This document shows, piece by piece, positions 1 through 64,000 of a DNA stretch of 64,000 bases (its first letter is position 1; each line of letters starts with the position of its first letter). A program made the position numbers and the translations under genes. The notes under the pieces were generated by a model, which was not told where the DNA came from, did not search any database, and worked only from the letters and a program-made list of their open reading frames with translations. The DNA comes from a virus: positions 64,001-128,000 of IMG/VR virus record IMGVR_UViG_3300028197_000003, one strand, 5' to 3'.

Positions 1-428
1 ACAATCTTTTTATGTTGGGTAGTCTTATCACTACACTGGTAATGCGTTACTTTACCGTTTAGTAGACCAGTTGCTCTAGCAATGAGATCCATAGCAGCAA
101 GTCTATCTGCTTCAGGACCTGCTTCAGGTTTCATTCTATGCTTCTTCCACATCTCAGCAACCATATCAACATTATGAACAACACCAATATGTTGTGGTGG
201 TTGTGATTGCCACTCGTCTAGTTTCTCTTGCGTAGTATCTTGAATATTGAAAGGAGTATCACTTTCAATAAATTCTTCGTTCATTTTTTTATATGTTTCT
301 GGCGTAATTTTCATATTGTTTTTCATTGACCAACAGGGTTTACAGAGAGGAACCATCCTCAATTGAGGGCACTGATCCGCTGGAGTTAGTTTACCACAAG
401 AACTACATTCTATCTCCCACATTTTCAT
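1..428 (-). CDS. Hypothetical protein with N-terminal Cys cluster (3' end runs off window)
   Basis: Hand-translated, not in the ORF track: MKMWEIECSSCGKLTPADQCPQLRMVPLCKPCW...KKIV. Open to base 1; its ATG at 428 overlaps the TGA of the upstream minus-strand ORF (ATGA coupling). Confidence 0.7.
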   Translation of the reverse strand, partial: MKMWEIECSSCGKLTPADQCPQLRMVPLCKPCWSMKNNMKITPETYKKMNEEFIESDTPFNIQDTTQEKLDEWQSQPPQHIGVVHNVDMVAEMWKKHRMKPEAGPEADRLAAMDLIARATGLLNGKVTHYQCSDKTTQHKKI

Positions 429-724
429 AATGTTCTTTCTAACCTTTCTGTTGGTTGGTCAGGGAAGTCTCTTGGTCTGCTATCAGTAGCATTATCAGTT
501 TTAGGTGAACCTTCGTTTGCCTTCATAGTATGCTGATAGTTTGCTCTTGGGTATCTGATACGAAAAGGATCAGGCATCCAGTAGGTTACCTGCCATTCCT
601 GTTCAGGACATAGTTCAAGATGTTTCTCTACAGTATGAGAAAAACTCCCAATTTGAATGTACCCATCGTGACTAACGCATCTTCCGTTCCCAGTATCAAC
701 CAGGAATAACATCTTACTACTCAT
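425..724 (-). CDS. Conserved cyanophage hypothetical protein
   Basis: ORF track 425..808. The likely start is MSSKMLFLVD at 724; 808 is the alternative. Confidence 0.7.
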   Translation of the reverse strand: MSSKMLFLVDTGNGRCVSHDGYIQIGSFSHTVEKHLELCPEQEWQVTYWMPDPFRIRYPRANYQHTMKANEGSPKTDNATDSRPRDFPDQPTERLERTL

Positions 725-882
725 AGCATTTCTTGCTCTGGGTTGAGATTCTTGACAAATTGCACAGGATCCCTTTCGGACTTGTGTACCCAATGATATC
801 GCATGCATTCAAACATGTGATCCCACATTGTAACACACGTGTAGTCAGATTTTTTACTTTCTGTTGTCACAATTTTTGATTT

Positions 883-890
883 TATTTATA
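883..890 (-). promoter_or_regulatory. T4-type late promoter TATAAATA
   Basis: Plus-strand TATTTATA is the exact gp55 consensus on the minus strand, pointing at the minus-strand genes. Confidence 0.75.
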
Positions 891-965
891 GTAATGTAAA
901 TAAGTTAGAAATGTTAGTAAACAAACACAAAGTTGCATAGATAGTATGTCGAATTGGGATTTCAC

Positions 966-1124
966 ATGCACAACATTATTTCAAACAACCAGTTGAATGA
1001 ATGGGGTCGAATCCAAATGCTAGAAGAGGAAAATACTAGAATCAATGACTACTATGAATGCATCATTGAATGTGATGAGGGAGGAGCTGCCTGTAAACGA
1101 ATATGTAAAGAAATTTTAGTATAG
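966..1124 (+). CDS. 52-aa Cys-rich microprotein (Cx3C-x6-Cx3C)
   Basis: Hand-translated MHNIISNNQLNEWGRIQMLEEENTRINDYYECIIECDEGGAACKRICKEILV*, followed by a terminator. Confidence 0.8.
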   Translation: MHNIISNNQLNEWGRIQMLEEENTRINDYYECIIECDEGGAACKRICKEILV

Positions 1125-1134
1125 GTACCACTAC

Positions 1135-1163
1135 AAACCTCCCCTTCCTAGGGGGGGTTTTTT
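1135..1163 (+). terminator. Rho-independent terminator
   Basis: AAACCTCCCC-ttccta-GGGGGGGTTT stem followed by a T run. Confidence 0.8.
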
Positions 1164-1196
1164 GCTATAGTAAATAGGGATGACGCTGATGCAACC

Positions 1197-1397
1197 ATGA
1201 AAGACCAGAACGCTATTTTGGATTCCGAAAGCAAACAGGTCAAGTGGAACCGTGGGTTAGATCTTTTCATTGAATCAGTTTTGAAACCGGATTCAACACT
1301 TAGAGACTGTGCTCACAACCAGCAGTGCTATAATGAACTTATGGATGTCAGGCAAGACGTTCTTCAGTATCTGAAATCTAAACGTTGGTATGCCTAA
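1197..1397 (+). CDS. Conserved cyanophage hypothetical protein
   Basis: 66-aa ORF (KWNRGLDLFIESVLKPD); late-promoter-like GTAAATA just upstream. Confidence 0.75.
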   Translation: MKDQNAILDSESKQVKWNRGLDLFIESVLKPDSTLRDCAHNQQCYNELMDVRQDVLQYLKSKRWYA

Positions 1398-1554
1398 AAA
1401 CTCAGTAACTAGGGAAGAGTTGATCACCCGAGTTCTCAAACTAAAAACAGAATTGTATGATGGTTCCTGGTCTGCTAAAAACAGGGACTGGCACGAAGGT
1501 GGACAGAGTTCTTTGAATAGAGTTCTTGATCTATTAGAAGAGTATCGCTTCTAA
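1390..1554 (+). CDS. Small hypothetical protein, 54 aa
   Basis: Hand-translated MPKNSVTREELITRVLKLKTELY...LLEEYRF*; fills the gap before gp3. Confidence 0.7.
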   Translation: MPKNSVTREELITRVLKLKTELYDGSWSAKNRDWHEGGQSSLNRVLDLLEEYRF

Positions 1555-1578
1555 ATAGCTCGTTGCTGCTATTAGCTT

Positions 1579-2157
1579 TTGAAAACTGGAGTTAGGGGTG
1601 CTACTCCTCCATATCAACTAAACGAACCCACAAACAGGAACTTCCTGAGTATTGTTGGATTCAATTTTATTTTGAATCGTTGCCCTAAGGTTAGTTTTTA
1701 TTGTAACCAGGCAAATATCCCAGACATTACTTTAGGGGTAGCAAACCAGGCAAGTTATTTGAGAGACATTCCTGTACCTGGAGACAAACTTCAGTATGGA
1801 GATCTTTCTCTTCAGTTCATGGTTGACGAAAACTGTGAAAATTATTTGCAGATCTATGACTGGATCACAGGACTGGGATATCCAGAGTCCTTACAGCAGT
1901 ATGAAGATCTAAAACGAAACAGCAGGTTCTATCCTAATGAAGATGCTCCATTCAATGAGCGTTCTGATGGAACTTTGATTGTCTTGAACAGTGATTATAA
2001 CCCAGCGGTGAAAATCAAATTCAAGGATATGTTTCCAATCAACCTGTCAGGCATACCTTTCAGTGCTATTGAAACAGAAGAACGTTACTTTACAGCATCG
2101 GTAACCTTCAAGTATACTATTTTTGATATGATTGATGTCCTTGGAAAGAAAGTCTAG
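1579..2157 (+). CDS. gp3: Tail completion / sheath stabiliser (T4 gp3-like)
   Basis: NRNFLSIVGFNF...ANIPDITLG...PGDKLQYGDL...WITGLGYP motifs; syntenic with uvsY/uvsW; CTAAATA at 1551. Confidence 0.85.
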   Translation: MKTGVRGATPPYQLNEPTNRNFLSIVGFNFILNRCPKVSFYCNQANIPDITLGVANQASYLRDIPVPGDKLQYGDLSLQFMVDENCENYLQIYDWITGLGYPESLQQYEDLKRNSRFYPNEDAPFNERSDGTLIVLNSDYNPAVKIKFKDMFPINLSGIPFSAIETEERYFTASVTFKYTIFDMIDVLGKKV

Positions 2158-2593
2158 TCCTCTTAGTCTCGAAAACATCCAAGAGATGTGGACTAAAGAT
2201 GCCGTAATGAATCAGGATGAGTTGGACACGGAATCACTGAAGATTCCCCAATTACATGCCAAGTATTATGGGCTATATAATACAATCCTACTGATGAGGA
2301 AACAAAACGAACAAATTTACAGTTCGTTGTTGCTTCAAAGGAGAAATTTTTACACTGGTAAGGCAACTGCTGCTGTATATGAAGCAGAACCATTTCCTTA
2401 CAAGGTCAGAGATAAGGATGACCTCAAGTTATATCTTGAGTCTGACGAGAAGTTATCCAAAACGAGACTAAAAATTGAATACTTCGATTCAATGTTGAAA
2501 TACTTAGAAGAAATTCTAAGGCAGATAACGAATCGCACGTATCAAATCAAAAATGCGATTGAGTGGCGCAGGTTCTCTTCAGGTTATGGCTGA
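2132..2593 (+). CDS. uvsY: UvsY recombination mediator
   Basis: W.KD...LD.ESLKIPQLHAKY; C-terminal R.YQIKNAIEW. Confidence 0.9.
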   Translation: MMSLERKSSPLSLENIQEMWTKDAVMNQDELDTESLKIPQLHAKYYGLYNTILLMRKQNEQIYSSLLLQRRNFYTGKATAAVYEAEPFPYKVRDKDDLKLYLESDEKLSKTRLKIEYFDSMLKYLEEILRQITNRTYQIKNAIEWRRFSSGYG

Positions 2594-4034
2594 TCTTATC
2601 ATAAAAAAGAAGAATGAAGTATATCTCGTTGTAGAATGTGATCCACATATACAGCATGAACTTCAGGACCAATTTACTTTTGAGGTTCCTGGTGCAAAAT
2701 TCATGCCTCAATACAGAAGTAAGTATTGGGATGGTAAAATTAGATTATTCAATGTCCAGAAAGGAGAAATCTACGTAGGTCTTCTGGATAAAGTCTGTCA
2801 ATTTTGTAAGAGATATAATTATACCTTTGAATTCAAAGACTCAAAGCACTACGGTCTACCGTACCAGGAAGATCCCGGTATCTCTGTACGAGGAGTAAAG
2901 GATTGGTTGGAGGTAATCTCCAAATATACTCCTAGAGACTATCAAATTGATGGCGTCTACGATGCCTTGAAAAGAAAACGACGATTGATTATTTCCCCGA
3001 CCGGTTCGGGCAAGTCTTTGATGATCTACGCTGTTGTGCAGTATCATGCTGCCCATCAAAGAAAGATCTTGGTCATTGTTCCTACCACATCTTTGGTAGA
3101 ACAAATGTATAAAGACTTTGACGAGTATGGTTTGGATGCTCAAAATGAATGTCATAAAATATATGGTGGTCGAGATATAAACAGTAGTAAGAATATTATT
3201 ATATCAACTTGGCAGTCAATTTACAAGTTAGATAAAAAATGGTTTAGACAATTTGACGTAGTTATTGGTGACGAAGCACATAACTTCAAGTCTAAATCTT
3301 TGGTAGGCATCATGACCAAGATGCATGACACTGCCTATCGTTACGGATTCACTGGTACATTAGATGGTACCCAAACTCACAAGTGGGTATTAGAAGGACT
3401 GTTTGGTCCCTCGTATAAAATTATCAATACAAAAGAACTGCAGGATGCAGGTTACTTAGCACAGTTGAACATCAAAGTTTTACTGTTGAAGCATAAACAA
3501 AATCCATTTGATACGTATGAGGAAGAAGTGCAGTATCTTATTGGTCATGAAAAGAGAAACAAGTTTATAAAAAACCTAGTCCTAGACATAAAAGGCAATA
3601 CGTTGATCCTGTTTAGTCGGGTTGCCGCACATGGAGAGGTTCTTTTCAACCTCATAAATACTGATGACCGGAAGGTATTTTTTATTCATGGTGGAGTTGA
3701 TGTCGAAGAACGGGAATCAGTTAGGTCTATTGCAGAGACTGAAAACGACGCCATCATCATCGCTTCTTTCGGAACTTTTTCAACAGGTATCAATATAAAG
3801 AACTTACACAACGTGGTCTTTGCATCACCAAGTAAGTCTCGAATCAGGACACTTCAATCAATCGGGAGGGTGCTACGGAAGAGTGATTCTAAATTGAATG
3901 CAACTCTATACGATATAGCAGATGATTGTAAGAAGGGTCAAAAAACAAACTACACGCTGAACCATCTTATAGAACGTATCAAATACTATAACGAAGAAAA
4001 GTTCAACTATGACATCATCCAAATCAAGCTCTGA
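2586..4034 (+). CDS. uvsW: UvsW SF2 helicase
   Basis: Walker A SPTGSGKS, DEAH, FTGT, QSIGRVLR; start MADLII at 2586. Confidence 0.95.
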   Translation: MADLIIKKKNEVYLVVECDPHIQHELQDQFTFEVPGAKFMPQYRSKYWDGKIRLFNVQKGEIYVGLLDKVCQFCKRYNYTFEFKDSKHYGLPYQEDPGISVRGVKDWLEVISKYTPRDYQIDGVYDALKRKRRLIISPTGSGKSLMIYAVVQYHAAHQRKILVIVPTTSLVEQMYKDFDEYGLDAQNECHKIYGGRDINSSKNIIISTWQSIYKLDKKWFRQFDVVIGDEAHNFKSKSLVGIMTKMHDTAYRYGFTGTLDGTQTHKWVLEGLFGPSYKIINTKELQDAGYLAQLNIKVLLLKHKQNPFDTYEEEVQYLIGHEKRNKFIKNLVLDIKGNTLILFSRVAAHGEVLFNLINTDDRKVFFIHGGVDVEERESVRSIAETENDAIIIASFGTFSTGINIKNLHNVVFASPSKSRIRTLQSIGRVLRKSDSKLNATLYDIADDCKKGQKTNYTLNHLIERIKYYNEEKFNYDIIQIKL

Positions 4035-4458
4035 CAATCCATATGACGAGTTCATAGCAGCAGTCAAGCTGGTTTCTGGTGAGGAGATTCTTTCTACGAT
4101 TATGGTTATTGCAGATGATGACGATAAAGTCATCTTTGATAATCCTATTATCTGTGAAGAAATCCGTTCAAGAGGAGGTAAAGGCACTCCAGTGGGATAT
4201 AAGTTTGAACCTTGGATGAGAATGACAGACGAAGAAGTCTTCATTGTAGATATGGATCGTATTATTACTATCTCTGAAATAAAAGATGAAGATGTAATCA
4301 GTACCTATAAGAACATTATTGCATCAGGATTCACTAGAGAACATCCTGAACTCTCTAAAGAGATGGGGTTTATAAACACAGTAGAGAAAGCAAGAGATAC
4401 CTTTGAAGGAATCTATAAGGCAGAAGATGCCTCTAAGAATCCTAAAGATGCTTTATAG
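4009..4458 (+). CDS. Conserved hypothetical protein (Sm-like fold likely)
   Basis: VKLVSGEEI motif; usual position between uvsW and gp55. Confidence 0.75.
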   Translation: MTSSKSSSDNPYDEFIAAVKLVSGEEILSTIMVIADDDDKVIFDNPIICEEIRSRGGKGTPVGYKFEPWMRMTDEEVFIVDMDRIITISEIKDEDVISTYKNIIASGFTREHPELSKEMGFINTVEKARDTFEGIYKAEDASKNPKDAL

Positions 4459-4536
4459 TGTTCTAAAGTAAGCTATAGCGTCCCGATCAACCCTGACAGA
4501 GTTAGTCTATATGCATTCTGCAGTCTTGTCAAGCTG

Positions 4537-4545
4537 TGCTATACT
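4537..4545 (+). promoter_or_regulatory. Extended -10 sigma70-type promoter for gp55 (TGCTATACT)
   Basis: TGn-TATACT about 22 nt upstream of the gp55 ATG. Confidence 0.55.
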
Positions 4546-4567
4546 ATGAAGATGAAGATCCAATAAG

Positions 4568-5038
4568 ATGACCCGAAAGCGTTCTGAACACTACGTAAAT
4601 AACAAAGAGTTTCTTGTTGCGATCATTGCTTACAAGCAAGAGATCTCTGATGCGGAGGTACTTGGGAAACCAAAACCCCGCATTACAAACTATTTGGGTG
4701 AATGTTTTTTGAAGATAGCAACGCATCTATCTTACAAACCAAACTTTGTCAACTACATGTTCAAAGATGATATGGTTTGTGATGGTATTGAGAACTGTGT
4801 CCAATACATCAACAACTTCAACCCAGAGAAGTCTAAGAATCCTTTTGCTTACTTCACTCAGATCATTCACTACGCTTTCTTGCGTAGGATTCAGAAGGAG
4901 AAGAAGCAGTTAGAGATCCGTCAGAAGATCATTGAGCGGTCAGGGTTTGAGGAAGTGTTTTCTACTGATGACAACTCCAATCATTCTGAGTACAATTCCA
5001 TCAAAGATGCAGTTCAGTACAGGAACAACTACCGATGA
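4568..5038 (+). CDS. gp55: Late-transcription sigma factor gp55
   Basis: HYVNNKEF, YKPNFVNYMFKDDMVCDGIENC, NPFAYFTQIIHYAFLRRI. Confidence 0.97.
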   Translation: MTRKRSEHYVNNKEFLVAIIAYKQEISDAEVLGKPKPRITNYLGECFLKIATHLSYKPNFVNYMFKDDMVCDGIENCVQYINNFNPEKSKNPFAYFTQIIHYAFLRRIQKEKKQLEIRQKIIERSGFEEVFSTDDNSNHSEYNSIKDAVQYRNNYR

Positions 5039-5289
5039 ACATTCTTTTTGAAAAGTGCGAAAAAGAAAAAGCAGAAGACAGAGGTCTTCCTTACACTGCC
5101 TATTTGATTACATACAAAGTCGATGGAGTTGAGACATACGACATTGCTACCTGTGGAAAAACTACCGATCTGTTTGACCACTATTACGACACCTATAAAA
5201 AAGATTTTATTAGGTTTGACCAAGCACAAGGTAGAGTCAGTCCTAAACTTTACGGTTACAAATCTCCAGAAACTTCTAAAAAACGGTAA
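5035..5289 (+). CDS. Hypothetical protein
   Basis: 84-aa ORF coupled to gp55. Confidence 0.7.
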   Translation: MNILFEKCEKEKAEDRGLPYTAYLITYKVDGVETYDIATCGKTTDLFDHYYDTYKKDFIRFDQAQGRVSPKLYGYKSPETSKKR

Positions 5290-5921
5290 TGGCTTTTTTA
5301 GTCCACAACTTACCTCCTATACCTGTCAAGGTTAGGAAAGAGTTTCTTTATGATCATGAATATGGACATGGAGAATTTACTGAAGGTATTTGGGTAAGTG
5401 TCAAGAGTGTTCAGTACAAAGCACTTTATTTTGAAACTATGCTTCCTGAGTATGGTGCTTTATTTGATAAACTACCTTTGAGTGCATTTGTTTGGAAAGA
5501 AGATCATGGCGATCTTTCACTAGATACGCTACAATTGTGGGACTGCTTTGATTACAATCTTACTGTAATTGAAAAACCTATACTTTCACGTTGTGAATTC
5601 TTTGGTAAAGATAAGCAGATGCACCCTGGTGAATACATGTTCACCATAGATACTTGCCATAGCGAGTCATCTACACTAGACACTGGTTTCAGTCAAGATG
5701 ATCCTGAGCACAAGTCTTTCAACATCATTAGACTTGACAACGGACAATTTGCTGCTCAACCAAACAATCGTGTCATCTGGAAAGACATGAGTCTTATTCC
5801 AGCAGGCACAAAAATGCCAGACTTCAAAGTTTGTACTCAAAACTACCGAGTTGAAAACTCGGATAAGTGGACAGTAGGACACTCTGAAGAATGGATGTAC
5901 AAAACAGAGGACGGAGCATGA
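5289..5921 (+). CDS. Conserved cyanophage hypothetical protein
   Basis: 210-aa ORF (MAFLVHNLPP..., QPNNRVIW). Confidence 0.8.
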   Translation: MAFLVHNLPPIPVKVRKEFLYDHEYGHGEFTEGIWVSVKSVQYKALYFETMLPEYGALFDKLPLSAFVWKEDHGDLSLDTLQLWDCFDYNLTVIEKPILSRCEFFGKDKQMHPGEYMFTIDTCHSESSTLDTGFSQDDPEHKSFNIIRLDNGQFAAQPNNRVIWKDMSLIPAGTKMPDFKVCTQNYRVENSDKWTVGHSEEWMYKTEDGA

Positions 5922-6121
5922 AAATTCTCACTCTTGAGGATTACGAAAAGGCTGGTGAATTATTCTGGCCAAAGTATTGGTACGTTGCTAAGGAACTTGG
6001 CGAAGGTGCTAAATCAGAAGACATCTTGAAAGTCATGGAGTCACTCGGTGGGGTTGCTCTAAAACTTGCAACAGAAAATAAAGAAGGACCCTTTGGTTTC
6101 AACAAAAAAAATGATCAATGA
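5918..6121 (+). CDS. Hypothetical protein
   Basis: Start MKILTLEDYEKAG at an ATGA overlap with the upstream stop. Confidence 0.7.
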   Translation: MKILTLEDYEKAGELFWPKYWYVAKELGEGAKSEDILKVMESLGGVALKLATENKEGPFGFNKKNDQ

Positions 6122-7158
6122 AAGTTGCTATCATCACAGACCAGCACTTTGGATTCAAGAAAGGATCCAGACTGTATCATGAATACTTTCTAAAATTCTA
6201 TGAAGAAACTTTCTTTCCTATGTTGGAAAGAGAAGGTATCAAAACTGTACTTGACCTTGGAGATACTTTTGACAACCGTAAAGGTGTTGATTTATATTCT
6301 CTGGACTGGGCGAAAAGAAATTATTTCGACCGTCTTCGATCTATGGGGATATCTGTGGTTTCTGTTGTGGGCAATCACACCGCCTTCTATAAAAACACTA
6401 ATGACATCAATACTATCGATCTACTCTTACGAGAGTACGATAACGTTCGTATTATTGGTGACTGCGAAGAAGTAGATATTGGTGGTCTTCCTGTTCTATT
6501 CATTCCTTGGATCAATCAGGAAAACAAAGAGCACACATATAAAACAATCAAAGAGTCCAAAGCAAAAGTTGCTATGGGTCATTTGGAACTCAATGGTTTT
6601 GTTGCTACTCATGGTCATGTCATGGAGCATGGTAATGACATTGAGGTTTACAAGAAATTTGACCGTGTTCTTTCAGGACACTTCCATACTAGGTCTAGTA
6701 ATGGACAAATCTATTACATCGGTAATCCATACGAGATGTTCTGGAGTGATGTAAATGATAAGCGTGGGTGTGTGATCTTCGATACCGAAGACTTCACCAT
6801 GAAGAACGTAGATAATCCAAACACTTTATACAAAGTGATCAAGTATTCTGACACTCCCCGTCAGTTGTTCAAGTTCAGTGAGTATTCGGGAAAGATTGTC
6901 AAGGTAGTTGTATTCAAGAAGAGTAGTGATAAAGAATACAATCGTTTTATGGCGGCACTTGCAAAGGTAAACCCAGTTGAGATCAAGGTTATTGAAAAGT
7001 CAGAGTACATCTTTATGGATGCTGACTTTGCTGAACAGACAGAAGATACTATGACTCTGTTGAATAAGTACGTAGATGAATTAGAGACAAATCTAAATAA
7101 ATCTAAGATCAAAGATATACTTACTGAAGCATACCAACTAGCGTGCGAGGGTATCTAA
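6118..7158 (+). CDS. gp47: Recombination nuclease, Mre11/SbcD-like
   Basis: TDQHFG, LGDTFD, VGNH, GHLE, SGHFH metallophosphoesterase motifs. Confidence 0.95.
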   Translation: MKVAIITDQHFGFKKGSRLYHEYFLKFYEETFFPMLEREGIKTVLDLGDTFDNRKGVDLYSLDWAKRNYFDRLRSMGISVVSVVGNHTAFYKNTNDINTIDLLLREYDNVRIIGDCEEVDIGGLPVLFIPWINQENKEHTYKTIKESKAKVAMGHLELNGFVATHGHVMEHGNDIEVYKKFDRVLSGHFHTRSSNGQIYYIGNPYEMFWSDVNDKRGCVIFDTEDFTMKNVDNPNTLYKVIKYSDTPRQLFKFSEYSGKIVKVVVFKKSSDKEYNRFMAALAKVNPVEIKVIEKSEYIFMDADFAEQTEDTMTLLNKYVDELETNLNKSKIKDILTEAYQLACEGI

Positions 7159-7416
7159 GTGCACATAATCACCCCGATAGAAACTAAGAACGAAGGCGCA
7201 TTTGCCGTTGTTGATGAAACGGGTGAGAAAGTTGTATTCTTTTTTGTAGAACGTGACGATGCAGAAAGATATGTTATGATGTTAGAATGTAATGGACTCG
7301 ATTCTGAAATGGAAGTTGTAGACATTGCTGACAAAGCTGCTATTGCAGCATGTGAACGAACGGGTACTAAGTACGCGATCATCAATAAGAATGACCTTGT
7401 AATCCCTGTTGAATGA
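7159..7416 (+). CDS. Conserved hypothetical protein
   Basis: 85-aa ORF between gp47 and gp46 (F.ERDDAERY). Confidence 0.7.
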   Translation: MHIITPIETKNEGAFAVVDETGEKVVFFFVERDDAERYVMMLECNGLDSEMEVVDIADKAAIAACERTGTKYAIINKNDLVIPVE

Positions 7417-9122
7417 TTCTCTTCAAAGAAATTCGTTATAAAAACTTTTTATCATCTGGGAATCATTTTACTAAAATCAATCTAGACACAAGCAAGGATA
7501 CCTTGATTGTTGGTCAGAATGGTGCAGGTAAAAGTACAATTCTTGATGCACTGACCTTCTCACTGTTTAGTAAACCTTTTCGTAAGGTGAACAAACCGCA
7601 ACTGGTCAACAGTGTCAATGAACGTGACTGCCTAGTAGAAATCTTGTTTGTCATTGGCACGACTGAGTACAAGGTGGTTCGTGGAATCAAACCTAATATT
7701 TTTGAGATCTATAAAGACGGATCTAAATTCAATGAAGATTGTGATGCTAAAGAGCAGCAGCAATTCCTTGAAAAGCAAATCCTCAAACTGAACTACAAAT
7801 CGTTTACTCAGATCGTCATCCTGGGTAGTGCTAGTTTTGTACCGTTCATGCAACTCTCAGCAGCACACCGCAGAGAGGTCATAGAAGACCTCCTAGACAT
7901 CTCTGTGTTCTCATCCATGTCTGAGATCATCAAAGGGCGTCTGAAGGACTCCAAGGATGGTCTGAAGGTGCTAGAGTTGAAGAAGGAATCTGTAGCAGAC
8001 AAAATTCTGATGCAGAAACGGTTCATCAAAACTCTGGAGGAGTCTTCTCAAAATGATATCACTTCCAAACAGGAGGAGATCCAGTTACTGGATCAAGAGT
8101 CAGGGGACTACCAAATCAAGATTGCGGATCTCCTGGAAGAAAGCGAAGACCTTCAAACAGCAATCCAAGGATTTACTTCTTCAGGCGATACTGTAAAGAA
8201 ACTGAATCAATTCAAAGCAAAACTTCAAACAAAAGAACTTAGTTCATCAAAAGAGATCAAGTTCTTTGAAGAAAATACGGTATGCCCTACATGTACACAA
8301 ACCATTGATGATGCATTTAGGGTAAATAAGATTGAACATCTCCAGCAACTTCTAATAAAGCACGTTGATAGTCTTACTCAAATTGAGAACGCAATCACTG
8401 CTGAGGAGGAGAAAGAACAACAGTTTCTTACTCTGCAAAAGGAGATCACTACCATCACGCATGAAATTTCTCAGTACAATCTTAGAATCTCTAATTCAAG
8501 AAAACGAAAGTCAACTCTGGAATCAGAAATTCAAAACCTTACCGATAGCATTGAGAACCGATCTACTGAAGACGACAAACTATCAGAATACAAGGAGAAA
8601 TTGCGAGCGGTACTGCAGAAATTAGAAGAAACTAATAATACGTTTGACTATTTGACTCAAGGTAATTTACTACTAAAAGACGATGGCGTAAAGAGTTCGA
8701 TTATTAGGAAGTATCTTCCGATGATCAACAAACTCGTCAACGATTACTTGCAGCGGATGGATTTCTATATCAACTTCACGCTGGACGAGGAGTTCAACGA
8801 GAAGATCCAGACCCCTGTGCATGAGAAGTTCTCGTATGCATCCTTTAGTGAAGGAGAAAAGATGAGGATTGACCTTGCTCTCTTGTTCACGTGGAGGGAG
8901 ATTGCTCGTATGAAGAATAGCGTCGTCACCAATCTTCTTATTATGGACGAGGTGTTTGATTCATCTCTTGATGGGTTTGGAACTGAAGAGTTTTTGAAAA
9001 TTGTTCGCTTTGTGATAAAAGATGCTAATGTGTTTATCATTTCCCATAAGAACGAACTGTTTGACAAGTTCGACCATAGTCTTGAATTCAAGAAAATTGG
9101 TGGGTTTTCACAACTAGCTTGA
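7413..9122 (+). CDS. gp46: Recombination ATPase, Rad50/SbcC-like
   Basis: GQNGAGKST, zinc hook CPTC, FSEGEK signature, Walker B LIMDEVFD. Confidence 0.96.
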   Translation: MILFKEIRYKNFLSSGNHFTKINLDTSKDTLIVGQNGAGKSTILDALTFSLFSKPFRKVNKPQLVNSVNERDCLVEILFVIGTTEYKVVRGIKPNIFEIYKDGSKFNEDCDAKEQQQFLEKQILKLNYKSFTQIVILGSASFVPFMQLSAAHRREVIEDLLDISVFSSMSEIIKGRLKDSKDGLKVLELKKESVADKILMQKRFIKTLEESSQNDITSKQEEIQLLDQESGDYQIKIADLLEESEDLQTAIQGFTSSGDTVKKLNQFKAKLQTKELSSSKEIKFFEENTVCPTCTQTIDDAFRVNKIEHLQQLLIKHVDSLTQIENAITAEEEKEQQFLTLQKEITTITHEISQYNLRISNSRKRKSTLESEIQNLTDSIENRSTEDDKLSEYKEKLRAVLQKLEETNNTFDYLTQGNLLLKDDGVKSSIIRKYLPMINKLVNDYLQRMDFYINFTLDEEFNEKIQTPVHEKFSYASFSEGEKMRIDLALLFTWREIARMKNSVVTNLLIMDEVFDSSLDGFGTEEFLKIVRFVIKDANVFIISHKNELFDKFDHSLEFKKIGGFSQLA

Positions 9123-9152
9123 CAACTCACCAGAAAAGATGTACTCTAAATA
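9119..9152 (+). promoter_or_regulatory. Overlapping early (TTGACA-N17-TACTCT) and late (CTAAATA) promoters
   Basis: -35 at 9119-9124, -10 at 9142-9147, CTAAATA at 9146-9152. Confidence 0.7.
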
Positions 9153-9243
9153 AGTATTCGTGCTTAGTCACGAATCTTTACACTACGTGGTCCTGTCGAA
9201 CCACTTCCATCTACGGGATATTTCCGTAAGTAACCTAACAACC

Positions 9244-9615
9244 ATGATCAAGCCTTTTCTCGCAGCCTCTGCTGCTCTGTTCGCTTCAGCCGGTGCAGTA
9301 TTTGCTGGACCCTATGTCAACGTAGAATCCAATGCCTCCTGGACGGGTGCGGATTACAATTCGGCCACCACAGATTTTCACGTGGGGTACGAAGGACTTC
9401 TGGGTGACTCTGCTTCATACTACGTTCAAGGCGGCGCTAGTGTAGTCTCCCCTGACGGCAGCGAAAGCGACACCGTTCCTTCTGGTAAGGCAGGCGTCAA
9501 TTTCGCTGCTACTGAAGCAGTAGGTGTCTATGGTGAAGTCTCCTTCTTGGGAAGTGGAGACAGTGCTATCGACCGTGGATACGGTGGTAAACTCGGAGTC
9601 AAGTACAATTTCTGA
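9244..9615 (+). CDS. Host-like small outer-membrane beta-barrel protein
   Basis: Signal peptide MIKPFLAASAALFASAGAVFA, alternating beta-strand pattern, C-terminal GVKYNF (terminal Phe). Confidence 0.75.
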   Translation: MIKPFLAASAALFASAGAVFAGPYVNVESNASWTGADYNSATTDFHVGYEGLLGDSASYYVQGGASVVSPDGSESDTVPSGKAGVNFAATEAVGVYGEVSFLGSGDSAIDRGYGGKLGVKYNF

Positions 9616-9645
9616 TCAGAAGTAAAGTACAACTTCTAATTTTAC

Positions 9646-9672
9646 AGGGGGGTCTTCGGACCCCCTTTTTTT
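9646..9672 (+). terminator. Rho-independent terminator
   Basis: AGGGGGGTC-ttcg-GACCCCC followed by a T run; C(UUCG)G loop. Confidence 0.9.
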
Positions 9673-9702
9673 CTAAATAGCCTCGAATATTATTAGTCTG
9701 GC

Positions 9703-10353
9703 ATGGTTATCCCTCAAACAGGGAGTCAACTATCAACCCAACAGGCACCTGAGAAGCGAAGTTCATCTTTGAAATGGTTTGCCTTAGGGCTTGGTGGATT
9801 ACTTGGCATTTCTCATCTCGCCATGATTGGTATGCTTGTAGGTAACAAGCAGATGGTTTACCCCAACCTCAATCTTCCCGTAAGCGACTATACTTCTTAT
9901 GAAGCGGAGGTAGGACCCCAAGGTTATCGGGTCAAGTACAACTCCAATGATCCAAAAACTCTCAGTAGAGTTCAGGAATTAGAACTGGATAAGTCTGCTG
10001 AACGACCTGGAGGTCTTTTTGGTGGTGGAAGTCCCCGAAGAAGTTCTGAGAAACGTACTCAGAAAAGTGTAGAAGAATATACAATGCAGGGTACTCTCAA
10101 CATGCAGAATGAGGGTGGTCTCCCAAAGATCATTGCAGCATCAGACCTGAACGTCGCGTGTATCGAGGCGGTCGGTGGTGGCAAGAGCCAAGGAAAACTC
10201 CTAGGTGCTAGTCTTGGTGCTGCGGCTGCTCCCGCTTTCATGGGGATTCCTATTGTTGGACCTCTTTTAGGTGGTATTGTTACTATGTTCTCCTCTGATA
10301 AAGCAGCCGAAATTGGTGGCAACATGGCAGAAAACTTCTCGGATGACTGCTAA
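9703..10353 (+). CDS. Membrane protein with N-terminal TM segment and C-terminal glycine zipper
   Basis: WFALGLGGLLGISHLAMIG; GASLGAAAAPAFMGIPIVGPLLGG; CTAAATA upstream. Confidence 0.75.
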   Translation: MVIPQTGSQLSTQQAPEKRSSSLKWFALGLGGLLGISHLAMIGMLVGNKQMVYPNLNLPVSDYTSYEAEVGPQGYRVKYNSNDPKTLSRVQELELDKSAERPGGLFGGGSPRRSSEKRTQKSVEEYTMQGTLNMQNEGGLPKIIAASDLNVACIEAVGGGKSQGKLLGASLGAAAAPAFMGIPIVGPLLGGIVTMFSSDKAAEIGGNMAENFSDDC

Positions 10354-11209
10354 TCTTCATATCAATGCAGGGGCAGCGTACTCAGGTACAAAACCCCTGT
10401 GTTATAGCATTGAAAAAACTGGGTATGCACCTATGGGGGAGGATCGGAAAACAGAACCGAACCTCCTTTATTATTTGTCCCTTCAAGAGTCAGAGGCACA
10501 GTGGTACTGGGAGTCTCAGCATAGTCATAGGACCCAATCCTACATCAAAAAGAATTACACACTCTCTGACTACATTGAGTATGTGAAGAATAGAAATGGG
10601 TTGTTGGATTTTTCTAATAGCAATCAAGCATTACCTGATTATTTCCTGAAAATTATTGCCCCAATACTTCAAAAAGAATTCAATGTTACTGTCACGCTAA
10701 TCTGGAGAGACCCTGTTAGGAGATCTTATTCTCAACTCTCAGACATCTATCAAAAGAAAACTGGCAAGAAACAAACTCCTCAGTGGAAAATTCACAAGAC
10801 ATCTAATCTCAAAAAAGATCTAGCGGAAAGGCGTAAGTGGAGAGAAATTTCTGATAAATTTCCTACTAGCATTTCTTTTTGGAAACACTGTGTCGAGAAT
10901 AGAGACTGGCATATCTGTGACTATGCAGAAATCTATAAACGCTGGCAGTGCTTTGACAATATTCAACACCTGATCATGGAAGACTTGTGGTCATGTGATT
11001 CTGAACTCCTTCTGTTGGAAGAACTTCTTGACCGCCCTGTCGGTGTTCTATATGATAATGCTTACTGTTCTGCTGGGATTGCTGAAGGTCATCAGCAAAC
11101 TGATATGGAAGTTTTGAGTGAAGAAGATATTGCCTGGGGTCAAGATCAAATGTCATGGGTATATAATAATTTCAAAGATAGTTTTGGTTATATACCTTCT
11201 TCGTGGTAG
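10343..11209 (+). CDS. Sulfotransferase-like (PAPS-binding fold) protein
   Basis: N-terminal NAGAAYSGT (5'-PSB-like loop) and IWRDPVRRSYSQ (3'-PB-like motif). Confidence 0.6.
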   Translation: MTANLHINAGAAYSGTKPLCYSIEKTGYAPMGEDRKTEPNLLYYLSLQESEAQWYWESQHSHRTQSYIKKNYTLSDYIEYVKNRNGLLDFSNSNQALPDYFLKIIAPILQKEFNVTVTLIWRDPVRRSYSQLSDIYQKKTGKKQTPQWKIHKTSNLKKDLAERRKWREISDKFPTSISFWKHCVENRDWHICDYAEIYKRWQCFDNIQHLIMEDLWSCDSELLLLEELLDRPVGVLYDNAYCSAGIAEGHQQTDMEVLSEEDIAWGQDQMSWVYNNFKDSFGYIPSSW

Positions 11210-11218
11210 TCTGTAATT

Positions 11219-11413
11219 ATGAAATTCCTAACGAATCCAGGTACGCTAACTTCCCTTCTAATGTTGGGAACGCTAGCACTGATAGGGGCACTGCATAACC
11301 ATGCCCACTTCACAATGGATAAGGATGCAGATGCTTATGTGAGGCAGTGGTGTAGAGCATCAGCAGAAAACAAAAAGACCTGCATCAGTTATGGCGGAAA
11401 CATGGACTATTGA
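11219..11413 (+). CDS. Small membrane-anchored hypothetical protein
   Basis: 64-aa ORF with an N-terminal hydrophobic helix. Confidence 0.65.
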   Translation: MKFLTNPGTLTSLLMLGTLALIGALHNHAHFTMDKDADAYVRQWCRASAENKKTCISYGGNMDY

Positions 11414-11438
11414 CAAAACTTTATCTTTACTATATACT
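11410..11438 (+). promoter_or_regulatory. Early sigma70-type promoter TTGACA-N17-TATACT
   Basis: Near-consensus -35 and -10 with 17-nt spacer upstream of hli. Confidence 0.85.
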
Positions 11439-11465
11439 ATGTGAAGAATCATTACGGAACGTATC

Positions 11466-11684
11466 ATGACTGTTACAACTGAGGATGGTGGACGTACAAA
11501 CATGTATGCCACAGAACCTAGGATGTATATTTCAGAGACTGACGCAGAGCGTTATGGTTCCGAGACATATGCAGAACGTGCCGAAAAACTAAATGGACGT
11601 ACTGCTATGGTTGGATTTGTTGCTGCTGTTGTCTCTTATGCTTTCAGTGGTAGCGTATTCTTTTTTGGTGCGTTCGGATTCTAA
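11466..11684 (+). CDS. hli: High-light-inducible protein
   Basis: AEKLNGRTAMVGF chlorophyll-binding motif (ExxNGRxAM). Confidence 0.92.
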   Translation: MTVTTEDGGRTNMYATEPRMYISETDAERYGSETYAERAEKLNGRTAMVGFVAAVVSYAFSGSVFFFGAFGF

Positions 11685-11908
11685 TGATTGAACTTCTCAC
11701 TTATTATGTGATTGGCGGTGCTCTTATTATTGGACCACCTGCAATCTTCCTGATCATTGCTATGATGGGAGCTATCCAAAATACGAAAGGTCGTATGGTT
11801 GGATACAAAGACCACAAAACTTACGGTGATAGTTCTATCTACGACCCATCACCAAAATTACCAGTAGATCAAACCAAATTTTACCTCACTTTAGGAGAAC
11901 ATTCGTGA
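11684..11908 (+). CDS. Small membrane protein
   Basis: 74-aa ORF with an N-terminal TM helix. Confidence 0.65.
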   Translation: MIELLTYYVIGGALIIGPPAIFLIIAMMGAIQNTKGRMVGYKDHKTYGDSSIYDPSPKLPVDQTKFYLTLGEHS

Positions 11909-12009
11909 AAGAAGCAGAACGTATCAACGGTTGGGCAGCAATGCTTGGTGTAATTGCAGCAATGGGTGCTTATGCATCTACAGGACAAATCATTCCAGGT
12001 ATTTGGTAA
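11905..12009 (+). CDS. hli: Second, minimal high-light-inducible protein (34 aa)
   Basis: Not in the ORF track; GTG start with AGGAGA SD; MKEAERINGWAAMLGVIAAMGAYASTGQIIPGIW*. Confidence 0.9.
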   Translation: MKEAERINGWAAMLGVIAAMGAYASTGQIIPGIW

Positions 12010-12077
12010 TGGCATTTATAGCAGTAGCACTACTGTTGCTAATTCCAATTGGTGCAGCAGTTAGGAAATCGTCATGA
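12009..12077 (+). CDS. 22-aa hydrophobic micropeptide
   Basis: MAFIAVALLLLIPIGAAVRKSS*; coupled on both sides (TAATG, ATGA). Confidence 0.5.
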   Translation: MAFIAVALLLLIPIGAAVRKSS

Positions 12078-12211
12078 GTATAGAATGGGCACAGACAGTT
12101 ATTTTTCTCGTGGCACCATTTTTCTTTATGTTACTGTTGATTGAAACTGAGGATGACGATGGTCCACCAGACGGTGGACTAATGACACCAGTATTTCAAG
12201 GGACTACTTGA
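12074..12211 (+). CDS. 45-aa membrane microprotein with acidic tail
   Basis: MSIEWAQTVIFLVAPFFFMLLLIETEDDDGPPDGGLMTPVFQGTT*. Confidence 0.7.
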   Translation: MSIEWAQTVIFLVAPFFFMLLLIETEDDDGPPDGGLMTPVFQGTT

Positions 12212-12226
12212 TTAGTCCCTTTTTTT
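12199..12226 (+). terminator. Rho-independent terminator
   Basis: AGGGACTA-cttgat-TAGTCCCT followed by a T run. Confidence 0.8.
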
Positions 12227-12236
12227 GTGCTATAGT
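12208..12236 (+). promoter_or_regulatory. sigma70-type promoter TTGATT-N17-TATAGT overlapping the terminator
   Basis: 17-nt spacer and a TG extension; sits upstream of gp45. Confidence 0.65.
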
Positions 12237-12255
12237 TTAGCCTGTAAACTTCATT

Positions 12256-12942
12256 ATGAAACTCCGAGATACTATGAGACTGTCAGAAAAGACACTAAAG
12301 ATTCTGCAGAACTTTACGACGATCAATCAGTCTCTCTTCTTCAAAGAAGGTAATAAACTGCGAACAATTTCTGTCATGAAGAACGTTCTGGCAGAAGCGG
12401 AGATCGAGGAGTACATTCCTCGCGACTTTGCAATCTACGACCTACCTCAGTTTTTGAATACACTGTCTCTGTACAGGTCTCCTGAGGTGGATGTTTCTAC
12501 CAACACATCTCATGCCATTATCAAGGATGGTAACAACCGGGCAAAATTCTTCTTCTCTGATCCTAGTGTGATCGTTGCTCCTCCTGAAAAGGAGATGCAA
12601 TTGCCAAGCGAAGATGTTTCTTTTGCACTGACTGAAGCCGACCTGATTCGGATTCTAAAGTCTTCTTCTATCATGCAACTTCCCGATATGTCGGTGGTTG
12701 GTGAAGATGGGAGCGTAAAACTTGTGGTATCTGATAGGAAAAACGATACATCTAACGAGTATTCAATCCAAGTTGGTCAGACCGATCGATCGTTCTCCTT
12801 CAATTTCAAGATTGAGAACATTCGTTTGATCCCTAAAGACTATCAAGTAATTATTTCTGCCAAGAATTTGGCAAAATTCTCCAATAAAGATTACAACCTC
12901 ACTTACTTTATTGCTCTTGAGCCGGACTCTTCCTGCGAATAA
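12256..12942 (+). CDS. gp45: Sliding clamp
   Basis: LQNFTTINQSL, FAIYDLPQFL, YFIALEPDS. Confidence 0.95.
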   Translation: MKLRDTMRLSEKTLKILQNFTTINQSLFFKEGNKLRTISVMKNVLAEAEIEEYIPRDFAIYDLPQFLNTLSLYRSPEVDVSTNTSHAIIKDGNNRAKFFFSDPSVIVAPPEKEMQLPSEDVSFALTEADLIRILKSSSIMQLPDMSVVGEDGSVKLVVSDRKNDTSNEYSIQVGQTDRSFSFNFKIENIRLIPKDYQVIISAKNLAKFSNKDYNLTYFIALEPDSSCE

Positions 12943-12944
12943 AC

Positions 12945-13208
12945 ATGGTTACTTCACATGGGCATTGGTTAGGTCAACTTTCTCTAGCGTTAGAGAAACT
13001 TGATTGGCCTAATGATGCAGAGATCTTAGTAGAAATTGGTGGCACTCAAGTAAGTGGCATTGAACAACCAGAAGGTTACAATGAGAAGTGGGCATCTCCA
13101 TTTGGTCATCGTAAGTACAACAAAGATGCCTTTATTGTTATCAAACAAAAAGAAACTGTAATTTCTAGTAAACCACCAGCACCGAAAGAACCTGATGAGT
13201 CAAAATGA
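12945..13208 (+). CDS. Hypothetical protein
   Basis: 87-aa ORF. Confidence 0.65.
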   Translation: MVTSHGHWLGQLSLALEKLDWPNDAEILVEIGGTQVSGIEQPEGYNEKWASPFGHRKYNKDAFIVIKQKETVISSKPPAPKEPDESK

Positions 13209-13353
13209 AAACTTCTTTTGTGAAGTTGATGACGATGGAATTTTGACTTTCCCTCAAGAACTCCTTGAGAAAACTGGTTGGAAGGAAGGAGACGTGTTAG
13301 AGTGGACTCCTAATGATGATGGGTCTTTTTCTTTGAGGAAACAGAATGAGTGA
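13195..13353 (+). CDS. AbrB/SpoVT-like small DNA-binding protein (52 aa)
   Basis: Not in the ORF track; VDDDGILTFPQELLEKTGWKEGDVLEW swapped-hairpin pattern. Confidence 0.7.
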   Translation: MSQNENFFCEVDDDGILTFPQELLEKTGWKEGDVLEWTPNDDGSFSLRKQNE

Positions 13354-14290
13354 TGAATTTCTTTGGGTCGAAAAGTATCGACCTAAAACAATTGATGAGT
13401 GCATTCTTCCCAAGTCGATAAAGACGACTTTTACGGAGTTTGTAAATAGCGGTGAGATTCCTAATCTATTGCTTTCTGGTCCACCTGGAATAGGTAAGAC
13501 GACAGTAGCAAAGGCATTATGTCTTGAACTTGGAGCTGACTGCTATGTCATCAACGGATCAGATGAAGGAAGATTCCTGGACACGGTTCGTAATAAAGCA
13601 AAGAATTTCGCTTCAACTGTTTCTCTTACGTCTGAATCTAAGCACAAGGTCATCATCATTGATGAGGCAGATAATACTACACATGATGTACAACTCCTCC
13701 TCCGAGCTAACATCGAGGCGTTTTACAACAACTGTAGGTTTATCTTCACGTGCAATTACAAGAACAAAATTATTGAACCTCTCCACAGCCGATGCGCGGT
13801 GGTCGATTTCGGAGTTACAGGGAAAGAAAAACAACTGATTGCTGCTGGTTTCTTCAAGCGGTTGACTCAGATTCTTCAGATGGAGGGTGTTGAGTATGAA
13901 CCAAAAGTTGCAGTAGAACTTATCAATAAACACTTTCCTGATTGGAGACGTGTATTGAATGAGTGTCAAAGATATGCAACTAGTGGTAGAATAGATACAG
14001 GAGTTCTAGCAGACTTTAGTAACGTACAGGTCAATGAATTAGTTTCTTATATTAGTAAGAAGCAGTACCCCAATGTGCGGAAGTGGATTGTTCAAAATTT
14101 AGATAATGATCCCAATACAATCCTTAGAAAATTGTATGACTCAATCTATGAGCATATGAAACCAAAGTCTATTCCTGAGGCGGTACTAATTATTGCAAAA
14201 TACCAGTACCAGTCTGCTTTTGCAGCAGATCAAGAGATCAATCTCTTAGCAGCAATGACAGAAATTATGGTCAACTGCGAATTCAAGTAA
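13346..14290 (+). CDS. gp44: Clamp loader large subunit
   Basis: WVEKYRP, GPPGIGKT, IIDEAD, LHSRC. Confidence 0.96.
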   Translation: MSDEFLWVEKYRPKTIDECILPKSIKTTFTEFVNSGEIPNLLLSGPPGIGKTTVAKALCLELGADCYVINGSDEGRFLDTVRNKAKNFASTVSLTSESKHKVIIIDEADNTTHDVQLLLRANIEAFYNNCRFIFTCNYKNKIIEPLHSRCAVVDFGVTGKEKQLIAAGFFKRLTQILQMEGVEYEPKVAVELINKHFPDWRRVLNECQRYATSGRIDTGVLADFSNVQVNELVSYISKKQYPNVRKWIVQNLDNDPNTILRKLYDSIYEHMKPKSIPEAVLIIAKYQYQSAFAADQEINLLAAMTEIMVNCEFK

Positions 14291-14303
14291 TCTAATCAGT
14301 TCA

Positions 14304-15200
14304 ATGAAGTGTCTTGTAACAGGCGGTGCTGGATTCATCGGATCCCATATCGTTTCACGTCTTCTTCGTGATAATCATGAAGTCGTAGTCATTGATAACG
14401 AATCAGCGGAAGCAAACGATGCTTTCAACTGGTACGAGAATGACGTAGAGAACCATATCGAAGACATTCGTGACATCGAAGCATGTCGCCATATCTTCAA
14501 GGGTGTTGAGGTTGTGTTCCATTTGGCAGCACACTCTCGAATCCAATTAGCAATGGAGAATCCTTTTGATTGTGTTACCACAAACGTGGTAGGAACCTGC
14601 AACATGCTTGAACTTGCACGAGAAGTAGGTGTGAGTAGGTTTATCAATTCTTCTACTTCTTCTTCGTATGGTTTGAATAATCAACCACCTTTGATTGAGT
14701 TCATGCCTTCTGATTGTTTGAATCATTATTCAGCAAGTAAGGTATCTGCAGAGAAGTTCTGTTATATGTACTATCGTTTGCATATGTTGCGGACAGTATC
14801 TCTCCGATACTTCAACGTTTACGGTCCTCGTCAACCTTTGAAGGGACCATATGCACCGGTCATTGGTCTGTTCCAAGAACAGAAACGTCGTGGTGAACCT
14901 ATGACCATCGTTGGTGATGGTGAGCAACGTCGTGACTTCACTCACGTCGATGATGTAGTCGAGGCAAACATTTGTGCCATGAATAATTTGATTTCTATTG
15001 AATCAATCAACATTGGTACAGGAACTAATTACTCTATGAATCAAGTTGCTGACATGATTGGCGGTGATAGAGTTTATATCCCAGCACGTAAAGGAGAATC
15101 TAGAGAAACTCTTGCGGATATCTCAAGAGCTAAATCTATGCTAGGATGGGAACCTAAGATTACATTAGAGGATCAACTTACAAATCATGATCAACTTTGA
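14304..15200 (+). CDS. NAD-dependent epimerase/dehydratase (extended SDR)
   Basis: TGGAGFIGS, HLAA, YSASK (YxxxK), RYFNVYGP. Confidence 0.92.
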   Translation: MKCLVTGGAGFIGSHIVSRLLRDNHEVVVIDNESAEANDAFNWYENDVENHIEDIRDIEACRHIFKGVEVVFHLAAHSRIQLAMENPFDCVTTNVVGTCNMLELAREVGVSRFINSSTSSSYGLNNQPPLIEFMPSDCLNHYSASKVSAEKFCYMYYRLHMLRTVSLRYFNVYGPRQPLKGPYAPVIGLFQEQKRRGEPMTIVGDGEQRRDFTHVDDVVEANICAMNNLISIESINIGTGTNYSMNQVADMIGGDRVYIPARKGESRETLADISRAKSMLGWEPKITLEDQLTNHDQL

Positions 15201-15705
15201 CAATATCAATCTTGAAGAATTTTTTGGTTGCGTTGACGCAACTAATACTCCTCAGATGAAGTCAAATACTTTCAAGACAATTCGTACATGGTTACAAGAA
15301 AATTCATTCGCTAAGTGGAGTAACGGACAAGTAGATTACGTTGGTGATTACATGGATGGTGTGGACTTCAAGTCTGCTGAACATAATTACGAGATGAAAG
15401 GAACTCTCGGTATGTTCAATAAGAATGGCAGCACCAAAAGTGTTGTGTTGAAAAACTTCCGAGGTGATGTCTCATTTGTAGATAAAACCTTTGACTACAT
15501 GCTTTTGGTGGACACTAGGAATATGTCTATCGCAGTCACTGATTGGGAAACTGTTGAGAAACGTACCTATTACACTCCATCTTCCCCTTGTGCCAAGTTC
15601 AAACTAGAACCGGGGGACTATACTATGCTGGCAGAGAACGTCACTCCTTCTACTAAAAACACTACAGCAGACGTTCTCCTCAATAACTTCCAAGACATTC
15701 TTTGA
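15187..15705 (+). CDS. Hypothetical protein, candidate PD-(D/E)xK nuclease
   Basis: QENSF helix...GVDF-x6-YEMK pattern; coupled to the methylase by an overlapping stop/start. Confidence 0.5.
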   Translation: MINFDNINLEEFFGCVDATNTPQMKSNTFKTIRTWLQENSFAKWSNGQVDYVGDYMDGVDFKSAEHNYEMKGTLGMFNKNGSTKSVVLKNFRGDVSFVDKTFDYMLLVDTRNMSIAVTDWETVEKRTYYTPSSPCAKFKLEPGDYTMLAENVTPSTKNTTADVLLNNFQDIL

Positions 15706-16526
15706 TGGCACTCGCCAAAACTCCTCTTCGTTATCCCGGTGGTAAATCCCGTGCAACTACACAGATCTACAATCATCTGCCTCGCCTGTCTGGTTATAGG
15801 GAGTATCGTGAATGTTTCTTGGGTGGAGGATCAATGGCGATCTTCATCACACAAAAATACCCTACCCTCCCCGTCGTCTGTAGTGACCTCTACGAACCCT
15901 TAGTCAACTTTTGGATCCATCTTCGCGACGACGGGGAAAAGATGGCAGAAGATCTTCTAAAACTAAAGCGACAGCACGACAATCATGAGTCTGCTCGTGA
16001 ACTATTCATCGAATCTAAGAGACTACTCAATGACGAATCCAATAATGACTCTTTACTGCGTGCTGTCAGTTTTTATATTATCAATAAGTGTTCTTTTTCT
16101 GGTCTCACCGAGTCGTCCTCCTTCAGCAAACAAGCAAGTGTCTCCAACTTCAGTGAACGGGGCATCATGCGACTGCCAACAACTTCCAAAATAATTCGTA
16201 ATTGGACTATCTTACATCAGTCTTACGAGAAGTTATTGGAAGGAGATGATGCTTTGGTATACCTTGACCCTCCCTATGACATCAAGGACAACTTGTATGG
16301 TAAGAAAGGTGGTATGCATAAAGGATTTGATCATGATAAGTTTGCTCGTGACTGCTGCTGGTCTAGCAACGATTGCATCATTAGTTACAACTCAGATCAA
16401 CTAGTCCAAGAACGATTTGAAAATTGGAAAGCAGCAGAGTTTGATCTTACATACACCATGAGATCAGTCGGTGAGTATATGAAGGATCAAACAAAAAGAA
16501 AAGAGTTGTTACTTATGAACTATTAG
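15702..16526 (+). CDS. dam: Dam-like N6-adenine DNA methyltransferase (D12 class)
   Basis: LRYPGGKSR, ECFLGGGS, YLDPPY. Confidence 0.9.
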   Translation: MMALAKTPLRYPGGKSRATTQIYNHLPRLSGYREYRECFLGGGSMAIFITQKYPTLPVVCSDLYEPLVNFWIHLRDDGEKMAEDLLKLKRQHDNHESARELFIESKRLLNDESNNDSLLRAVSFYIINKCSFSGLTESSSFSKQASVSNFSERGIMRLPTTSKIIRNWTILHQSYEKLLEGDDALVYLDPPYDIKDNLYGKKGGMHKGFDHDKFARDCCWSSNDCIISYNSDQLVQERFENWKAAEFDLTYTMRSVGEYMKDQTKRKELLLMNY

Positions 16527-16548
16527 GAAGGTACCTAGATAGTAATGC

Positions 16549-16860
16549 ATGACTGAACTTATGCTTTCTACAAAATATCGCCTGCGTCTTGAAGGTATCT
16601 GTAGAAAGATTGTACTTGGCGAAGAAGTTCCTTTAGATGACATGATCTGGGCAAACAAGATGTCCAAGGCAAACACCACTGCTAGAACGTGGTTGAATCG
16701 TGCAAGAAGAGAAGTAATGAATCCTGGTGATGGTCTTTACAATGATTTGAATTTGGGATCACCAGATCCATCTGATCACAAAACTGCATTTGGTGATGCT
16801 GATGATATAATGGAGTGGTTCCGCGAAGATCGTAGCGATGATTGGCGACAAAGAGACTAG
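16549..16860 (+). CDS. Conserved cyanophage hypothetical protein
   Basis: YRLRLEGIC...DMIWANK motif. Confidence 0.7.
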   Translation: MTELMLSTKYRLRLEGICRKIVLGEEVPLDDMIWANKMSKANTTARTWLNRARREVMNPGDGLYNDLNLGSPDPSDHKTAFGDADDIMEWFREDRSDDWRQRD

Positions 16861-17293
16861 TCTCCAAGCATGGTTCAAGAAACTTTCAAAACCTAGTGAG
16901 TTGTTTGGTGGAATGCCACCATGCCCTTTTGCCAAATCTGCCTTTCTAAAAAATAAGGTTGAGGTAATCGACTATGTAGACTTCCCGCAGATTGTGGGAT
17001 ACATGGCACAGGAATGGAATAAAGAGGTAGTTATATTTGTCATGCAGGATCAGAGTGCCGAGTGGGTAACAGATCTAGCAGAAAAATGCAATAGGGTTTA
17101 CCCCGAGTTTTTATTTTTAGAAGAGCATCCTGATCTTGTAGAGGAAGTTGGTGGTATGCTTTTGAACAGTGGACTTGTTCTCCTTCTAGTACAGAAAAGA
17201 AATGAGTTAGAGGAAGCTAGAGATGAATTGAAAAAGACCAATTATTATGATAAGTGGACAAATGAATTGAAGGAAAGAATTTTCAACCGATAG
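16838..17293 (+). CDS. Hypothetical protein (PCPFAK motif, possibly DUF1415-like)
   Basis: GGMPPCPFAKSA. Confidence 0.6.
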   Translation: MIGDKETSLQAWFKKLSKPSELFGGMPPCPFAKSAFLKNKVEVIDYVDFPQIVGYMAQEWNKEVVIFVMQDQSAEWVTDLAEKCNRVYPEFLFLEEHPDLVEEVGGMLLNSGLVLLLVQKRNELEEARDELKKTNYYDKWTNELKERIFNR

Positions 17294-17328
17294 ATACTGT
17301 GGTATACTGTTAGCATTCATTGTTTCTG

Positions 17329-17472
17329 ATGGAAAAACCTGCTGACTTGTGGCAAGATATGGCAACCCTCAATGCATTGTATGAGGAGTTATGCTGGGAT
17401 CCTGGAGTAGTTCTAGAATTTATTCCTGACTACGAGAACAACTGTATTATTATTCGCAAACAGAATGCCTGA
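17329..17472 (+). CDS. 47-aa hypothetical protein
   Basis: Hand-translated MEKPADLWQDMATLNALYEELCWDP...; TGGTATACT extended -10 at 17300-17308. Confidence 0.65.
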   Translation: MEKPADLWQDMATLNALYEELCWDPGVVLEFIPDYENNCIIIRKQNA

Positions 17473-17848
17473 ATTGAAGGATTGGTTGAAGTCAATCAAC
17501 GAGACTAAGACTAATCTTATTGATGAAGATCCACTCCTAGAGTCCAAGTATCTTCCCTATATTATCAATCGATGTTTGTCTGGGCATATTGACTCATTGA
17601 TGTTTGTCAATGAAATGAATATCAATCATTCTCTTGAGTATAAATTACAATACGATTTTTTACTAAATACTCTGAGATCTAAGAAGAGATTTTCTCCTTG
17701 GGTCAGAAAAGATGAGCTAGTGAATCTCCAGATTGTCAAAAAATACTATGGGTATTCTGACGATAAGGCAAAGCAAGTGCTTCCTCTTTTATCTAACGAA
17801 CAGTTAGACATTATTCGACAAAAACTTGAGACCGGAGGGTTGCAATGA
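17465..17848 (+). CDS. gp62: Clamp loader small subunit
   Basis: LKDWLKSIN, Y.PYIINRCLS, KKRFSPW, VKKYYGYS. Confidence 0.93.
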   Translation: MPELKDWLKSINETKTNLIDEDPLLESKYLPYIINRCLSGHIDSLMFVNEMNINHSLEYKLQYDFLLNTLRSKKRFSPWVRKDELVNLQIVKKYYGYSDDKAKQVLPLLSNEQLDIIRQKLETGGLQ

Positions 17849-18279
17849 ATAGTGGAGAACCAATTTACGAATGGTCCCCTGCAAAAATGATTGAAGTGGT
17901 TCTGCAAGAACCCGACGACTTTCTAAAAGTACGTGAAACACTGACTAGAATCGGTGTTGCTTCCCGTAAAGAAAAGAAACTCTATCAGTCTTGTCATATT
18001 CTGCATAAGCAAGGTAGATATTTTATCGTTCACTTCAAGGAACTGTTTGCTCTGGATGGTAAGAGAGCGAACTTGACCATCAATGATGTGCAACGTCGTA
18101 ATCGTATTGTCAATCTCTTAGTTGATTGGGGATTAGTCTTGATCTCTGAAGAGAACCTTGCAAATATTGCAGAGGTTTCACCACTGAATCAAATCAAAGT
18201 GATTTCTTTCCGTGAAAAAGGTGAGTGGTCATTAGAGACTAAGTACAATATTGGTAAGAAGAAAACCCAAGAAGACTGA
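17845..18279 (+). CDS. regA: Translational repressor RegA
   Basis: PDDFLKVRETLTRIG, LYQSCHILHKQGRYFIVHFKELF. Confidence 0.97.
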   Translation: MNSGEPIYEWSPAKMIEVVLQEPDDFLKVRETLTRIGVASRKEKKLYQSCHILHKQGRYFIVHFKELFALDGKRANLTINDVQRRNRIVNLLVDWGLVLISEENLANIAEVSPLNQIKVISFREKGEWSLETKYNIGKKKTQED

Positions 18280-18286
18280 GTTAGGT

Positions 18287-18294
18287 TATAAATA
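18287..18294 (+). promoter_or_regulatory. Late promoter TATAAATA
   Basis: Exact consensus upstream of hsp20. Confidence 0.85.
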
Positions 18295-18351
18295 AGTGTG
18301 GATGCCTTCGGGGTCCACACAAAAAACATCTGCCTTTACAGGAGATCTACT

Positions 18352-18792
18352 ATGTCTAACATCGAGAAATTTCGTGCAGCCGGTCTGCCGGATCTAATTG
18401 ATCGTATCAATAAGAATTCGCTTGGTTGGGATACATCATTCAACCAATTTTGGGAGTCCAACACGGTTGGTAACTATCCTCCCTATAACATTATCCAACT
18501 CAGTAACCACGAAACACGCCTAGAGATTGCACTGGCGGGGTTCAAGAGAGAGGAAGTCAAAGTATACTCTGAGTATGGCAAACTTGTCGTACAAGGTAAT
18601 CATGAAAGTGAGGATCCACGAGAAGCAAAGGTTGAGTATGTGCACCGTGGTCTTGCCAACCGTAGCTTTGAGCGTGCTTGGACGCTTAGTGAGGACGTAA
18701 AAATCGATAGTGTTACTTTTGAAGATGGACTTTTGATCGTAACACTAAAGAAAATTGTTCCTGATCATCATGCCCGAAAGGAGTACCTCTAA
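18352..18792 (+). CDS. hsp20: Small heat-shock protein (Hsp20/IbpA family)
   Basis: NYPPYNI, EIALAGF, HRGLA.RSF.R.WTL, GLL; AGGAG SD before ATG 18352. Confidence 0.95.
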   Translation: MSNIEKFRAAGLPDLIDRINKNSLGWDTSFNQFWESNTVGNYPPYNIIQLSNHETRLEIALAGFKREEVKVYSEYGKLVVQGNHESEDPREAKVEYVHRGLANRSFERAWTLSEDVKIDSVTFEDGLLIVTLKKIVPDHHARKEYL

Positions 18793-18817
18793 ATACTACG
18801 ATGACAGTCGTAATTTA

Positions 18818-19558
18818 GTGTACAATAGAGTCCTTCATCATATCAAAGCATCAGATCTGCGGGAAACTGCAGGTCTGACTTTGCGTTTTAGGGATGACTT
18901 GAATCCTAAGTTTTGGATTGCGGGTAAACTGAGACCAGAAGTGCGCCGTGCACTGATGAATTTTGCAAAAGCGTTTGCAGATTTTGTTGATCTGGAAGAT
19001 TCTGCAATCCAAGACGTGTTGATGCTTGGTGGTAATGCTGGATACAACTATACTCAGTACAGTGACATTGATGTTCACCTCGTTATCGATCCAAAACTTA
19101 TACCAAAATGTGATCCGGATCTAATCTCGGATTATTTTATGGACAAGAAGACGTTATGGGAACTAACTCATGATGTCAAAGTCTTTGGAGCACCTGTAGA
19201 ACCATACATTGAACGCCCTGGTATTACTAGAAAGGTAAGTCAAGGTGTTTATAGTGTTCTAAAAAACAAGTGGGTGCAGGAACCGCAAAAATTTGATGGT
19301 GATATTGATGAATTTGAACTGACTAAGAAAACAAACAACCTGAAGAACAAGATTGACATCTTGATTCAGACAGAAAAACCTGAAGCACTCAAGTCAATCG
19401 TCAAGAAACTCCGCGCCGCACGTTCATCCTCGCTTGATAAGTATGGTGAGTATGGTTTTGAGAACCTTGTTTTCAAAGAGTTGCGAAACTCTGGGTATAT
19501 TGATAAGATGCGTAAGTCCATGGTACAATTGAAGAACAGAAGATTATCCCTTCCATGA
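18818..19558 (+). CDS. Pol-beta-superfamily nucleotidyltransferase-like protein
   Basis: LGGNAGYNY...SDIDVH (hG[GS]...DxD). Start uncertain: the ORF track begins at 18755, GTG at 18818 follows CTAAATA. Confidence 0.7.
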   Translation: MYNRVLHHIKASDLRETAGLTLRFRDDLNPKFWIAGKLRPEVRRALMNFAKAFADFVDLEDSAIQDVLMLGGNAGYNYTQYSDIDVHLVIDPKLIPKCDPDLISDYFMDKKTLWELTHDVKVFGAPVEPYIERPGITRKVSQGVYSVLKNKWVQEPQKFDGDIDEFELTKKTNNLKNKIDILIQTEKPEALKSIVKKLRAARSSSLDKYGEYGFENLVFKELRNSGYIDKMRKSMVQLKNRRLSLP

Positions 19559-19824
19559 TCCAAATTTTAGTATTGAAGAATGATTTGGTCCTAATCTCAC
19601 GAGTAGAGGAGATTGGTACTGAATTGGGGGAACCCGACTGCAAACTCATCAAACCTTATAAGGTTATCTTGCATGAGGGTGGGTGTACCGATGACGTAAC
19701 TTACGAATCGTGGCCAGAGTTTACAGAGCAAAAGGAATTGATGATTCACTCTGATAGTATTCTGACCATAGTTGAACCTAACAAGCATCAACTTGAAAAA
19801 TACCAGCAGGTTACCGCTGAATGA
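19555..19824 (+). CDS. Conserved hypothetical protein (Sm-like)
   Basis: ELGEPDCKL..PY; typical gene ahead of gp43. Confidence 0.75.
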   Translation: MIQILVLKNDLVLISRVEEIGTELGEPDCKLIKPYKVILHEGGCTDDVTYESWPEFTEQKELMIHSDSILTIVEPNKHQLEKYQQVTAE

Positions 19825-22316
19825 GGTTTTACACTAACGTGCAGATGGTCGGCAACGATTTTCTGGTCCGTGGGTATGAAAACGGTAGTCCTATCAAAAC
19901 TAGAGAGAGCTATCAACCTACATTATTTGTTCCATCACGTAAGAAAACTCATTTCAAAACACTGGACGGCAAGTATGTCCAGAGCATTCAACCAGGTACA
20001 GTTAGGGATTGTCGTGAGTTCTACAAAACTCATGGTGACGTAGAGAACTTCGATATCTACGGTAATAATCGGTACGTATACCAGTACATATCTGATAAGT
20101 ATCCAGAAGACGAGATCAAGTTCGACATCAAAAAGATGAAGGTGGTTACCATCGACATCGAGGTGTCTGCTGAGAAAGGATTTCCTACAGTAGAGAACTG
20201 TGATGAGGAAATGCTTTGCATTACCCTACAGAATTACGCTACGAAGCGTATTCTTACCTTTGGTGTGGGTGCATATAATAATACTGACCCTATGGTCAAG
20301 TATGTGCAGTGTAATGATGAGTATGATTTACTTCAACACTTCATTACATATTGGCAGAGTGAGACTCCTGATGTGGTAACCGGGTGGAACTGTCAATTGT
20401 ACGACATTCCGTACCTATGTAAGCGCATCACACGTGTCTTGGGTCAGAAGATGTGTAAGAAGATGTCTCCATGGGGTCTAGTGACTGCTGAGGAGATGTT
20501 TATTATGCATCGTGAGCGCCTTGTCTATGACATTGCAGGTGTTACAGTCCTTGATTACATGGACTTGTACAAAAAATTTACCTATAAGGCACAAGAAAGT
20601 TATAGATTAGATTACATTGGTGAAGTTGAACTTGGTGAGAAGAAGTTAGATCACTCTGAGTACGATAGTTTCAAGGATTTCTATGCTAACGACTGGCAAA
20701 AGTTTGTCAGGTACAACATCCAAGACGTGAGATTGGTTGACTCCCTTGAGGAGAAGATGAAACTGATCGAACTTGCTATCACTATGGCATATGATGCCAA
20801 GGTGAACTTCACAGACGTGTTCTATCAGGTACGGATGTGGGACATGATCATCTATAACGACCTGAAGAAAAAAGGTATCGTTATTCCACCCAAAGCAGAC
20901 GAAGTAAAGAATGAAAAGTATGCTGGTGCCTATGTAAAAGAACCAAAACCTGGCATTTATGAATGGGTTGTGAGTTTTGACTTGAACTCATTGTATCCAC
21001 ACCTCATCATGCAGTACAATATCTCTCCTGAGACACTGTTAGATGAGAGATACCCCTCTGTCAGCGTCGATAAACTACTGAATAAGGAAGTAGACCTGTC
21101 GGGTCTTGAGGACGTTACTGTGTGCCCTAATGGCGCTATGTTTACCACTAAAACACGTGGGTTCCTGCCCAAATTGATGGACAGGATCTACAGTGAACGG
21201 GTGGTCTTCAAGAAAAAGATGATCCAAGCAAAGAAGGAGTACGAAAAAAATCCTACGAAGGCGTTGGAGAAAGAAATTGCCAGGTGTAACAACATTCAGA
21301 TGGCAAAGAAGATCCAACTAAACTCTGCTTATGGTGCCATTGGCAACAATTACTTCCGGTATTACAAACTAGAGAACGCTGAGGCGATTACTCTGGGGGG
21401 TCAGTTCAGCATCCGTTGGATTGAAAACCGGATGAATCTATATCTAAACAAATTACTCAACACTAAAGACCATGACTACGTCATTGCTTCCGATACTGAC
21501 AGTATCTATTTGTGTCTTGATTTACTTGTCAATAGTGTATTTGATGTACAAAAAGTTTCTAAAGAGAGGATTGTTGACTTCCTCAATGACGCCTGCGAGA
21601 AGCGATTTGAACCATACATATCGAAATGCTACGAGGAACTCTCGACGTATGTGAATGCATACGATCAGAAGATGTTCATGAAGAGAGAAACTATTGCTGA
21701 ACGTGGTATTTGGACTGCCAAGAAGCGATATATCCTCAATGCATGGGATATTGAGGGTGTGAGGTTTGCTGAACCAAAACTCAAGATCATGGGTATCGAA
21801 GCAGTCAAGTCATCTACCCCTGCACCTTGCCGTCAGATGATCAAAGACGCTTTGAAGATCATCATGACTAAAACTGAAGATGATGTAATTGATTACATTG
21901 ATAAGGTGCGTCGTGAGTTCAAAAAAATGGATCCTGCTGCTGTTTCTTTCCCCCGATCATGTAACAATCTGGACAAATATAAGAGTTCACTGTCCATTTA
22001 TGGAAAGGGTACACCTATTCATGTCCGAGGTTCATTGCTTTACAACCATTACTTGAAGAAGCATAAGTTAGACTCTAAATATAATGCTATCAACAACGGC
22101 GACAAGGTAAAGTTCTGCTATTTGACCAAACCCAACCCAACTCAAGAGAATGTGATCTCTTTTGTGGGCGATTTTCCAAAAGAATTGGGTCTAGCAAACT
22201 ATGTTGACTATACGTTGATGTTTGATAAATCATTTGTTGAACCGTTGAAGGCGGTTCTGGATGCTATTGGCTGGTCAGTTGAGAAAACTGCAACGCTGGA
22301 CCTTTTCTTTGTCTGA
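19821..22316 (+). CDS. gp43: Family B DNA polymerase
   Basis: Exo DIE, SFDLNSLYP, K..LNSAYG, SDTDS, KKRY; uninterrupted 831 aa. Confidence 0.98.
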   Translation: MRFYTNVQMVGNDFLVRGYENGSPIKTRESYQPTLFVPSRKKTHFKTLDGKYVQSIQPGTVRDCREFYKTHGDVENFDIYGNNRYVYQYISDKYPEDEIKFDIKKMKVVTIDIEVSAEKGFPTVENCDEEMLCITLQNYATKRILTFGVGAYNNTDPMVKYVQCNDEYDLLQHFITYWQSETPDVVTGWNCQLYDIPYLCKRITRVLGQKMCKKMSPWGLVTAEEMFIMHRERLVYDIAGVTVLDYMDLYKKFTYKAQESYRLDYIGEVELGEKKLDHSEYDSFKDFYANDWQKFVRYNIQDVRLVDSLEEKMKLIELAITMAYDAKVNFTDVFYQVRMWDMIIYNDLKKKGIVIPPKADEVKNEKYAGAYVKEPKPGIYEWVVSFDLNSLYPHLIMQYNISPETLLDERYPSVSVDKLLNKEVDLSGLEDVTVCPNGAMFTTKTRGFLPKLMDRIYSERVVFKKKMIQAKKEYEKNPTKALEKEIARCNNIQMAKKIQLNSAYGAIGNNYFRYYKLENAEAITLGGQFSIRWIENRMNLYLNKLLNTKDHDYVIASDTDSIYLCLDLLVNSVFDVQKVSKERIVDFLNDACEKRFEPYISKCYEELSTYVNAYDQKMFMKRETIAERGIWTAKKRYILNAWDIEGVRFAEPKLKIMGIEAVKSSTPAPCRQMIKDALKIIMTKTEDDVIDYIDKVRREFKKMDPAAVSFPRSCNNLDKYKSSLSIYGKGTPIHVRGSLLYNHYLKKHKLDSKYNAINNGDKVKFCYLTKPNPTQENVISFVGDFPKELGLANYVDYTLMFDKSFVEPLKAVLDAIGWSVEKTATLDLFFV

Positions 22317-22344
22317 TGCTATAATCAAACTACTCTGAGACTCT

Positions 22345-22515
22345 ATGGAACTTCCTATTACTGATAAAGAACTAGTAACAATCATCAACGCTCTGCGTCT
22401 TGGTGGTGACACTTCTCTTTATCAAAAACTGAATACTATTCACCAAATCCGTAAGGATAATCCTGGTGGTCCGTACAAAAAAATTGCTAGAGAGCAGTTC
22501 GGTTACGTTATCTAA
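22345..22515 (+). CDS. 56-aa hypothetical protein
   Basis: Hand-translated MELPITDKELVTIINALRLGGDTSLYQKL...; TGCTATAAT extended -10 at 22317-22325. Confidence 0.7.
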   Translation: MELPITDKELVTIINALRLGGDTSLYQKLNTIHQIRKDNPGGPYKKIAREQFGYVI

Positions 22516-22973
22516 TGTTTTTTGAAAAAGTGAGTCTGGTAACAGGCGGGTTTGACCCTATTCATAGTGGTCATTTGCATTATTTTGACTGTGCTAAAGA
22601 TTTTTCAGACTACCTGGTGGTAGGTTTGAATGGTGATCCCTGGTTGAAACGTAAGAAAGGTCAGTATTTTCAGTCTTGGACTGAGCGTGCTGACATCGTT
22701 CGCCATTTGGATATGGTTGACGCTGTGGTATCATGGGACGACGCTGATGACAGTGCCTGTGGTGCTATTGCTAAGTCCTTAGAGATTGCAGAGACAGTTG
22801 TCTTCTGTAATGGTGGTGATCGTGGTGCTGATAACACTCCAGAACTCCAACGATATAAAGATGACCCACGTGTTATCTTTGAATGGGGTGTTGGAGGACA
22901 AGAAAAAATGAATAGCAGTTCGTGGATTCTCCACGGATATTTTGAGAGGCAACGCAAACTACTAGGTATTTGA
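22515..22973 (+). CDS. HIGH-motif cytidylyltransferase-like protein
   Basis: TGGFDPIHSGH, GLNGD.WL.RKKG, NGGDR, KMNSSS. Confidence 0.88.
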   Translation: MFFEKVSLVTGGFDPIHSGHLHYFDCAKDFSDYLVVGLNGDPWLKRKKGQYFQSWTERADIVRHLDMVDAVVSWDDADDSACGAIAKSLEIAETVVFCNGGDRGADNTPELQRYKDDPRVIFEWGVGGQEKMNSSSWILHGYFERQRKLLGI

Positions 22974-22974
22974 C

Positions 22975-23985
22975 ATGGACTTTTTCAAAGACATCATCAA
23001 GGAGATTGGAGATGACTTCACCAAACTCGCATCGGATGTTGACGATACGGAGCGATTTGTTGACACTGGTTCTTACATTTTCAATGCCCTTGTTAGTGGC
23101 AGCATTTATGGGGGAATTAGTGGTGACAGAATTACCGCTATTGCAGGTGAAACCTCAACAGGTAAAACTTTCTTCTCTCTCGCTGTAGTCAAAGATTTTC
23201 TAGAGAAGAACCCTGATGGTGGGGTCATGTATTTTGATACAGAATCTGCTATCAAGAAGAACATGCTGGTGGCACGTGGCATTGACTTGCAGAGGTTTGG
23301 TCATGTGCAGGTTGTAACAATTGAGCAGTTCCGAAACCGAGCACTAAAGATTGTAGACAAATACCTAAGTATTCCTGAAGGTGATCGCAAACCCATGATG
23401 TTTGTCCTAGATTCTCTAGGCATGCTTTCCACTGAAAAGGAGATCAGAGATGTCCTTGAAGACAAGCAAACTCGCGACATGACTAAAAGTCAACTTGTCA
23501 AGGGTGCTTTCCGTATGCTCACACTCAAACTAGGTCAAGCTCATGTGCCGCTCATTGTCACCAACCATACGTATGATGTCATCGGAGCTTACGTACCAAC
23601 TAAAGAGATGGGAGGAGGTTCTGGACTCAAGTATGCAGCAAGTACAATCATCTATCTCAGTAAGGCAAAGGAGAAGGATGGAACAGAGATCGTCGGAAAC
23701 ATTATCAAGGCTAAGACAGTCAAGTCTCGTTTGAGTCGTGAAAATAAGGTTGCTGCTATTCGTCTTTATTACGACGAACGTGGTCTTGATCGCTACTACG
23801 GTCTACTGGATCTTGGTGAGTCCTCTGGTGTGATCAAGAAAGTTGGTAACAGGTATGAGATTGACGGTAAAAAGGTGTATGCTAAAGAGGTATACTCCAA
23901 TCCTGAAAAGTATTTCACGGAAGATCTTATGTCTCAACTCGATGAGGCGGCACAAAAAGAGTTCACTTACGGTGGGGGTGAATGA
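22975..23985 (+). CDS. uvsX: UvsX RecA-like recombinase
   Basis: AGETSTGKTF, DSLGML, TNHTY, MGGGSG.KYAAS. Confidence 0.96.
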   Translation: MDFFKDIIKEIGDDFTKLASDVDDTERFVDTGSYIFNALVSGSIYGGISGDRITAIAGETSTGKTFFSLAVVKDFLEKNPDGGVMYFDTESAIKKNMLVARGIDLQRFGHVQVVTIEQFRNRALKIVDKYLSIPEGDRKPMMFVLDSLGMLSTEKEIRDVLEDKQTRDMTKSQLVKGAFRMLTLKLGQAHVPLIVTNHTYDVIGAYVPTKEMGGGSGLKYAASTIIYLSKAKEKDGTEIVGNIIKAKTVKSRLSRENKVAAIRLYYDERGLDRYYGLLDLGESSGVIKKVGNRYEIDGKKVYAKEVYSNPEKYFTEDLMSQLDEAAQKEFTYGGGE

Positions 23986-25370
23986 CCGAAAGGATCCCGC
24001 TAACGATCCTCAGCAATCTGGTCACAGATGAAAACTATGCACGGCAGGTACTGCCGTTCATAGAACCCGATTACTTTGAAGAAAGGACTGATCGGGTAGT
24101 CTTTGAGCAGGTTGCTTCTTTTCTATCTGAGTATGATGCTCTCCCTAGTAAGGAGGTTCTTCATATTGAGATTGAAAAACGGACAGATATTACTCAAGAC
24201 GAGCACACCACTATCACTCAGTTGGTGTCCTCTTTGGAAGCAAGTGAGTCTGAGTCTAAGTGGTTGCTTGACACTACTGAATCGTGGTGTAAGCAACGTG
24301 CCATCTACCTAGCACTAATCAAAAGTATTCAGGTTGCTGATGGTGCTGATGAAAATCTCGCTCCCGATGCAATTCCTGGTATCCTTTCCGATGCTCTTGC
24401 TGTCGGGTTTGATCAAAGTGTCGGGCATGATTACCTTGACGATGCTGAGGCTCGCTATGAGTATTATCATCGGATTGAGAATAAAATTCCTTTTGATCTT
24501 GAATATTTCAATAAGATTACTTCGGGTGGACTCAGTGATAAGACTCTCAACATTGCTTTAGCTGGCACTGGTGTTGGTAAGTCTTTGTTCATGTGTCACC
24601 TTGCTGCTAGTGTTCTTCTCCAAGGGAAAAATGTTCTATACATTACAATGGAGATGTCTGAAGAGAAAATTGCAGAGAGGATTGACGCTAACCTTTTAGA
24701 TGTCAACATCTCAGATATACAGAATGTACCTGAACAAACTTTCAAAAAGAAAATTGCAAAGATTGTATCCAAAACATCTGGTCATCTGATTGTCAAAGAA
24801 TATCCTACTGCTTCCGCACATGTAGGACATTTTCGTGCACTGCTTCAGGAGTTGAAGTTGAAAAAATCCTTCATTCCTGATATAATATTTGTGGACTATC
24901 TCAACATATGTGCTTCATCTCGATATAGAGGTGCTGCCAATGTGAATTCTTATTCTTATGTCAAAGCAATCGCAGAAGAACTCCGGGGGCTCGCGGTCGA
25001 AACCGTTGTCCCAGTGGTCTCAGCTACGCAGACTACTCGCTCTGGTTTTTCTAGTTCAGATCCTAACCTTACTGATACTTCTGAATCATTTGGCCTTCCA
25101 GCTACCGCTGATCTTATGTTCGCTTTGGTTTCTACCGAAGATATGGAACGACTTAGCCAAATAATGGTCAAGCAGTTGAAGAATCGTTACAACGATATCA
25201 ACATGCACAAGAGGTTTGTCGTAGGGATTGACCGTGCTAAGATGAGACTGTACGACTGCGAGCAGACAGCACAGGATGACCTGGTTGACGACATCGTAGA
25301 AGTACAACACATGTCTAAAGAAGACAACACCAAATCCAAATCAAAATTCGACGACTTCAAATGGGAGTAG
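23982..25370 (+). CDS. gp41: Replicative DnaB-like helicase
   Basis: AGTGVGKS, VDYLNI, SATQTTRSG, TSESFGLPATAD, LKNRY. Confidence 0.97.
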   Translation: MTERIPLTILSNLVTDENYARQVLPFIEPDYFEERTDRVVFEQVASFLSEYDALPSKEVLHIEIEKRTDITQDEHTTITQLVSSLEASESESKWLLDTTESWCKQRAIYLALIKSIQVADGADENLAPDAIPGILSDALAVGFDQSVGHDYLDDAEARYEYYHRIENKIPFDLEYFNKITSGGLSDKTLNIALAGTGVGKSLFMCHLAASVLLQGKNVLYITMEMSEEKIAERIDANLLDVNISDIQNVPEQTFKKKIAKIVSKTSGHLIVKEYPTASAHVGHFRALLQELKLKKSFIPDIIFVDYLNICASSRYRGAANVNSYSYVKAIAEELRGLAVETVVPVVSATQTTRSGFSSSDPNLTDTSESFGLPATADLMFALVSTEDMERLSQIMVKQLKNRYNDINMHKRFVVGIDRAKMRLYDCEQTAQDDLVDDIVEVQHMSKEDNTKSKSKFDDFKWE

Positions 25371-25762
25371 ATTTTTCTAGTTACCAACACTTTGTAAACA
25401 CAGTGACAAGTAAAGAATCACAAGATTCTGATGCTTTCATCTATCGTTTGCAAGAACTTGGTAGCGAAATTCCAATCCAACGTCTTCTAACTGCTGCTGT
25501 AGGCATCTCTGCTGAAGGTGGTGAGTTTACGGAGATCGTAAAGAAAATGATTTTCCAAGGCAAACCTGCTAATGAGGAAAACTTGTACCACCTAAAGCGG
25601 GAATTGGGTGATGTAATGTGGTATGTGGCACAAGCATGCATGGCACTGGACGTGGACATGAATGAAGTGCTAGATATGAATATCAAAAAACTGGAATCCC
25701 GTTTCCCCGAGGGTACTTTCAGTGAGTTCTATTCAGAGAATCGTAAAGATGGAGACATCTAA
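25361..25762 (+). CDS. mazG: MazG-like nucleotide pyrophosphohydrolase
   Basis: AEGGEFTEIVKK, KRELGDVMWY. Confidence 0.92.
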   Translation: MGVDFSSYQHFVNTVTSKESQDSDAFIYRLQELGSEIPIQRLLTAAVGISAEGGEFTEIVKKMIFQGKPANEENLYHLKRELGDVMWYVAQACMALDVDMNEVLDMNIKKLESRFPEGTFSEFYSENRKDGDI

Positions 25763-26438
25763 TCTTTGCATAACCTGCATCAAAATTGGAGACAAATTTG
25801 ATGCAGGTTATGTGAACAAACTCTATGATATGGTGCATCGTCAGATTGATGTACCATTTTTTTGTTTTACTGATAACCCTAGTGGCATCAAAGAAGGTGT
25901 TACTGTGGTTGAGATTGATGTTACTGAATATTCTCAATGGGAGAATTGGTGGCCAGCATGGTGGAAGATCAATATGTTTGTCCGCCCTGAAATACAGGAC
26001 TTCAAACGTAAAATCTTCTTTGATTTGGATGTGATTATCCATGGAGATCTTAGTAAAATTTATGAATTCAATAGTCCATTTGCTTTGGTCTATTCTTCTT
26101 GGAAAGGATTACAATTCCAAGTCAAAAACCCAACCAAATCGATGTTCAATTCCAGTGTAATTGCATGGGATGATGCAAAGCACATTTATGATCATTGGAT
26201 GCAGGATGCTAAGGGATTCGTTGCCAAGTATGCTGGAACTGATGACTTCTATCATAACGAAAAGATCAAAAGATATCGTCTCCCACCTATCATCTACTCA
26301 TATAGGGATGGTTGTATTCCAGGGCAACAAAATTGTTTAGAATTTAGACCATGGATGGGACTTGCTATTCTCCATCAGCACCCTAAGAACCATGAACTAG
26401 ACCCAAATATACATATTATTGCTAGGTATTGGGGATAG
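25749..26438 (+). CDS. Putative GT-A glycosyltransferase
   Basis: CIKIGDKF...YVNKL, CFTD, WWKINMF, FFDLDV (DxD), FNSSV. Confidence 0.7.
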   Translation: METSNLCITCIKIGDKFDAGYVNKLYDMVHRQIDVPFFCFTDNPSGIKEGVTVVEIDVTEYSQWENWWPAWWKINMFVRPEIQDFKRKIFFDLDVIIHGDLSKIYEFNSPFALVYSSWKGLQFQVKNPTKSMFNSSVIAWDDAKHIYDHWMQDAKGFVAKYAGTDDFYHNEKIKRYRLPPIIYSYRDGCIPGQQNCLEFRPWMGLAILHQHPKNHELDPNIHIIARYWG

Positions 26439-27538
26439 TAATGGCAAAGATTGATCCAAAGCATCTCAAGAAATATACTGTCAAGTGGATTCTTTCTAAT
26501 GAACCACTTGATTTTTTTATGAGAATTGCTAAGTCATTCGAGCATCATATGGATCGCCGCATGCCTGGTAGAGTCAATTTTGAAATTATGTCTGCTCAAG
26601 AGTATGCAGTCAAGTATAATGATGGAGTTGAGATTGATCATGATGATGTGCTTAGATTGTTGAAAGAAAATGAGATCCAACTAGCAGATTTTCCTGCACC
26701 TTTGTTTGCACAAAAGATCAAAGAGCGTTATCAGAATCGTCAAACTAGGGGGAAAGATTTAGATTTTGTTGAAAGTGATTGGTCAAGCATTGAAATGCCA
26801 TTTCTTTTTAGAAATGAAACGCATGCCACTGCGTTTATGCAGTCCCATATGGGTGAACAACTTCTTTACTATCGTAATCAGTTGAAAGTAAAACCTATGG
26901 CAATGGTGTCTTGGGGTGGATCTAAATTGATTGCTGGGGACAAACCCTATATGTCACCTGAGGATTTTGAAGGTAGTAAAGTTAGTCTCCAATACCATAC
27001 TGCAGTAGCAGAGAAAATTTTTGAGTCTTTGGGTGCTGAGGTCACTGATTCTGACGCTGATGCATATGAGACAGACATGCCCTCCTTTGATATGTCTAAG
27101 AAGGTGGTTACTGAACTGAATCACAGCATCAATACTAATATTATCCTTGCATCTCATGAGTTCTGGAGGAATGTAATCAAGTGTGAGTGTGATTACAGAG
27201 AGCATACTAAAGAAGAAGAGGACGGTTGTCTAAGAAAACAATTGAAACGTGCATGCAATGAAGCAACACGTGATAGAGACGTGTGGAATGATGAAATGAC
27301 TGCTAAGTTTAGGCAAGAATGTGAGTCAAGAGGCATTGAGTTACATCAGGTATCTGACTCCACTCCTTTCAAAGAAAAGACTGCTTCTGTATATGATCAG
27401 TTTGTAAAATTCTTCTATGACGAACAGTTTATTGACAGTGAAAGTGAGGTTGTCAAGCATGACCTCAGAACAAGAGTCAATGATTTGTCTGACAACAGTA
27501 GAAGTGCTTGGTGTGACGACCTTACTATTGACCAATGA
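26429..27538 (+). CDS. DctP-like TRAP substrate-binding-fold protein
   Basis: EMPFLFRN..HA, G..LI....PY.SPEDFEGSKV, FESLGAE, VTELNHS...ILAS.EFW; no signal peptide seen. Confidence 0.75.
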   Translation: MGIVMAKIDPKHLKKYTVKWILSNEPLDFFMRIAKSFEHHMDRRMPGRVNFEIMSAQEYAVKYNDGVEIDHDDVLRLLKENEIQLADFPAPLFAQKIKERYQNRQTRGKDLDFVESDWSSIEMPFLFRNETHATAFMQSHMGEQLLYYRNQLKVKPMAMVSWGGSKLIAGDKPYMSPEDFEGSKVSLQYHTAVAEKIFESLGAEVTDSDADAYETDMPSFDMSKKVVTELNHSINTNIILASHEFWRNVIKCECDYREHTKEEEDGCLRKQLKRACNEATRDRDVWNDEMTAKFRQECESRGIELHQVSDSTPFKEKTASVYDQFVKFFYDEQFIDSESEVVKHDLRTRVNDLSDNSRSAWCDDLTIDQ

Positions 27539-27840
27539 ACGAAGAACTAATTGACTCCATCATCAAGATGTACCGATCAACCTCAGAAGGTAGTCGGAGG
27601 ATGACAAAGAAACGACGAATGAATAGTTTTTGTCGTTTTGTATTGGCGCTTACTAGCAACGATAAATACAAAGAGTACCAAACACCTTTGATGGTGTGGG
27701 TTCAGAAGTATCAGGATCAAATTTACAGCAAACTAAGTGAAGAAGTTCTCGACCTTCATAACCGAAGCCCGCGTTACCAAAGCATCGCAAGAAGCGAAGC
27801 GTTTGGGACTAGTCGGGGACGGTCACGGCGATTGGTATGA
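27535..27840 (+). CDS. Hypothetical protein
   Basis: 101-aa ORF whose 3' end overlaps the next gene. Confidence 0.55.
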   Translation: MNEELIDSIIKMYRSTSEGSRRMTKKRRMNSFCRFVLALTSNDKYKEYQTPLMVWVQKYQDQIYSKLSEEVLDLHNRSPRYQSIARSEAFGTSRGRSRRLV

Positions 27841-28633
27841 CCGCCAAGGAAACCTAAAAGCAAAAACTGTCTCAGGTTTACTTCAAATGTACTCAGCATC
27901 TGCTGGGGATAAGGATGGACTTGGTACGTCAGGATCTAAAGCAGCATCGGTTGTAGCAAAAAGGACTACCGGTGATGGTGAAGACTATGGTAGGAAGGTA
28001 GCAACAGGGGGACCGTCATCTGCGGAACCCAATCCTAATTCCGCCAATGGACAAGCAAAAGCAGCACTCCAACAGGTCAGTCGGGATAACCCCCTTACAA
28101 TTGCCTTTGATAAGTTTGACTCTGACGAGGTAACTGCTAATATACTAGCCACAGTGGAAGAAATTTCCGGTGGCACTTACTACTATGTGTTTCCCAGTAG
28201 GGACACAAACATTCAAGAACTAAAAAATGCATATCCTGAGATTGGCGATGCCTTCGTTGATGACGCAAATGCAGAGACCATCTACGATGTCCTCTCCTCA
28301 CTCTATGAAAACGGTTTTGACGCGATTAGTATCGTTGTACGACAGTCAAGAGCAAAAGAAATCTCAGAGTTAGCACTCAAAGGGAACGGTCAACTATACA
28401 ACTATGTGATGCTAAACGTCATCCCTGTAGATGAACGTAGTGTTCGTGAACAGTATATTGCGGGTGATATTTTCCAGAACGGATCCTTTATTGAGTCTAA
28501 TGGAAAGACGGGGCAAGTGTTCCGTAGAGGTGCTAATCATCTGATCTGTATGGGTGAAGATAAGAAAATTTTTAGAGCATGGATTTCCGACTCTAAACAA
28601 GTAGATAAGTTTCTGTTACCCCAAGACTTTTGA
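27737..28633 (+). CDS. Degenerate cytidylyltransferase-like phage protein
   Basis: N-terminal ASQEAKRLGL.GDGHG.W and C-terminal RRGANHLIC...FRAWISD flanks of the cyanophage family; no HxGH motif. Confidence 0.65.
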   Translation: MKKFSTFITEARVTKASQEAKRLGLVGDGHGDWYDRQGNLKAKTVSGLLQMYSASAGDKDGLGTSGSKAASVVAKRTTGDGEDYGRKVATGGPSSAEPNPNSANGQAKAALQQVSRDNPLTIAFDKFDSDEVTANILATVEEISGGTYYYVFPSRDTNIQELKNAYPEIGDAFVDDANAETIYDVLSSLYENGFDAISIVVRQSRAKEISELALKGNGQLYNYVMLNVIPVDERSVREQYIAGDIFQNGSFIESNGKTGQVFRRGANHLICMGEDKKIFRAWISDSKQVDKFLLPQDF

Positions 28634-28671
28634 CACACTAAATAATTGAACGGTAAAATTACGTTCGTAAG

Positions 28672-30354
28672 ATGAGTAACCCTTGGGCACAGACGTATAA
28701 TGAATTGCGTCGTCCTTATCTTGAAGAGAAGAAGGCAAAGAAAGATCATGATGGTGACGGCAAAGTAGAAAGCGGTTCAAAAGAACACGCTGGTGCTGTT
28801 CACAATGCTATCCAACGTGCCAAGGGTGGTAAAGCGGATGGTCAGGACACTCGTAAAGAAGCATTCAGCATGGCTGCTGACCCTGAGAAACGGGCACTAC
28901 CTCGTCCTACTAGTAAGGCAGAGAATAAAAAAAGTATGAGCATGAGGTCTCGTGCTGTAAAGGCAGTGGGTACTCAGCGTCGCCAAGATAAGGAAGTTGG
29001 TATTTCTGGGAAGAAAAACCCAAGAGCACACGCTAAAGAAAGTGTCTGGGCTGGTAATTATCAAGGTCCTCTTTATGCTTCTTGGACTGCCGTCGAAGAA
29101 GGCAAGAAACAAATGCCTATGGTAAAGATGTACCGTAAGGCAGGTAATCTTGGACGTGATGGAAGTCCAGAGGCAATGGAACGTTCCAAGAAAATCACTG
29201 GTGTGATGAACGCTAACGCTGAAAGGCGTGCTGCTCATCGTGCAAAGGATGATGCTGCCAAGGATGCCAAGGCATCAAAGAAGATGAAAAAAGAAGAGGT
29301 TGAAGTAGAAGGTTACGTTCCTATGGATTCTGCAAAGAAGGAAAAGATTGGTCGTCAGTCTAATAAAGCTTATGCTAAGGAAGTTGTTGCTGCTCGTCAT
29401 GGTAAAGAAAAGGAGGCCAATAAGCAGATGCAACGTCGGATTGCAATGCAGGATCCTGCAGGACGTAAAGCATCACTAAAGAAAGAAGAAACTGCTATTG
29501 AAGAAGGCAGCATGTCAACAGCACGTAAAAACGTTGGTGCTTCTACTTGCTGGAAGGGTTACAAGGCAAAGGGAACCAAGAGCAAGGGTGGTCGTACTGT
29601 CCCCAATTGTGTCAAGGAACGTTCTGACTGGCGTGAAGAAATGGGGGATGACGGTTTTTTTTCCGAAGCCGCTAAGCGTCAAAATGATTTAGACATCAAG
29701 ACGAGCGGCGTCAAAAACAAAATTGAGATCAACCCTGAGATCAAAACTGAAGGTGTCGATAAGCGAAGAGCACCAGCAGAACTAGTTGCACGAATGAGTG
29801 CAAAAAGAGAAGGTGAGATGGCGCATGATGGTCCTAACAAACCAGCATCTGATGCTAAAGCACGGATCATGGCGAAGACTAAAAAAAAACGTGAGCAGGC
29901 AAAAGAAAACATCATGAAGGGTCCTCTTCTTCCTGGCGAAGGACGTAAGGTATTCCCTAAGGGTGCTGCACCTAAAGCGACTGGTGCAAAACTGCCTCTT
30001 CAAACGGCATCATATAATCCTATGCTTGACTCTGTAGAAGCACAAGCACTCCAGATGTTTGAGCGTACTCGTTACGCTAAAGAGAAAGGTACAGATTCTC
30101 AGACTGGTAAAGAGTCTAAGAGTGGTGGAACTATCAAACCTGGATCTGCTATGTCCAAGGTTCGTAAGAGTCTTGCTGGTCAAGGTCTAATGTCCTCTCG
30201 TGGCAAAGCGATCCAACCGCAAGGTAAAAAGAAGGATAAAGGTGCTAAAGGTTATCAAGGACAAACACCTGTAGATAAGATCAAGGGAAACCTTGCACGT
30301 AAGAGAGCACCAAAACCTAACCCATATAAACCACGTGCTGGGGAGTCTGATTGA
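28672..30354 (+). CDS. Lys/Glu-rich modular protein, probable internal head protein
   Basis: 560 aa of low-complexity basic modules; DHDGDGK and CWKGY...VPNCVKE motifs; CTAAATA upstream. Confidence 0.7.
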   Translation: MSNPWAQTYNELRRPYLEEKKAKKDHDGDGKVESGSKEHAGAVHNAIQRAKGGKADGQDTRKEAFSMAADPEKRALPRPTSKAENKKSMSMRSRAVKAVGTQRRQDKEVGISGKKNPRAHAKESVWAGNYQGPLYASWTAVEEGKKQMPMVKMYRKAGNLGRDGSPEAMERSKKITGVMNANAERRAAHRAKDDAAKDAKASKKMKKEEVEVEGYVPMDSAKKEKIGRQSNKAYAKEVVAARHGKEKEANKQMQRRIAMQDPAGRKASLKKEETAIEEGSMSTARKNVGASTCWKGYKAKGTKSKGGRTVPNCVKERSDWREEMGDDGFFSEAAKRQNDLDIKTSGVKNKIEINPEIKTEGVDKRRAPAELVARMSAKREGEMAHDGPNKPASDAKARIMAKTKKKREQAKENIMKGPLLPGEGRKVFPKGAAPKATGAKLPLQTASYNPMLDSVEAQALQMFERTRYAKEKGTDSQTGKESKSGGTIKPGSAMSKVRKSLAGQGLMSSRGKAIQPQGKKKDKGAKGYQGQTPVDKIKGNLARKRAPKPNPYKPRAGESD

Positions 30355-31316
30355 TGAAAAGTTTTAGAGATTTCTTTGAAGATGTAGAACTTACTGACGC
30401 ATATGGTGAGACTTTTGCTGTCATTCATGACGTAGTAAAAGTTGAACCATTGAAACGTGCTAGATTCCCGAACGCCCCATTCCGTGAGGACGATGTAAAT
30501 GAGGTAGAGGAAGGTGCTGCCATGACCCAACAGGGTAGGGCAGAACATATGGCACAGCGGATGTTGAACCAGGCAAAGGGTGCTGCTGTCAGATATGATG
30601 CTGCTAAACAAGCAGCAAAGACTGTGAAAACCACAAGTGGTAGTACGAAAACCCGTGTAATGGAGAAATTCAAAACTCAATATGGTAAGAAAGATAAGAT
30701 GGCTCAGTCTTCTGAAAGGAAGACTTTGGGTCGTCGTTCTTCTACTAAAGATGGGTCTAAGCCAACTGGTTACGAATCTCCAAAAGAATTTCGTGACAAG
30801 TCTATGCCTCTCCGTAAATTCCGTGACCGGTTTCAAAAAGAAGGTGTTATTACTGGTGCATTAGCAGGTGCTGCATTGGTTGGCGGTGTTGCTTCTATGA
30901 TGAATAATGCAAAGAAAGCTACAAGTAAAGATAATCATAGTGATAAATCAGTTGGTAAACCAACTCTTCAGGGTGTAGCATCTGGGATTAGAAATAGAAA
31001 TGCTGCTTTGAAAAAGGCAATGAACAATTCTTTTGATCCCATTTCGTCTGGTGTTTCTATTTTTCTTGAAGGAAGTGCCTGGACAAAAAAGTCCGGGAAG
31101 AATCAGGAAGGTGGTCTCAATGAAAAAGGACGCAAGTCTTATGAGAAAGCAAATCCTGGTTCTGACCTAAAAGCACCCACGAAAACTAAGGGAAATCCTC
31201 GTCGTTCTTCGTTCTGTGCACGCATGAAGGGAATGAAAAGCAAGTTGACTTCTAAGAAAACTGCATCTGATCCAGATAGCAGAATCAATAAGTCACTTCG
31301 TAAGTGGGATTGCTGA
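30354..31316 (+). CDS. Lys-rich modular protein, probable internal head protein
   Basis: C-terminal AWTKKSGKNQEGGLNEKGRKSY...SFCARM...SLRKWDC module. Confidence 0.7.
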   Translation: MKSFRDFFEDVELTDAYGETFAVIHDVVKVEPLKRARFPNAPFREDDVNEVEEGAAMTQQGRAEHMAQRMLNQAKGAAVRYDAAKQAAKTVKTTSGSTKTRVMEKFKTQYGKKDKMAQSSERKTLGRRSSTKDGSKPTGYESPKEFRDKSMPLRKFRDRFQKEGVITGALAGAALVGGVASMMNNAKKATSKDNHSDKSVGKPTLQGVASGIRNRNAALKKAMNNSFDPISSGVSIFLEGSAWTKKSGKNQEGGLNEKGRKSYEKANPGSDLKAPTKTKGNPRRSSFCARMKGMKSKLTSKKTASDPDSRINKSLRKWDC

Positions 31317-31345
31317 ATATATAGTGTGATGTTGCAATGTAACTG

Positions 31346-31546
31346 ATGGCTTTTTTACTTCCACTCGCATCCAAAATTCTGATGGATGCTGTCGCCAAGA
31401 TTCCCGAGAATGAGGAACTGGGCGAACTTATGATCAACGTTTGCGTCACCATTCTTCGCAAGGCGGTTTCAATGACTAAAACTGAGATGGATGACATCCT
31501 CCTCGAACAAGTTGTTGCTGCTATCAAAGTAAAGGACGACGCCTAA
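31346..31546 (+). CDS. Small hypothetical protein
   Basis: 66-aa ORF (T.MDD.LLEQV). Confidence 0.65.
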   Translation: MAFLLPLASKILMDAVAKIPENEELGELMINVCVTILRKAVSMTKTEMDDILLEQVVAAIKVKDDA

Positions 31547-31581
31547 CCTAAATATCTAAACGACTAACCTACGAGAAACAC

Positions 31582-32148
31582 ATGGCACTTTGGGGAGCAT
31601 CTGACGCAGACGAATCTAAACCCAAGAATCTGACTGCTGCCGAAAAGAAAGAAGTTTATGCTGCCGAAGCAGGTTGGGTCCTCCGTGGCGGGTCTACTCT
31701 CACCGGTTGTGACAATACCAATGCTACACCTGAAGTGCTGGTCGCTATTAGCGGTCTAGCAGTTTCTATTGGTGCTGCTGATATTACTGACATCAGACTG
31801 ATTACTTCATCCTTCAGCAAAGCTGCTGGTGGTACATTGTCTGTTCGCGTTTCGTTCAACGAAGAAGTGGATGTTACTGGCACCCCTCAACTCGAAGTTG
31901 TCAACGATACCAATAGCAACCACACCCTTTCCTATCTCTCAGGTACGGGCACCTATCGTCTCCTGTTTACGCTCGCCATTGCTGCTAACAATGCCGCAAC
32001 TGATGCAGATGACGTTCTGTCCATCGGTGCTAATGCTGTTTCCTTGAATGGTGGCACGATCAAGGACAAAGGTACGAGCACTGTCTCTACTATCACAAAC
32101 TCCGGCGCAATTGGTACTGCAGCAGGATCAATTACTGTAGTTGCATAA
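31582..32148 (+). CDS. Probable virion structural protein (beta-rich)
   Basis: MALWG..D start; Ala/Thr/Ser/Gly-rich; late promoter CTAAATA upstream. Confidence 0.7.
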   Translation: MALWGASDADESKPKNLTAAEKKEVYAAEAGWVLRGGSTLTGCDNTNATPEVLVAISGLAVSIGAADITDIRLITSSFSKAAGGTLSVRVSFNEEVDVTGTPQLEVVNDTNSNHTLSYLSGTGTYRLLFTLAIAANNAATDADDVLSIGANAVSLNGGTIKDKGTSTVSTITNSGAIGTAAGSITVVA

Positions 32149-32155
32149 TTTCTAA

Positions 32156-32536
32156 ATGCGATTTGATGAACTAAATGATGACAATTATTTGCTCTTCGCT
32201 ATAAAATATTACGAAAATCCTCTTGCGGCAACAATGGAGGATTTTCAAAATGATATGAGGCGGTTCAAATATATCAAAAGATTATTCAAAAAATATATGA
32301 TTCAAGGAGGTGAACTAAAGTATCATCTAATTCTAAATCATCTTATTATTTGTTTCAATATCTTTGATGAAGGCGCTGTTCCTTTATTATTCTATAAGAT
32401 AGATCGAGAGTATTGGTCAATGCTCAAAACATTTCTTATATTCTTGAATAGGATTCCAGAATACCCAAAATCTGGACTAGATGATCTACAAATTGATAAT
32501 GAAGTATACTCTATACTAAATTCAATTGATGGATGA
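32156..32536 (+). CDS. Conserved T4-like cyanophage hypothetical protein
   Basis: MRFDELN..NY..FAIKYY.NP, HLILNHLI...N.F. Confidence 0.8.
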   Translation: MRFDELNDDNYLLFAIKYYENPLAATMEDFQNDMRRFKYIKRLFKKYMIQGGELKYHLILNHLIICFNIFDEGAVPLLFYKIDREYWSMLKTFLIFLNRIPEYPKSGLDDLQIDNEVYSILNSIDG

Positions 32537-32711
32537 CGCCAAGTTTCAAAGAATTCTAAATATTCTCAGAGAAGATGTACCCACGAATAGTATTTCGGGG
32601 GGAAAAATTGCAGGTTCTCAAGAAGCTGGTGACGATCCTCCGGTACGGAGGAAAAAAAAGAAATACGCTTACTTAGGACCACGTTCACGTAAAACTTGGA
32701 TGCCAAAGTGA
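32526..32711 (+). CDS. Small hypothetical protein
   Basis: LREDVPTNS..GG.IAG...AGDDPPV. Confidence 0.65.
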   Translation: MMDDAKFQRILNILREDVPTNSISGGKIAGSQEAGDDPPVRRKKKKYAYLGPRSRKTWMPK

Positions 32712-33088
32712 ATTCTGATCAAGTCAATAGCGCCATTCTAGAACGGTTAGAAAAAATCGTTATGTCTTTGCAGGATAATTCTGTAAAGATGGGCCAGTTA
32801 CTTGCTGTTCATAATGAAAAACTTTCAAAACAGGATGAGATTGATTCTGTTTTGTTCTATAAGATTGACGAGCTCCGTTCAATGACGATGGAGGAGACTA
32901 CTAAGATCAAAAATGGATGTGAACGTGACATTCGTCTGGTTGATCTGCGTCTTCGGTCAATTGAGAAGAAAATGTGGAGCATTGCTGGTGCTCTTACGAT
33001 CATTAGCATATGCGTTTCTCCTATTGGAGTAAGAATGTTTTCTCTATTGACACCTCAGTCCACTAGTGCTATGGTGACAGCGAAGTAA
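32696..33088 (+). CDS. Coiled-coil protein with C-terminal TM segment
   Basis: LAVHNEKL; C-terminal WSIAGALTIISI. Confidence 0.7.
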   Translation: MDAKVNSDQVNSAILERLEKIVMSLQDNSVKMGQLLAVHNEKLSKQDEIDSVLFYKIDELRSMTMEETTKIKNGCERDIRLVDLRLRSIEKKMWSIAGALTIISICVSPIGVRMFSLLTPQSTSAMVTAK

Positions 33089-33099
33089 GACACGGTAAC

Positions 33100-34071
33100 G
33101 TGCTCCACATTGATGCCAAATACATTGGCTTGGTATCAGCTCGTCTCGACAAGTTCAAACGTGTAAAGGATCATCTATACACGTTTCGGTGTCCTTATTG
33201 TGGGGACTCCAAGAAGAACAAGAATAAGACACGAGGATACTTATACCAAGTAAAGACTGACTACAACTTCAAGTGCCATAACTGTGGTGAGTCAAGGTCT
33301 TTTACATATTTCCTGAAAGACAGGGACCGTCAACTGTACGATCAGTACATTCTTGAGCGATATAAAGAAGGGATCACTGGTATTGGATCAGTTGCTCCTA
33401 ACTTTGTGTATACAGGTAAAAAACCAGTCTTCAAAACGAAGATGGACTTACCTAGAGCAACTGAAAATGTAGATTCTGCAAGGTATTTGACCAAACGTGG
33501 TCTAGATCCAAAGGATTATTTCTACGCTGAGAAGTTTCAGAGGTTCTGCAACACATACAAACCTACGTATGACAACATCACACGTGATCATGCACGTATT
33601 GTCATACCAATGTACAGTAAGAGTAAAAAACTAATCGGGTTTCAGGGGAGGGCGTTGGACAATTATGTGCAACCTAAATATCTCACCATGATGCTTGATG
33701 AGGAACATCCAAAGATCTACGGGTTAGATAAAATTGACAAAGAAGAGACCGTTTACGTCGCAGAAGGACCATTCGACTCCACTTTCCTTGGGAACTCTAT
33801 CGCTATGTGTGGTAGCGATGTTGACCTTGGCACTATGGATTATAAGTTCGTGTTCGTCTATGACAACGAACCCCGTTCCAGGGAGATCGTCTCTAAAATT
33901 GCTAAGACCATCGCAAAGTCATATCCGGTAGTTATTTTTCCATCATCAGTTCATGAAAAGGACTTGAATGACATGCATCTTGCTGGACATGATGTCCAAA
34001 ATCTGATAGAATCTAATACCTACAAGGGATTAGAGGCGACATTGAAACTTCAAACGTGGAAACGGGTATGA
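33100..34071 (+). CDS. gp61: DNA primase
   Basis: Zn finger CPYCGDS...CHNC, GFQGRAL, TOPRIM EGPFDS, YDNEPR, KDLND; GTG start. Confidence 0.96.
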   Translation: MLHIDAKYIGLVSARLDKFKRVKDHLYTFRCPYCGDSKKNKNKTRGYLYQVKTDYNFKCHNCGESRSFTYFLKDRDRQLYDQYILERYKEGITGIGSVAPNFVYTGKKPVFKTKMDLPRATENVDSARYLTKRGLDPKDYFYAEKFQRFCNTYKPTYDNITRDHARIVIPMYSKSKKLIGFQGRALDNYVQPKYLTMMLDEEHPKIYGLDKIDKEETVYVAEGPFDSTFLGNSIAMCGSDVDLGTMDYKFVFVYDNEPRSREIVSKIAKTIAKSYPVVIFPSSVHEKDLNDMHLAGHDVQNLIESNTYKGLEATLKLQTWKRV

Positions 34072-36362
34072 GCAACGGCACCAAGGTAGTAAAGCGTAAC
34101 GGTTCTATTGAACCTCTAGACCTTGATAAGATGCATTTGATGGTAGAGAAGGCATGCGAGGGACTCGCTGGCGTATCTGCCTCACAGGTTGAAATCCAAT
34201 CAGGTATCCAGTTCTTTGATGGTATCAGCACTGCTGAAATCCAAGAGATTTTGATCAAATCTGCTTCAGATCTTATTTCTCTGGAAGTTCCTAACTATCA
34301 GTTTGTTGCTGCTCGTCTGCTTCTGTTTTCAATCCGTAAACAACTTTACGGTTTGATTGACGACATGCCTCCTATGCATGAACATATTTCTAAGTGTATT
34401 GGACTAAGTGTTTATGATACAAGCATCATAGATAAGTATAGTGACAAAGATATTGCCACACTTGATACTTATATTGATCATGACCGTGACTATCTGTTTA
34501 CTTTTGCCGGTCTCCGTCAAGTAGTTGATAAGTATCTGGTCCAAGATCGTAGTAACGGAGAAGTCTTTGAGACTCCTCAGCAAATGTACATGATGATTTC
34601 GGCAACTTTGTTTGCTAATTATCCACAAGAAACTCGTCTGTCATATGTCAAAAGATACTACGACGCAATCAGCAGACACAAGATCAACATCCCAACGCCC
34701 ATCATGGCAGGTGTCAGAACACCCCTGCGACAATTTGCTTCTTGCGTTCTTGTTGATGTTGCTGACACCCTCGACAGTATCTTTAGCTCTGATATGGCTG
34801 TTGGCAAATACGTTGCACAACGGGCGGGTATCGGCATCAACGCAGGTGCAATCCGTGGCATCAACGCTAAAATCAGAGGCGGAGAGGTTCAACACACAGG
34901 TGTTATCCCCTTCCTCAAAAAGTTTGAATCAACTGTTCGATGCTGTACACAAAACGGTGTACGAGGTGGGTCAGCAACTGTCCACTTTCCAATCTGGCAT
35001 CAAGAGATAGAGGACATCATTGTTCTCAAGAACAACAAAGGCACAGAAGACAATCGGGTACGTAAACTTGACTACTCAATTCAATTCAGCAAAATTTTCT
35101 ACGAGCGTTTCATCCAGAATGGAGAAATTAGCTTATTCTCACCGCATGATGTACCAGGTCTGTATGATTCCTTTGGTACTGATAGGTTCGATGATTTATA
35201 TGTGGAGTTTGAACGAGATGAGTCTGTTCCAAGAAAGACTATCGGAGCACAAGATCTAATCCTTACAATCCTGAAGGAGAGGGCAGAGACTGGTCGTATT
35301 TACATCATGAATATCGACCATTGTAATACTCATTCTTCGTTTACTGATAGGGTATCGATGAGCAACCTGTGTCAAGAGATTACTCTCCCCACAGACCCTA
35401 TTGAGCACATCGATGGAGCGGGTGAAATTGCTCTTTGTATCCTGTCTGCTATCAACGTGGGTACGGTGCGATCTGACACTGAACTGGAAGACTATTGTGA
35501 GTTGACTGTTCGTGCTTTAGATGAATTGATTGAGTATCAAGAGTATCCTGTCAAAGCAGCAGAAATTAGCACAAAAGCACGTCGCTCACTGGGAATTGGG
35601 TTCATTGGTCTGGCACACTATCTTGCCAGACTTGGATACAGTTATGATAGTCAAGAGGCATGGGAAGCAGTCCATCAACTGACGGAATCATTCCAGTATT
35701 ATCTCCTCAAAGCGTCTAATAAATTGGCAGAAGAGAAAGGTGCATGTGAATACTTCTCTCGGACTAAATATTCTCACGGTCAACTACCAATAGATCATTA
35801 CAAGCGTGATGTTGACGAGATTACAACTGCTGAATTGCAACATGATTGGGATAGTCTTAGGGTATCTATCTCGAAGTATGGATTACGGCACTCAACACTG
35901 TCCGCACAAATGCCTTCGGAGAGCAGTTCCGTTGTGTCAAATGCCACCAACGGAATTGAGCCCCCGCGTGATTGTTTGTCCATCAAGAAAAGTAAAAAGG
36001 GGCCTCTCAAGCAGGTTGTTCCCCAGTATCAACGCTTGAAGAATCAGTACACTCTTCTCTGGGAAATGAAAGGTAACCGAGGTTACATCAATGTGGTTTC
36101 TGTTATGCAGAAATTCTTTGATCAGGCAATCTCTGGTAACTGGTCTTATAATCCCAGTGACTATGACAACAACGAAGTACCGGTGTCTGTCATGGCAAAT
36201 GATCTTCTAACCACATACAAGTATGGTTGGAAAACTTCTTATTATCAAAATACAAATGACCTCAAGTCGGACGAGATGGAAGAACCGGCAGTAGATCTTG
36301 CAAGTTTAGTTGCTGCGATCCAAACTGAAGACGAAGAAACCTGTGAATCCTGTGCAATTTAG
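34068..36362 (+). CDS. nrdA: Ribonucleotide reductase class Ia alpha subunit
   Basis: ATP cone, PTP.MAG, SSC-type site ASCVL, SNLCQEI, MPSESSS, C-terminal CESCAI. Confidence 0.98.
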   Translation: MSNGTKVVKRNGSIEPLDLDKMHLMVEKACEGLAGVSASQVEIQSGIQFFDGISTAEIQEILIKSASDLISLEVPNYQFVAARLLLFSIRKQLYGLIDDMPPMHEHISKCIGLSVYDTSIIDKYSDKDIATLDTYIDHDRDYLFTFAGLRQVVDKYLVQDRSNGEVFETPQQMYMMISATLFANYPQETRLSYVKRYYDAISRHKINIPTPIMAGVRTPLRQFASCVLVDVADTLDSIFSSDMAVGKYVAQRAGIGINAGAIRGINAKIRGGEVQHTGVIPFLKKFESTVRCCTQNGVRGGSATVHFPIWHQEIEDIIVLKNNKGTEDNRVRKLDYSIQFSKIFYERFIQNGEISLFSPHDVPGLYDSFGTDRFDDLYVEFERDESVPRKTIGAQDLILTILKERAETGRIYIMNIDHCNTHSSFTDRVSMSNLCQEITLPTDPIEHIDGAGEIALCILSAINVGTVRSDTELEDYCELTVRALDELIEYQEYPVKAAEISTKARRSLGIGFIGLAHYLARLGYSYDSQEAWEAVHQLTESFQYYLLKASNKLAEEKGACEYFSRTKYSHGQLPIDHYKRDVDEITTAELQHDWDSLRVSISKYGLRHSTLSAQMPSESSSVVSNATNGIEPPRDCLSIKKSKKGPLKQVVPQYQRLKNQYTLLWEMKGNRGYINVVSVMQKFFDQAISGNWSYNPSDYDNNEVPVSVMANDLLTTYKYGWKTSYYQNTNDLKSDEMEEPAVDLASLVAAIQTEDEETCESCAI

Positions 36363-36384
36363 AAAAACTTCCGCCGACAAGAGT

Positions 36385-37530
36385 ATGTCTGTCAAAGGCA
36401 TGACTGTGTTCAATGATACTTACGTGGACACTAAGACTCAACCAATGTTTTTTGGGGCACCTCTGGGTGTTCAACGATACGACTCATACAAGTATCCAGT
36501 CTTTGAAAAGCTGACCAATCAGATGCTTGGATACTTCTGGCGTCCTGAAGAGGTGTCCCTTCAGAAGGACCGTGGAGACTATAAGACTCTGCGTCCTGAG
36601 CAGAAGCACATCTTCACATCTAACCTGAAGTATCAGATCCTTCTGGACTCTGTGCAGGGTCGTGGTCCTGGTATGGCATTCTCTCCATACTGTGCTCTTC
36701 CTGAGTTGGAAGGTGCTATGAATGTGTGGCAGTTTATGGAGATGATCCACTCACGTTCTTACACTTACATCATCAAGAACATCTACCCAGATCCTGCTGA
36801 GGTCTTTGATACTATTCTGGATGACCAACGTATCCTGGCACGTGCTAAGAGTGTCACTAAAGCGTATGATGACTTCCTAGAAGTAGCAAATGAGTGGGGT
36901 GCTGGTAACATGTGGACAGCAGACTATGCTGATTCACCTACTGCTATCTACACTCGTAAGGAACTGAAGCGTCGTTTGTATCTGGCAATACAAAACGTCA
37001 ATATCCTTGAGGGTATTCGTTTCTATGTGTCTTTTGCTTGTTCATTTGCTTTTGGTGAACTGAAACTGATGGAAGGATCTGCCAAGATTATTTCTTTGAT
37101 TGCACGTGATGAGAACCAGCACACTGTACTGACTCAACAAATTATCAAGGCATGGCAGAAGGGTGATGATCCTGAGATGCTAGACATCATCAAAGAAGAA
37201 GAGCAAACCGTCACTGATATGTTTTCTAATGCAGTGGAAGAAGAGAAGGAGTGGGCACAGTATCTGTTCAAGGATGGCAGCATGATTGGTCTCAACGACA
37301 AACTCCTCGTCAAGTATGTGGAGTGGATCGCTAATAAGCGTATGCGTGCGATTGGTTTGAAACCCCTATACGACGCTCCAATCCATTCTAATCCTCTTCC
37401 TTGGACTGAGCACTGGATCTCTTCTAAGGGTCTTCAGGTCGCCCCACAGGAGACGGAGGTGGAGTCTTATGTCGTGGGGGGTATCAAGCAAGATGTTCAG
37501 AAAGATTCATTCAGTGGATTCCAACTCTAA
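36385..37530 (+). CDS. nrdB: Ribonucleotide reductase beta subunit
   Basis: FWRPEEV, E.IHSRSY, ILEGIRFY, RDENQH, APQETE..SY. Confidence 0.97.
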   Translation: MSVKGMTVFNDTYVDTKTQPMFFGAPLGVQRYDSYKYPVFEKLTNQMLGYFWRPEEVSLQKDRGDYKTLRPEQKHIFTSNLKYQILLDSVQGRGPGMAFSPYCALPELEGAMNVWQFMEMIHSRSYTYIIKNIYPDPAEVFDTILDDQRILARAKSVTKAYDDFLEVANEWGAGNMWTADYADSPTAIYTRKELKRRLYLAIQNVNILEGIRFYVSFACSFAFGELKLMEGSAKIISLIARDENQHTVLTQQIIKAWQKGDDPEMLDIIKEEEQTVTDMFSNAVEEEKEWAQYLFKDGSMIGLNDKLLVKYVEWIANKRMRAIGLKPLYDAPIHSNPLPWTEHWISSKGLQVAPQETEVESYVVGGIKQDVQKDSFSGFQL

Positions 37531-37533
37531 CTG

Positions 37534-38001
37534 ATGAAACGGGTGCAACTAACAACTAACTTTTATAAAAGAGTTCAAGGTTATTGGTCCCTAGATCTTG
37601 CTACATGTCATAAAGAAGCATTTGAGATGCTGAATGACATAGACAGTCCACTATTGTTGGAACTATACGCTTACTCTAATGATCATTATGTTGCTAAGAA
37701 TTGGAGTGGTAAAACTCTAGGTGAATGGTGGTGGGATAATCGATCACCTGAGTGGGCATATAAGTTTATGAATGATATGCATAATCTTTACTATGAATTT
37801 AGTAAGAGAACCTTAGTTCAGGATGGAGTGACTTATAGATTGTCTTATGTTGATATGCACCCTGGGAATGTTTTAGTAAACCAGCATGGTGTCCCAAAGG
37901 TTATTGATTATGATTCTATAGGTTGGGTCCGAGAAAAAAATATTACATATTATCAGGCAAAAGCTACATATGCTATATCACACTTCCTAGAATTAGAATG
38001 A
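37534..38001 (+). CDS. Minimal protein-kinase-like phosphotransferase
   Basis: VDMHPGNV catalytic loop and VIDYD metal-binding motif. Confidence 0.65.
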   Translation: MKRVQLTTNFYKRVQGYWSLDLATCHKEAFEMLNDIDSPLLLELYAYSNDHYVAKNWSGKTLGEWWWDNRSPEWAYKFMNDMHNLYYEFSKRTLVQDGVTYRLSYVDMHPGNVLVNQHGVPKVIDYDSIGWVREKNITYYQAKATYAISHFLELE

Positions 38002-38687
38002 AATTTTATTTTGATGGGGACTCTTTTACTTATGGTGGTAGTCTAGACAAAGTAGGTGCAGTTGCAGAAGAAGTTAGGTGGTCTAAGTTAGTATGTGATC
38101 ACTTTGGTGCTGAAGAAATAAACTTATCTACTGGTGGTGCTAGTAACGATGCAGTTATGAGGCATACGTTTAGTAGACCCACTACTGAGGTTCATGACTT
38201 TTATTTTTTTCAAACCACTATTCCTAGTAGAGGTGAGATTTTTGACCCTAAAACGCAGGGGTGGATGAAATATGGTCTGAATGAGGATGTAGAAACCAGA
38301 TGTATGGAACGATGGGGACCCATAGAAGGACCAAAATTTATACAGTGGATACGGTTTGGATTTAGTAGAGTCCATAATGAACATTATGGGAGGACTAAAG
38401 AAACTATTACATACAATGCATTGAAGTCTTACGTTGCATCTATAGGTCGAGCAAGAAGATCTTTCTTTAGTACGTTAGTGCGTTTTGAAAAAGACAAACC
38501 ATGTACTGATAATAAGTATGATCTGTATCACATAAACAAAATAAACAACTGGCCTAAGCATAAAGTTGTACCACCAGAACTATTGGTATATGATAAAATA
38601 CCCAACGATGGACACCCTTCTGTAGAAGGGCATAAGACAATAGCAAAATACGTTATAGATATAGTAACTGAAAGAATCAAAGATTGA
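37998..38687 (+). CDS. SGNH/GDSL hydrolase-like protein, copy 1
   Basis: FDGDSFTYG, NLSTGGASND, DGHPS..GH. Confidence 0.8.
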   Translation: MKFYFDGDSFTYGGSLDKVGAVAEEVRWSKLVCDHFGAEEINLSTGGASNDAVMRHTFSRPTTEVHDFYFFQTTIPSRGEIFDPKTQGWMKYGLNEDVETRCMERWGPIEGPKFIQWIRFGFSRVHNEHYGRTKETITYNALKSYVASIGRARRSFFSTLVRFEKDKPCTDNKYDLYHINKINNWPKHKVVPPELLVYDKIPNDGHPSVEGHKTIAKYVIDIVTERIKD

Positions 38688-38818
38688 AGTTTTATTTTGA
38701 CGGTGATTCATTTACATATGGTGGGGGCCTCAAAAAAGTATTAGGTATAGATCCAGAAGATGTAAGGTGGTCTAAGTTAGTATGTGATCACTTTGGTGCT
38801 GAAGAAATAAACTTATCT
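38076..38818 (+). repeat. Direct repeats between the SGNH paralogs
   Basis: A 54-nt identical block at 38076-38129 and 38765-38818, with further near-identical blocks through both genes. Confidence 0.9.
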
Positions 38819-39376
38819 TCTTGTGGTTCTAGTAACGATGCAGTTATAAGGCACATTTTCAGTAAACCTACTAGTGAGGTTTATGATTTTTATTTTCTGC
38901 AAACCACTATTCCTACTAGAGGTGAGTTTTTTGATCCTAAAACGCAGGGGTGGACAAGATATAGTTTTGGGAAGGGTATGAAGGAGAAATGTATATCTCG
39001 GTGGGGACCTATAGAAGGAGCAAAGTTTATACAGTGGATGGAGTTTGGATTTAGTAGAGTCTATAATGATCATTATGGAAAAACTAAAGAAACTATTGTA
39101 TACAATGCAATGAAAGCATACGTTGCATCTGTGGGTCGAGCAAGAAGATCTTTCTTTAGTACGTTGGTACCTTTTCAATGCACTGATAATAAGTATGATC
39201 TGTATCACATAGGCAAAAGGGACTGGCCTAAGGATAAACCTATGCCACCAGAACTATTGGTATATGATAAAATACCCGACGATGGGCATCCTTCTGTAGA
39301 AGGACATAAGACGATAGCAAAATACGTTATAGATATAGTAAGTGAGCGACTAAGTGATGAGGGTTCAGTCTGCTAA
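38684..39376 (+). CDS. SGNH/GDSL hydrolase-like protein, copy 2
   Basis: Same motifs; close paralog of copy 1; TTG start. Confidence 0.8.
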   Translation: MKFYFDGDSFTYGGGLKKVLGIDPEDVRWSKLVCDHFGAEEINLSSCGSSNDAVIRHIFSKPTSEVYDFYFLQTTIPTRGEFFDPKTQGWTRYSFGKGMKEKCISRWGPIEGAKFIQWMEFGFSRVYNDHYGKTKETIVYNAMKAYVASVGRARRSFFSTLVPFQCTDNKYDLYHIGKRDWPKDKPMPPELLVYDKIPDDGHPSVEGHKTIAKYVIDIVSERLSDEGSVC

Positions 39377-39692
39377 GGCAAAGGGTAGGAGACTACAACA
39401 GTGGGTGAGAGACATGCTCATCGAGATGTTAGAAGTACATCCTGAGGATGTTGAATCTAGATCTATGGGTGCGGGTGGTGAAGACATCATCATGGCACGT
39501 GCAGCTAGACAAAAGTTTCCTTTCTCAGTAGAATGTAAGAACACAGAAAAACTAAACGTCTGGGATGCGTATGACCAGGCATGTGCTAACTCTGGTGATT
39601 ACGAACCAATTCTCTTTATAAAAAAGAATGGCAGGAAACCACTCGCTATACTCGATGCGGAAAGCTTTATTAGATCCAACCGACATGAATGA
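39357..39692 (+). CDS. PD-(D/E)xK nuclease (resolvase-like)
   Basis: SAKAKGR..Q, MGAGGED, SVECKN. Confidence 0.8.
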   Translation: MRVQSAKAKGRRLQQWVRDMLIEMLEVHPEDVESRSMGAGGEDIIMARAARQKFPFSVECKNTEKLNVWDAYDQACANSGDYEPILFIKKNGRKPLAILDAESFIRSNRHE

Positions 39693-39921
39693 TTGGAGGT
39701 ACTCTGAGGAACGAATGCTACTTCGTGCTGAAGTATTTCGTGCTCTTTCTCATCACCTAAATGATCATTGCAGACTCGTATATGAGTTTTGTCATGACTG
39801 GGTGAGTCAAGGTAATAAAACAACTATTGGAGTCGAGCAAAGATTCCAAGACTTCATCCGTGATTGTGCCGAAACTTTGTACACACTAACTCCTATTGAG
39901 GAACATGCAGAAAATCATTAG
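39685..39921 (+). CDS. Hypothetical protein
   Basis: MNDWRYSEERM...YEFCHDWV. Confidence 0.7.
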   Translation: MNDWRYSEERMLLRAEVFRALSHHLNDHCRLVYEFCHDWVSQGNKTTIGVEQRFQDFIRDCAETLYTLTPIEEHAENH

Positions 39922-40111
39922 CATCATGTCGATTTTTTCATTCGCAACTAGTCTTGCTGTTGTCAGCACCGCTGGTTATGTGTATGTAAATAAAGACAAT
40001 ATCACAAACAACATCAAAGAGCAGGTCACCAAAGGAATTGAGGAAGCAATTGTAGGTCAAATGGATGTTCCTGCTTTACCTGAGACCACTGGAGGTGTTC
40101 TTCCATTCTAA
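39905..40111 (+). CDS. Small membrane/secreted protein
   Basis: MQKIISIMSIFSF... hydrophobic N-terminus. Confidence 0.65.
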   Translation: MQKIISIMSIFSFATSLAVVSTAGYVYVNKDNITNNIKEQVTKGIEEAIVGQMDVPALPETTGGVLPF

Positions 40112-40134
40112 ATAATGCCAGTGTCTTTCTGGCA

Positions 40135-40621
40135 TATGGACGACAAATCTAAGACTGAAGAAAAGAAAGTAGAAGATGCGAAAGTAGATAAGAATTGGTT
40201 GGGACAACCAAAAAAGGATAAAAAAGAAGAGAAAGAAGACCAAGAAGATCGGATGCTGGCATTGTCCACACTCGTTCGTCTTGGTATTCTTATTTGGTCC
40301 GGCGGAATTCTTACTCTTGCCTACATCAAACTACCTCCTGCACTAGGTATTCCTGAACAGAAACTTGATCCAACTTTTATCGCCAGTGTCTTTACTGGGG
40401 TTTTAGCTACCTTCGGGGTTCAGGCAGGCAAAAAAGCAAACGGTGCCAACGGTAGTGCTGGTATCAGTAAGGCAGATATGGAACGTCTTATTGAAGCAGC
40501 AGCACGTACTGCTCCTGCACAAACAATTCGGATTGAACAAGGACCCTTGACAATAGGAACACAACCTCCTACTGTGTCCGAAGATGGTGCTCCTCCAGTT
40601 GTACCTCCTAAAAAGTCATGA
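40135..40621 (+). CDS. Two-TM membrane protein
   Basis: LSTLVRLGILIWSGGILTLAY; DPTFIASVFTGVLATFGV. Confidence 0.75.
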
Positions 40622-40749
40622 ACCTTGCTGATATTTTGTTGTGGGCATCAATTCCATTTGTGCTCGCCACTATAGCCTTCGGACTTTATAGGGGCGAGAA
40701 CTTTTATTATGAGAGTGATAAGTACGATGGGAATGGAACCGCACACTAA
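40618..40749 (+). CDS. 43-aa membrane microprotein
   Basis: Hand-translated MNLADILLWASIPFVLATIAFGLYRGENFYYESDKYDGNGTAH*. Confidence 0.65.
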   Translation: MNLADILLWASIPFVLATIAFGLYRGENFYYESDKYDGNGTAH

Positions 40750-40888
40750 GAAAGAAGTGCAGGAAATGATTGATGCCGCCATGGCAAAGCACAATCGCAA
40801 TGCATCAGCTATTAGTATCGTCCTAGGATCTGTAGCTCTCATCGGTTATGCTGATGGAATGCTTCGCATTATTGAAAAAATCAAATAA
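40733..40888 (+). CDS. 51-aa membrane microprotein
   Basis: Hand-translated MEPHTKKEVQEMIDAAMAKHNRNASAISIVLG...KIK*. Confidence 0.65.
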   Translation: MEPHTKKEVQEMIDAAMAKHNRNASAISIVLGSVALIGYADGMLRIIEKIK

Positions 40889-40889
40889 T

Positions 40890-41078
40890 ATGAATCACGT
40901 TGAAACTCAAGCATATAACTTTGCTATGTCATCATTCGCAAGAATGTATGGTGTTAGAACTATACAATCTAATTATGCTGTACGTAAATTTTGTCGTGAT
41001 TGGGCAACCTCTGGAAAATCTGCACCTTTAGGCACTCTTACGAAAGTTGATTTTTACTTTCGGGATTTGTGGGTATGA
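40890..41078 (+). CDS. Hypothetical protein
   Basis: MNHVETQAYNFAMSSFARMYG. Confidence 0.6.
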   Translation: MNHVETQAYNFAMSSFARMYGVRTIQSNYAVRKFCRDWATSGKSAPLGTLTKVDFYFRDLWV

Positions 41079-41302
41079 ATTTATTACTACGACCTCTTGA
41101 TAATCCATCTGATCCTGTATGGTCAGTGATTATCATGACGATCCTTGTTGTAGCTATGGCGATTTATAGTATTTACTATATAATAGGAATTGATCAGAGG
41201 GAAAGTGGAGATTCCAGGGATCAACGTCAATCCAGTGGGGATACGACGCCTACAGATCGGACAACTGGACATCAGGGACGCCACGATTCAGAAGATTCCT
41301 GA
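41075..41302 (+). CDS. Small membrane protein
   Basis: MNLLLRPL....DPVWSVII + TM helix. Confidence 0.6.
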   Translation: MNLLLRPLDNPSDPVWSVIIMTILVVAMAIYSIYYIIGIDQRESGDSRDQRQSSGDTTPTDRTTGHQGRHDSEDS

Positions 41303-41969
41303 TTGGGCACAGTCTACTCCACAAGCAATTCCAATCTATCCACCAGTCACTACACAGGTGGGGACGCCTATTGTCAATATTCCTGGTTGCGTTGAGGCAC
41401 ACAGAGACAGTAGTGAAAATCAAAATCTAAAGAATGAGGATAGAGAAGGCACGGTCACCTACTGTGATGCCGGAACACCTTCATTCACTCCTATTGATTA
41501 TGATAAAGACAATTTAGATATCACACAAAAGTCACCACCACCACCTATTATTCCTCCATCTAAAACACCGGAGCAGGAGACACCTGCACAACCTGGCATA
41601 CCAAAACGACCCACATGTCAGGAGGGTGAGAAATATAATGAGGCGAAGAAAGTTTGTGAAATTATAGTAGTTGAGGTTCCTGAAAAACAGATACCATGGA
41701 CTGAGCAGTATCTCCCTCCACTACCACTAGTAACTACTACCGCCTCAATCGCTGTAGTTGCGACGACTTCTGCACTGCTCGCAAAACCTCTCGCTGATCT
41801 TCTTTTGAAAGTGGTGAAACCTGTGACGAAGAAAGTGGTGAAGAAGATTGCTGCAATACGGAAGAAGGAGATCCCGGTACTATCTTTGTCTGCGAGGAGG
41901 GACGAGCAACGGGTACGGAACCAGGCGATCCGGACGTTGAAGTCTGCCCTCCGGCAAAGGAAGAGATAG
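41190..41969 (+). CDS. Pro-rich membrane-anchored protein
   Basis: PGCVEAH...C, Pro-rich linker, C-terminal TTASIAVVATTSALLAKP. Confidence 0.75.
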   Translation: MIRGKVEIPGINVNPVGIRRLQIGQLDIRDATIQKIPDWAQSTPQAIPIYPPVTTQVGTPIVNIPGCVEAHRDSSENQNLKNEDREGTVTYCDAGTPSFTPIDYDKDNLDITQKSPPPPIIPPSKTPEQETPAQPGIPKRPTCQEGEKYNEAKKVCEIIVVEVPEKQIPWTEQYLPPLPLVTTTASIAVVATTSALLAKPLADLLLKVVKPVTKKVVKKIAAIRKKEIPVLSLSARRDEQRVRNQAIRTLKSALRQRKR

Positions 41970-42790
41970 GTTGTGGAATTGTATGTCGGTGTCTTCTGAT
42001 AGCATCAACACTATCTACCACTACATCTGCACAGATTGCAGCATAGTGTGTTCCTGGTCTAAAATAAATTCCTGCCTTTTTCAATTCACCACAATTTTTC
42101 AAACGAGCAATCTCAAAGTCTAATCTTTTATTAGCAATCATTTGTTGCTGCATTTGTATCTGAGTATCTGCTGCTGACTTGCAACGTTCCTGTAGTCCAC
42201 CATCAAGTGGGAAAGATATTGTTGCAGATAAACCAAGACTGGTGCTGTAATTTCTAGTGTCACCAGTTCTTACTGGTTTCTTCCAGAGTTCTGACCCTGG
42301 ACTATCTGGTACACCATCACCAGTGATTTCCATGACAGTGATAGGCATGTCTGCACCATCTTCATAGGCACGAACAGTATCACCATCTGTGTTGGTATAA
42401 GTTCTATTATCATAATGTGATTCCCATGGCCAGTTCTTCACATTTTTTGTAACTTCTACTAACTGTCCTTCAAAATCTCTGTTGTCATACTGAGGTTCCA
42501 TGTAGTGTGTCTCAAATGGATCCTTATTATTACGAGCGTGAGTAATGAATGGTGTTATGTTAGCAGTAGGTCCTTGACAAGCAATTCCATTACCATATTG
42601 ATTAGTAATATAAGGACCTTGTAACACCTGAATAGCTTGGTTCGTAACCGAGCCAGAGCTATTAGCTATTGGACTTGCTGTTGCACTTACACCCCCTACA
42701 TCTCCCGCCAGTGTGGCAGGGGCAGTTGCAAGTTGAGTTAGACATAATACTATTGGGTAAAGATACTTGTGGTGTCGGTTACGCTGGTGA
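41737..42790 (-). CDS. Secreted beta-rich protein (start unresolved)
   Basis: Signal-like YLYPIVLCLTQLATAPATLA, then SATASPIANSSGSVTNQAIQVLQGP. The frame is open from ATG 43044, but there is no ATG/GTG/TTG near the signal peptide. Confidence 0.7.
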
Positions 42791-43202
42791 CCTCCGTAAC
42801 CCTTTGGATTACAGTTTGATTCGAGATTCCCGGTCCTCGATATGTCTGAGTGAACTGAAACGCTTCTCCTGGATTTGTTATTTTGAATGCCGGATTGTTG
42901 TTGAAATTCAAAGCCGACTGGGTTGATGTTACTTGTCCTTCGACTCCCCCCATTGGGGTTACTGTCACTGTTGAGGTGTTGGCGGGGGGAGTGAGAGATT
43001 GTCCCCCGTTGTCCACGTTTGTCCCGGTTACTGAGTATTCCCATCCTGTTGAATAATCTATAGAGTTGATCGTTTCAGATACCTTTGAAGTAGTTTCCGT
43101 GTGACTGGTCATACTTCCCTGAGTGAAATTAGGGACCACAGGGACGGAATATACTGGTGAGGTTATACTAAGCAACGCCAATGCTGCTAGTATTTTATTC
43201 AT
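42750..43202 (-). CDS. Secreted beta-rich protein
   Basis: Signal peptide, then VPVVPNFTQGSMTSHTET; Thr/Ser-rich. Confidence 0.8.
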   Translation of the reverse strand: MNKILAALALLSITSPVYSVPVVPNFTQGSMTSHTETTSKVSETINSIDYSTGWEYSVTGTNVDNGGQSLTPPANTSTVTVTPMGGVEGQVTSTQSALNFNNNPAFKITNPGEAFQFTQTYRGPGISNQTVIQRVTEVTSVTDTTSIFTQ

Positions 43203-43697
43203 TTATCTAACCGTGATTTCAGTTACTACTTGTCCCGTGGCACTGGTGCCACCGCCGCCTGCGGTCAAACCAATTACGCCAGCACTTGTAATAGTACCTG
43301 CTAGATCACCAGCAACACCAATGGCAGTGCTAGTTTGATTTGAGTAAGAATTCACCGCACCAACAGCAGGAGCTGTAGTTACGATTGCATCCCCGGCGGT
43401 ATAAGAAGAACTAAAGGAGAAAGCACTCCCTGCAGTTTGTTGAGTTGCTGTAATTGATGGTGGCGCTGCAACACCATTAGACCCAACAGTTCCAAGACCA
43501 CCTACTACACCGGCAGTGGTGCCGTCTGAGGTGGTAACTCCGTTACCGGAGACACTGAGAGAGTTACCAATTCGCTGCACATTGGTTGCGGCAGCATCAA
43601 CTGTCAATTGAACTGATGATGTAATGCGGTGTGTCAGGTCTGCTCTAGCAGCACTACTCATACTGAGTAAAGCCACAATAAAAAGTAGACTTTTCAT
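43203..43697 (-). CDS. Secreted beta-rich protein
   Basis: Signal peptide ending ARA-DLTHRITSSVQLTVD; Ala/Gly/Thr-rich. Confidence 0.8.
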   Translation of the reverse strand: MKSLLFIVALLSMSSAARADLTHRITSSVQLTVDAAATNVQRIGNSLSVSGNGVTTSDGTTAGVVGGLGTVGSNGVAAPPSITATQQTAGSAFSFSSSYTAGDAIVTTAPAVGAVNSYSNQTSTAIGVAGDLAGTITSAGVIGLTAGGGGTSATGQVVTEITVR

Positions 43698-43759
43698 TGC
43701 ATACCCTTAGAAATTGTACCTAGTTTATATATGATATATAACAAGTGATCTTGATTACT

Positions 43760-44413
43760 ATGAAGATTTTTCTAGATACTGCTGACACAGATATTATCAA
43801 TCAGTATCTACCAACCGGGTTGATTGATGGGGTGACTACTAACCCTACTCTCATGCTCAAAAGTGGTAAATGTCCTGACGATGTTTATCAAGACCTAGCA
43901 GACATGGGTCTTCCTGACATTAGTATGGAAGTGGGTGGCAACGCCATGGAAATGCTTGAAGAAGGAAGACGTTTATCTACTAAGTTTGGAAAGTGTGCTA
44001 CTATAAAGGTACCTTGCACACCTGATGGACTTTGGGTATGTAAAGAACTCTCACGTGATCTCATCAGAGTCAATGTCACTTTGATTTTTGCTGCATCACA
44101 AGCAATCCTTGCTGCTAAAGCAGGTGCATATTATGTGTCCCCGTTCGTGGGTCGCTATGATGACAATAGTATCAGTGGTCTAGAACTTGTCCGTTCTATT
44201 GCTGAGGTCTATGGTCGCCAAGGTGTTCGTACTCAAGTCCTAGCAGCATCACTTCGTGATGTGTATAAAGTCTCTCGGTGTTTTTACAACGGAGCAAGCG
44301 TAGTAACGATGCCTCCAGCAGTGTTTGAAAAAATGTTCAATCATGTGCTGACGGATAAGGGACTAGAAATTTTTGATCAAAATTTGGAAGAAATTCGTAA
44401 TGCGAATCATTGA
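43760..44413 (+). CDS. talC: Transaldolase (TalC/FSA type)
   Basis: IFLDTA, GVTTNP, IKVP.T..G, NVTLIF, YVSPFVGR.DD. Confidence 0.96.
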   Translation: MKIFLDTADTDIINQYLPTGLIDGVTTNPTLMLKSGKCPDDVYQDLADMGLPDISMEVGGNAMEMLEEGRRLSTKFGKCATIKVPCTPDGLWVCKELSRDLIRVNVTLIFAASQAILAAKAGAYYVSPFVGRYDDNSISGLELVRSIAEVYGRQGVRTQVLAASLRDVYKVSRCFYNGASVVTMPPAVFEKMFNHVLTDKGLEIFDQNLEEIRNANH

Positions 44414-44951
44414 CTATGCTGTTTCTGAAGAACTAATTGATCTTTGCGTTCAAGAGATCGAGTCGAAGAAGAAACATGACTGCTGGGGTATCAGTAAGTG
44501 GAAATGGGGTGCAACCTTGATGACCTCTTCTATGAAGAGTTTTTGTCTTTCTGCAAAACCCTGTACGGATCTCTACAAAAGACTCCGTAACGAGACTTCT
44601 CCTTGGTTACCGTTTGTTCCTACTGCTATCAACTATCACGTATGGTTGCCTGGTTCTGGAATCAACTGGCACAATGATGGTGACTATGTTTATGGTGCCA
44701 CCCTTCACCTGAAGGACTGGCCACCTGAGCATGGTGGTATTTTTATGTGGAAAGAAAATGGGACTGACATCCTTCATTCCACGTACCCGAAAAAAAATAC
44801 AATGGTGATCAATGAGGGAGAGGAACGGCATGCTGTATCTCCTATTGTTGTTAGTGAAAAAGATGCAGGACTAAGAATGTCAGTTCAATTATTCTGCACT
44901 AGAGAAGCAGCACATCAAGCAAGAAGAAGTGGTGGAGGTAGAACTATCTAA
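44400..44951 (+). CDS. 2OG-Fe(II) oxygenase (prolyl-4-hydroxylase-like)
   Basis: WHND (HxD), W..EHGGIF, RHAVSP, RMSVQ. Confidence 0.85.
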   Translation: MRIIDYAVSEELIDLCVQEIESKKKHDCWGISKWKWGATLMTSSMKSFCLSAKPCTDLYKRLRNETSPWLPFVPTAINYHVWLPGSGINWHNDGDYVYGATLHLKDWPPEHGGIFMWKENGTDILHSTYPKKNTMVINEGEERHAVSPIVVSEKDAGLRMSVQLFCTREAAHQARRSGGGRTI

Positions 44952-45214
44952 TGGATTTCAAAGTAAAATGTTTGCAATGCAATACTGAGATTGAAGACAC
45001 TGGTAAGTTTCATACTTGTGGGTGTCCTAACGGTCTATCTTTTTGCAACGGTAAAATCACTGCTATGGATATGGGACTTGTGGTAGAAGTTCCCATTTAT
45101 AGGCAGGAATCCAAAGTGCATAAGCAAAGCAGTTACCTGTCTCCGGAAGATCTAAGTTTTCAAGAGAGGCGACGGGACCGAGATTTCAAAAAATTGTCAT
45201 ACGACGTACGATAA
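44951..45214 (+). CDS. Small Cys-rich hypothetical protein
   Basis: CLQC...CGCPN. Confidence 0.7.
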   Translation: MDFKVKCLQCNTEIEDTGKFHTCGCPNGLSFCNGKITAMDMGLVVEVPIYRQESKVHKQSSYLSPEDLSFQERRRDRDFKKLSYDVR

Positions 45215-45246
45215 ATATTGACAGGATCCTTTGGGTCCTTTATACT
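45210..45246 (+). promoter_or_regulatory. Early promoter TTGACA-N17-TATACT, with an overlapping late-like ATAAATA
   Basis: -35 at 45218-45223, -10 at 45241-45246; ATAAATA at 45211-45217. Confidence 0.8.
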
Positions 45247-45267
45247 ATAGACAACTTTACTACCACA

Positions 45268-45495
45268 ATGTCCCGAGGAGTCTTCCTTTCCAAATTCAAG
45301 AACTATACTAAAATCTTAGTAGATGCAGTAGAGGAAAAAACCGATCTTGAATATGAGCATCCTTCTCTGTATGAAAATCTAATTTCTCACTACAGAGATC
45401 AAGAAGTTTATTTCTATGAAGACCAGGACAAAAACTACAATGTACTGATTGATAAGTTAGAATATGACCTTATGAATTCTGGCATGTGGGGATGA
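45268..45495 (+). CDS. Hypothetical protein
   Basis: 75-aa acidic ORF. Confidence 0.7.
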   Translation: MSRGVFLSKFKNYTKILVDAVEEKTDLEYEHPSLYENLISHYRDQEVYFYEDQDKNYNVLIDKLEYDLMNSGMWG

Positions 45496-45851
45496 AAGAG
45501 AATCGCCCTTGGGGTTGGTATGAAACTATTGAAGATGGATCAGACTACAAACTAAAAAAGATCTATCTGCACCCAAGACAACGTTTCTCACTCCAATTCC
45601 ACAGGAAAAGAACAGAACAGTGGATCGTAATTCAAGGTAGTGGTGTAATCACTTTAGGTCACGATGATCTTGAATGCAAACCAGGGGATAGTTTTACTAT
45701 CGGTATTGAACAACGTCATCGTGCTGAAGCAGGTGATGATGGACTTACTTTTTTTGAAGTACAAAGAGGTGAGTGTGATGAATGTGACATTGTCCGTATA
45801 GAGGATGATTACGGTCGCACTGGCAATTCAATTTTAGATTATTTGATATGA
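45492..45851 (+). CDS. Mannose-6-phosphate isomerase type II cupin domain
   Basis: RPWGWY, SLQFH..R.E.W.V.QG, HR..A, EVQ.G...E.DIVR.EDDYGR. Confidence 0.88.
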   Translation: MKENRPWGWYETIEDGSDYKLKKIYLHPRQRFSLQFHRKRTEQWIVIQGSGVITLGHDDLECKPGDSFTIGIEQRHRAEAGDDGLTFFEVQRGECDECDIVRIEDDYGRTGNSILDYLI

Positions 45852-46795
45852 CTTACATGGTTACCGGCGGTGCCGGGTTTATTGGTAGTAACTTTTTACA
45901 TTTCCTCACTAAAAAAACGTCAGAACCTATTGTCGTACTTGATAATCTGACTTACGCTGGTGACATGAGATTTATTCCTGTTACTAAGCAGGTAAAATTT
46001 GAGTGGTGTGATATCTCAAATGAAGATCATGTATTGTTTCTATTTGAGAAATACCAACCCAAAAAGATCTGGCATTTTGCGGCAGAGAGTCACGTAGATA
46101 ATAGCATCGCCAACTATCGACCTTTCCTAGAGGCAAATGTTATAGGCACTATCAATCTCCTCAATGCTTCATTGAATACGGAGGTTGAAAAGTTCCATCA
46201 CATTTCTACTGATGAGGTGTATGGATCTCTGGAGTATGACGATACGGAACTCTTCACAGAAGAGACCCCATACAATCCTAAAAACCCATACTCTGCAAGC
46301 AAAGCAGCATCAGATCATTATGTCAAGACTTGGCATAATACATATGATCTTCCATACCTAATCACTAACTGTAGTAATAACTATGGTGTGCGTCAGCACG
46401 TAGAAAAACTTATTCCAAAAGTTATCGGTCGTGCAATGAGGGACGAGGTTACTTACATGTATGGGGGTGGTCAACAGATCCGTGATTGGTTGTATGTCAA
46501 CGATCATTGTGAAGCAATCTGGTCACTAGAAAAAGAAGGTGTAATCAATAACCATTTCAATATTGGTGGTGGTTGTGAAATGAGAAACATTGATGTGACT
46601 AAGAAAATCTTGGATCTTTTGAAAAAACCACATGATCTTATTGGGATATCCCATGAAAGACCTGGTCAAGACAAGCGTTATGGCATAAAATATGATAAAC
46701 TGACTAAGTGTACTGGGTGGAAACCCTGTACTGATTTTGATTACGGACTACGTGCAACTGTTTCATGGTACTTAGAAAGATGGGGACTGATCTGA
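45848..46795 (+). CDS. rmlB: dTDP-glucose 4,6-dehydratase
   Basis: TGGAGFIGSNF, LTYAG, FAAESHVD, ISTDEVYG, PYSASKAASD, NCSNNYG. Confidence 0.93.
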   Translation: MTYMVTGGAGFIGSNFLHFLTKKTSEPIVVLDNLTYAGDMRFIPVTKQVKFEWCDISNEDHVLFLFEKYQPKKIWHFAAESHVDNSIANYRPFLEANVIGTINLLNASLNTEVEKFHHISTDEVYGSLEYDDTELFTEETPYNPKNPYSASKAASDHYVKTWHNTYDLPYLITNCSNNYGVRQHVEKLIPKVIGRAMRDEVTYMYGGGQQIRDWLYVNDHCEAIWSLEKEGVINNHFNIGGGCEMRNIDVTKKILDLLKKPHDLIGISHERPGQDKRYGIKYDKLTKCTGWKPCTDFDYGLRATVSWYLERWGLI

Positions 46796-47619
46796 AGTCC
46801 TACAACAGTCCGGTCACTCTCTATGGTCCTGGTTTTGTAGGTGGTAGGTATGCTGAGATGTTTCCTGATACTTTGGTACAGGAACGCGATGAATACAAAC
46901 CACAATCTAAGAAGATTCTCTACATGATCTCTACGGTGGACAACTATAATGTTCACAAGGATCTCAATATGGATGTTGATACTAATCTTCGTCTTCTTTG
47001 TGATGTCTTACATCATTGTCGTAATGAAGACATTGAGTTCAACTTTATCTCCTCATGGTTTGTGTATGGTAAGGGGTGCGAGATTCCTGCCCATGAGTCA
47101 GATCATTGCAACCCAACTGGGTTCTATAGCATCACCAAGAAGTGTGCAGAAGATCTAATCAAATCATTCTGTGATGTATACAAGATGAAGTATCGCATTC
47201 TTCGTCTTTGTAATGTTATGGGAGATGATCCCAAAGCATCAAAACAAAAGAATGCAATCATGTGGATGATCAATCAACTAAAAGAGCACAAACCAATTGA
47301 TCTTTATGATCAAGGTAGTCACCGTCGTGATGTCATGCATGTTGATGACGTATGTCGTGCAATCAAAACTGTTATTTCTGAAGGTGATTTGAATGCCGTC
47401 TATAATATTGGGTCAGGTATACCCACTCCTATTGCTGATATTGTTGATACAGCAGTATCTGTCTTGACCAGTCGTTCTGCCATAGATATGATTGATCCTC
47501 CCAAGTTTCATAATGATGTCCAGACACAAGACTTTTATCTTGACACCACTAAACTTCAGGAATTAGGATTCAGACCAAGCATGGACACAGTTGAAATCGT
47601 GGAGTCGTTATGCTCGTAA
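46780..47619 (+). CDS. NAD-dependent epimerase/reductase (SDR)
   Basis: GPGFVG, SSWFVYG, YSITK, RLCNVMG. Confidence 0.85.
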   Translation: MGTDLKSYNSPVTLYGPGFVGGRYAEMFPDTLVQERDEYKPQSKKILYMISTVDNYNVHKDLNMDVDTNLRLLCDVLHHCRNEDIEFNFISSWFVYGKGCEIPAHESDHCNPTGFYSITKKCAEDLIKSFCDVYKMKYRILRLCNVMGDDPKASKQKNAIMWMINQLKEHKPIDLYDQGSHRRDVMHVDDVCRAIKTVISEGDLNAVYNIGSGIPTPIADIVDTAVSVLTSRSAIDMIDPPKFHNDVQTQDFYLDTTKLQELGFRPSMDTVEIVESLCS

Positions 47620-48911
47620 GAAAGAAAGTTGAAAACTTTATTGATGCCCTAGAGGCAGATGGTGAAAAACTATTTCCCTACATGGCAAACAGGGGATGGC
47701 AACCAGGTGATAACATTTACTATTCTGGTCCTTACTGGGACAATCAAGAACCTGCTGCCGCTATCACTACCTTACTCCAAGGTAAATGGTTGCCTGCTGG
47801 TGAAGAAGTCAACAAATTTGAACGTGCATTCTCTAAGCAGTTTGAGTTTGACTATTCTGTGATGGTGAACAGTGGATCATCTGCCAACCTGGTGATGATT
47901 GCTGCACTAAAAAAGTATTTTGATTGGCATGATGGTGATGAGATCATTGTCTGCACCTGTGGGTTCCCCACAACTATCAATCCCATCATCCAGAATGGTC
48001 TTACACCAGTCTTTGTAGATATCAACTATGGTGATCTCAACTGGGATCTTGATCAACTAGAGAGCAAGATTACTCCTAGAACTGTGGCGCTTTTTTCGTC
48101 TCCTGTTCTGGGAAATCCCTATGACTTCGATAAGTTCATCGAGATTGTCGATAGGAATAACCTGCGGTACATCGCTGACAACTGTGACTCGCTCGGTTCC
48201 AAGTGGCGTGGTGAGTTGCTTACCAAACATGCCGTCGCAGCGTCTTGTTCTTTCTATCCAGCGCACCATATCAGCACGATTGAAGGCGGGATGGTTTCTT
48301 CTAACATTGAGGAGATCGTTCAGATCGCCAGGTCTTTCGCATGGTGGGGGAGAGGTTGTTATTGTGTAGGAACCCAGAATAAATTGCCCAACGGTGTCTG
48401 TGGGCAACGCTTCGACCGCTGGTTGGAAGGGTACGATCAAGATGTCGATCATAAGTATGTCTTTGGCGTTCAAGGATACAACCTCAAGCCTGCCGACTTG
48501 CAAGGGTCTATTGGGTTGGTACAACTGACTAAGCAAAATGAGATACATAGCATCCGTCGTAGCAACAAAGCTAGACTTCACGAGATCTTCAGTCAGATTC
48601 CGGGTGCTCGGGTTATTGAAGAGAAAGAGCATGCAGAGACTAGTTGGTTTGGTGTTCCTATCGTCTGCGAAGAATATAAACACCGCCTCGTAAAATATTT
48701 AGAGAGTAATAAAGTCCAGACAAGGAACTATTTTGCTGGTAATATTCTAATGCATCCTGCATACCAACATATTGAACCTGCAAGCAATTATCCAAACGCA
48801 TGTAAGGTTTTAGATAATGTATTTTTTGTTGGATGTAGTCCTGTTATTACTGAACCTATGTTAGAATACATAGATGAGGTTGTTTCTAATTACATTTCTG
48901 AAAATTACTAA
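47610..48911 (+). CDS. rfbH: RfbH/E1-like NDP-4-keto-6-deoxyglucose-3-dehydrase (DegT family)
   Basis: NSGSSANL, DNCDSLG, SFYPAHH (His at the usual Lys position), Cys cluster GRGCYC...GVCG, RNYFAGN. Confidence 0.85.
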   Translation: MLVRKKVENFIDALEADGEKLFPYMANRGWQPGDNIYYSGPYWDNQEPAAAITTLLQGKWLPAGEEVNKFERAFSKQFEFDYSVMVNSGSSANLVMIAALKKYFDWHDGDEIIVCTCGFPTTINPIIQNGLTPVFVDINYGDLNWDLDQLESKITPRTVALFSSPVLGNPYDFDKFIEIVDRNNLRYIADNCDSLGSKWRGELLTKHAVAASCSFYPAHHISTIEGGMVSSNIEEIVQIARSFAWWGRGCYCVGTQNKLPNGVCGQRFDRWLEGYDQDVDHKYVFGVQGYNLKPADLQGSIGLVQLTKQNEIHSIRRSNKARLHEIFSQIPGARVIEEKEHAETSWFGVPIVCEEYKHRLVKYLESNKVQTRNYFAGNILMHPAYQHIEPASNYPNACKVLDNVFFVGCSPVITEPMLEYIDEVVSNYISENY

Positions 48912-50011
48912 TGGATAGACAAAAGCGAGCATTGGTCCTGGGTGCCGGTGGTTTCATCGGTAGTCATATGGTCAAGCGACTCAAGACCGAAGGGTATTGG
49001 GTTCGTGGTGTGGACCTCAAGGTTCCTGACTTCTCAGATTCAGTAGCGGATGAATTCATCCAAGGTGATCTGCGAGATTATACTTTTGTCGAACGTGTAA
49101 TTGAGTACAAGGGTGAACAGGGTAACTTTTATAACTCTGTTCCCTACCAGTACATCGACACCTTTGATGAGATCTATCAGTTTGCTGCTGACATGGGTGG
49201 TGCTGGTTACATCTTTACTGGTGAGCATGATGCAGATATCATGCACAACTCTGCAAGCATCAACTTGAACTTGCTGCAGTCAGTCTATAAATTCAATGAG
49301 ACCTTTGATGGTCGTGATAAAGAGTGGACTGTAGCAAATCGTCCTAAGAAAGATCAACCCACAAAGATCTTTTATAGTTCTTCTGCTTGCATGTATCCAG
49401 AGCACAATCAACTAGACCCCGATAATCCAGACTGCCGTGAAGAATCTGCGTACCCTGCTGCTCCTGATTCGGAGTACGGCTGGGAAAAACTCTTTAGCGA
49501 AAGACTTTACTTTGCTTACAACCGTAATCATGGGATTCCTGTTCGTGTCGCTCGCTATCACAACATCTTCGGACCTGAAGGAACCTGGGAAGGTGGAAAA
49601 GAGAAGGCACCTGCTGCAATCTGCCGCAAAGTCGCTTTCCTCCCGCTCCAAGGTGGAGCTATCGAGGTGTGGGGAGACGGCTTACAGACTCGTTCCTTCT
49701 TGTTCATTGATGAATGCATCGAAGCGACTTGGAGACTGATGCAGTCTGACTTCATGGGTCCTGTGAACATTGGATCTGAGGAGATGGTCACCATCAATCA
49801 ACTGGCAGAAATCACGGCGAAAGTTGCACGTAAAGATGTTACCAAGATTCATCTTGATGTTCCTCACACAGGTGTTCGAGGACGCAACTCCAACAACGAT
49901 CTAATTCGAGAGAAATTAGGTTGGGATTATTCTCAATCCCTTGAAGAAGGTATCTCTCTGACTTACAATTGGATCATTCAACAAATCGGGAAGAACCTTG
50001 AGGGATCATGA
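48911..50011 (+). CDS. GDP-mannose 3',5'-epimerase-like SDR
   Basis: AADMGGAGYI, SSACMYP, YGWEKL, HNIFGP.G...GGKEKAPAA.CRK. Confidence 0.88.
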   Translation: MDRQKRALVLGAGGFIGSHMVKRLKTEGYWVRGVDLKVPDFSDSVADEFIQGDLRDYTFVERVIEYKGEQGNFYNSVPYQYIDTFDEIYQFAADMGGAGYIFTGEHDADIMHNSASINLNLLQSVYKFNETFDGRDKEWTVANRPKKDQPTKIFYSSSACMYPEHNQLDPDNPDCREESAYPAAPDSEYGWEKLFSERLYFAYNRNHGIPVRVARYHNIFGPEGTWEGGKEKAPAAICRKVAFLPLQGGAIEVWGDGLQTRSFLFIDECIEATWRLMQSDFMGPVNIGSEEMVTINQLAEITAKVARKDVTKIHLDVPHTGVRGRNSNNDLIREKLGWDYSQSLEEGISLTYNWIIQQIGKNLEGS

Positions 50012-50664
50012 ACACTACGTATAACTATGAACGCGATGCTCTGAAGTCTACTTTCACAGGGCACACTAAAGTTTTTGAAAATTTCTCTCAAGCATACCAG
50101 GATTTGTTTGTCCTAACTATGTTGAATGGAAAAAAGAATGGTAAGTATGTGGAGGTGGGTGCTAATCATCCCCAATCTTTGAACAATACTTTCCTACTTG
50201 AGACAGTATTTGGTTGGCGTGGTTTCTCTGTAGAGATTGAGCGTTCAATGTGTGAGGTTTTCAACGGAGACATGGCACGGCAGAACCAATGCTATGAAGC
50301 AGATGCCACTACGTTTGATTACTCCGAGGCAATCGCTAAAGAAAAGTGGCAGGGTCGTATTGATTACTTCTCTGTTGACTGTGAACCTCCTGAGGTGACG
50401 TTCAAGGCACTCAAAGCATTCCCTCATGATGAATTCCGTGCCAGCGTTATCACCTTTGAACATGACTCGTACAAGGACGGTGAGACTATCCGTGATCATT
50501 CACGTCAATTCTTAGAAGATCTTGGTTACCAACTGGTATGTGCCAGTGTTTGTAATGGTGGTAATTCTTATGAAGATTGGTGGGTTGATCCTACTGTTGT
50601 AAAAGAATCAGTTTGGAAACCCTTTGAGTGTGTTGATGTAGAAGCACGAAACATTTTGGTATGA
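50008..50664 (+). CDS. FkbM-family methyltransferase
   Basis: SQAYQD.FV, YVEVGA, NNT..LE, W.G..VE, IDY.S.D. Confidence 0.8.
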   Translation: MNTTYNYERDALKSTFTGHTKVFENFSQAYQDLFVLTMLNGKKNGKYVEVGANHPQSLNNTFLLETVFGWRGFSVEIERSMCEVFNGDMARQNQCYEADATTFDYSEAIAKEKWQGRIDYFSVDCEPPEVTFKALKAFPHDEFRASVITFEHDSYKDGETIRDHSRQFLEDLGYQLVCASVCNGGNSYEDWWVDPTVVKESVWKPFECVDVEARNILV

Positions 50665-51434
50665 AACTATCTCATTGGTATGGAAGACTTGGTAACAACA
50701 TTCAACAGTGTGCTGTTGGTTTGATGTGTGCTCAGGCATACAACACCGAGTTTATCCAACCCCTAGAGCACGAGATAATTCCTACCTTCACTGAAAAGTT
50801 TGGTGACACTAGAAGGTCTGGGTTTAGTAAATTTTTTTATTATGATGGACCATTCAGAGAAGTTCCGATCGAAATCGGTAAAATTTATACCGAGATCCGA
50901 TCGTTTTGTAAAACATATATCAGACCGCGTCTTGACCTCCCAAATGTGGAGGTGGATCCTGATTGCCTTGTTATTCATATTCGTAGTGGAGATGTCTTTG
51001 ACCGGGGGGTTGATAATCCTGGTCAATATGTCCCTAATCCTTACTGTTTTTATGGTGCACTACTTGAGAATTTTGAGAAGGCAATTGTCGTCACTGAACC
51101 TGACCGACACAATCCAATTGTTGAAGAACTCAGGTGGAATCCTAAGGTTACGATCCAATCTAAAAGCGTTGCGGAGGATTTTGCTACGCTAATGGCAGCA
51201 AAACATGTTGCTACGTCTGGAGTAGGGACGTTTGGTATTGCTGCAGCACTTTGTAGTGATAAAATTACTAATCTTTATTGCACAGACCTGTGTATTGGTG
51301 AACATCTAAATTATAAAATGCTTTATAATACGGATGTAGTCATCAATATGATGGTCCTGATGGACTATATCAAAACAGGAGAGTGGGCGAACACTAATGA
51401 ACAACGAGAGTTCCTCTTTAGTTACAAGGTATAA
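50661..51434 (+). CDS. GT11-like (fucosyltransferase-related) protein
   Basis: GRLGNNI, VIHIRSGD. Confidence 0.6.
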   Translation: MKLSHWYGRLGNNIQQCAVGLMCAQAYNTEFIQPLEHEIIPTFTEKFGDTRRSGFSKFFYYDGPFREVPIEIGKIYTEIRSFCKTYIRPRLDLPNVEVDPDCLVIHIRSGDVFDRGVDNPGQYVPNPYCFYGALLENFEKAIVVTEPDRHNPIVEELRWNPKVTIQSKSVAEDFATLMAAKHVATSGVGTFGIAAALCSDKITNLYCTDLCIGEHLNYKMLYNTDVVINMMVLMDYIKTGEWANTNEQREFLFSYKV

Positions 51435-51939
51435 ACTCAAGGTTACTCATCAAAAACTGATTGAGAATCTGTGTCATGAGATGCCCTACTATTTTTTCAA
51501 GGACTGTGCCTACGGCAACGTAGACCATCCCTTGAGAAAAGAAATGAATCCTTACTTCAGTCATACGTTATTGCATGTCAAGGGCACAACGTCTGACTTT
51601 TTTTATAAGTTTCCATGGGATGAGATTGGTAAAGCAATCAACCTACCAGACAAGAAAATGTTCAGGGCACACATGACCCTGCAATATCCTAGACCCACTG
51701 CTGTGGGTGTACCTCACAATCCCCACGTTGATGACGACCGTCCACATGTAGTTGCACTCTATTATCCTAATGATTCTGATGGCGACACATACTTTTTTGA
51801 TTCATCTGGTGAAGTGATACATACAGAAGAACCTAAACGTGGTAAAATAATAGTGTTCAATGGCAGAACACTCCACTCCAGTTCTTCTCCCTCCTCTAAC
51901 GTACGCTTTTCTTTGAACATAAATTATGGCAGTCTATGA
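51397..51939 (+). CDS. 2OG-Fe(II) oxygenase
   Basis: PHVD, LYY.NDSDGDT, LHSSS.P, RFSLNIN. Confidence 0.82.
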   Translation: MNNESSSLVTRYKLKVTHQKLIENLCHEMPYYFFKDCAYGNVDHPLRKEMNPYFSHTLLHVKGTTSDFFYKFPWDEIGKAINLPDKKMFRAHMTLQYPRPTAVGVPHNPHVDDDRPHVVALYYPNDSDGDTYFFDSSGEVIHTEEPKRGKIIVFNGRTLHSSSSPSSNVRFSLNINYGSL

Positions 51940-52771
51940 TGTGTTCACGTTCTATAATGAACTGGACTTACTTGAACTAAGAATGAATATTCTTGGTAAC
52001 GAAGTAGATTATTTTGTTATCAATGAAGCTAATATTACTTTTACTGGTAAACAAAAACCTATGTACTTCTCCGAGAACCGTAAGCGGTTCAAGAAGTGGG
52101 AAGACAAGATCATTTATCATGAGACGATTGATGACAATCAAACGTTAGAAAATTTCTGGGAGAATGTTCCGTACCACCGGAGCATGATGGAAGATGATAT
52201 CTATAAACTGCCACTGCCATACCAACGTGCATGCTTCCATAAAGACAGTGCAATCTATGCTCTGCTAGGTAAGGTAAAGGATGACGACATCATCCTTACC
52301 AGTGATGCTGATGAAATTGCAAATCCTGAAGCATTGAAATGTATTGATGAATGGTTTGATCCTAGTAATCATTACGTTCTTACTGGTCCTCTTTATTACT
52401 ACTACCTCAACGTCAAGTGTGAAGACCAGTGGATGGGAACCAGAGTGTGTGATTTCAAAACACTGAAGACAATGAGTGTTGACAAACTCCGTCAGTCACA
52501 TCATGAGGCATATAAGATTGCTAACGCTTCATGGCATTGGAGTTTCTTCGGTGATGCAGACACGGTACGGCAGAAGATGGACGCCTATGAGCACCAGGAA
52601 AATAATAAAGAAGAGTTTAGGTCTAGTATGGAGGACAGGATCAAGCATAATTTAGATCCTTATGGTCGTAGTTATCTTTATCAACCTACGGTAGTTGATA
52701 TTGATGATAGTTTCCCTTCATATGTGAGGGCACAGAAGAATCGTAAACTGAAGAAGTTTGTGAAAGTATGA
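51926..52771 (+). CDS. GT17-like glycosyltransferase (GnT-III family)
   Basis: YDVFTFYNELDLLELR...VDYFVI.EA..TFTG..K; SDADEI; WHWSF. Confidence 0.82.
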   Translation: MAVYDVFTFYNELDLLELRMNILGNEVDYFVINEANITFTGKQKPMYFSENRKRFKKWEDKIIYHETIDDNQTLENFWENVPYHRSMMEDDIYKLPLPYQRACFHKDSAIYALLGKVKDDDIILTSDADEIANPEALKCIDEWFDPSNHYVLTGPLYYYYLNVKCEDQWMGTRVCDFKTLKTMSVDKLRQSHHEAYKIANASWHWSFFGDADTVRQKMDAYEHQENNKEEFRSSMEDRIKHNLDPYGRSYLYQPTVVDIDDSFPSYVRAQKNRKLKKFVKV

Positions 52772-53673
52772 AACTGATTTCGGGACCAGCGGTTGCAGAT
52801 CTTTGTGACTACAGTTTTGGTGATCAAGCAGGCATGGTAGGAGGAGTCTATGGTGCCTTTATGAATGATGCTAATTCATCTAACACTGATTTCTTATGTG
52901 ATAAAGAGGTTATCAAACTATTCATTGATAATATCAGGTTGTATCACAGACCAATCAAGTGTGGTAATAAAAAAGATCAGGTGTGGATCAATGGTCTACA
53001 AAAACGTAATGATCTTATGAAACTCTGTGCTCATTATCCTGAGAAAAAATTTATAATTTTCTGCAACAACGAAGACACTCCTATCAATTCTGATATTGAT
53101 ATCCCCGACAATGTGTTGGGGATTTTTGCTGCAAATGCAGTGGGGTTCAAAGATAAATTATATCCATTTCCTTATGGTGTGGGTAGGAAGTTGAGTGCCA
53201 ATGATGAACGTCAAAGTATTCTCCACGCTGCTATGGAGAAGGATCCTAAACCTAAAAAACTACTCTACATCAATCATGCAGAGCACACTAACATCAGTGC
53301 ACGTGGCAACATCCGTGAAATCTTTAGCAAGTTACATTACGCCACGGTCGGGGAAGCGGTAAACTATCATACCTACGTGAGAGAGATTCAGAATCATAAA
53401 TTTATGATCTGTCCTCAAGGTAATGCAGTTGATTGTCACCGAAACTGGGAGGTTCTCTATCTAAAAAGGGTGCCAATCATGGTGAAAAATGATTACTTGC
53501 AAGAGTTGTATAAAAATTATCCTGTGTTATGGGTAGATGACTTTGGTAAGATCACTAAATCTGTGTTGTCGAATGCTCAAGATCTTTGTGACAAGGCTAG
53601 AAATATTGACACTAATCTGTTAGACTTATACTCGGTGTTCAACAGGGCAGTCAAACGTGCTAAAGATTCCTGA
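52768..53673 (+). CDS. Exostosin-like (GT47-related) protein
   Basis: KFMICPQGNAVDCHRNWE.LY...VPI. Confidence 0.75.
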   Translation: MKLISGPAVADLCDYSFGDQAGMVGGVYGAFMNDANSSNTDFLCDKEVIKLFIDNIRLYHRPIKCGNKKDQVWINGLQKRNDLMKLCAHYPEKKFIIFCNNEDTPINSDIDIPDNVLGIFAANAVGFKDKLYPFPYGVGRKLSANDERQSILHAAMEKDPKPKKLLYINHAEHTNISARGNIREIFSKLHYATVGEAVNYHTYVREIQNHKFMICPQGNAVDCHRNWEVLYLKRVPIMVKNDYLQELYKNYPVLWVDDFGKITKSVLSNAQDLCDKARNIDTNLLDLYSVFNRAVKRAKDS

Positions 53674-54328
53674 AGTTACACTGCTGATGCTAGCAGATGT
53701 TGACATACCAGAAGCAGTCTATGCGGTAAATAAATCATGTGAATCTATTGAATGGGGCGCTGTCAAATTTCTTGGCAGTAAAGGAAGACCAGAAGGTCTC
53801 TGTGATCAAGCACAGTATGAGAAAACTTATCCAATTCAAAGTATCAATGATTTCAATTTTTATTGCATATATAATTTTCTCAATCATATTCAGTCCTCGC
53901 ATTGCCTCCTTATTCATCCTGACGGTTTTGTTATTCGACCTTGGTTATGGGATAATTCGTGGTTACAATACGACTACATCGGTGCCCCGTGGAGAGACGA
54001 TCCAACCGCCTACCTCGACCCCTGGGGTAAGAACCAGCGGGTTGGGAATGGGGGATTTTCCTTACGTTCCAGAAAGTTATTACAAGTTCCCTCGCGTGTG
54101 ACTGTGCCTTGGGAAGTCAATGAAGGAGACTTTTATAAGCATATGAATGCTGGACTATATAACGAGGACGGAAACATATGTATCCACAATCGGCACCTTT
54201 TTGAGGAACAAGGATGCGTCTTTGCTCCAGTGGAAGTTGCCGCTAGGTTCTCTAAAGAGGTAGAGTGCCCAGAACACAAAGGTGTCGAGACCTTTGGTTT
54301 TCATTATCATTTTCAAGACATCCGATGA
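53657..54328 (+). CDS. DUF5672-like putative glycosyltransferase
   Basis: HPDGF, YDYIGAPW, VGNGGFSLRS.KL, EDG, FGFH. Confidence 0.78.
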   Translation: MLKIPEVTLLMLADVDIPEAVYAVNKSCESIEWGAVKFLGSKGRPEGLCDQAQYEKTYPIQSINDFNFYCIYNFLNHIQSSHCLLIHPDGFVIRPWLWDNSWLQYDYIGAPWRDDPTAYLDPWGKNQRVGNGGFSLRSRKLLQVPSRVTVPWEVNEGDFYKHMNAGLYNEDGNICIHNRHLFEEQGCVFAPVEVAARFSKEVECPEHKGVETFGFHYHFQDIR

Positions 54329-55116
54329 CAGTCAAATATTATCCTCTGTGGTGGAACCCTTGGCAAGACAAGCATCTTGATCTTGGCGATAAGTCTGTCA
54401 GCATTTCTATTGATAACCTTGATTATGATCCGCAAGCAGATGTAAAAATTCTGTTCTTAGCGGAACCATATTCAATCCTTCCTACGGTAACTGAGGGAGC
54501 ACTTCGTGGTGCTTATCATTTTGATAAGATCTATACGTTCACTCAAAAAATTATCGACACACACCCTCAAGCAGAATTGTTTGAGTGGGGATCTAGTTGG
54601 TTGAATTTTTCTGATCTTATTATTGATAAGGGTAACAACGTTACCTTTGTTACGAGTAATAAGAATCAAACTGTTGGACACAACATGCGTCTTGACATCT
54701 TTGAGATGCTCAAGAAGGTAGATGTATCTAATGGACTACAATACTATGCACATATGTCACCTCCTTTCCATCAACGGAGGAATGATTTCTTTGAGAACGC
54801 TAAGTTTCATATTACAGTAGAGAACTCTCGCCAACAGAATTACTTTACTGAAAAGGTTATTGATTGCTTTGCGTCAAAAACTGTACCCATTTACTATGGT
54901 TGTCCTAACCTTAGTGATTGGTTCAATATGGATGGTGTGATTGTATTTCATGATATGGAAGAGCTTGAACTTATCCTAAGACATCTGGATACTGAAATGT
55001 ATGATTGGAGAAAACCTGCAATCGATCAGAACTATGAAATTGCTAAGCGTTTCCATAGTGAAAACGATGTAGTGCCTAGACTTACAAATAAAATCAAGGA
55101 GTTTGTAGGGAAATGA
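54325..55116 (+). CDS. GT10-like (fucosyltransferase-related) protein
   Basis: FHITVENS...YFTEK..DCF...TVPIYYG. Confidence 0.78.
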   Translation: MTVKYYPLWWNPWQDKHLDLGDKSVSISIDNLDYDPQADVKILFLAEPYSILPTVTEGALRGAYHFDKIYTFTQKIIDTHPQAELFEWGSSWLNFSDLIIDKGNNVTFVTSNKNQTVGHNMRLDIFEMLKKVDVSNGLQYYAHMSPPFHQRRNDFFENAKFHITVENSRQQNYFTEKVIDCFASKTVPIYYGCPNLSDWFNMDGVIVFHDMEELELILRHLDTEMYDWRKPAIDQNYEIAKRFHSENDVVPRLTNKIKEFVGK

Positions 55117-55796
55117 GAGTAAGTTTTTGCATTCCTACGCATGATAAGAACCCTAGGTGCCAACAGTATCTGTTTGACATCTTTCATAGTCTGTCATTGC
55201 AGAAGGATATGAACTTCAATGTTTGGGTGTCTGATCATGGCACATCAAACAAAGTTCAAAGAGCATGTCAAGAGTATGATGATCTGTTCGAGATCAATTA
55301 TGTTCAGAACACAGAAAAGATAGGTAACATTTCTGCTAATACCAATAACGCTATGCGTTTAGCAGATGGTGACATCTTGAAAATTATCTTCAGTGATGAT
55401 ATGATTCTAACTAAGAATCTAAGTTCTGAACTTGACGCTACCTTTACTGAAGGAGTGGAGTGGGCAGTGACTGGATTTGCTCATACCTTAGATGATGGTA
55501 AGACTCACTACAACCCTAAGATTCCTGTCTATAACAATCGTTTGCTAGAGGGTGTCAACACTCTCAGTTCTCCATCTATTCTTGCTCTCCGTAATGGGTG
55601 TGAGGAATACTTTGATGAAGAACTTACTATGCTGATGGACTGTGACATGTACTATAGGTTGTATGAGAACTATGGGGAACCAAAAGTTCTTAGTCACTAC
55701 CACATCTCTAATAGAGAACACCCCCATCAAACACAACGTAAGTATGAGAACCTTATGCCTCAGGAGATTGAATATTTGAAGGAGAAGCATAAATGA
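55113..55796 (+). CDS. GT2 glycosyltransferase
   Basis: VSFCIPTH, WVSDH, N.NNA...A.GD..K.IFSDD, LMDCD.Y. Confidence 0.82.
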   Translation: MRVSFCIPTHDKNPRCQQYLFDIFHSLSLQKDMNFNVWVSDHGTSNKVQRACQEYDDLFEINYVQNTEKIGNISANTNNAMRLADGDILKIIFSDDMILTKNLSSELDATFTEGVEWAVTGFAHTLDDGKTHYNPKIPVYNNRLLEGVNTLSSPSILALRNGCEEYFDEELTMLMDCDMYYRLYENYGEPKVLSHYHISNREHPHQTQRKYENLMPQEIEYLKEKHK

Positions 55797-56581
55797 TTGG
55801 ATTCAATCACCTGGGTCGTCATGGTCGTCTGGGTAATCAGATGTTTCAGTATGCAGGACTACGTGGCATTGCTGCTAAGCATGGGTATGACTTCTGTATT
55901 CCTCCTAGCGATTTTCAAGACCAATGGACTGACCATCAATTGTTTGAGTGCTTCAAACTTACTGGACTAACGAATATTGCAGTGTGTCCTGGACCTTACG
56001 TACAGGAAGAACATTTTCACTTTGATAAGAACCTGTTTGACAACATGCCTGATGGGCATAATGTCTACGGGTATCTACAAAGCGAAAAATGGTTCAAACA
56101 TATTGAATCTGAAATCCGTGAGGACTTTGAATTCAAAAACAATATCAAAGAACCATGCCAAGAAATGATTGGTTCGGTTGACCGACCAATTGCTCTGCAT
56201 GTTCGGAGGGGTGACTACATAACTAACTGCGACAACCACCCTCCATGCACCAAGGATTATTATGAACGTGCCCTTTCGCACTTTGATTCTGACAGGACTG
56301 TCGTTGTTTTTTCTGATGATCCTGCTTGGTGTAACGAACAATTTGTAGATGATCGTTTTTTGATCTCTGAGGGTGGCGACAATGTTGCCGACCTCTGTAT
56401 GATGAGTCTATGTCACGACTTTATCATTGCTAACTCATCATTCTCATGGTGGGGGTCTTGGTTGAGTGCAAACTCAGACAAGACAATCATCGCCCCTAAC
56501 CGTTGGTTCGGTGACGGGTATACTAAAGACCACGACACCTCTGACCTTTACTGCCCTAACTGGAAATCTATCAATGTCTGA
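55793..56581 (+). CDS. GT11 alpha-1,2-fucosyltransferase-like protein
   Basis: GRLGNQMFQYA, GYLQSEKWF, LHVRRGDY, FSDD, IIANSSFSWWG. Confidence 0.9.
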   Translation: MIGFNHLGRHGRLGNQMFQYAGLRGIAAKHGYDFCIPPSDFQDQWTDHQLFECFKLTGLTNIAVCPGPYVQEEHFHFDKNLFDNMPDGHNVYGYLQSEKWFKHIESEIREDFEFKNNIKEPCQEMIGSVDRPIALHVRRGDYITNCDNHPPCTKDYYERALSHFDSDRTVVVFSDDPAWCNEQFVDDRFLISEGGDNVADLCMMSLCHDFIIANSSFSWWGSWLSANSDKTIIAPNRWFGDGYTKDHDTSDLYCPNWKSINV

Positions 56582-57536
56582 AACAATCCACCAAGAAGGT
56601 GTTGAAATTCAAGATCTTGGAATATACGAAGATCTTCAGATCCAACCGGTAAACTCCTGGGACCTGACTAAAACAACCTTCATCATTCCTTTGCGAATTG
56701 AAAGTGTTGATCGGATGCGTAACATCACGACAACACTAGTGTATCTTCTGCGTAATTTTGATACTCAGATCATTATCAAGGAACATGATGTTGAATCTAT
56801 TTTCTTGAAGAGTGTGGTGCCAATGCTTGATGAAGCATTGCCTCCTGAGAAGATGGAGAAGATTCATCATATCTTTGAGGAGAGTAATGATAAAGTCTTC
56901 CATAGGACTCGTTTGATCAACGACATGCTGATGTTGGTTGAGACCCCTGTGGTCTGCAACTATGACTGTGATGTCTTGCTGCCGATGAACAACTACATCT
57001 TGGCGCAGAATGCCATTCTAACCGGTTGGGTTCCCCCAAATGATCCTGAGGCAACTCCTGAACCTGTGAAGTGTGTCTATCCTTATGGGTGTGGAGACTA
57101 TCAGTACCAGTTACGAGTTACTGATGAGGACTGTACTCGGTTCATCAACAGCAACTTCAACTTCAATGCATTTGAGAAAAATGCAACTTTGTATGATGCC
57201 AAGTTTGGTTTCGTACAGTTCTTTGACACTAAAGAATACCTTCGATTGGGTGCAGAAAACGAAGGGTTTGTTGCTTATGGATATGAAGATGACGAACGTT
57301 ACAGTCGCTTCAATCTTTGTTCACAAGTGCTGCGTCTAAATGATTTGATCTATCATATGGAGCACCGTCGTACTCCTAACTCTTGGTTCAACAACCCTCA
57401 CATCGAAGAGAACCGTGCGTTGTGGGAAAAACTTGGCAACATGAGTAGGGACGCTATTGAAGAATATTATAAGGATCCCCTATACATGGTGTATCGTGGT
57501 GTCCGCAATGGCAAACGCCCTGGCACGGATGACTGA
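56574..57536 (+). CDS. GT2/GT7-C galactosyltransferase-like protein
   Basis: TFIIPLR..S.DR.RN, NYDCD (DxD), NEGF.AYGYEDDE. Confidence 0.75.
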   Translation: MSETIHQEGVEIQDLGIYEDLQIQPVNSWDLTKTTFIIPLRIESVDRMRNITTTLVYLLRNFDTQIIIKEHDVESIFLKSVVPMLDEALPPEKMEKIHHIFEESNDKVFHRTRLINDMLMLVETPVVCNYDCDVLLPMNNYILAQNAILTGWVPPNDPEATPEPVKCVYPYGCGDYQYQLRVTDEDCTRFINSNFNFNAFEKNATLYDAKFGFVQFFDTKEYLRLGAENEGFVAYGYEDDERYSRFNLCSQVLRLNDLIYHMEHRRTPNSWFNNPHIEENRALWEKLGNMSRDAIEEYYKDPLYMVYRGVRNGKRPGTDD

Positions 57537-58329
57537 TAGGAATAAGTCTATCGACAAACTGAAGGGGTTCCCTAAAGTTCTTTGGATCAATCTAGACCGT
57601 GTGACCCAGAGACGGGAATACATGGAAGATCAATTGAACTACTGGGGACTCACTGATAACCACCGCATCAGTGGTATTGATGGTGATGAGTATGAGGACA
57701 ACCTGAAAGGTTCTGTACCTCATAATATGAACAAAGGTGAGATTGCATGTGTAATGTCTCACCTCAATGCTCTACGTTATTTTGTCGAAGAGACTGACCT
57801 AGATGAAATCTTCATCATGGAGGACGACATCGATCTCTCCACTGTCAAGCATTGGACTTTCACTTGGAAGGATGTTAGGAAGCGACTGCCCATCAACTGG
57901 GACTGCCTGCAACTAACCATCATCAATCCCAATGGGATTACTCTCAAGTTACATCAAAGGTTCATCAATGATTTCTCTGCTGCTGGTTACTTGATCAGCA
58001 GGCACCATGCAACCAAGGTCCTCCGGTGTCACCTCCGTGGCAACCAGTGGAAACTGGATCAGAACATCAGACCTCGTGCAGTTTCAGAGGATTTGATTCT
58101 TGACAGTGGTAAATCTTATTCTACTCCTTTGTTCAACTACAGATTAGACATGGGTTCTGCTATTCATGAAGAACACATTGACATCTTTCATAAGGGTAGT
58201 AATGAGGCATTAGCAGAGTTCTGGGAGAGAGATGCTAGAGAGCATACTGTCGATCAGATTATGGAACTAGATGAATATTGTGGTAGAATACCACCATCAG
58301 TGTATATGGAACACGCACAAAAGCAATGA
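57529..58329 (+). CDS. GT25 glycosyltransferase
   Basis: INLDR...RR, GIDG, GEIAC..SH, IMEDD. Confidence 0.85.
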   Translation: MTDRNKSIDKLKGFPKVLWINLDRVTQRREYMEDQLNYWGLTDNHRISGIDGDEYEDNLKGSVPHNMNKGEIACVMSHLNALRYFVEETDLDEIFIMEDDIDLSTVKHWTFTWKDVRKRLPINWDCLQLTIINPNGITLKLHQRFINDFSAAGYLISRHHATKVLRCHLRGNQWKLDQNIRPRAVSEDLILDSGKSYSTPLFNYRLDMGSAIHEEHIDIFHKGSNEALAEFWERDAREHTVDQIMELDEYCGRIPPSVYMEHAQKQ

Positions 58330-59072
58330 CAGACGAGATCCTGACGCAACCTGACTTTACTGAACCCTTTTTCTATGACCACATAGGTGTCTTTGAGAAC
58401 TTTGTGCGTTGGGAATTCTGTGATTCTTTACGTGAGGTTTTTGAATACTGGTACAACAAAAAGCATTTCGTAGGAGAATCCTCCGAACATTCAGTCACAA
58501 AAATTGGAGAAAATGATTTTACCATTGACCACTTCAATGATGGGGAGTCTCAATTTCCTAAAGGTGGCATGGGTCGTAAGGACCATCAACTTTACCTTGA
58601 AGTTTGTGACACGACGATGACCGCTCAGGTCAATCAAGCAATCGGTCAAGCATTTGAGATGTATGTACAGAAGTACAAAGGTCTTGTTGATTCTGCTGAT
58701 CCCATTTCTTCATGGACTTGTAAACTTCAACGTACAGATCCTGGCGGTGGATATCATGTATGGCATTGTGAGAATGGTAACTTCCTCTACCGTGACCGTG
58801 TGCTGACGTGGATGATTTATCTGAATGATATCCCTCCTGAGAATGGTGGCGGCACTGACTTCTATCACCAGGAGAAAACGTTCCATCCTAAGAAGGGAAC
58901 TATTGTTCTCTGGCCTGCTACTTACACCCACATGCACAGAGGTGGATTCCTTACAGGGGATGAATCTAAGTACATTGCTACTGGATGGTTCTTACGTGAA
59001 CCTGGTAACGTTACGAACCGTACAGTAAGCGAAGCAATGGGTAAATCAAAACCTGTGGACAACCTAAATTGA
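58326..59072 (+). CDS. 2OG-Fe(II) oxygenase
   Basis: GYH.WHCE, MIYLND, GGTDF, THMHRG. Confidence 0.87.
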   Translation: MTDEILTQPDFTEPFFYDHIGVFENFVRWEFCDSLREVFEYWYNKKHFVGESSEHSVTKIGENDFTIDHFNDGESQFPKGGMGRKDHQLYLEVCDTTMTAQVNQAIGQAFEMYVQKYKGLVDSADPISSWTCKLQRTDPGGGYHVWHCENGNFLYRDRVLTWMIYLNDIPPENGGGTDFYHQEKTFHPKKGTIVLWPATYTHMHRGGFLTGDESKYIATGWFLREPGNVTNRTVSEAMGKSKPVDNLN

Positions 59073-61546
59073 TTTTTTATACGTGCATAACCAACGGATA
59101 CGACTCCATTCCTGACGCATATGTTGAGGAAGGTTGTCGGTATGTTTTGTTTCATGATGGAAGCATTCCTACAACCAAAGGACCGTGGGAGTACGTACAT
59201 CTTGATGATCTAAATGTAAAACTTCCCGACTGTCCTGTTAGGAAGTCATATGTTATCAAGCATGAACCGCATATATACTTCACACAGTCTTCTGATCTGA
59301 CTGTGTGGGTAGACGCAGCATATAATATAACCCTAGATCTGGTTGAATATAGTAGGAAAGTCTTTCGGCATCCTCATAGTTTTGTTGTACTACAAGAGCA
59401 CCCTGACCCCCGCAGTTTGCTTGAAGAGTTCAATAAGTTGTATGCCGAAGGATTTTCTGACAGTGTAGAAATTACCAAGATGTCTGAATGGATGCTTGGT
59501 GGTTATGATCCTTACCCTAAAAAGGATTACAAACAAACAATCAACTGCGTTGTCTGGAGACGTAACTTCCAAGAGAATAGGGAGTGGAACAGAGCGTGGG
59601 CACGGTGGTATAAGAGAGGTGTCAACCGTGATCAAATTGCTAGTGCACTTGCTGAGCATGAGACAGGACTGACAGCACTGCGTGTACCGATGCAGGTCAG
59701 TCTTGACAACACTAATAGGGTCAAGAAGTACGAAGAATCTTATAATATTGATCGACCAACCAACAAACAGATCACTGACTTTCAAAATAAATTAGTAAAA
59801 ATTTGGGACAGTGATATTAGTTCGATGTTGATGATGGCAGCAGTGCCCACTTTACCTCATGAATTTGGAGAAAGAATCAAACATATTCAATTGAATGTTT
59901 ATACATGTATTACTAATGATTATGATATCCCTCAGAATTTTTACTTTGATCCAAATGTAAACTATTGGATTTTCCATGATGGGAAGTTATCTGTTCCTGA
60001 TAGTCAAAAGATGTCAGGTTCTTGGAAGTATATTGATGTTTCTAATCTTGGGATTGATAATCCAAGAGAGTTGGCGTTCTATGTCAAAGCAAATGCTCAC
60101 GAGTTTTTTCCTCCTAACTCATATACAGTATGGGTTGATGGATGCTTTGATCATTCTTATGATTTTATTGAAAGATCTCTTGGATGTTTTCCTTTCTCGG
60201 TCCTGCGTCATGGAGGAGAGTTCTCATACTACGATGAGTTGTTGGAAGGATTTACTTGTGCTTTCTATAAGTACAACACAGCAGTCAACTACACCCTGTA
60301 TCTGGCATCGGCGGGATATGACTTTCTAAAATATTCTAGTCCACAGTGCTCTGTTGTCTGGAGACAGTTGACTCCGGAGGTAATTGAGTTCAATAAGAAA
60401 TGGTATGAGGAGGGGTATCTAAATCGAGATACGATTCCTTTTGATGCTGCTATACAGTTTACAGGAGTAACTCCCCGGTTCTATGATAACCGGGATGACT
60501 GTGGTATAAAATTTGGGTTCAACAATAAGAGAGGTAGACTCAAAAAACATGAGCAACTGGGTGATCTAGATCAATATAAAAAGGTAGATCAGTTCCTTAT
60601 GGAAGTTGATCGAGCGACTGGATATGAAGCAAAGTTGTTTTGTAAGTATAAACTCCATGAGTTTTACATGAAATACTATGGTATTGGTGGCAATTTAGGA
60701 CTGTCATTCAATACTTATCCTTATCAAGAAGGTGTCCGTGTTGATAAAAAATTAGTTGTCATCTATACATGCATTACTAATGGGCATGATGTGATACCAG
60801 ATAAGAATTACTATGATCCTGAAATAAGATACGTATGTTTTCATGATGGCACTATTGATACTACCAAGGGTCCATGGGAGTACATCAAATTAGATCTTGA
60901 TATTGAGTGTCCACGAGACTTAGCGTTCTATCCAAAGTGTAACCCCCATGAGTTTTTTGAGAAAGGAACTTACACTGTATGGGTAGACGGTTGCTTTGTG
61001 CATACCCGAGAGTTTGTAGAGAAGAGTTTGTATTCTTTTCCCTTCACCACACTTAGGAACATCAGCAAGTTCTCATACTATGATGAGTTGTTGGAGGGGT
61101 TTACTTGTGCCTTCTTCTCATACGAGGGGGGAATAGAGATTACTAAAGAACTAAGCACCACAAACTATAAGTTCAATAAGTATTCGAGTCCTCAGTGCTC
61201 AATTATATGGAGATATTTGTACGATGAGACTATAGAATTCAATGAGCAGTGGTATACTTGGAGTAAGAAAGGTATCAATAGGGATAGTATTCCCTTTGAT
61301 GCTGCTGTTCAATTGACTGGTACCAAACCTTTGTATTATGAGAACAGGACTGACTCTGGTATCAAGATGGGGTTCCAGCACAAGGTTGGTAGAGTCAAGA
61401 AGCATCCTCAGTATGGAGACAAAGATCAATATACTAAAGTGGATCAGTTTATCAAAGACCTTGAAAAATGGACTAAACTAAAACCACTTTTGTATATCAA
61501 GTACAAGTTTCATGAGTTCTATATGAAACACTATGACATCATATGA
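59069..61546 (+). CDS. Triple-domain DUF616-like (TOD1/MUCI70) putative glycosyltransferase
   Basis: Three repeats beginning YTCITN at about 59069, 59897 and 60758, each with VWVD(A/G) and NRD; TTG start. Confidence 0.78.
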   Translation: MIFYTCITNGYDSIPDAYVEEGCRYVLFHDGSIPTTKGPWEYVHLDDLNVKLPDCPVRKSYVIKHEPHIYFTQSSDLTVWVDAAYNITLDLVEYSRKVFRHPHSFVVLQEHPDPRSLLEEFNKLYAEGFSDSVEITKMSEWMLGGYDPYPKKDYKQTINCVVWRRNFQENREWNRAWARWYKRGVNRDQIASALAEHETGLTALRVPMQVSLDNTNRVKKYEESYNIDRPTNKQITDFQNKLVKIWDSDISSMLMMAAVPTLPHEFGERIKHIQLNVYTCITNDYDIPQNFYFDPNVNYWIFHDGKLSVPDSQKMSGSWKYIDVSNLGIDNPRELAFYVKANAHEFFPPNSYTVWVDGCFDHSYDFIERSLGCFPFSVLRHGGEFSYYDELLEGFTCAFYKYNTAVNYTLYLASAGYDFLKYSSPQCSVVWRQLTPEVIEFNKKWYEEGYLNRDTIPFDAAIQFTGVTPRFYDNRDDCGIKFGFNNKRGRLKKHEQLGDLDQYKKVDQFLMEVDRATGYEAKLFCKYKLHEFYMKYYGIGGNLGLSFNTYPYQEGVRVDKKLVVIYTCITNGHDVIPDKNYYDPEIRYVCFHDGTIDTTKGPWEYIKLDLDIECPRDLAFYPKCNPHEFFEKGTYTVWVDGCFVHTREFVEKSLYSFPFTTLRNISKFSYYDELLEGFTCAFFSYEGGIEITKELSTTNYKFNKYSSPQCSIIWRYLYDETIEFNEQWYTWSKKGINRDSIPFDAAVQLTGTKPLYYENRTDSGIKMGFQHKVGRVKKHPQYGDKDQYTKVDQFIKDLEKWTKLKPLLYIKYKFHEFYMKHYDII
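60219..61115 (+). repeat. Internal direct repeat within the triple-domain gene
   Basis: 48-nt blocks at 60219-60266 and 61068-61115 differ at 4 synonymous positions; 849 nt apart. Confidence 0.85.
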
Positions 61547-62484
61547 TCCTCTACACATCCATCACTAACGGATACTTTCAGTTGCCGCAATTGGATATTG
61601 ATTGTAGATGTGTTTGTTTTCATGATGGAAGTGTGTATGAGCAAGAAGGATGGGAACTAAAGTACATACCTGGGTTCTCATCTGATCCTATTCGTATGTC
61701 ACGTCTGGTAAAGATGATATGTCCATTTGATGAACCTAATGTTTACATTGATGCATCTAAATTACATACACTAAACAATAAATTTTGTGAAGTAAGTAAT
61801 TTTATTCTTTCTCAGGATACTTTTACTGTAATAGAGCATCCACATTCTCATACGTATCTTGAAGAGTGTGCTGAATATATTTGTAGAGGACTTGTTCCTT
61901 TCTCTGATGTGTATAAGTTCACGGTTGCTGCTGCGGAGGCAGGGTATAACTTCAAAGACTATCTGTCACCGCTATGTACGATCCTCTGGAGGAGGGGTAA
62001 GACTGACTTCGACCAACTCTGGTGGGACTGGTACTTGAAGGGTGGTAGGAGGGATCAACTGTCCTTTGCAGTGGCATTGCAGATGAGTGGTATGAAGTAT
62101 GAAACTATTCTTGCTAGAGAACTGATTGATGTATGGTCAGACGCTAGCGATGGTGGTGAGTGGTGGGCGAACAAGGGTGGTAGGTATGGTGCTAAGTATC
62201 ATGTCAATCCTGAGTGGGCAGTAGACATCCTATGTAATATGACAGGTCTGGAAAAGAACTCAAGGAACTATCGCTGTGCTGTCCTTACTGAAGATGATCA
62301 ACCTGTCTGGTTGTTTGGTGATATGTCAAATGATTTCGATTATAAGTACAGAAAATTGAACGTTTTGAATCCATATCACAGTCTTCTGTGGTATACCAAT
62401 AGAAAGACTGGTGTTATACGAAGACCGAGTCGAACTATTAGATCACACTTTGATGATCCATTCTTTTTCCCACACCCCATATGA
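61543..62484 (+). CDS. DUF616-like putative glycosyltransferase
   Basis: YTSITNGY, YIDAS, HP....YLEE, RRDQLSF. Confidence 0.78.
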   Translation: MILYTSITNGYFQLPQLDIDCRCVCFHDGSVYEQEGWELKYIPGFSSDPIRMSRLVKMICPFDEPNVYIDASKLHTLNNKFCEVSNFILSQDTFTVIEHPHSHTYLEECAEYICRGLVPFSDVYKFTVAAAEAGYNFKDYLSPLCTILWRRGKTDFDQLWWDWYLKGGRRDQLSFAVALQMSGMKYETILARELIDVWSDASDGGEWWANKGGRYGAKYHVNPEWAVDILCNMTGLEKNSRNYRCAVLTEDDQPVWLFGDMSNDFDYKYRKLNVLNPYHSLLWYTNRKTGVIRRPSRTIRSHFDDPFFFPHPI

Positions 62485-63296
62485 TTATTTACACCTGCGT
62501 CACTAACGGATACGACAAATTCTCTGATGATCATTACTATGATCCCAGTGTCAGGTATGTTGCCTTCACAGATGGCACTGTTGATGTGCCAGAGAAATGG
62601 GAAGAGTATCCAATCAAAGTAGAAGAGGAGTGTCCACGTAGGAGATCTGCTCACCCCAAGATCTGCCCTCATCTTTATTTTGATGCAGGTGAGTCAGTGG
62701 TCTGGATTGATGGGTGTTATGTAATCACCAAAGAATTTGTAGAAACTTCTAAACGTATCTTGAGTCGTAGTAGTCAGACTCACATGATTCATCCTTGTCG
62801 CTTCAATTTTGTTGAGGAAGTGATGGAAGGTTACGTGTCCTCATTCAACACCAAAGCACAGATGGTGGAGATCATGGAGGCGTTGATGGAACTGAACTAT
62901 AACTTCAAAAACTATTGCAGTCCTGTACTGGCATCAATTTGGAGACATATTACTCCTGAGATCAGTAAGTTTGGTGACCTGTGGTGGAAGTATTCTTTGA
63001 TTGGTCCTAACCGTGACCAGATTTCTTTTGATACTGCACGTCAACTGACTGCATTACCCTGGCAGACAATAAAAAATCCACTAAAGGACCACTGGCCTGA
63101 GGTTGGTATTGATTTTGACCACCGAACAGGTAAGTTGAATCGCCTAGGAAAGCATCCCCAAGCAGGAGATCTGGAGCAGTACAAGCGTGAGAATGAGATG
63201 CTCAAGGAGATAGGTCGGTGCACTCGTATGATTGCAAGGTTGCACTACAAGCACAATTTCCAATCAATGATTGATGCAAACGTATTGAACCGATGA
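62481..63296 (+). CDS. DUF616-like putative glycosyltransferase
   Basis: YTCVTNGYD, KICPH, VWIDG, NRDQISF. Confidence 0.8.
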   Translation: MIIYTCVTNGYDKFSDDHYYDPSVRYVAFTDGTVDVPEKWEEYPIKVEEECPRRRSAHPKICPHLYFDAGESVVWIDGCYVITKEFVETSKRILSRSSQTHMIHPCRFNFVEEVMEGYVSSFNTKAQMVEIMEALMELNYNFKNYCSPVLASIWRHITPEISKFGDLWWKYSLIGPNRDQISFDTARQLTALPWQTIKNPLKDHWPEVGIDFDHRTGKLNRLGKHPQAGDLEQYKRENEMLKEIGRCTRMIARLHYKHNFQSMIDANVLNR

Positions 63297-64000
63297 TTAT
63301 CTACTCATGTATCACTAATGGATATGATGAGATACCGGATGAAAATTACTACGATCCTGATGTCAAGTATGTGATGTTCGCTGATGATACTGTTGAAAGG
63401 AAAGGACCGTGGGAGTTTCGAGAGATCCCATGTGATTATTCCTGTCCTCGTATCCGTTCTTCCTACGTCAAGATCAACCCTCATAAAGTATTTGATGAGG
63501 GTGAGGAGGTTGTTTGGATTGATGGTTGCTACATCATGACCGAACAATATGTAGAGAACTGTAAGAGATACTTTGAGAAGAGTTCTTTCACAGTCATCCG
63601 TCATGTAAACCGTTACACATACTACGATGAGATCTTGGAGGGGTTTATGTCCTCCATGAATACAAAGGAGCAGCAACTAGAGATTACCCGAGTCCTGAAG
63701 TGGATGAACTATGACTTCAAGAAGTACAGCAGTCCTGTGCTGGGATCTATCTGGCGTCGTCTAGAAAACTATGAAGAGTTTGGTGATCTGTGGTGGAAGT
63801 ATGCACAGATTGGACCTAACCGAGATCAGATTTCCTTTGATGCTGCCAAGCAGTTCACTAATAAGCAGATGACTTTCATCGAAGATGGTTGGCATGAACT
63901 ATGGAGAGACAAAAGAGGGAAGTATCTCCACAGAGCAGGAAGTTGTGGTATATTATTCGGACAGCAAGGAAAACAATACCGTCGCAAAAGGCATCCACAG
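63293..64000 (+). CDS. DUF616-like putative glycosyltransferase (truncated by window end)
   Basis: Hand-translated MIIYSCITNGYDEIP...KINPH...VWIDG...NRDQISF; open to base 64000. Confidence 0.8.
   Translation, partial: MIIYSCITNGYDEIPDENYYDPDVKYVMFADDTVERKGPWEFREIPCDYSCPRIRSSYVKINPHKVFDEGEEVVWIDGCYIMTEQYVENCKRYFEKSSFTVIRHVNRYTYYDEILEGFMSSMNTKEQQLEITRVLKWMNYDFKKYSSPVLGSIWRRLENYEEFGDLWWKYAQIGPNRDQISFDAAKQFTNKQMTFIEDGWHELWRDKRGKYLHRAGSCGILFGQQGKQYRRKRHPQ

What the first reader, a model, noticed from the sequence alone, without database searches (positions are those of the whole stretch)
1..64000. TTAA appears purged from the whole window
Seen: reading line by line I found no TTAA in about 64 kb of visibly AT-rich DNA, where base composition alone would predict several hundred. 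Related words (TTCAA, TTGAA, CTAA, TTAG, AATT, TATA) are common. Codon choice appears to bend around it: Ile-Lys/Asn is written ATA AAA or ATC AAA (3546 TTTATAAAA, 32198 GCTATAAAA, 39605 TTTATAAAA), Leu-Lys as CTA or TTG AAA, Phe-Asn/Lys as TTC AA. This holds in core genes, accessory islands and intergenic DNA alike. Inference: strong selection against a TTAA-specific activity. It could be a host MseI-like restriction/defence system, or a phage-encoded TTAA nuclease that destroys host DNA while the phage genome escapes by lacking sites. It also rules out TTAA-core Pho boxes here.
Basis: partly seen in the sequence, partly recalled or inferred. Interest (0 to 1): 0.88.

Follow-up and report, generated by a model that had tools for sequence, protein, structure and literature searches.

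The report
TTAA-free cyanophage with orphan restriction enzyme
This marine cyanobacterial virus has no TTAA anywhere in its 192,000 bases, most likely because it carries its own TTAA-cutting enzyme, has lost the methylase that normally shields such a genome, and stays safe only by offering nothing to cut.

Summary
Confirmed. TTAA occurs 0 times in the window (217 expected, Markov) and 0 times in the whole 192-kb T4-like cyanophage genome (695 expected; 853±20 after codon shuffling), in all three frames. The likely cause lies outside the window: a 175-aa PD-(D/E)XK Type II restriction endonuclease (genome 187,744-188,271) with no partner methylase. Relatives give a natural experiment. All 37 loci with the nuclease and an intact beta-class methylase keep some TTAA. 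Four with a degenerate methylase have none. Phages without the methylase mostly have none, including cultured S-ShM2 (0 in 179.6 kb). Its relative S-BM3 has both genes and 76 sites. Other phages isolated on S-ShM2's host have normal TTAA, which argues against host restriction. Cutting at TTAA is inferred from genomes, not shown. Whether the target is rival phage or host DNA is open. I found no paper on this. This scan reached the same reading before on two other genomes (unchecked AI notes, seen after I had formed mine).

The parts
1..64000 (.). TTAA-free DNA. The window is G000:64,001-128,000; the absence covers the whole 192,351-base T4-like cyanomyovirus genome (psbA, psbD, gp43 68% to S-SM2). 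The proposed cause is OUTSIDE the window and cannot be given in window coordinates: an orphan 175-aa PD-(D/E)XK Type II restriction endonuclease (E49, D72, E81-x-K83) at G000:187,744-188,271, + strand (L125:7744-8271), after cobS, with no methylase beside it; a promoter-like site lies at G000:186,987-187,014 and a terminator-like hairpin at G000:188,609-188,640.
   Evidence: site absence; nuclease; promoter and terminator are consensus matches only, with a weak RNA-contig hint
15187..15705 (+). Second restriction-endonuclease-fold gene (172 aa). Not the TTAA cutter: homologues occur in TTAA-rich phages. Carriers are more depleted in RGCY than non-carriers.
15702..16526 (+). Intact alpha-class (D12) DNA methyltransferase coupled to 15187-15705. 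Closest solved relative is M.CbeI, an N4-cytosine methylase (PDB 7M6B), so it probably guards RGCY/GGCC, not TTAA. It is the only amino-methylase found in the genome.
   Evidence: PMC8616854
39354..39692 (+).
19821..22316 (+). gp43 DNA polymerase, used as the marker to rank relatives by distance.

Best explanation
The phage encodes its own TTAA-specific Type II-like endonuclease and is immune because its genome holds no TTAA. Proposed history: (1) an ancestor carried nuclease plus beta-class methylase; (2) methylation of fast-replicating phage DNA is incomplete, so every TTAA cost something and sites were worn down by silent changes; (3) at zero sites the methylase became dispensable, lost its DPPY motif and was then deleted; (4) any new TTAA, by mutation or gene import, is now cut, which holds the count at zero even in accessory islands. 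During infection the enzyme (predicted homodimer) would cut unmethylated TTAA in other DNA in the cell. I weight co-infecting phage DNA slightly above the host chromosome as the selected target (about 50:40). SHOWN: site absence, gene anatomy, fold, purifying selection, and the match between gene state and site count. INFERRED: cleavage at TTAA, order of events, early expression, biological target.
For: Enzyme: invariant E49, D72, E81, K83 in 54 homologues; model pLDDT 93; PD-(D/E)XK nucleases top both fold searches (I-Ssp6803I Z 11.3, rmsd 2.5, 113 aligned; NhoI Z 10.1); PADLOC Type II REase PDLC03515 E 1.4e-22; dN/dS 0.07-0.23; homodimer score 0.71 vs best control 0.00, runs agree in at least 89% of contacts, pLDDT at least 87, a mark reached by 20 of 30 solved dimers and 1 of 23 monomers. 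Orphan state: no PF01555 methylase in G000 or S-ShM2. Gene state against TTAA count: intact methylase 0 of 37 loci at zero (median O/E 0.28); degenerate methylase 4 of 4 at zero; none nearby 5 of 8 at zero; distant gp43-ranked relatives median 0.94. Long records: 0 in 82 kb, 0 in 109 kb, 0 in 44 kb, 0 in 37 kb, and 2 in 72 kb with both in the last 240 bases. Cultured pair: S-ShM2 nuclease without methylase, 0 in 179,563; S-BM3 nuclease 80% identical plus the methylase, 76 in 169,344, and it is the only one of 50,697 phage records with that methylase above 60% identity. Methylase carriers with the nuclease nearby median O/E 0.11, without 0.74. Zero-TTAA lineages fall in separate places on the nuclease tree: two well supported, two on long branches. 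Same-host controls have TTAA (21-48 per 10.5 kb on WH8102).
Against: No biochemistry; no characterised TTAA enzyme could be compared. PDLC03515 spans several specificities: P-SSM7's distant copy has normal TTAA, and three cellular copies have other methylases and no TTAA depletion. L142/L143 have a 49%-identical nuclease, no methylase within the locus, yet 24 of 46 expected sites; the rest of that record could not be searched. The degenerate methylase is itself under purifying selection (dN/dS 0.17), so it may not be dead. Low-TTAA records with methylase but no nuclease exist (G420, 170 of 591). CCGG and many 6-bp palindromes are at or near zero in cyanophages where I identified no matching enzyme, so outside pressure can also empty a word. 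Loci are related and partly overlapping, so the counts are not independent. The TTAA-free gp43 relatives are fragments that do not reach the nuclease locus.
Confidence: 0.8

Rival explanations
1. A host-encoded MseI-like restriction system purged TTAA from phages specialised on that host; the phage nuclease is incidental.
For: Avoidance of host restriction sites is established phage biology. 14 other 6-bp palindromes are at zero in G000, and several of them also in S-SM2 and S-ShM2, with no phage enzyme identified. The host of G000 is unknown.
Against: S-ShM2 (0 sites) was isolated on WH8102, as were Sf-CH5, S-8S56 and Sf-FS3, which keep TTAA at 0.6-0.9 of Markov expectation. The nuclease profile was not found in 401 genomes of WH7803's family or in the GTDB pattern scan; the methylase has only homologues of at most 41% identity there. 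Synechococcus DNA holds TTAA at Markov expectation. A host system does not explain why the count follows the phage's own methylase state.
Confidence: 0.08
2. TTAA was purged by nucleases of other phages (community-wide phage-phage warfare); the phage's own nuclease is inactive or secondary.
For: The nuclease-methylase pair is common in marine viral contigs. Many phages keep the methylase alone, as a shield would be kept.
Against: Distant gp43-ranked relatives have O/E 0.94 and methylase-only carriers 0.74. The nuclease keeps its catalytic residues under purifying selection.
Confidence: 0.05
3. The ORF is a free-standing PD-(D/E)XK homing endonuclease or resolvase with a long or structural target, and TTAA absence has another, unidentified cause in the genome.
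For: Best fold match is homing endonuclease I-Ssp6803I (Z 11.3), with Hjc resolvases close behind. Many small ORFs in G000 remain unannotated.
Against: In about 35 loci the gene overlaps or abuts a beta-class methylase. It matches a Type II REase profile. TTAA depletion follows it across very different viruses.
Confidence: 0.04
4. Artefact or compositional effect: library selection, assembly, codon bias or tRNA limitation (TTA leucine).
For: TA dinucleotide is low (0.73). Leu-TAA tRNA scarcity restricts Syn9 in WH5701 (PMC11726456).
Against: TTA codons are used 553 times; all three frames and non-coding DNA are empty; codon shuffles give 853 sites. Independent assemblies and a cultured phage show the same zero.
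Confidence: 0.01

Closest known systems
Type IIP restriction-modification systems cutting TTAA (MseI, Tru9I; recalled from memory, sequences not available here)
   Same: Small PD-(D/E)XK nuclease, predicted homodimer, palindromic 4-base site, beta-class amino-methylase partner in relatives.
   Different: Encoded by a lytic phage, not a cell; methylase degenerate or gone; immunity by site absence. Homology to R.MseI itself was not testable.
Chlorovirus R-M systems (PBCV-1; PMC7019647) and marseillevirus R-M systems (PMC7253447)
   Same: Virus-encoded site-specific nucleases, used for host DNA degradation (chlorovirus) or proposed for excluding competitors (marseillevirus).
   Different: Those papers report nuclease and methylase always adjacent; when one is lost it is the nuclease. 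Here the methylase is lost and the nuclease kept, in a bacteriophage.
PacI/PmeI-type methylase-less restriction enzymes (from memory; the missing methylase was not confirmed in the papers read)
   Same: Self-protection by lacking the recognition site.
   Different: Those are rare 8-base cutters in bacteria (PacI is an HNH enzyme, PMC4081073). Here a 4-base AT-rich word, expected about 700 times, is removed from a phage genome.
T4 EndoII/EndoIV with hydroxymethylcytosine (established knowledge)
   Same: A T4-like phage tells self from non-self DNA and cuts the latter.
   Different: T4 marks self with a modified base; here self is marked by a missing word.
Phage avoidance of host restriction sites
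   Same: Palindrome depletion by silent changes; the missing 6-mers in this genome fit it.
   Different: For TTAA the pressure appears to come from the phage's own gene.
T4-GC 685 (SShM2_059; SBM3_00004, annotated 'restriction endonuclease'; PSSM7_054)
   Same: Same gene family in cultured cyanophages (31-36% identity).
   Different: No specificity, orphan state or link to TTAA absence is given in the records or in any paper found.

Membership tests
Type IIP restriction endonuclease | PD-(D/E)XK catalytic motif and fold | tested here: met
   E49, D72, E81-x-K83 invariant; fold matches; PADLOC REase_II E 1.4e-22
Type IIP restriction endonuclease | Homodimer | tested here: inconclusive
   Model supports it (0.71 vs best control 0.00) but a model is not a measurement
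Type IIP restriction endonuclease | Cuts within a short palindrome (TTAA) with Mg2+ | not testable with these tools
   Specificity inferred only from genome statistics
Type II restriction-modification system | Cognate methyltransferase in the same genome | tested here: not met
   No PF01555 gene or remnant in G000; met in about 37 related loci. G000 holds an orphan nuclease, not a complete system.
MseI/Tru9I family | Sequence homology to R.MseI or R.Tru9I | not testable with these tools
   No named TTAA enzyme in Pfam, PDB or the Atlas; PDLC03515 carries no enzyme name
PD-(D/E)XK homing endonuclease (I-Ssp6803I) | Shared fold | tested here: met
   Z 11.3, rmsd 2.5, 113 aligned, 12% identity
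PD-(D/E)XK homing endonuclease (I-Ssp6803I) | Intron-encoded, with no methylase partner in any member | tested here: not met
   Free-standing gene; coupled to a methylase in most relatives
Chlorovirus/marseillevirus-type viral R-M | Nuclease and methylase adjacent, viral DNA methylated at the site | tested here: not met
   No methylase and no sites in G000
Chlorovirus/marseillevirus-type viral R-M | Degrades host or competitor DNA during infection | not testable with these tools
   Needs infection experiments
M.CbeI-like alpha-class N4-cytosine methylase (window 15702-16526) | Sequence similarity with intact motifs | tested here: met
   7M6B E 4.5e-45 over the whole length; 7M6B is M.CbeI; DPPY and FxGxG intact
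M.CbeI-like alpha-class N4-cytosine methylase (window 15702-16526) | Methylates C in GGCC/RGCY | not testable with these tools
   Hint only: RGCY lower in carriers of the neighbouring nuclease; RGCY is the commonest methylated motif in marine viral MAGs (PMC8919816)

The most novel reading that the evidence does not exclude
Lytic phages repeatedly turn a restriction-modification pair into a methylase-free weapon by deleting the target word from their whole genome. In this phage there is a division of labour: a methylase-protected RGCY system suits GC-rich host DNA (one site per about 40 bases), and the orphan TTAA nuclease suits AT-rich rival phages (one site per 120-230 bases, against 700-2,600 in Synechococcus). 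The phage can then accept foreign genes only once they are TTAA-free, which makes a self-imposed barrier to gene flow between cyanophage lineages.
Probability: 0.35. Interest if true: 0.9.

Novelty: new variant of a known kind. Interest (0 to 1): 0.77.

Why it matters
How T4-like cyanophages tell their own DNA from host or rival DNA is, to my knowledge, unresolved. This gives a concrete mechanism with a cultured test pair: S-ShM2 (nuclease only, no sites) and S-BM3 (nuclease, methylase, 76 sites) on standard Synechococcus strains. It also means that a missing word in a phage genome need not record a host defence; it can record the phage's own weapon, which changes how restriction-site avoidance is read and how hosts are predicted from it. 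The intermediate states (intact, degenerate, lost methylase) are all present in nature. A 175-aa TTAA cutter would also be a compact enzyme for laboratory use.

Tried and rejected
ORF 15187-15705 as the TTAA cutter: rejected, 27 TTAA-rich loci carry it. ORF 39354-39692: RusA-like, no link found. The D12 methylase as TTAA guard: rejected, M.CbeI-like and present in TTAA-rich phages. Degenerate cyanobacterial sites (GRCGYC, CYCGRG, GTYRAC, CMGCKG): only the perfect palindromes are missing. Bipartite Type I motifs: none at zero. TTA-codon or tRNA explanation: rejected. Pfam and PDB sequence searches of the nuclease gave nothing; the Atlas gave unnamed viral clusters and a weak Bsp6I lead (0.92, 173 features). 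Searching the TTAA-free gp43 relatives for the nuclease was uninformative because they are fragments. A prospective test, that low-TTAA methylase-only loci hide the nuclease elsewhere, found none in 20 mostly partial records, without a positive control. L142/L143 records were not held. RNA runs were contigs only: one 1,596-base contig covers the nuclease cluster at depth 38 against 1-6 nearby, but contigs cannot show expression level or strand. Ten literature searches found no report of TTAA-free cyanophages or of a phage orphan nuclease with a site-free genome; the library lacks most subscription papers.
Full report
Observation. The window has no TTAA; 478 are expected from base composition and 217 from a maximal-order Markov model. 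The window is bases 64,001-128,000 of a 192,351-base virus record rated 100% complete, and the whole record has none either (695 expected). Gene content (gp43, gp23, psbA, psbD, nrdAB, cobS) makes it a T4-like cyanomyovirus; the nearest cultured polymerase is S-SM2 at 68%. Shuffling synonymous codons yields 853±20 sites spread over all three frames, against 0 observed. TTA codons and TAA stops are used freely but never in the context that makes TTAA.

Other missing words. Fourteen further 6-bp palindromes are at zero (for example AGTACT 0 of 35, TTCGAA 0 of 19, GACGTC 0 of 18) and RGCY is at 0.27. Most of these gaps also occur in TTAA-rich phages such as S-SM2, so they are a general cyanomyovirus trait. 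TTAA is the lineage-specific one. Seventeen loci from close relatives (gp43 at least 83% identical where covered; 188 kb, overlapping) have 0 against 471 expected, a sister group has median O/E 0.27, and distant relatives 0.94.

ORF 15187-15705 has a restriction-endonuclease fold (best Z 9.8 to 3ndh, model pLDDT 71) and overlaps a D12 methylase whose closest solved relative is the N4-cytosine enzyme M.CbeI. Homologues sit in TTAA-rich phages, and carriers are lower in RGCY, not TTAA. RGCY is the commonest methylated motif in marine viral genomes (PMC8919816). I read this pair as a second, methylase-protected system, probably RGCY or GGCC; that is inference. ORF 39354-39692 is RusA-like.

The candidate. 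Reading the rest of the genome showed a 175-aa ORF at 187,744-188,271, outside the window, among small genes after cobS. E49, D72, E81 and K83 are invariant in 54 homologues. The model is confident (pLDDT 93) and matches PD-(D/E)XK nucleases. It hits the PADLOC Type II REase profile PDLC03515 at E 1.4e-22, is predicted to dimerise (0.71 against best control 0.00) and is under purifying selection. No beta-class methylase exists in the genome, and a motif scan finds only the D12 enzyme.

Natural experiment. In most relatives the same gene abuts an intact beta-class methylase. None of 37 loci with an intact methylase is TTAA-free (median O/E 0.28). In the four closest methylase-bearing relatives the methylase has lost its DPPY motif and internal segments, and TTAA is zero. 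G000 and L130 lack the gene. On the nuclease tree these form one clade (100/99) nested among intact-methylase lineages. A separate lineage repeats the pattern in cultured phages: S-ShM2 has the nuclease, no beta methylase and 0 TTAA in 179,563 bases; S-BM3 has an 80%-identical nuclease, the methylase elsewhere in its genome, and 76 evenly spread sites. Two more orphan carriers on long branches have 0 in 37 kb, and 2 in 72 kb with both at the contig end. Among methylase carriers, those with the nuclease nearby have median O/E 0.11 and those without 0.74. These loci share ancestry, so I count two firm and two probable independent origins and give no weight to the p-values.

Host alternative. Three other phages isolated on WH8102, S-ShM2's host, keep 21-48 TTAA per 10.5 kb. 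The nuclease profile was not found in 401 genomes of WH7803's family. Two of them, and one of 401 sampled across the phylum, carry distant PDLC03515 members with other methylases and no TTAA depletion. Synechococcus DNA has TTAA at expectation. G000's own host is unknown, so this rival is weakened, not excluded.

Mechanism. Inferred sequence: a complete pair wears sites down because new phage DNA is not fully methylated; at zero the methylase is released and lost; the nuclease then keeps the count at zero. The nuclease persists because cutting other DNA pays. TTAA falls every 120-230 bases in other cyanophages and every 700-2,600 bases in Synechococcus, whereas RGCY falls every 36-47 bases in Synechococcus. 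This favours rival phages as the TTAA target, although roughly a thousand or more cuts would also wreck a host chromosome. Chloroviruses use packaged nucleases on host DNA and not for exclusion (PMC7019647); for marseilleviruses exclusion is proposed (PMC7253447). A promoter-like site, a terminator-like hairpin and one RNA-library contig running between them hint at transcription but do not show it.

Weak points. Specificity is inferred from counts alone. L142/L143 are an unresolved exception (24 of 46 expected sites, no methylase in view). The degenerate methylase is still under purifying selection. G420 has the methylase, no nuclease and low TTAA, which fits recent nuclease loss but was not shown to be that. 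CCGG is near zero in several cyanophages with no enzyme identified, so outside pressure can also empty a 4-mer.

Novelty. Viral restriction-modification pairs, phage site avoidance and, from memory, methylase-less bacterial 8-base cutters are known. I found no paper on a phage that keeps a frequent cutter, drops the methylase and clears the site from its genome. Two earlier notes of this scan on other genomes reach the same reading; I saw them after recording mine, and they are not independent evidence. Verdict: real, probably explained (0.8), a new variant of a known kind, directly testable with S-ShM2 and S-BM3.

Noticed in passing
L125:7744-8271 (G000:187,744-188,271, outside the window): The orphan PD-(D/E)XK nuclease proposed as the cause of the finding; listed here as well because it has no window coordinates.
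   Followed up: yes
whole genome G000: 18 of 64 palindromic hexamers are absent, 14 of them without TTAA (AGTACT, TTCGAA, GACGTC, GTCGAC, CTCGAG, GGCGCC, CAGCTG, TGCGCA and others). Only perfect palindromes are missing, not degenerate versions. Several of them are also empty in S-SM2, S-ShM2 and S-BM3; the cause is unidentified.
   Followed up: partly
window 15187-16526: Nuclease plus M.CbeI-like methylase between gp44 and gp62: a probable phage-encoded RGCY/GGCC system. The nuclease has no real family in Pfam, PHROGs or PADLOC and no match in cultured phages.
   Followed up: partly
S-ShM2, S-BM3, P-SSM7 (L136-L138, L182-L199): CCGG is at 1 of 126, 0 of 93 and 0 of 21; P-SSM7 also lacks CGCG and GCGC in 40 kb and carries a distant nuclease homologue with two methylases that are not the cognate type.
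   Followed up: no
L132-L135, just after 10,525: Degenerate methylase (DPPY replaced by EPPS/EPPP, internal deletions, 207 aa) is still an open frame under purifying selection (dN/dS 0.17); it may keep a non-catalytic role.
   Followed up: partly
P0007-P0022; L139:10001-10831: A 276-aa form of the nuclease carries about 100 extra N-terminal residues of unknown nature.
   Followed up: no
L142/L143: Nuclease carrier without visible methylase has TTAA but zero GGCC and CCWGG and low GATC.
   Followed up: partly
L296-L371: The cognate methylase often occurs alone, including in 200-360 kb viral records, with TTAA near 0.75 of expectation; it may act as a shield against this nuclease family.
   Followed up: partly
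L179:7563-8892; L175:4883-6262: Distant nuclease homologues sit next to other methylase forms: a two-ORF NPPF enzyme in L179, and a 460-aa DPPY frame with a long insertion in L175.
   Followed up: no
window 1-64000: No tRNA genes in the window, whereas S-SM2 has a tRNA cluster in the matching region.
   Followed up: no
window 26429-27538: A 369-aa ORF after the glycosyltransferase looks by eye like a TRAP-type solute-binding protein; only an unnamed PHROG matched.
   Followed up: no
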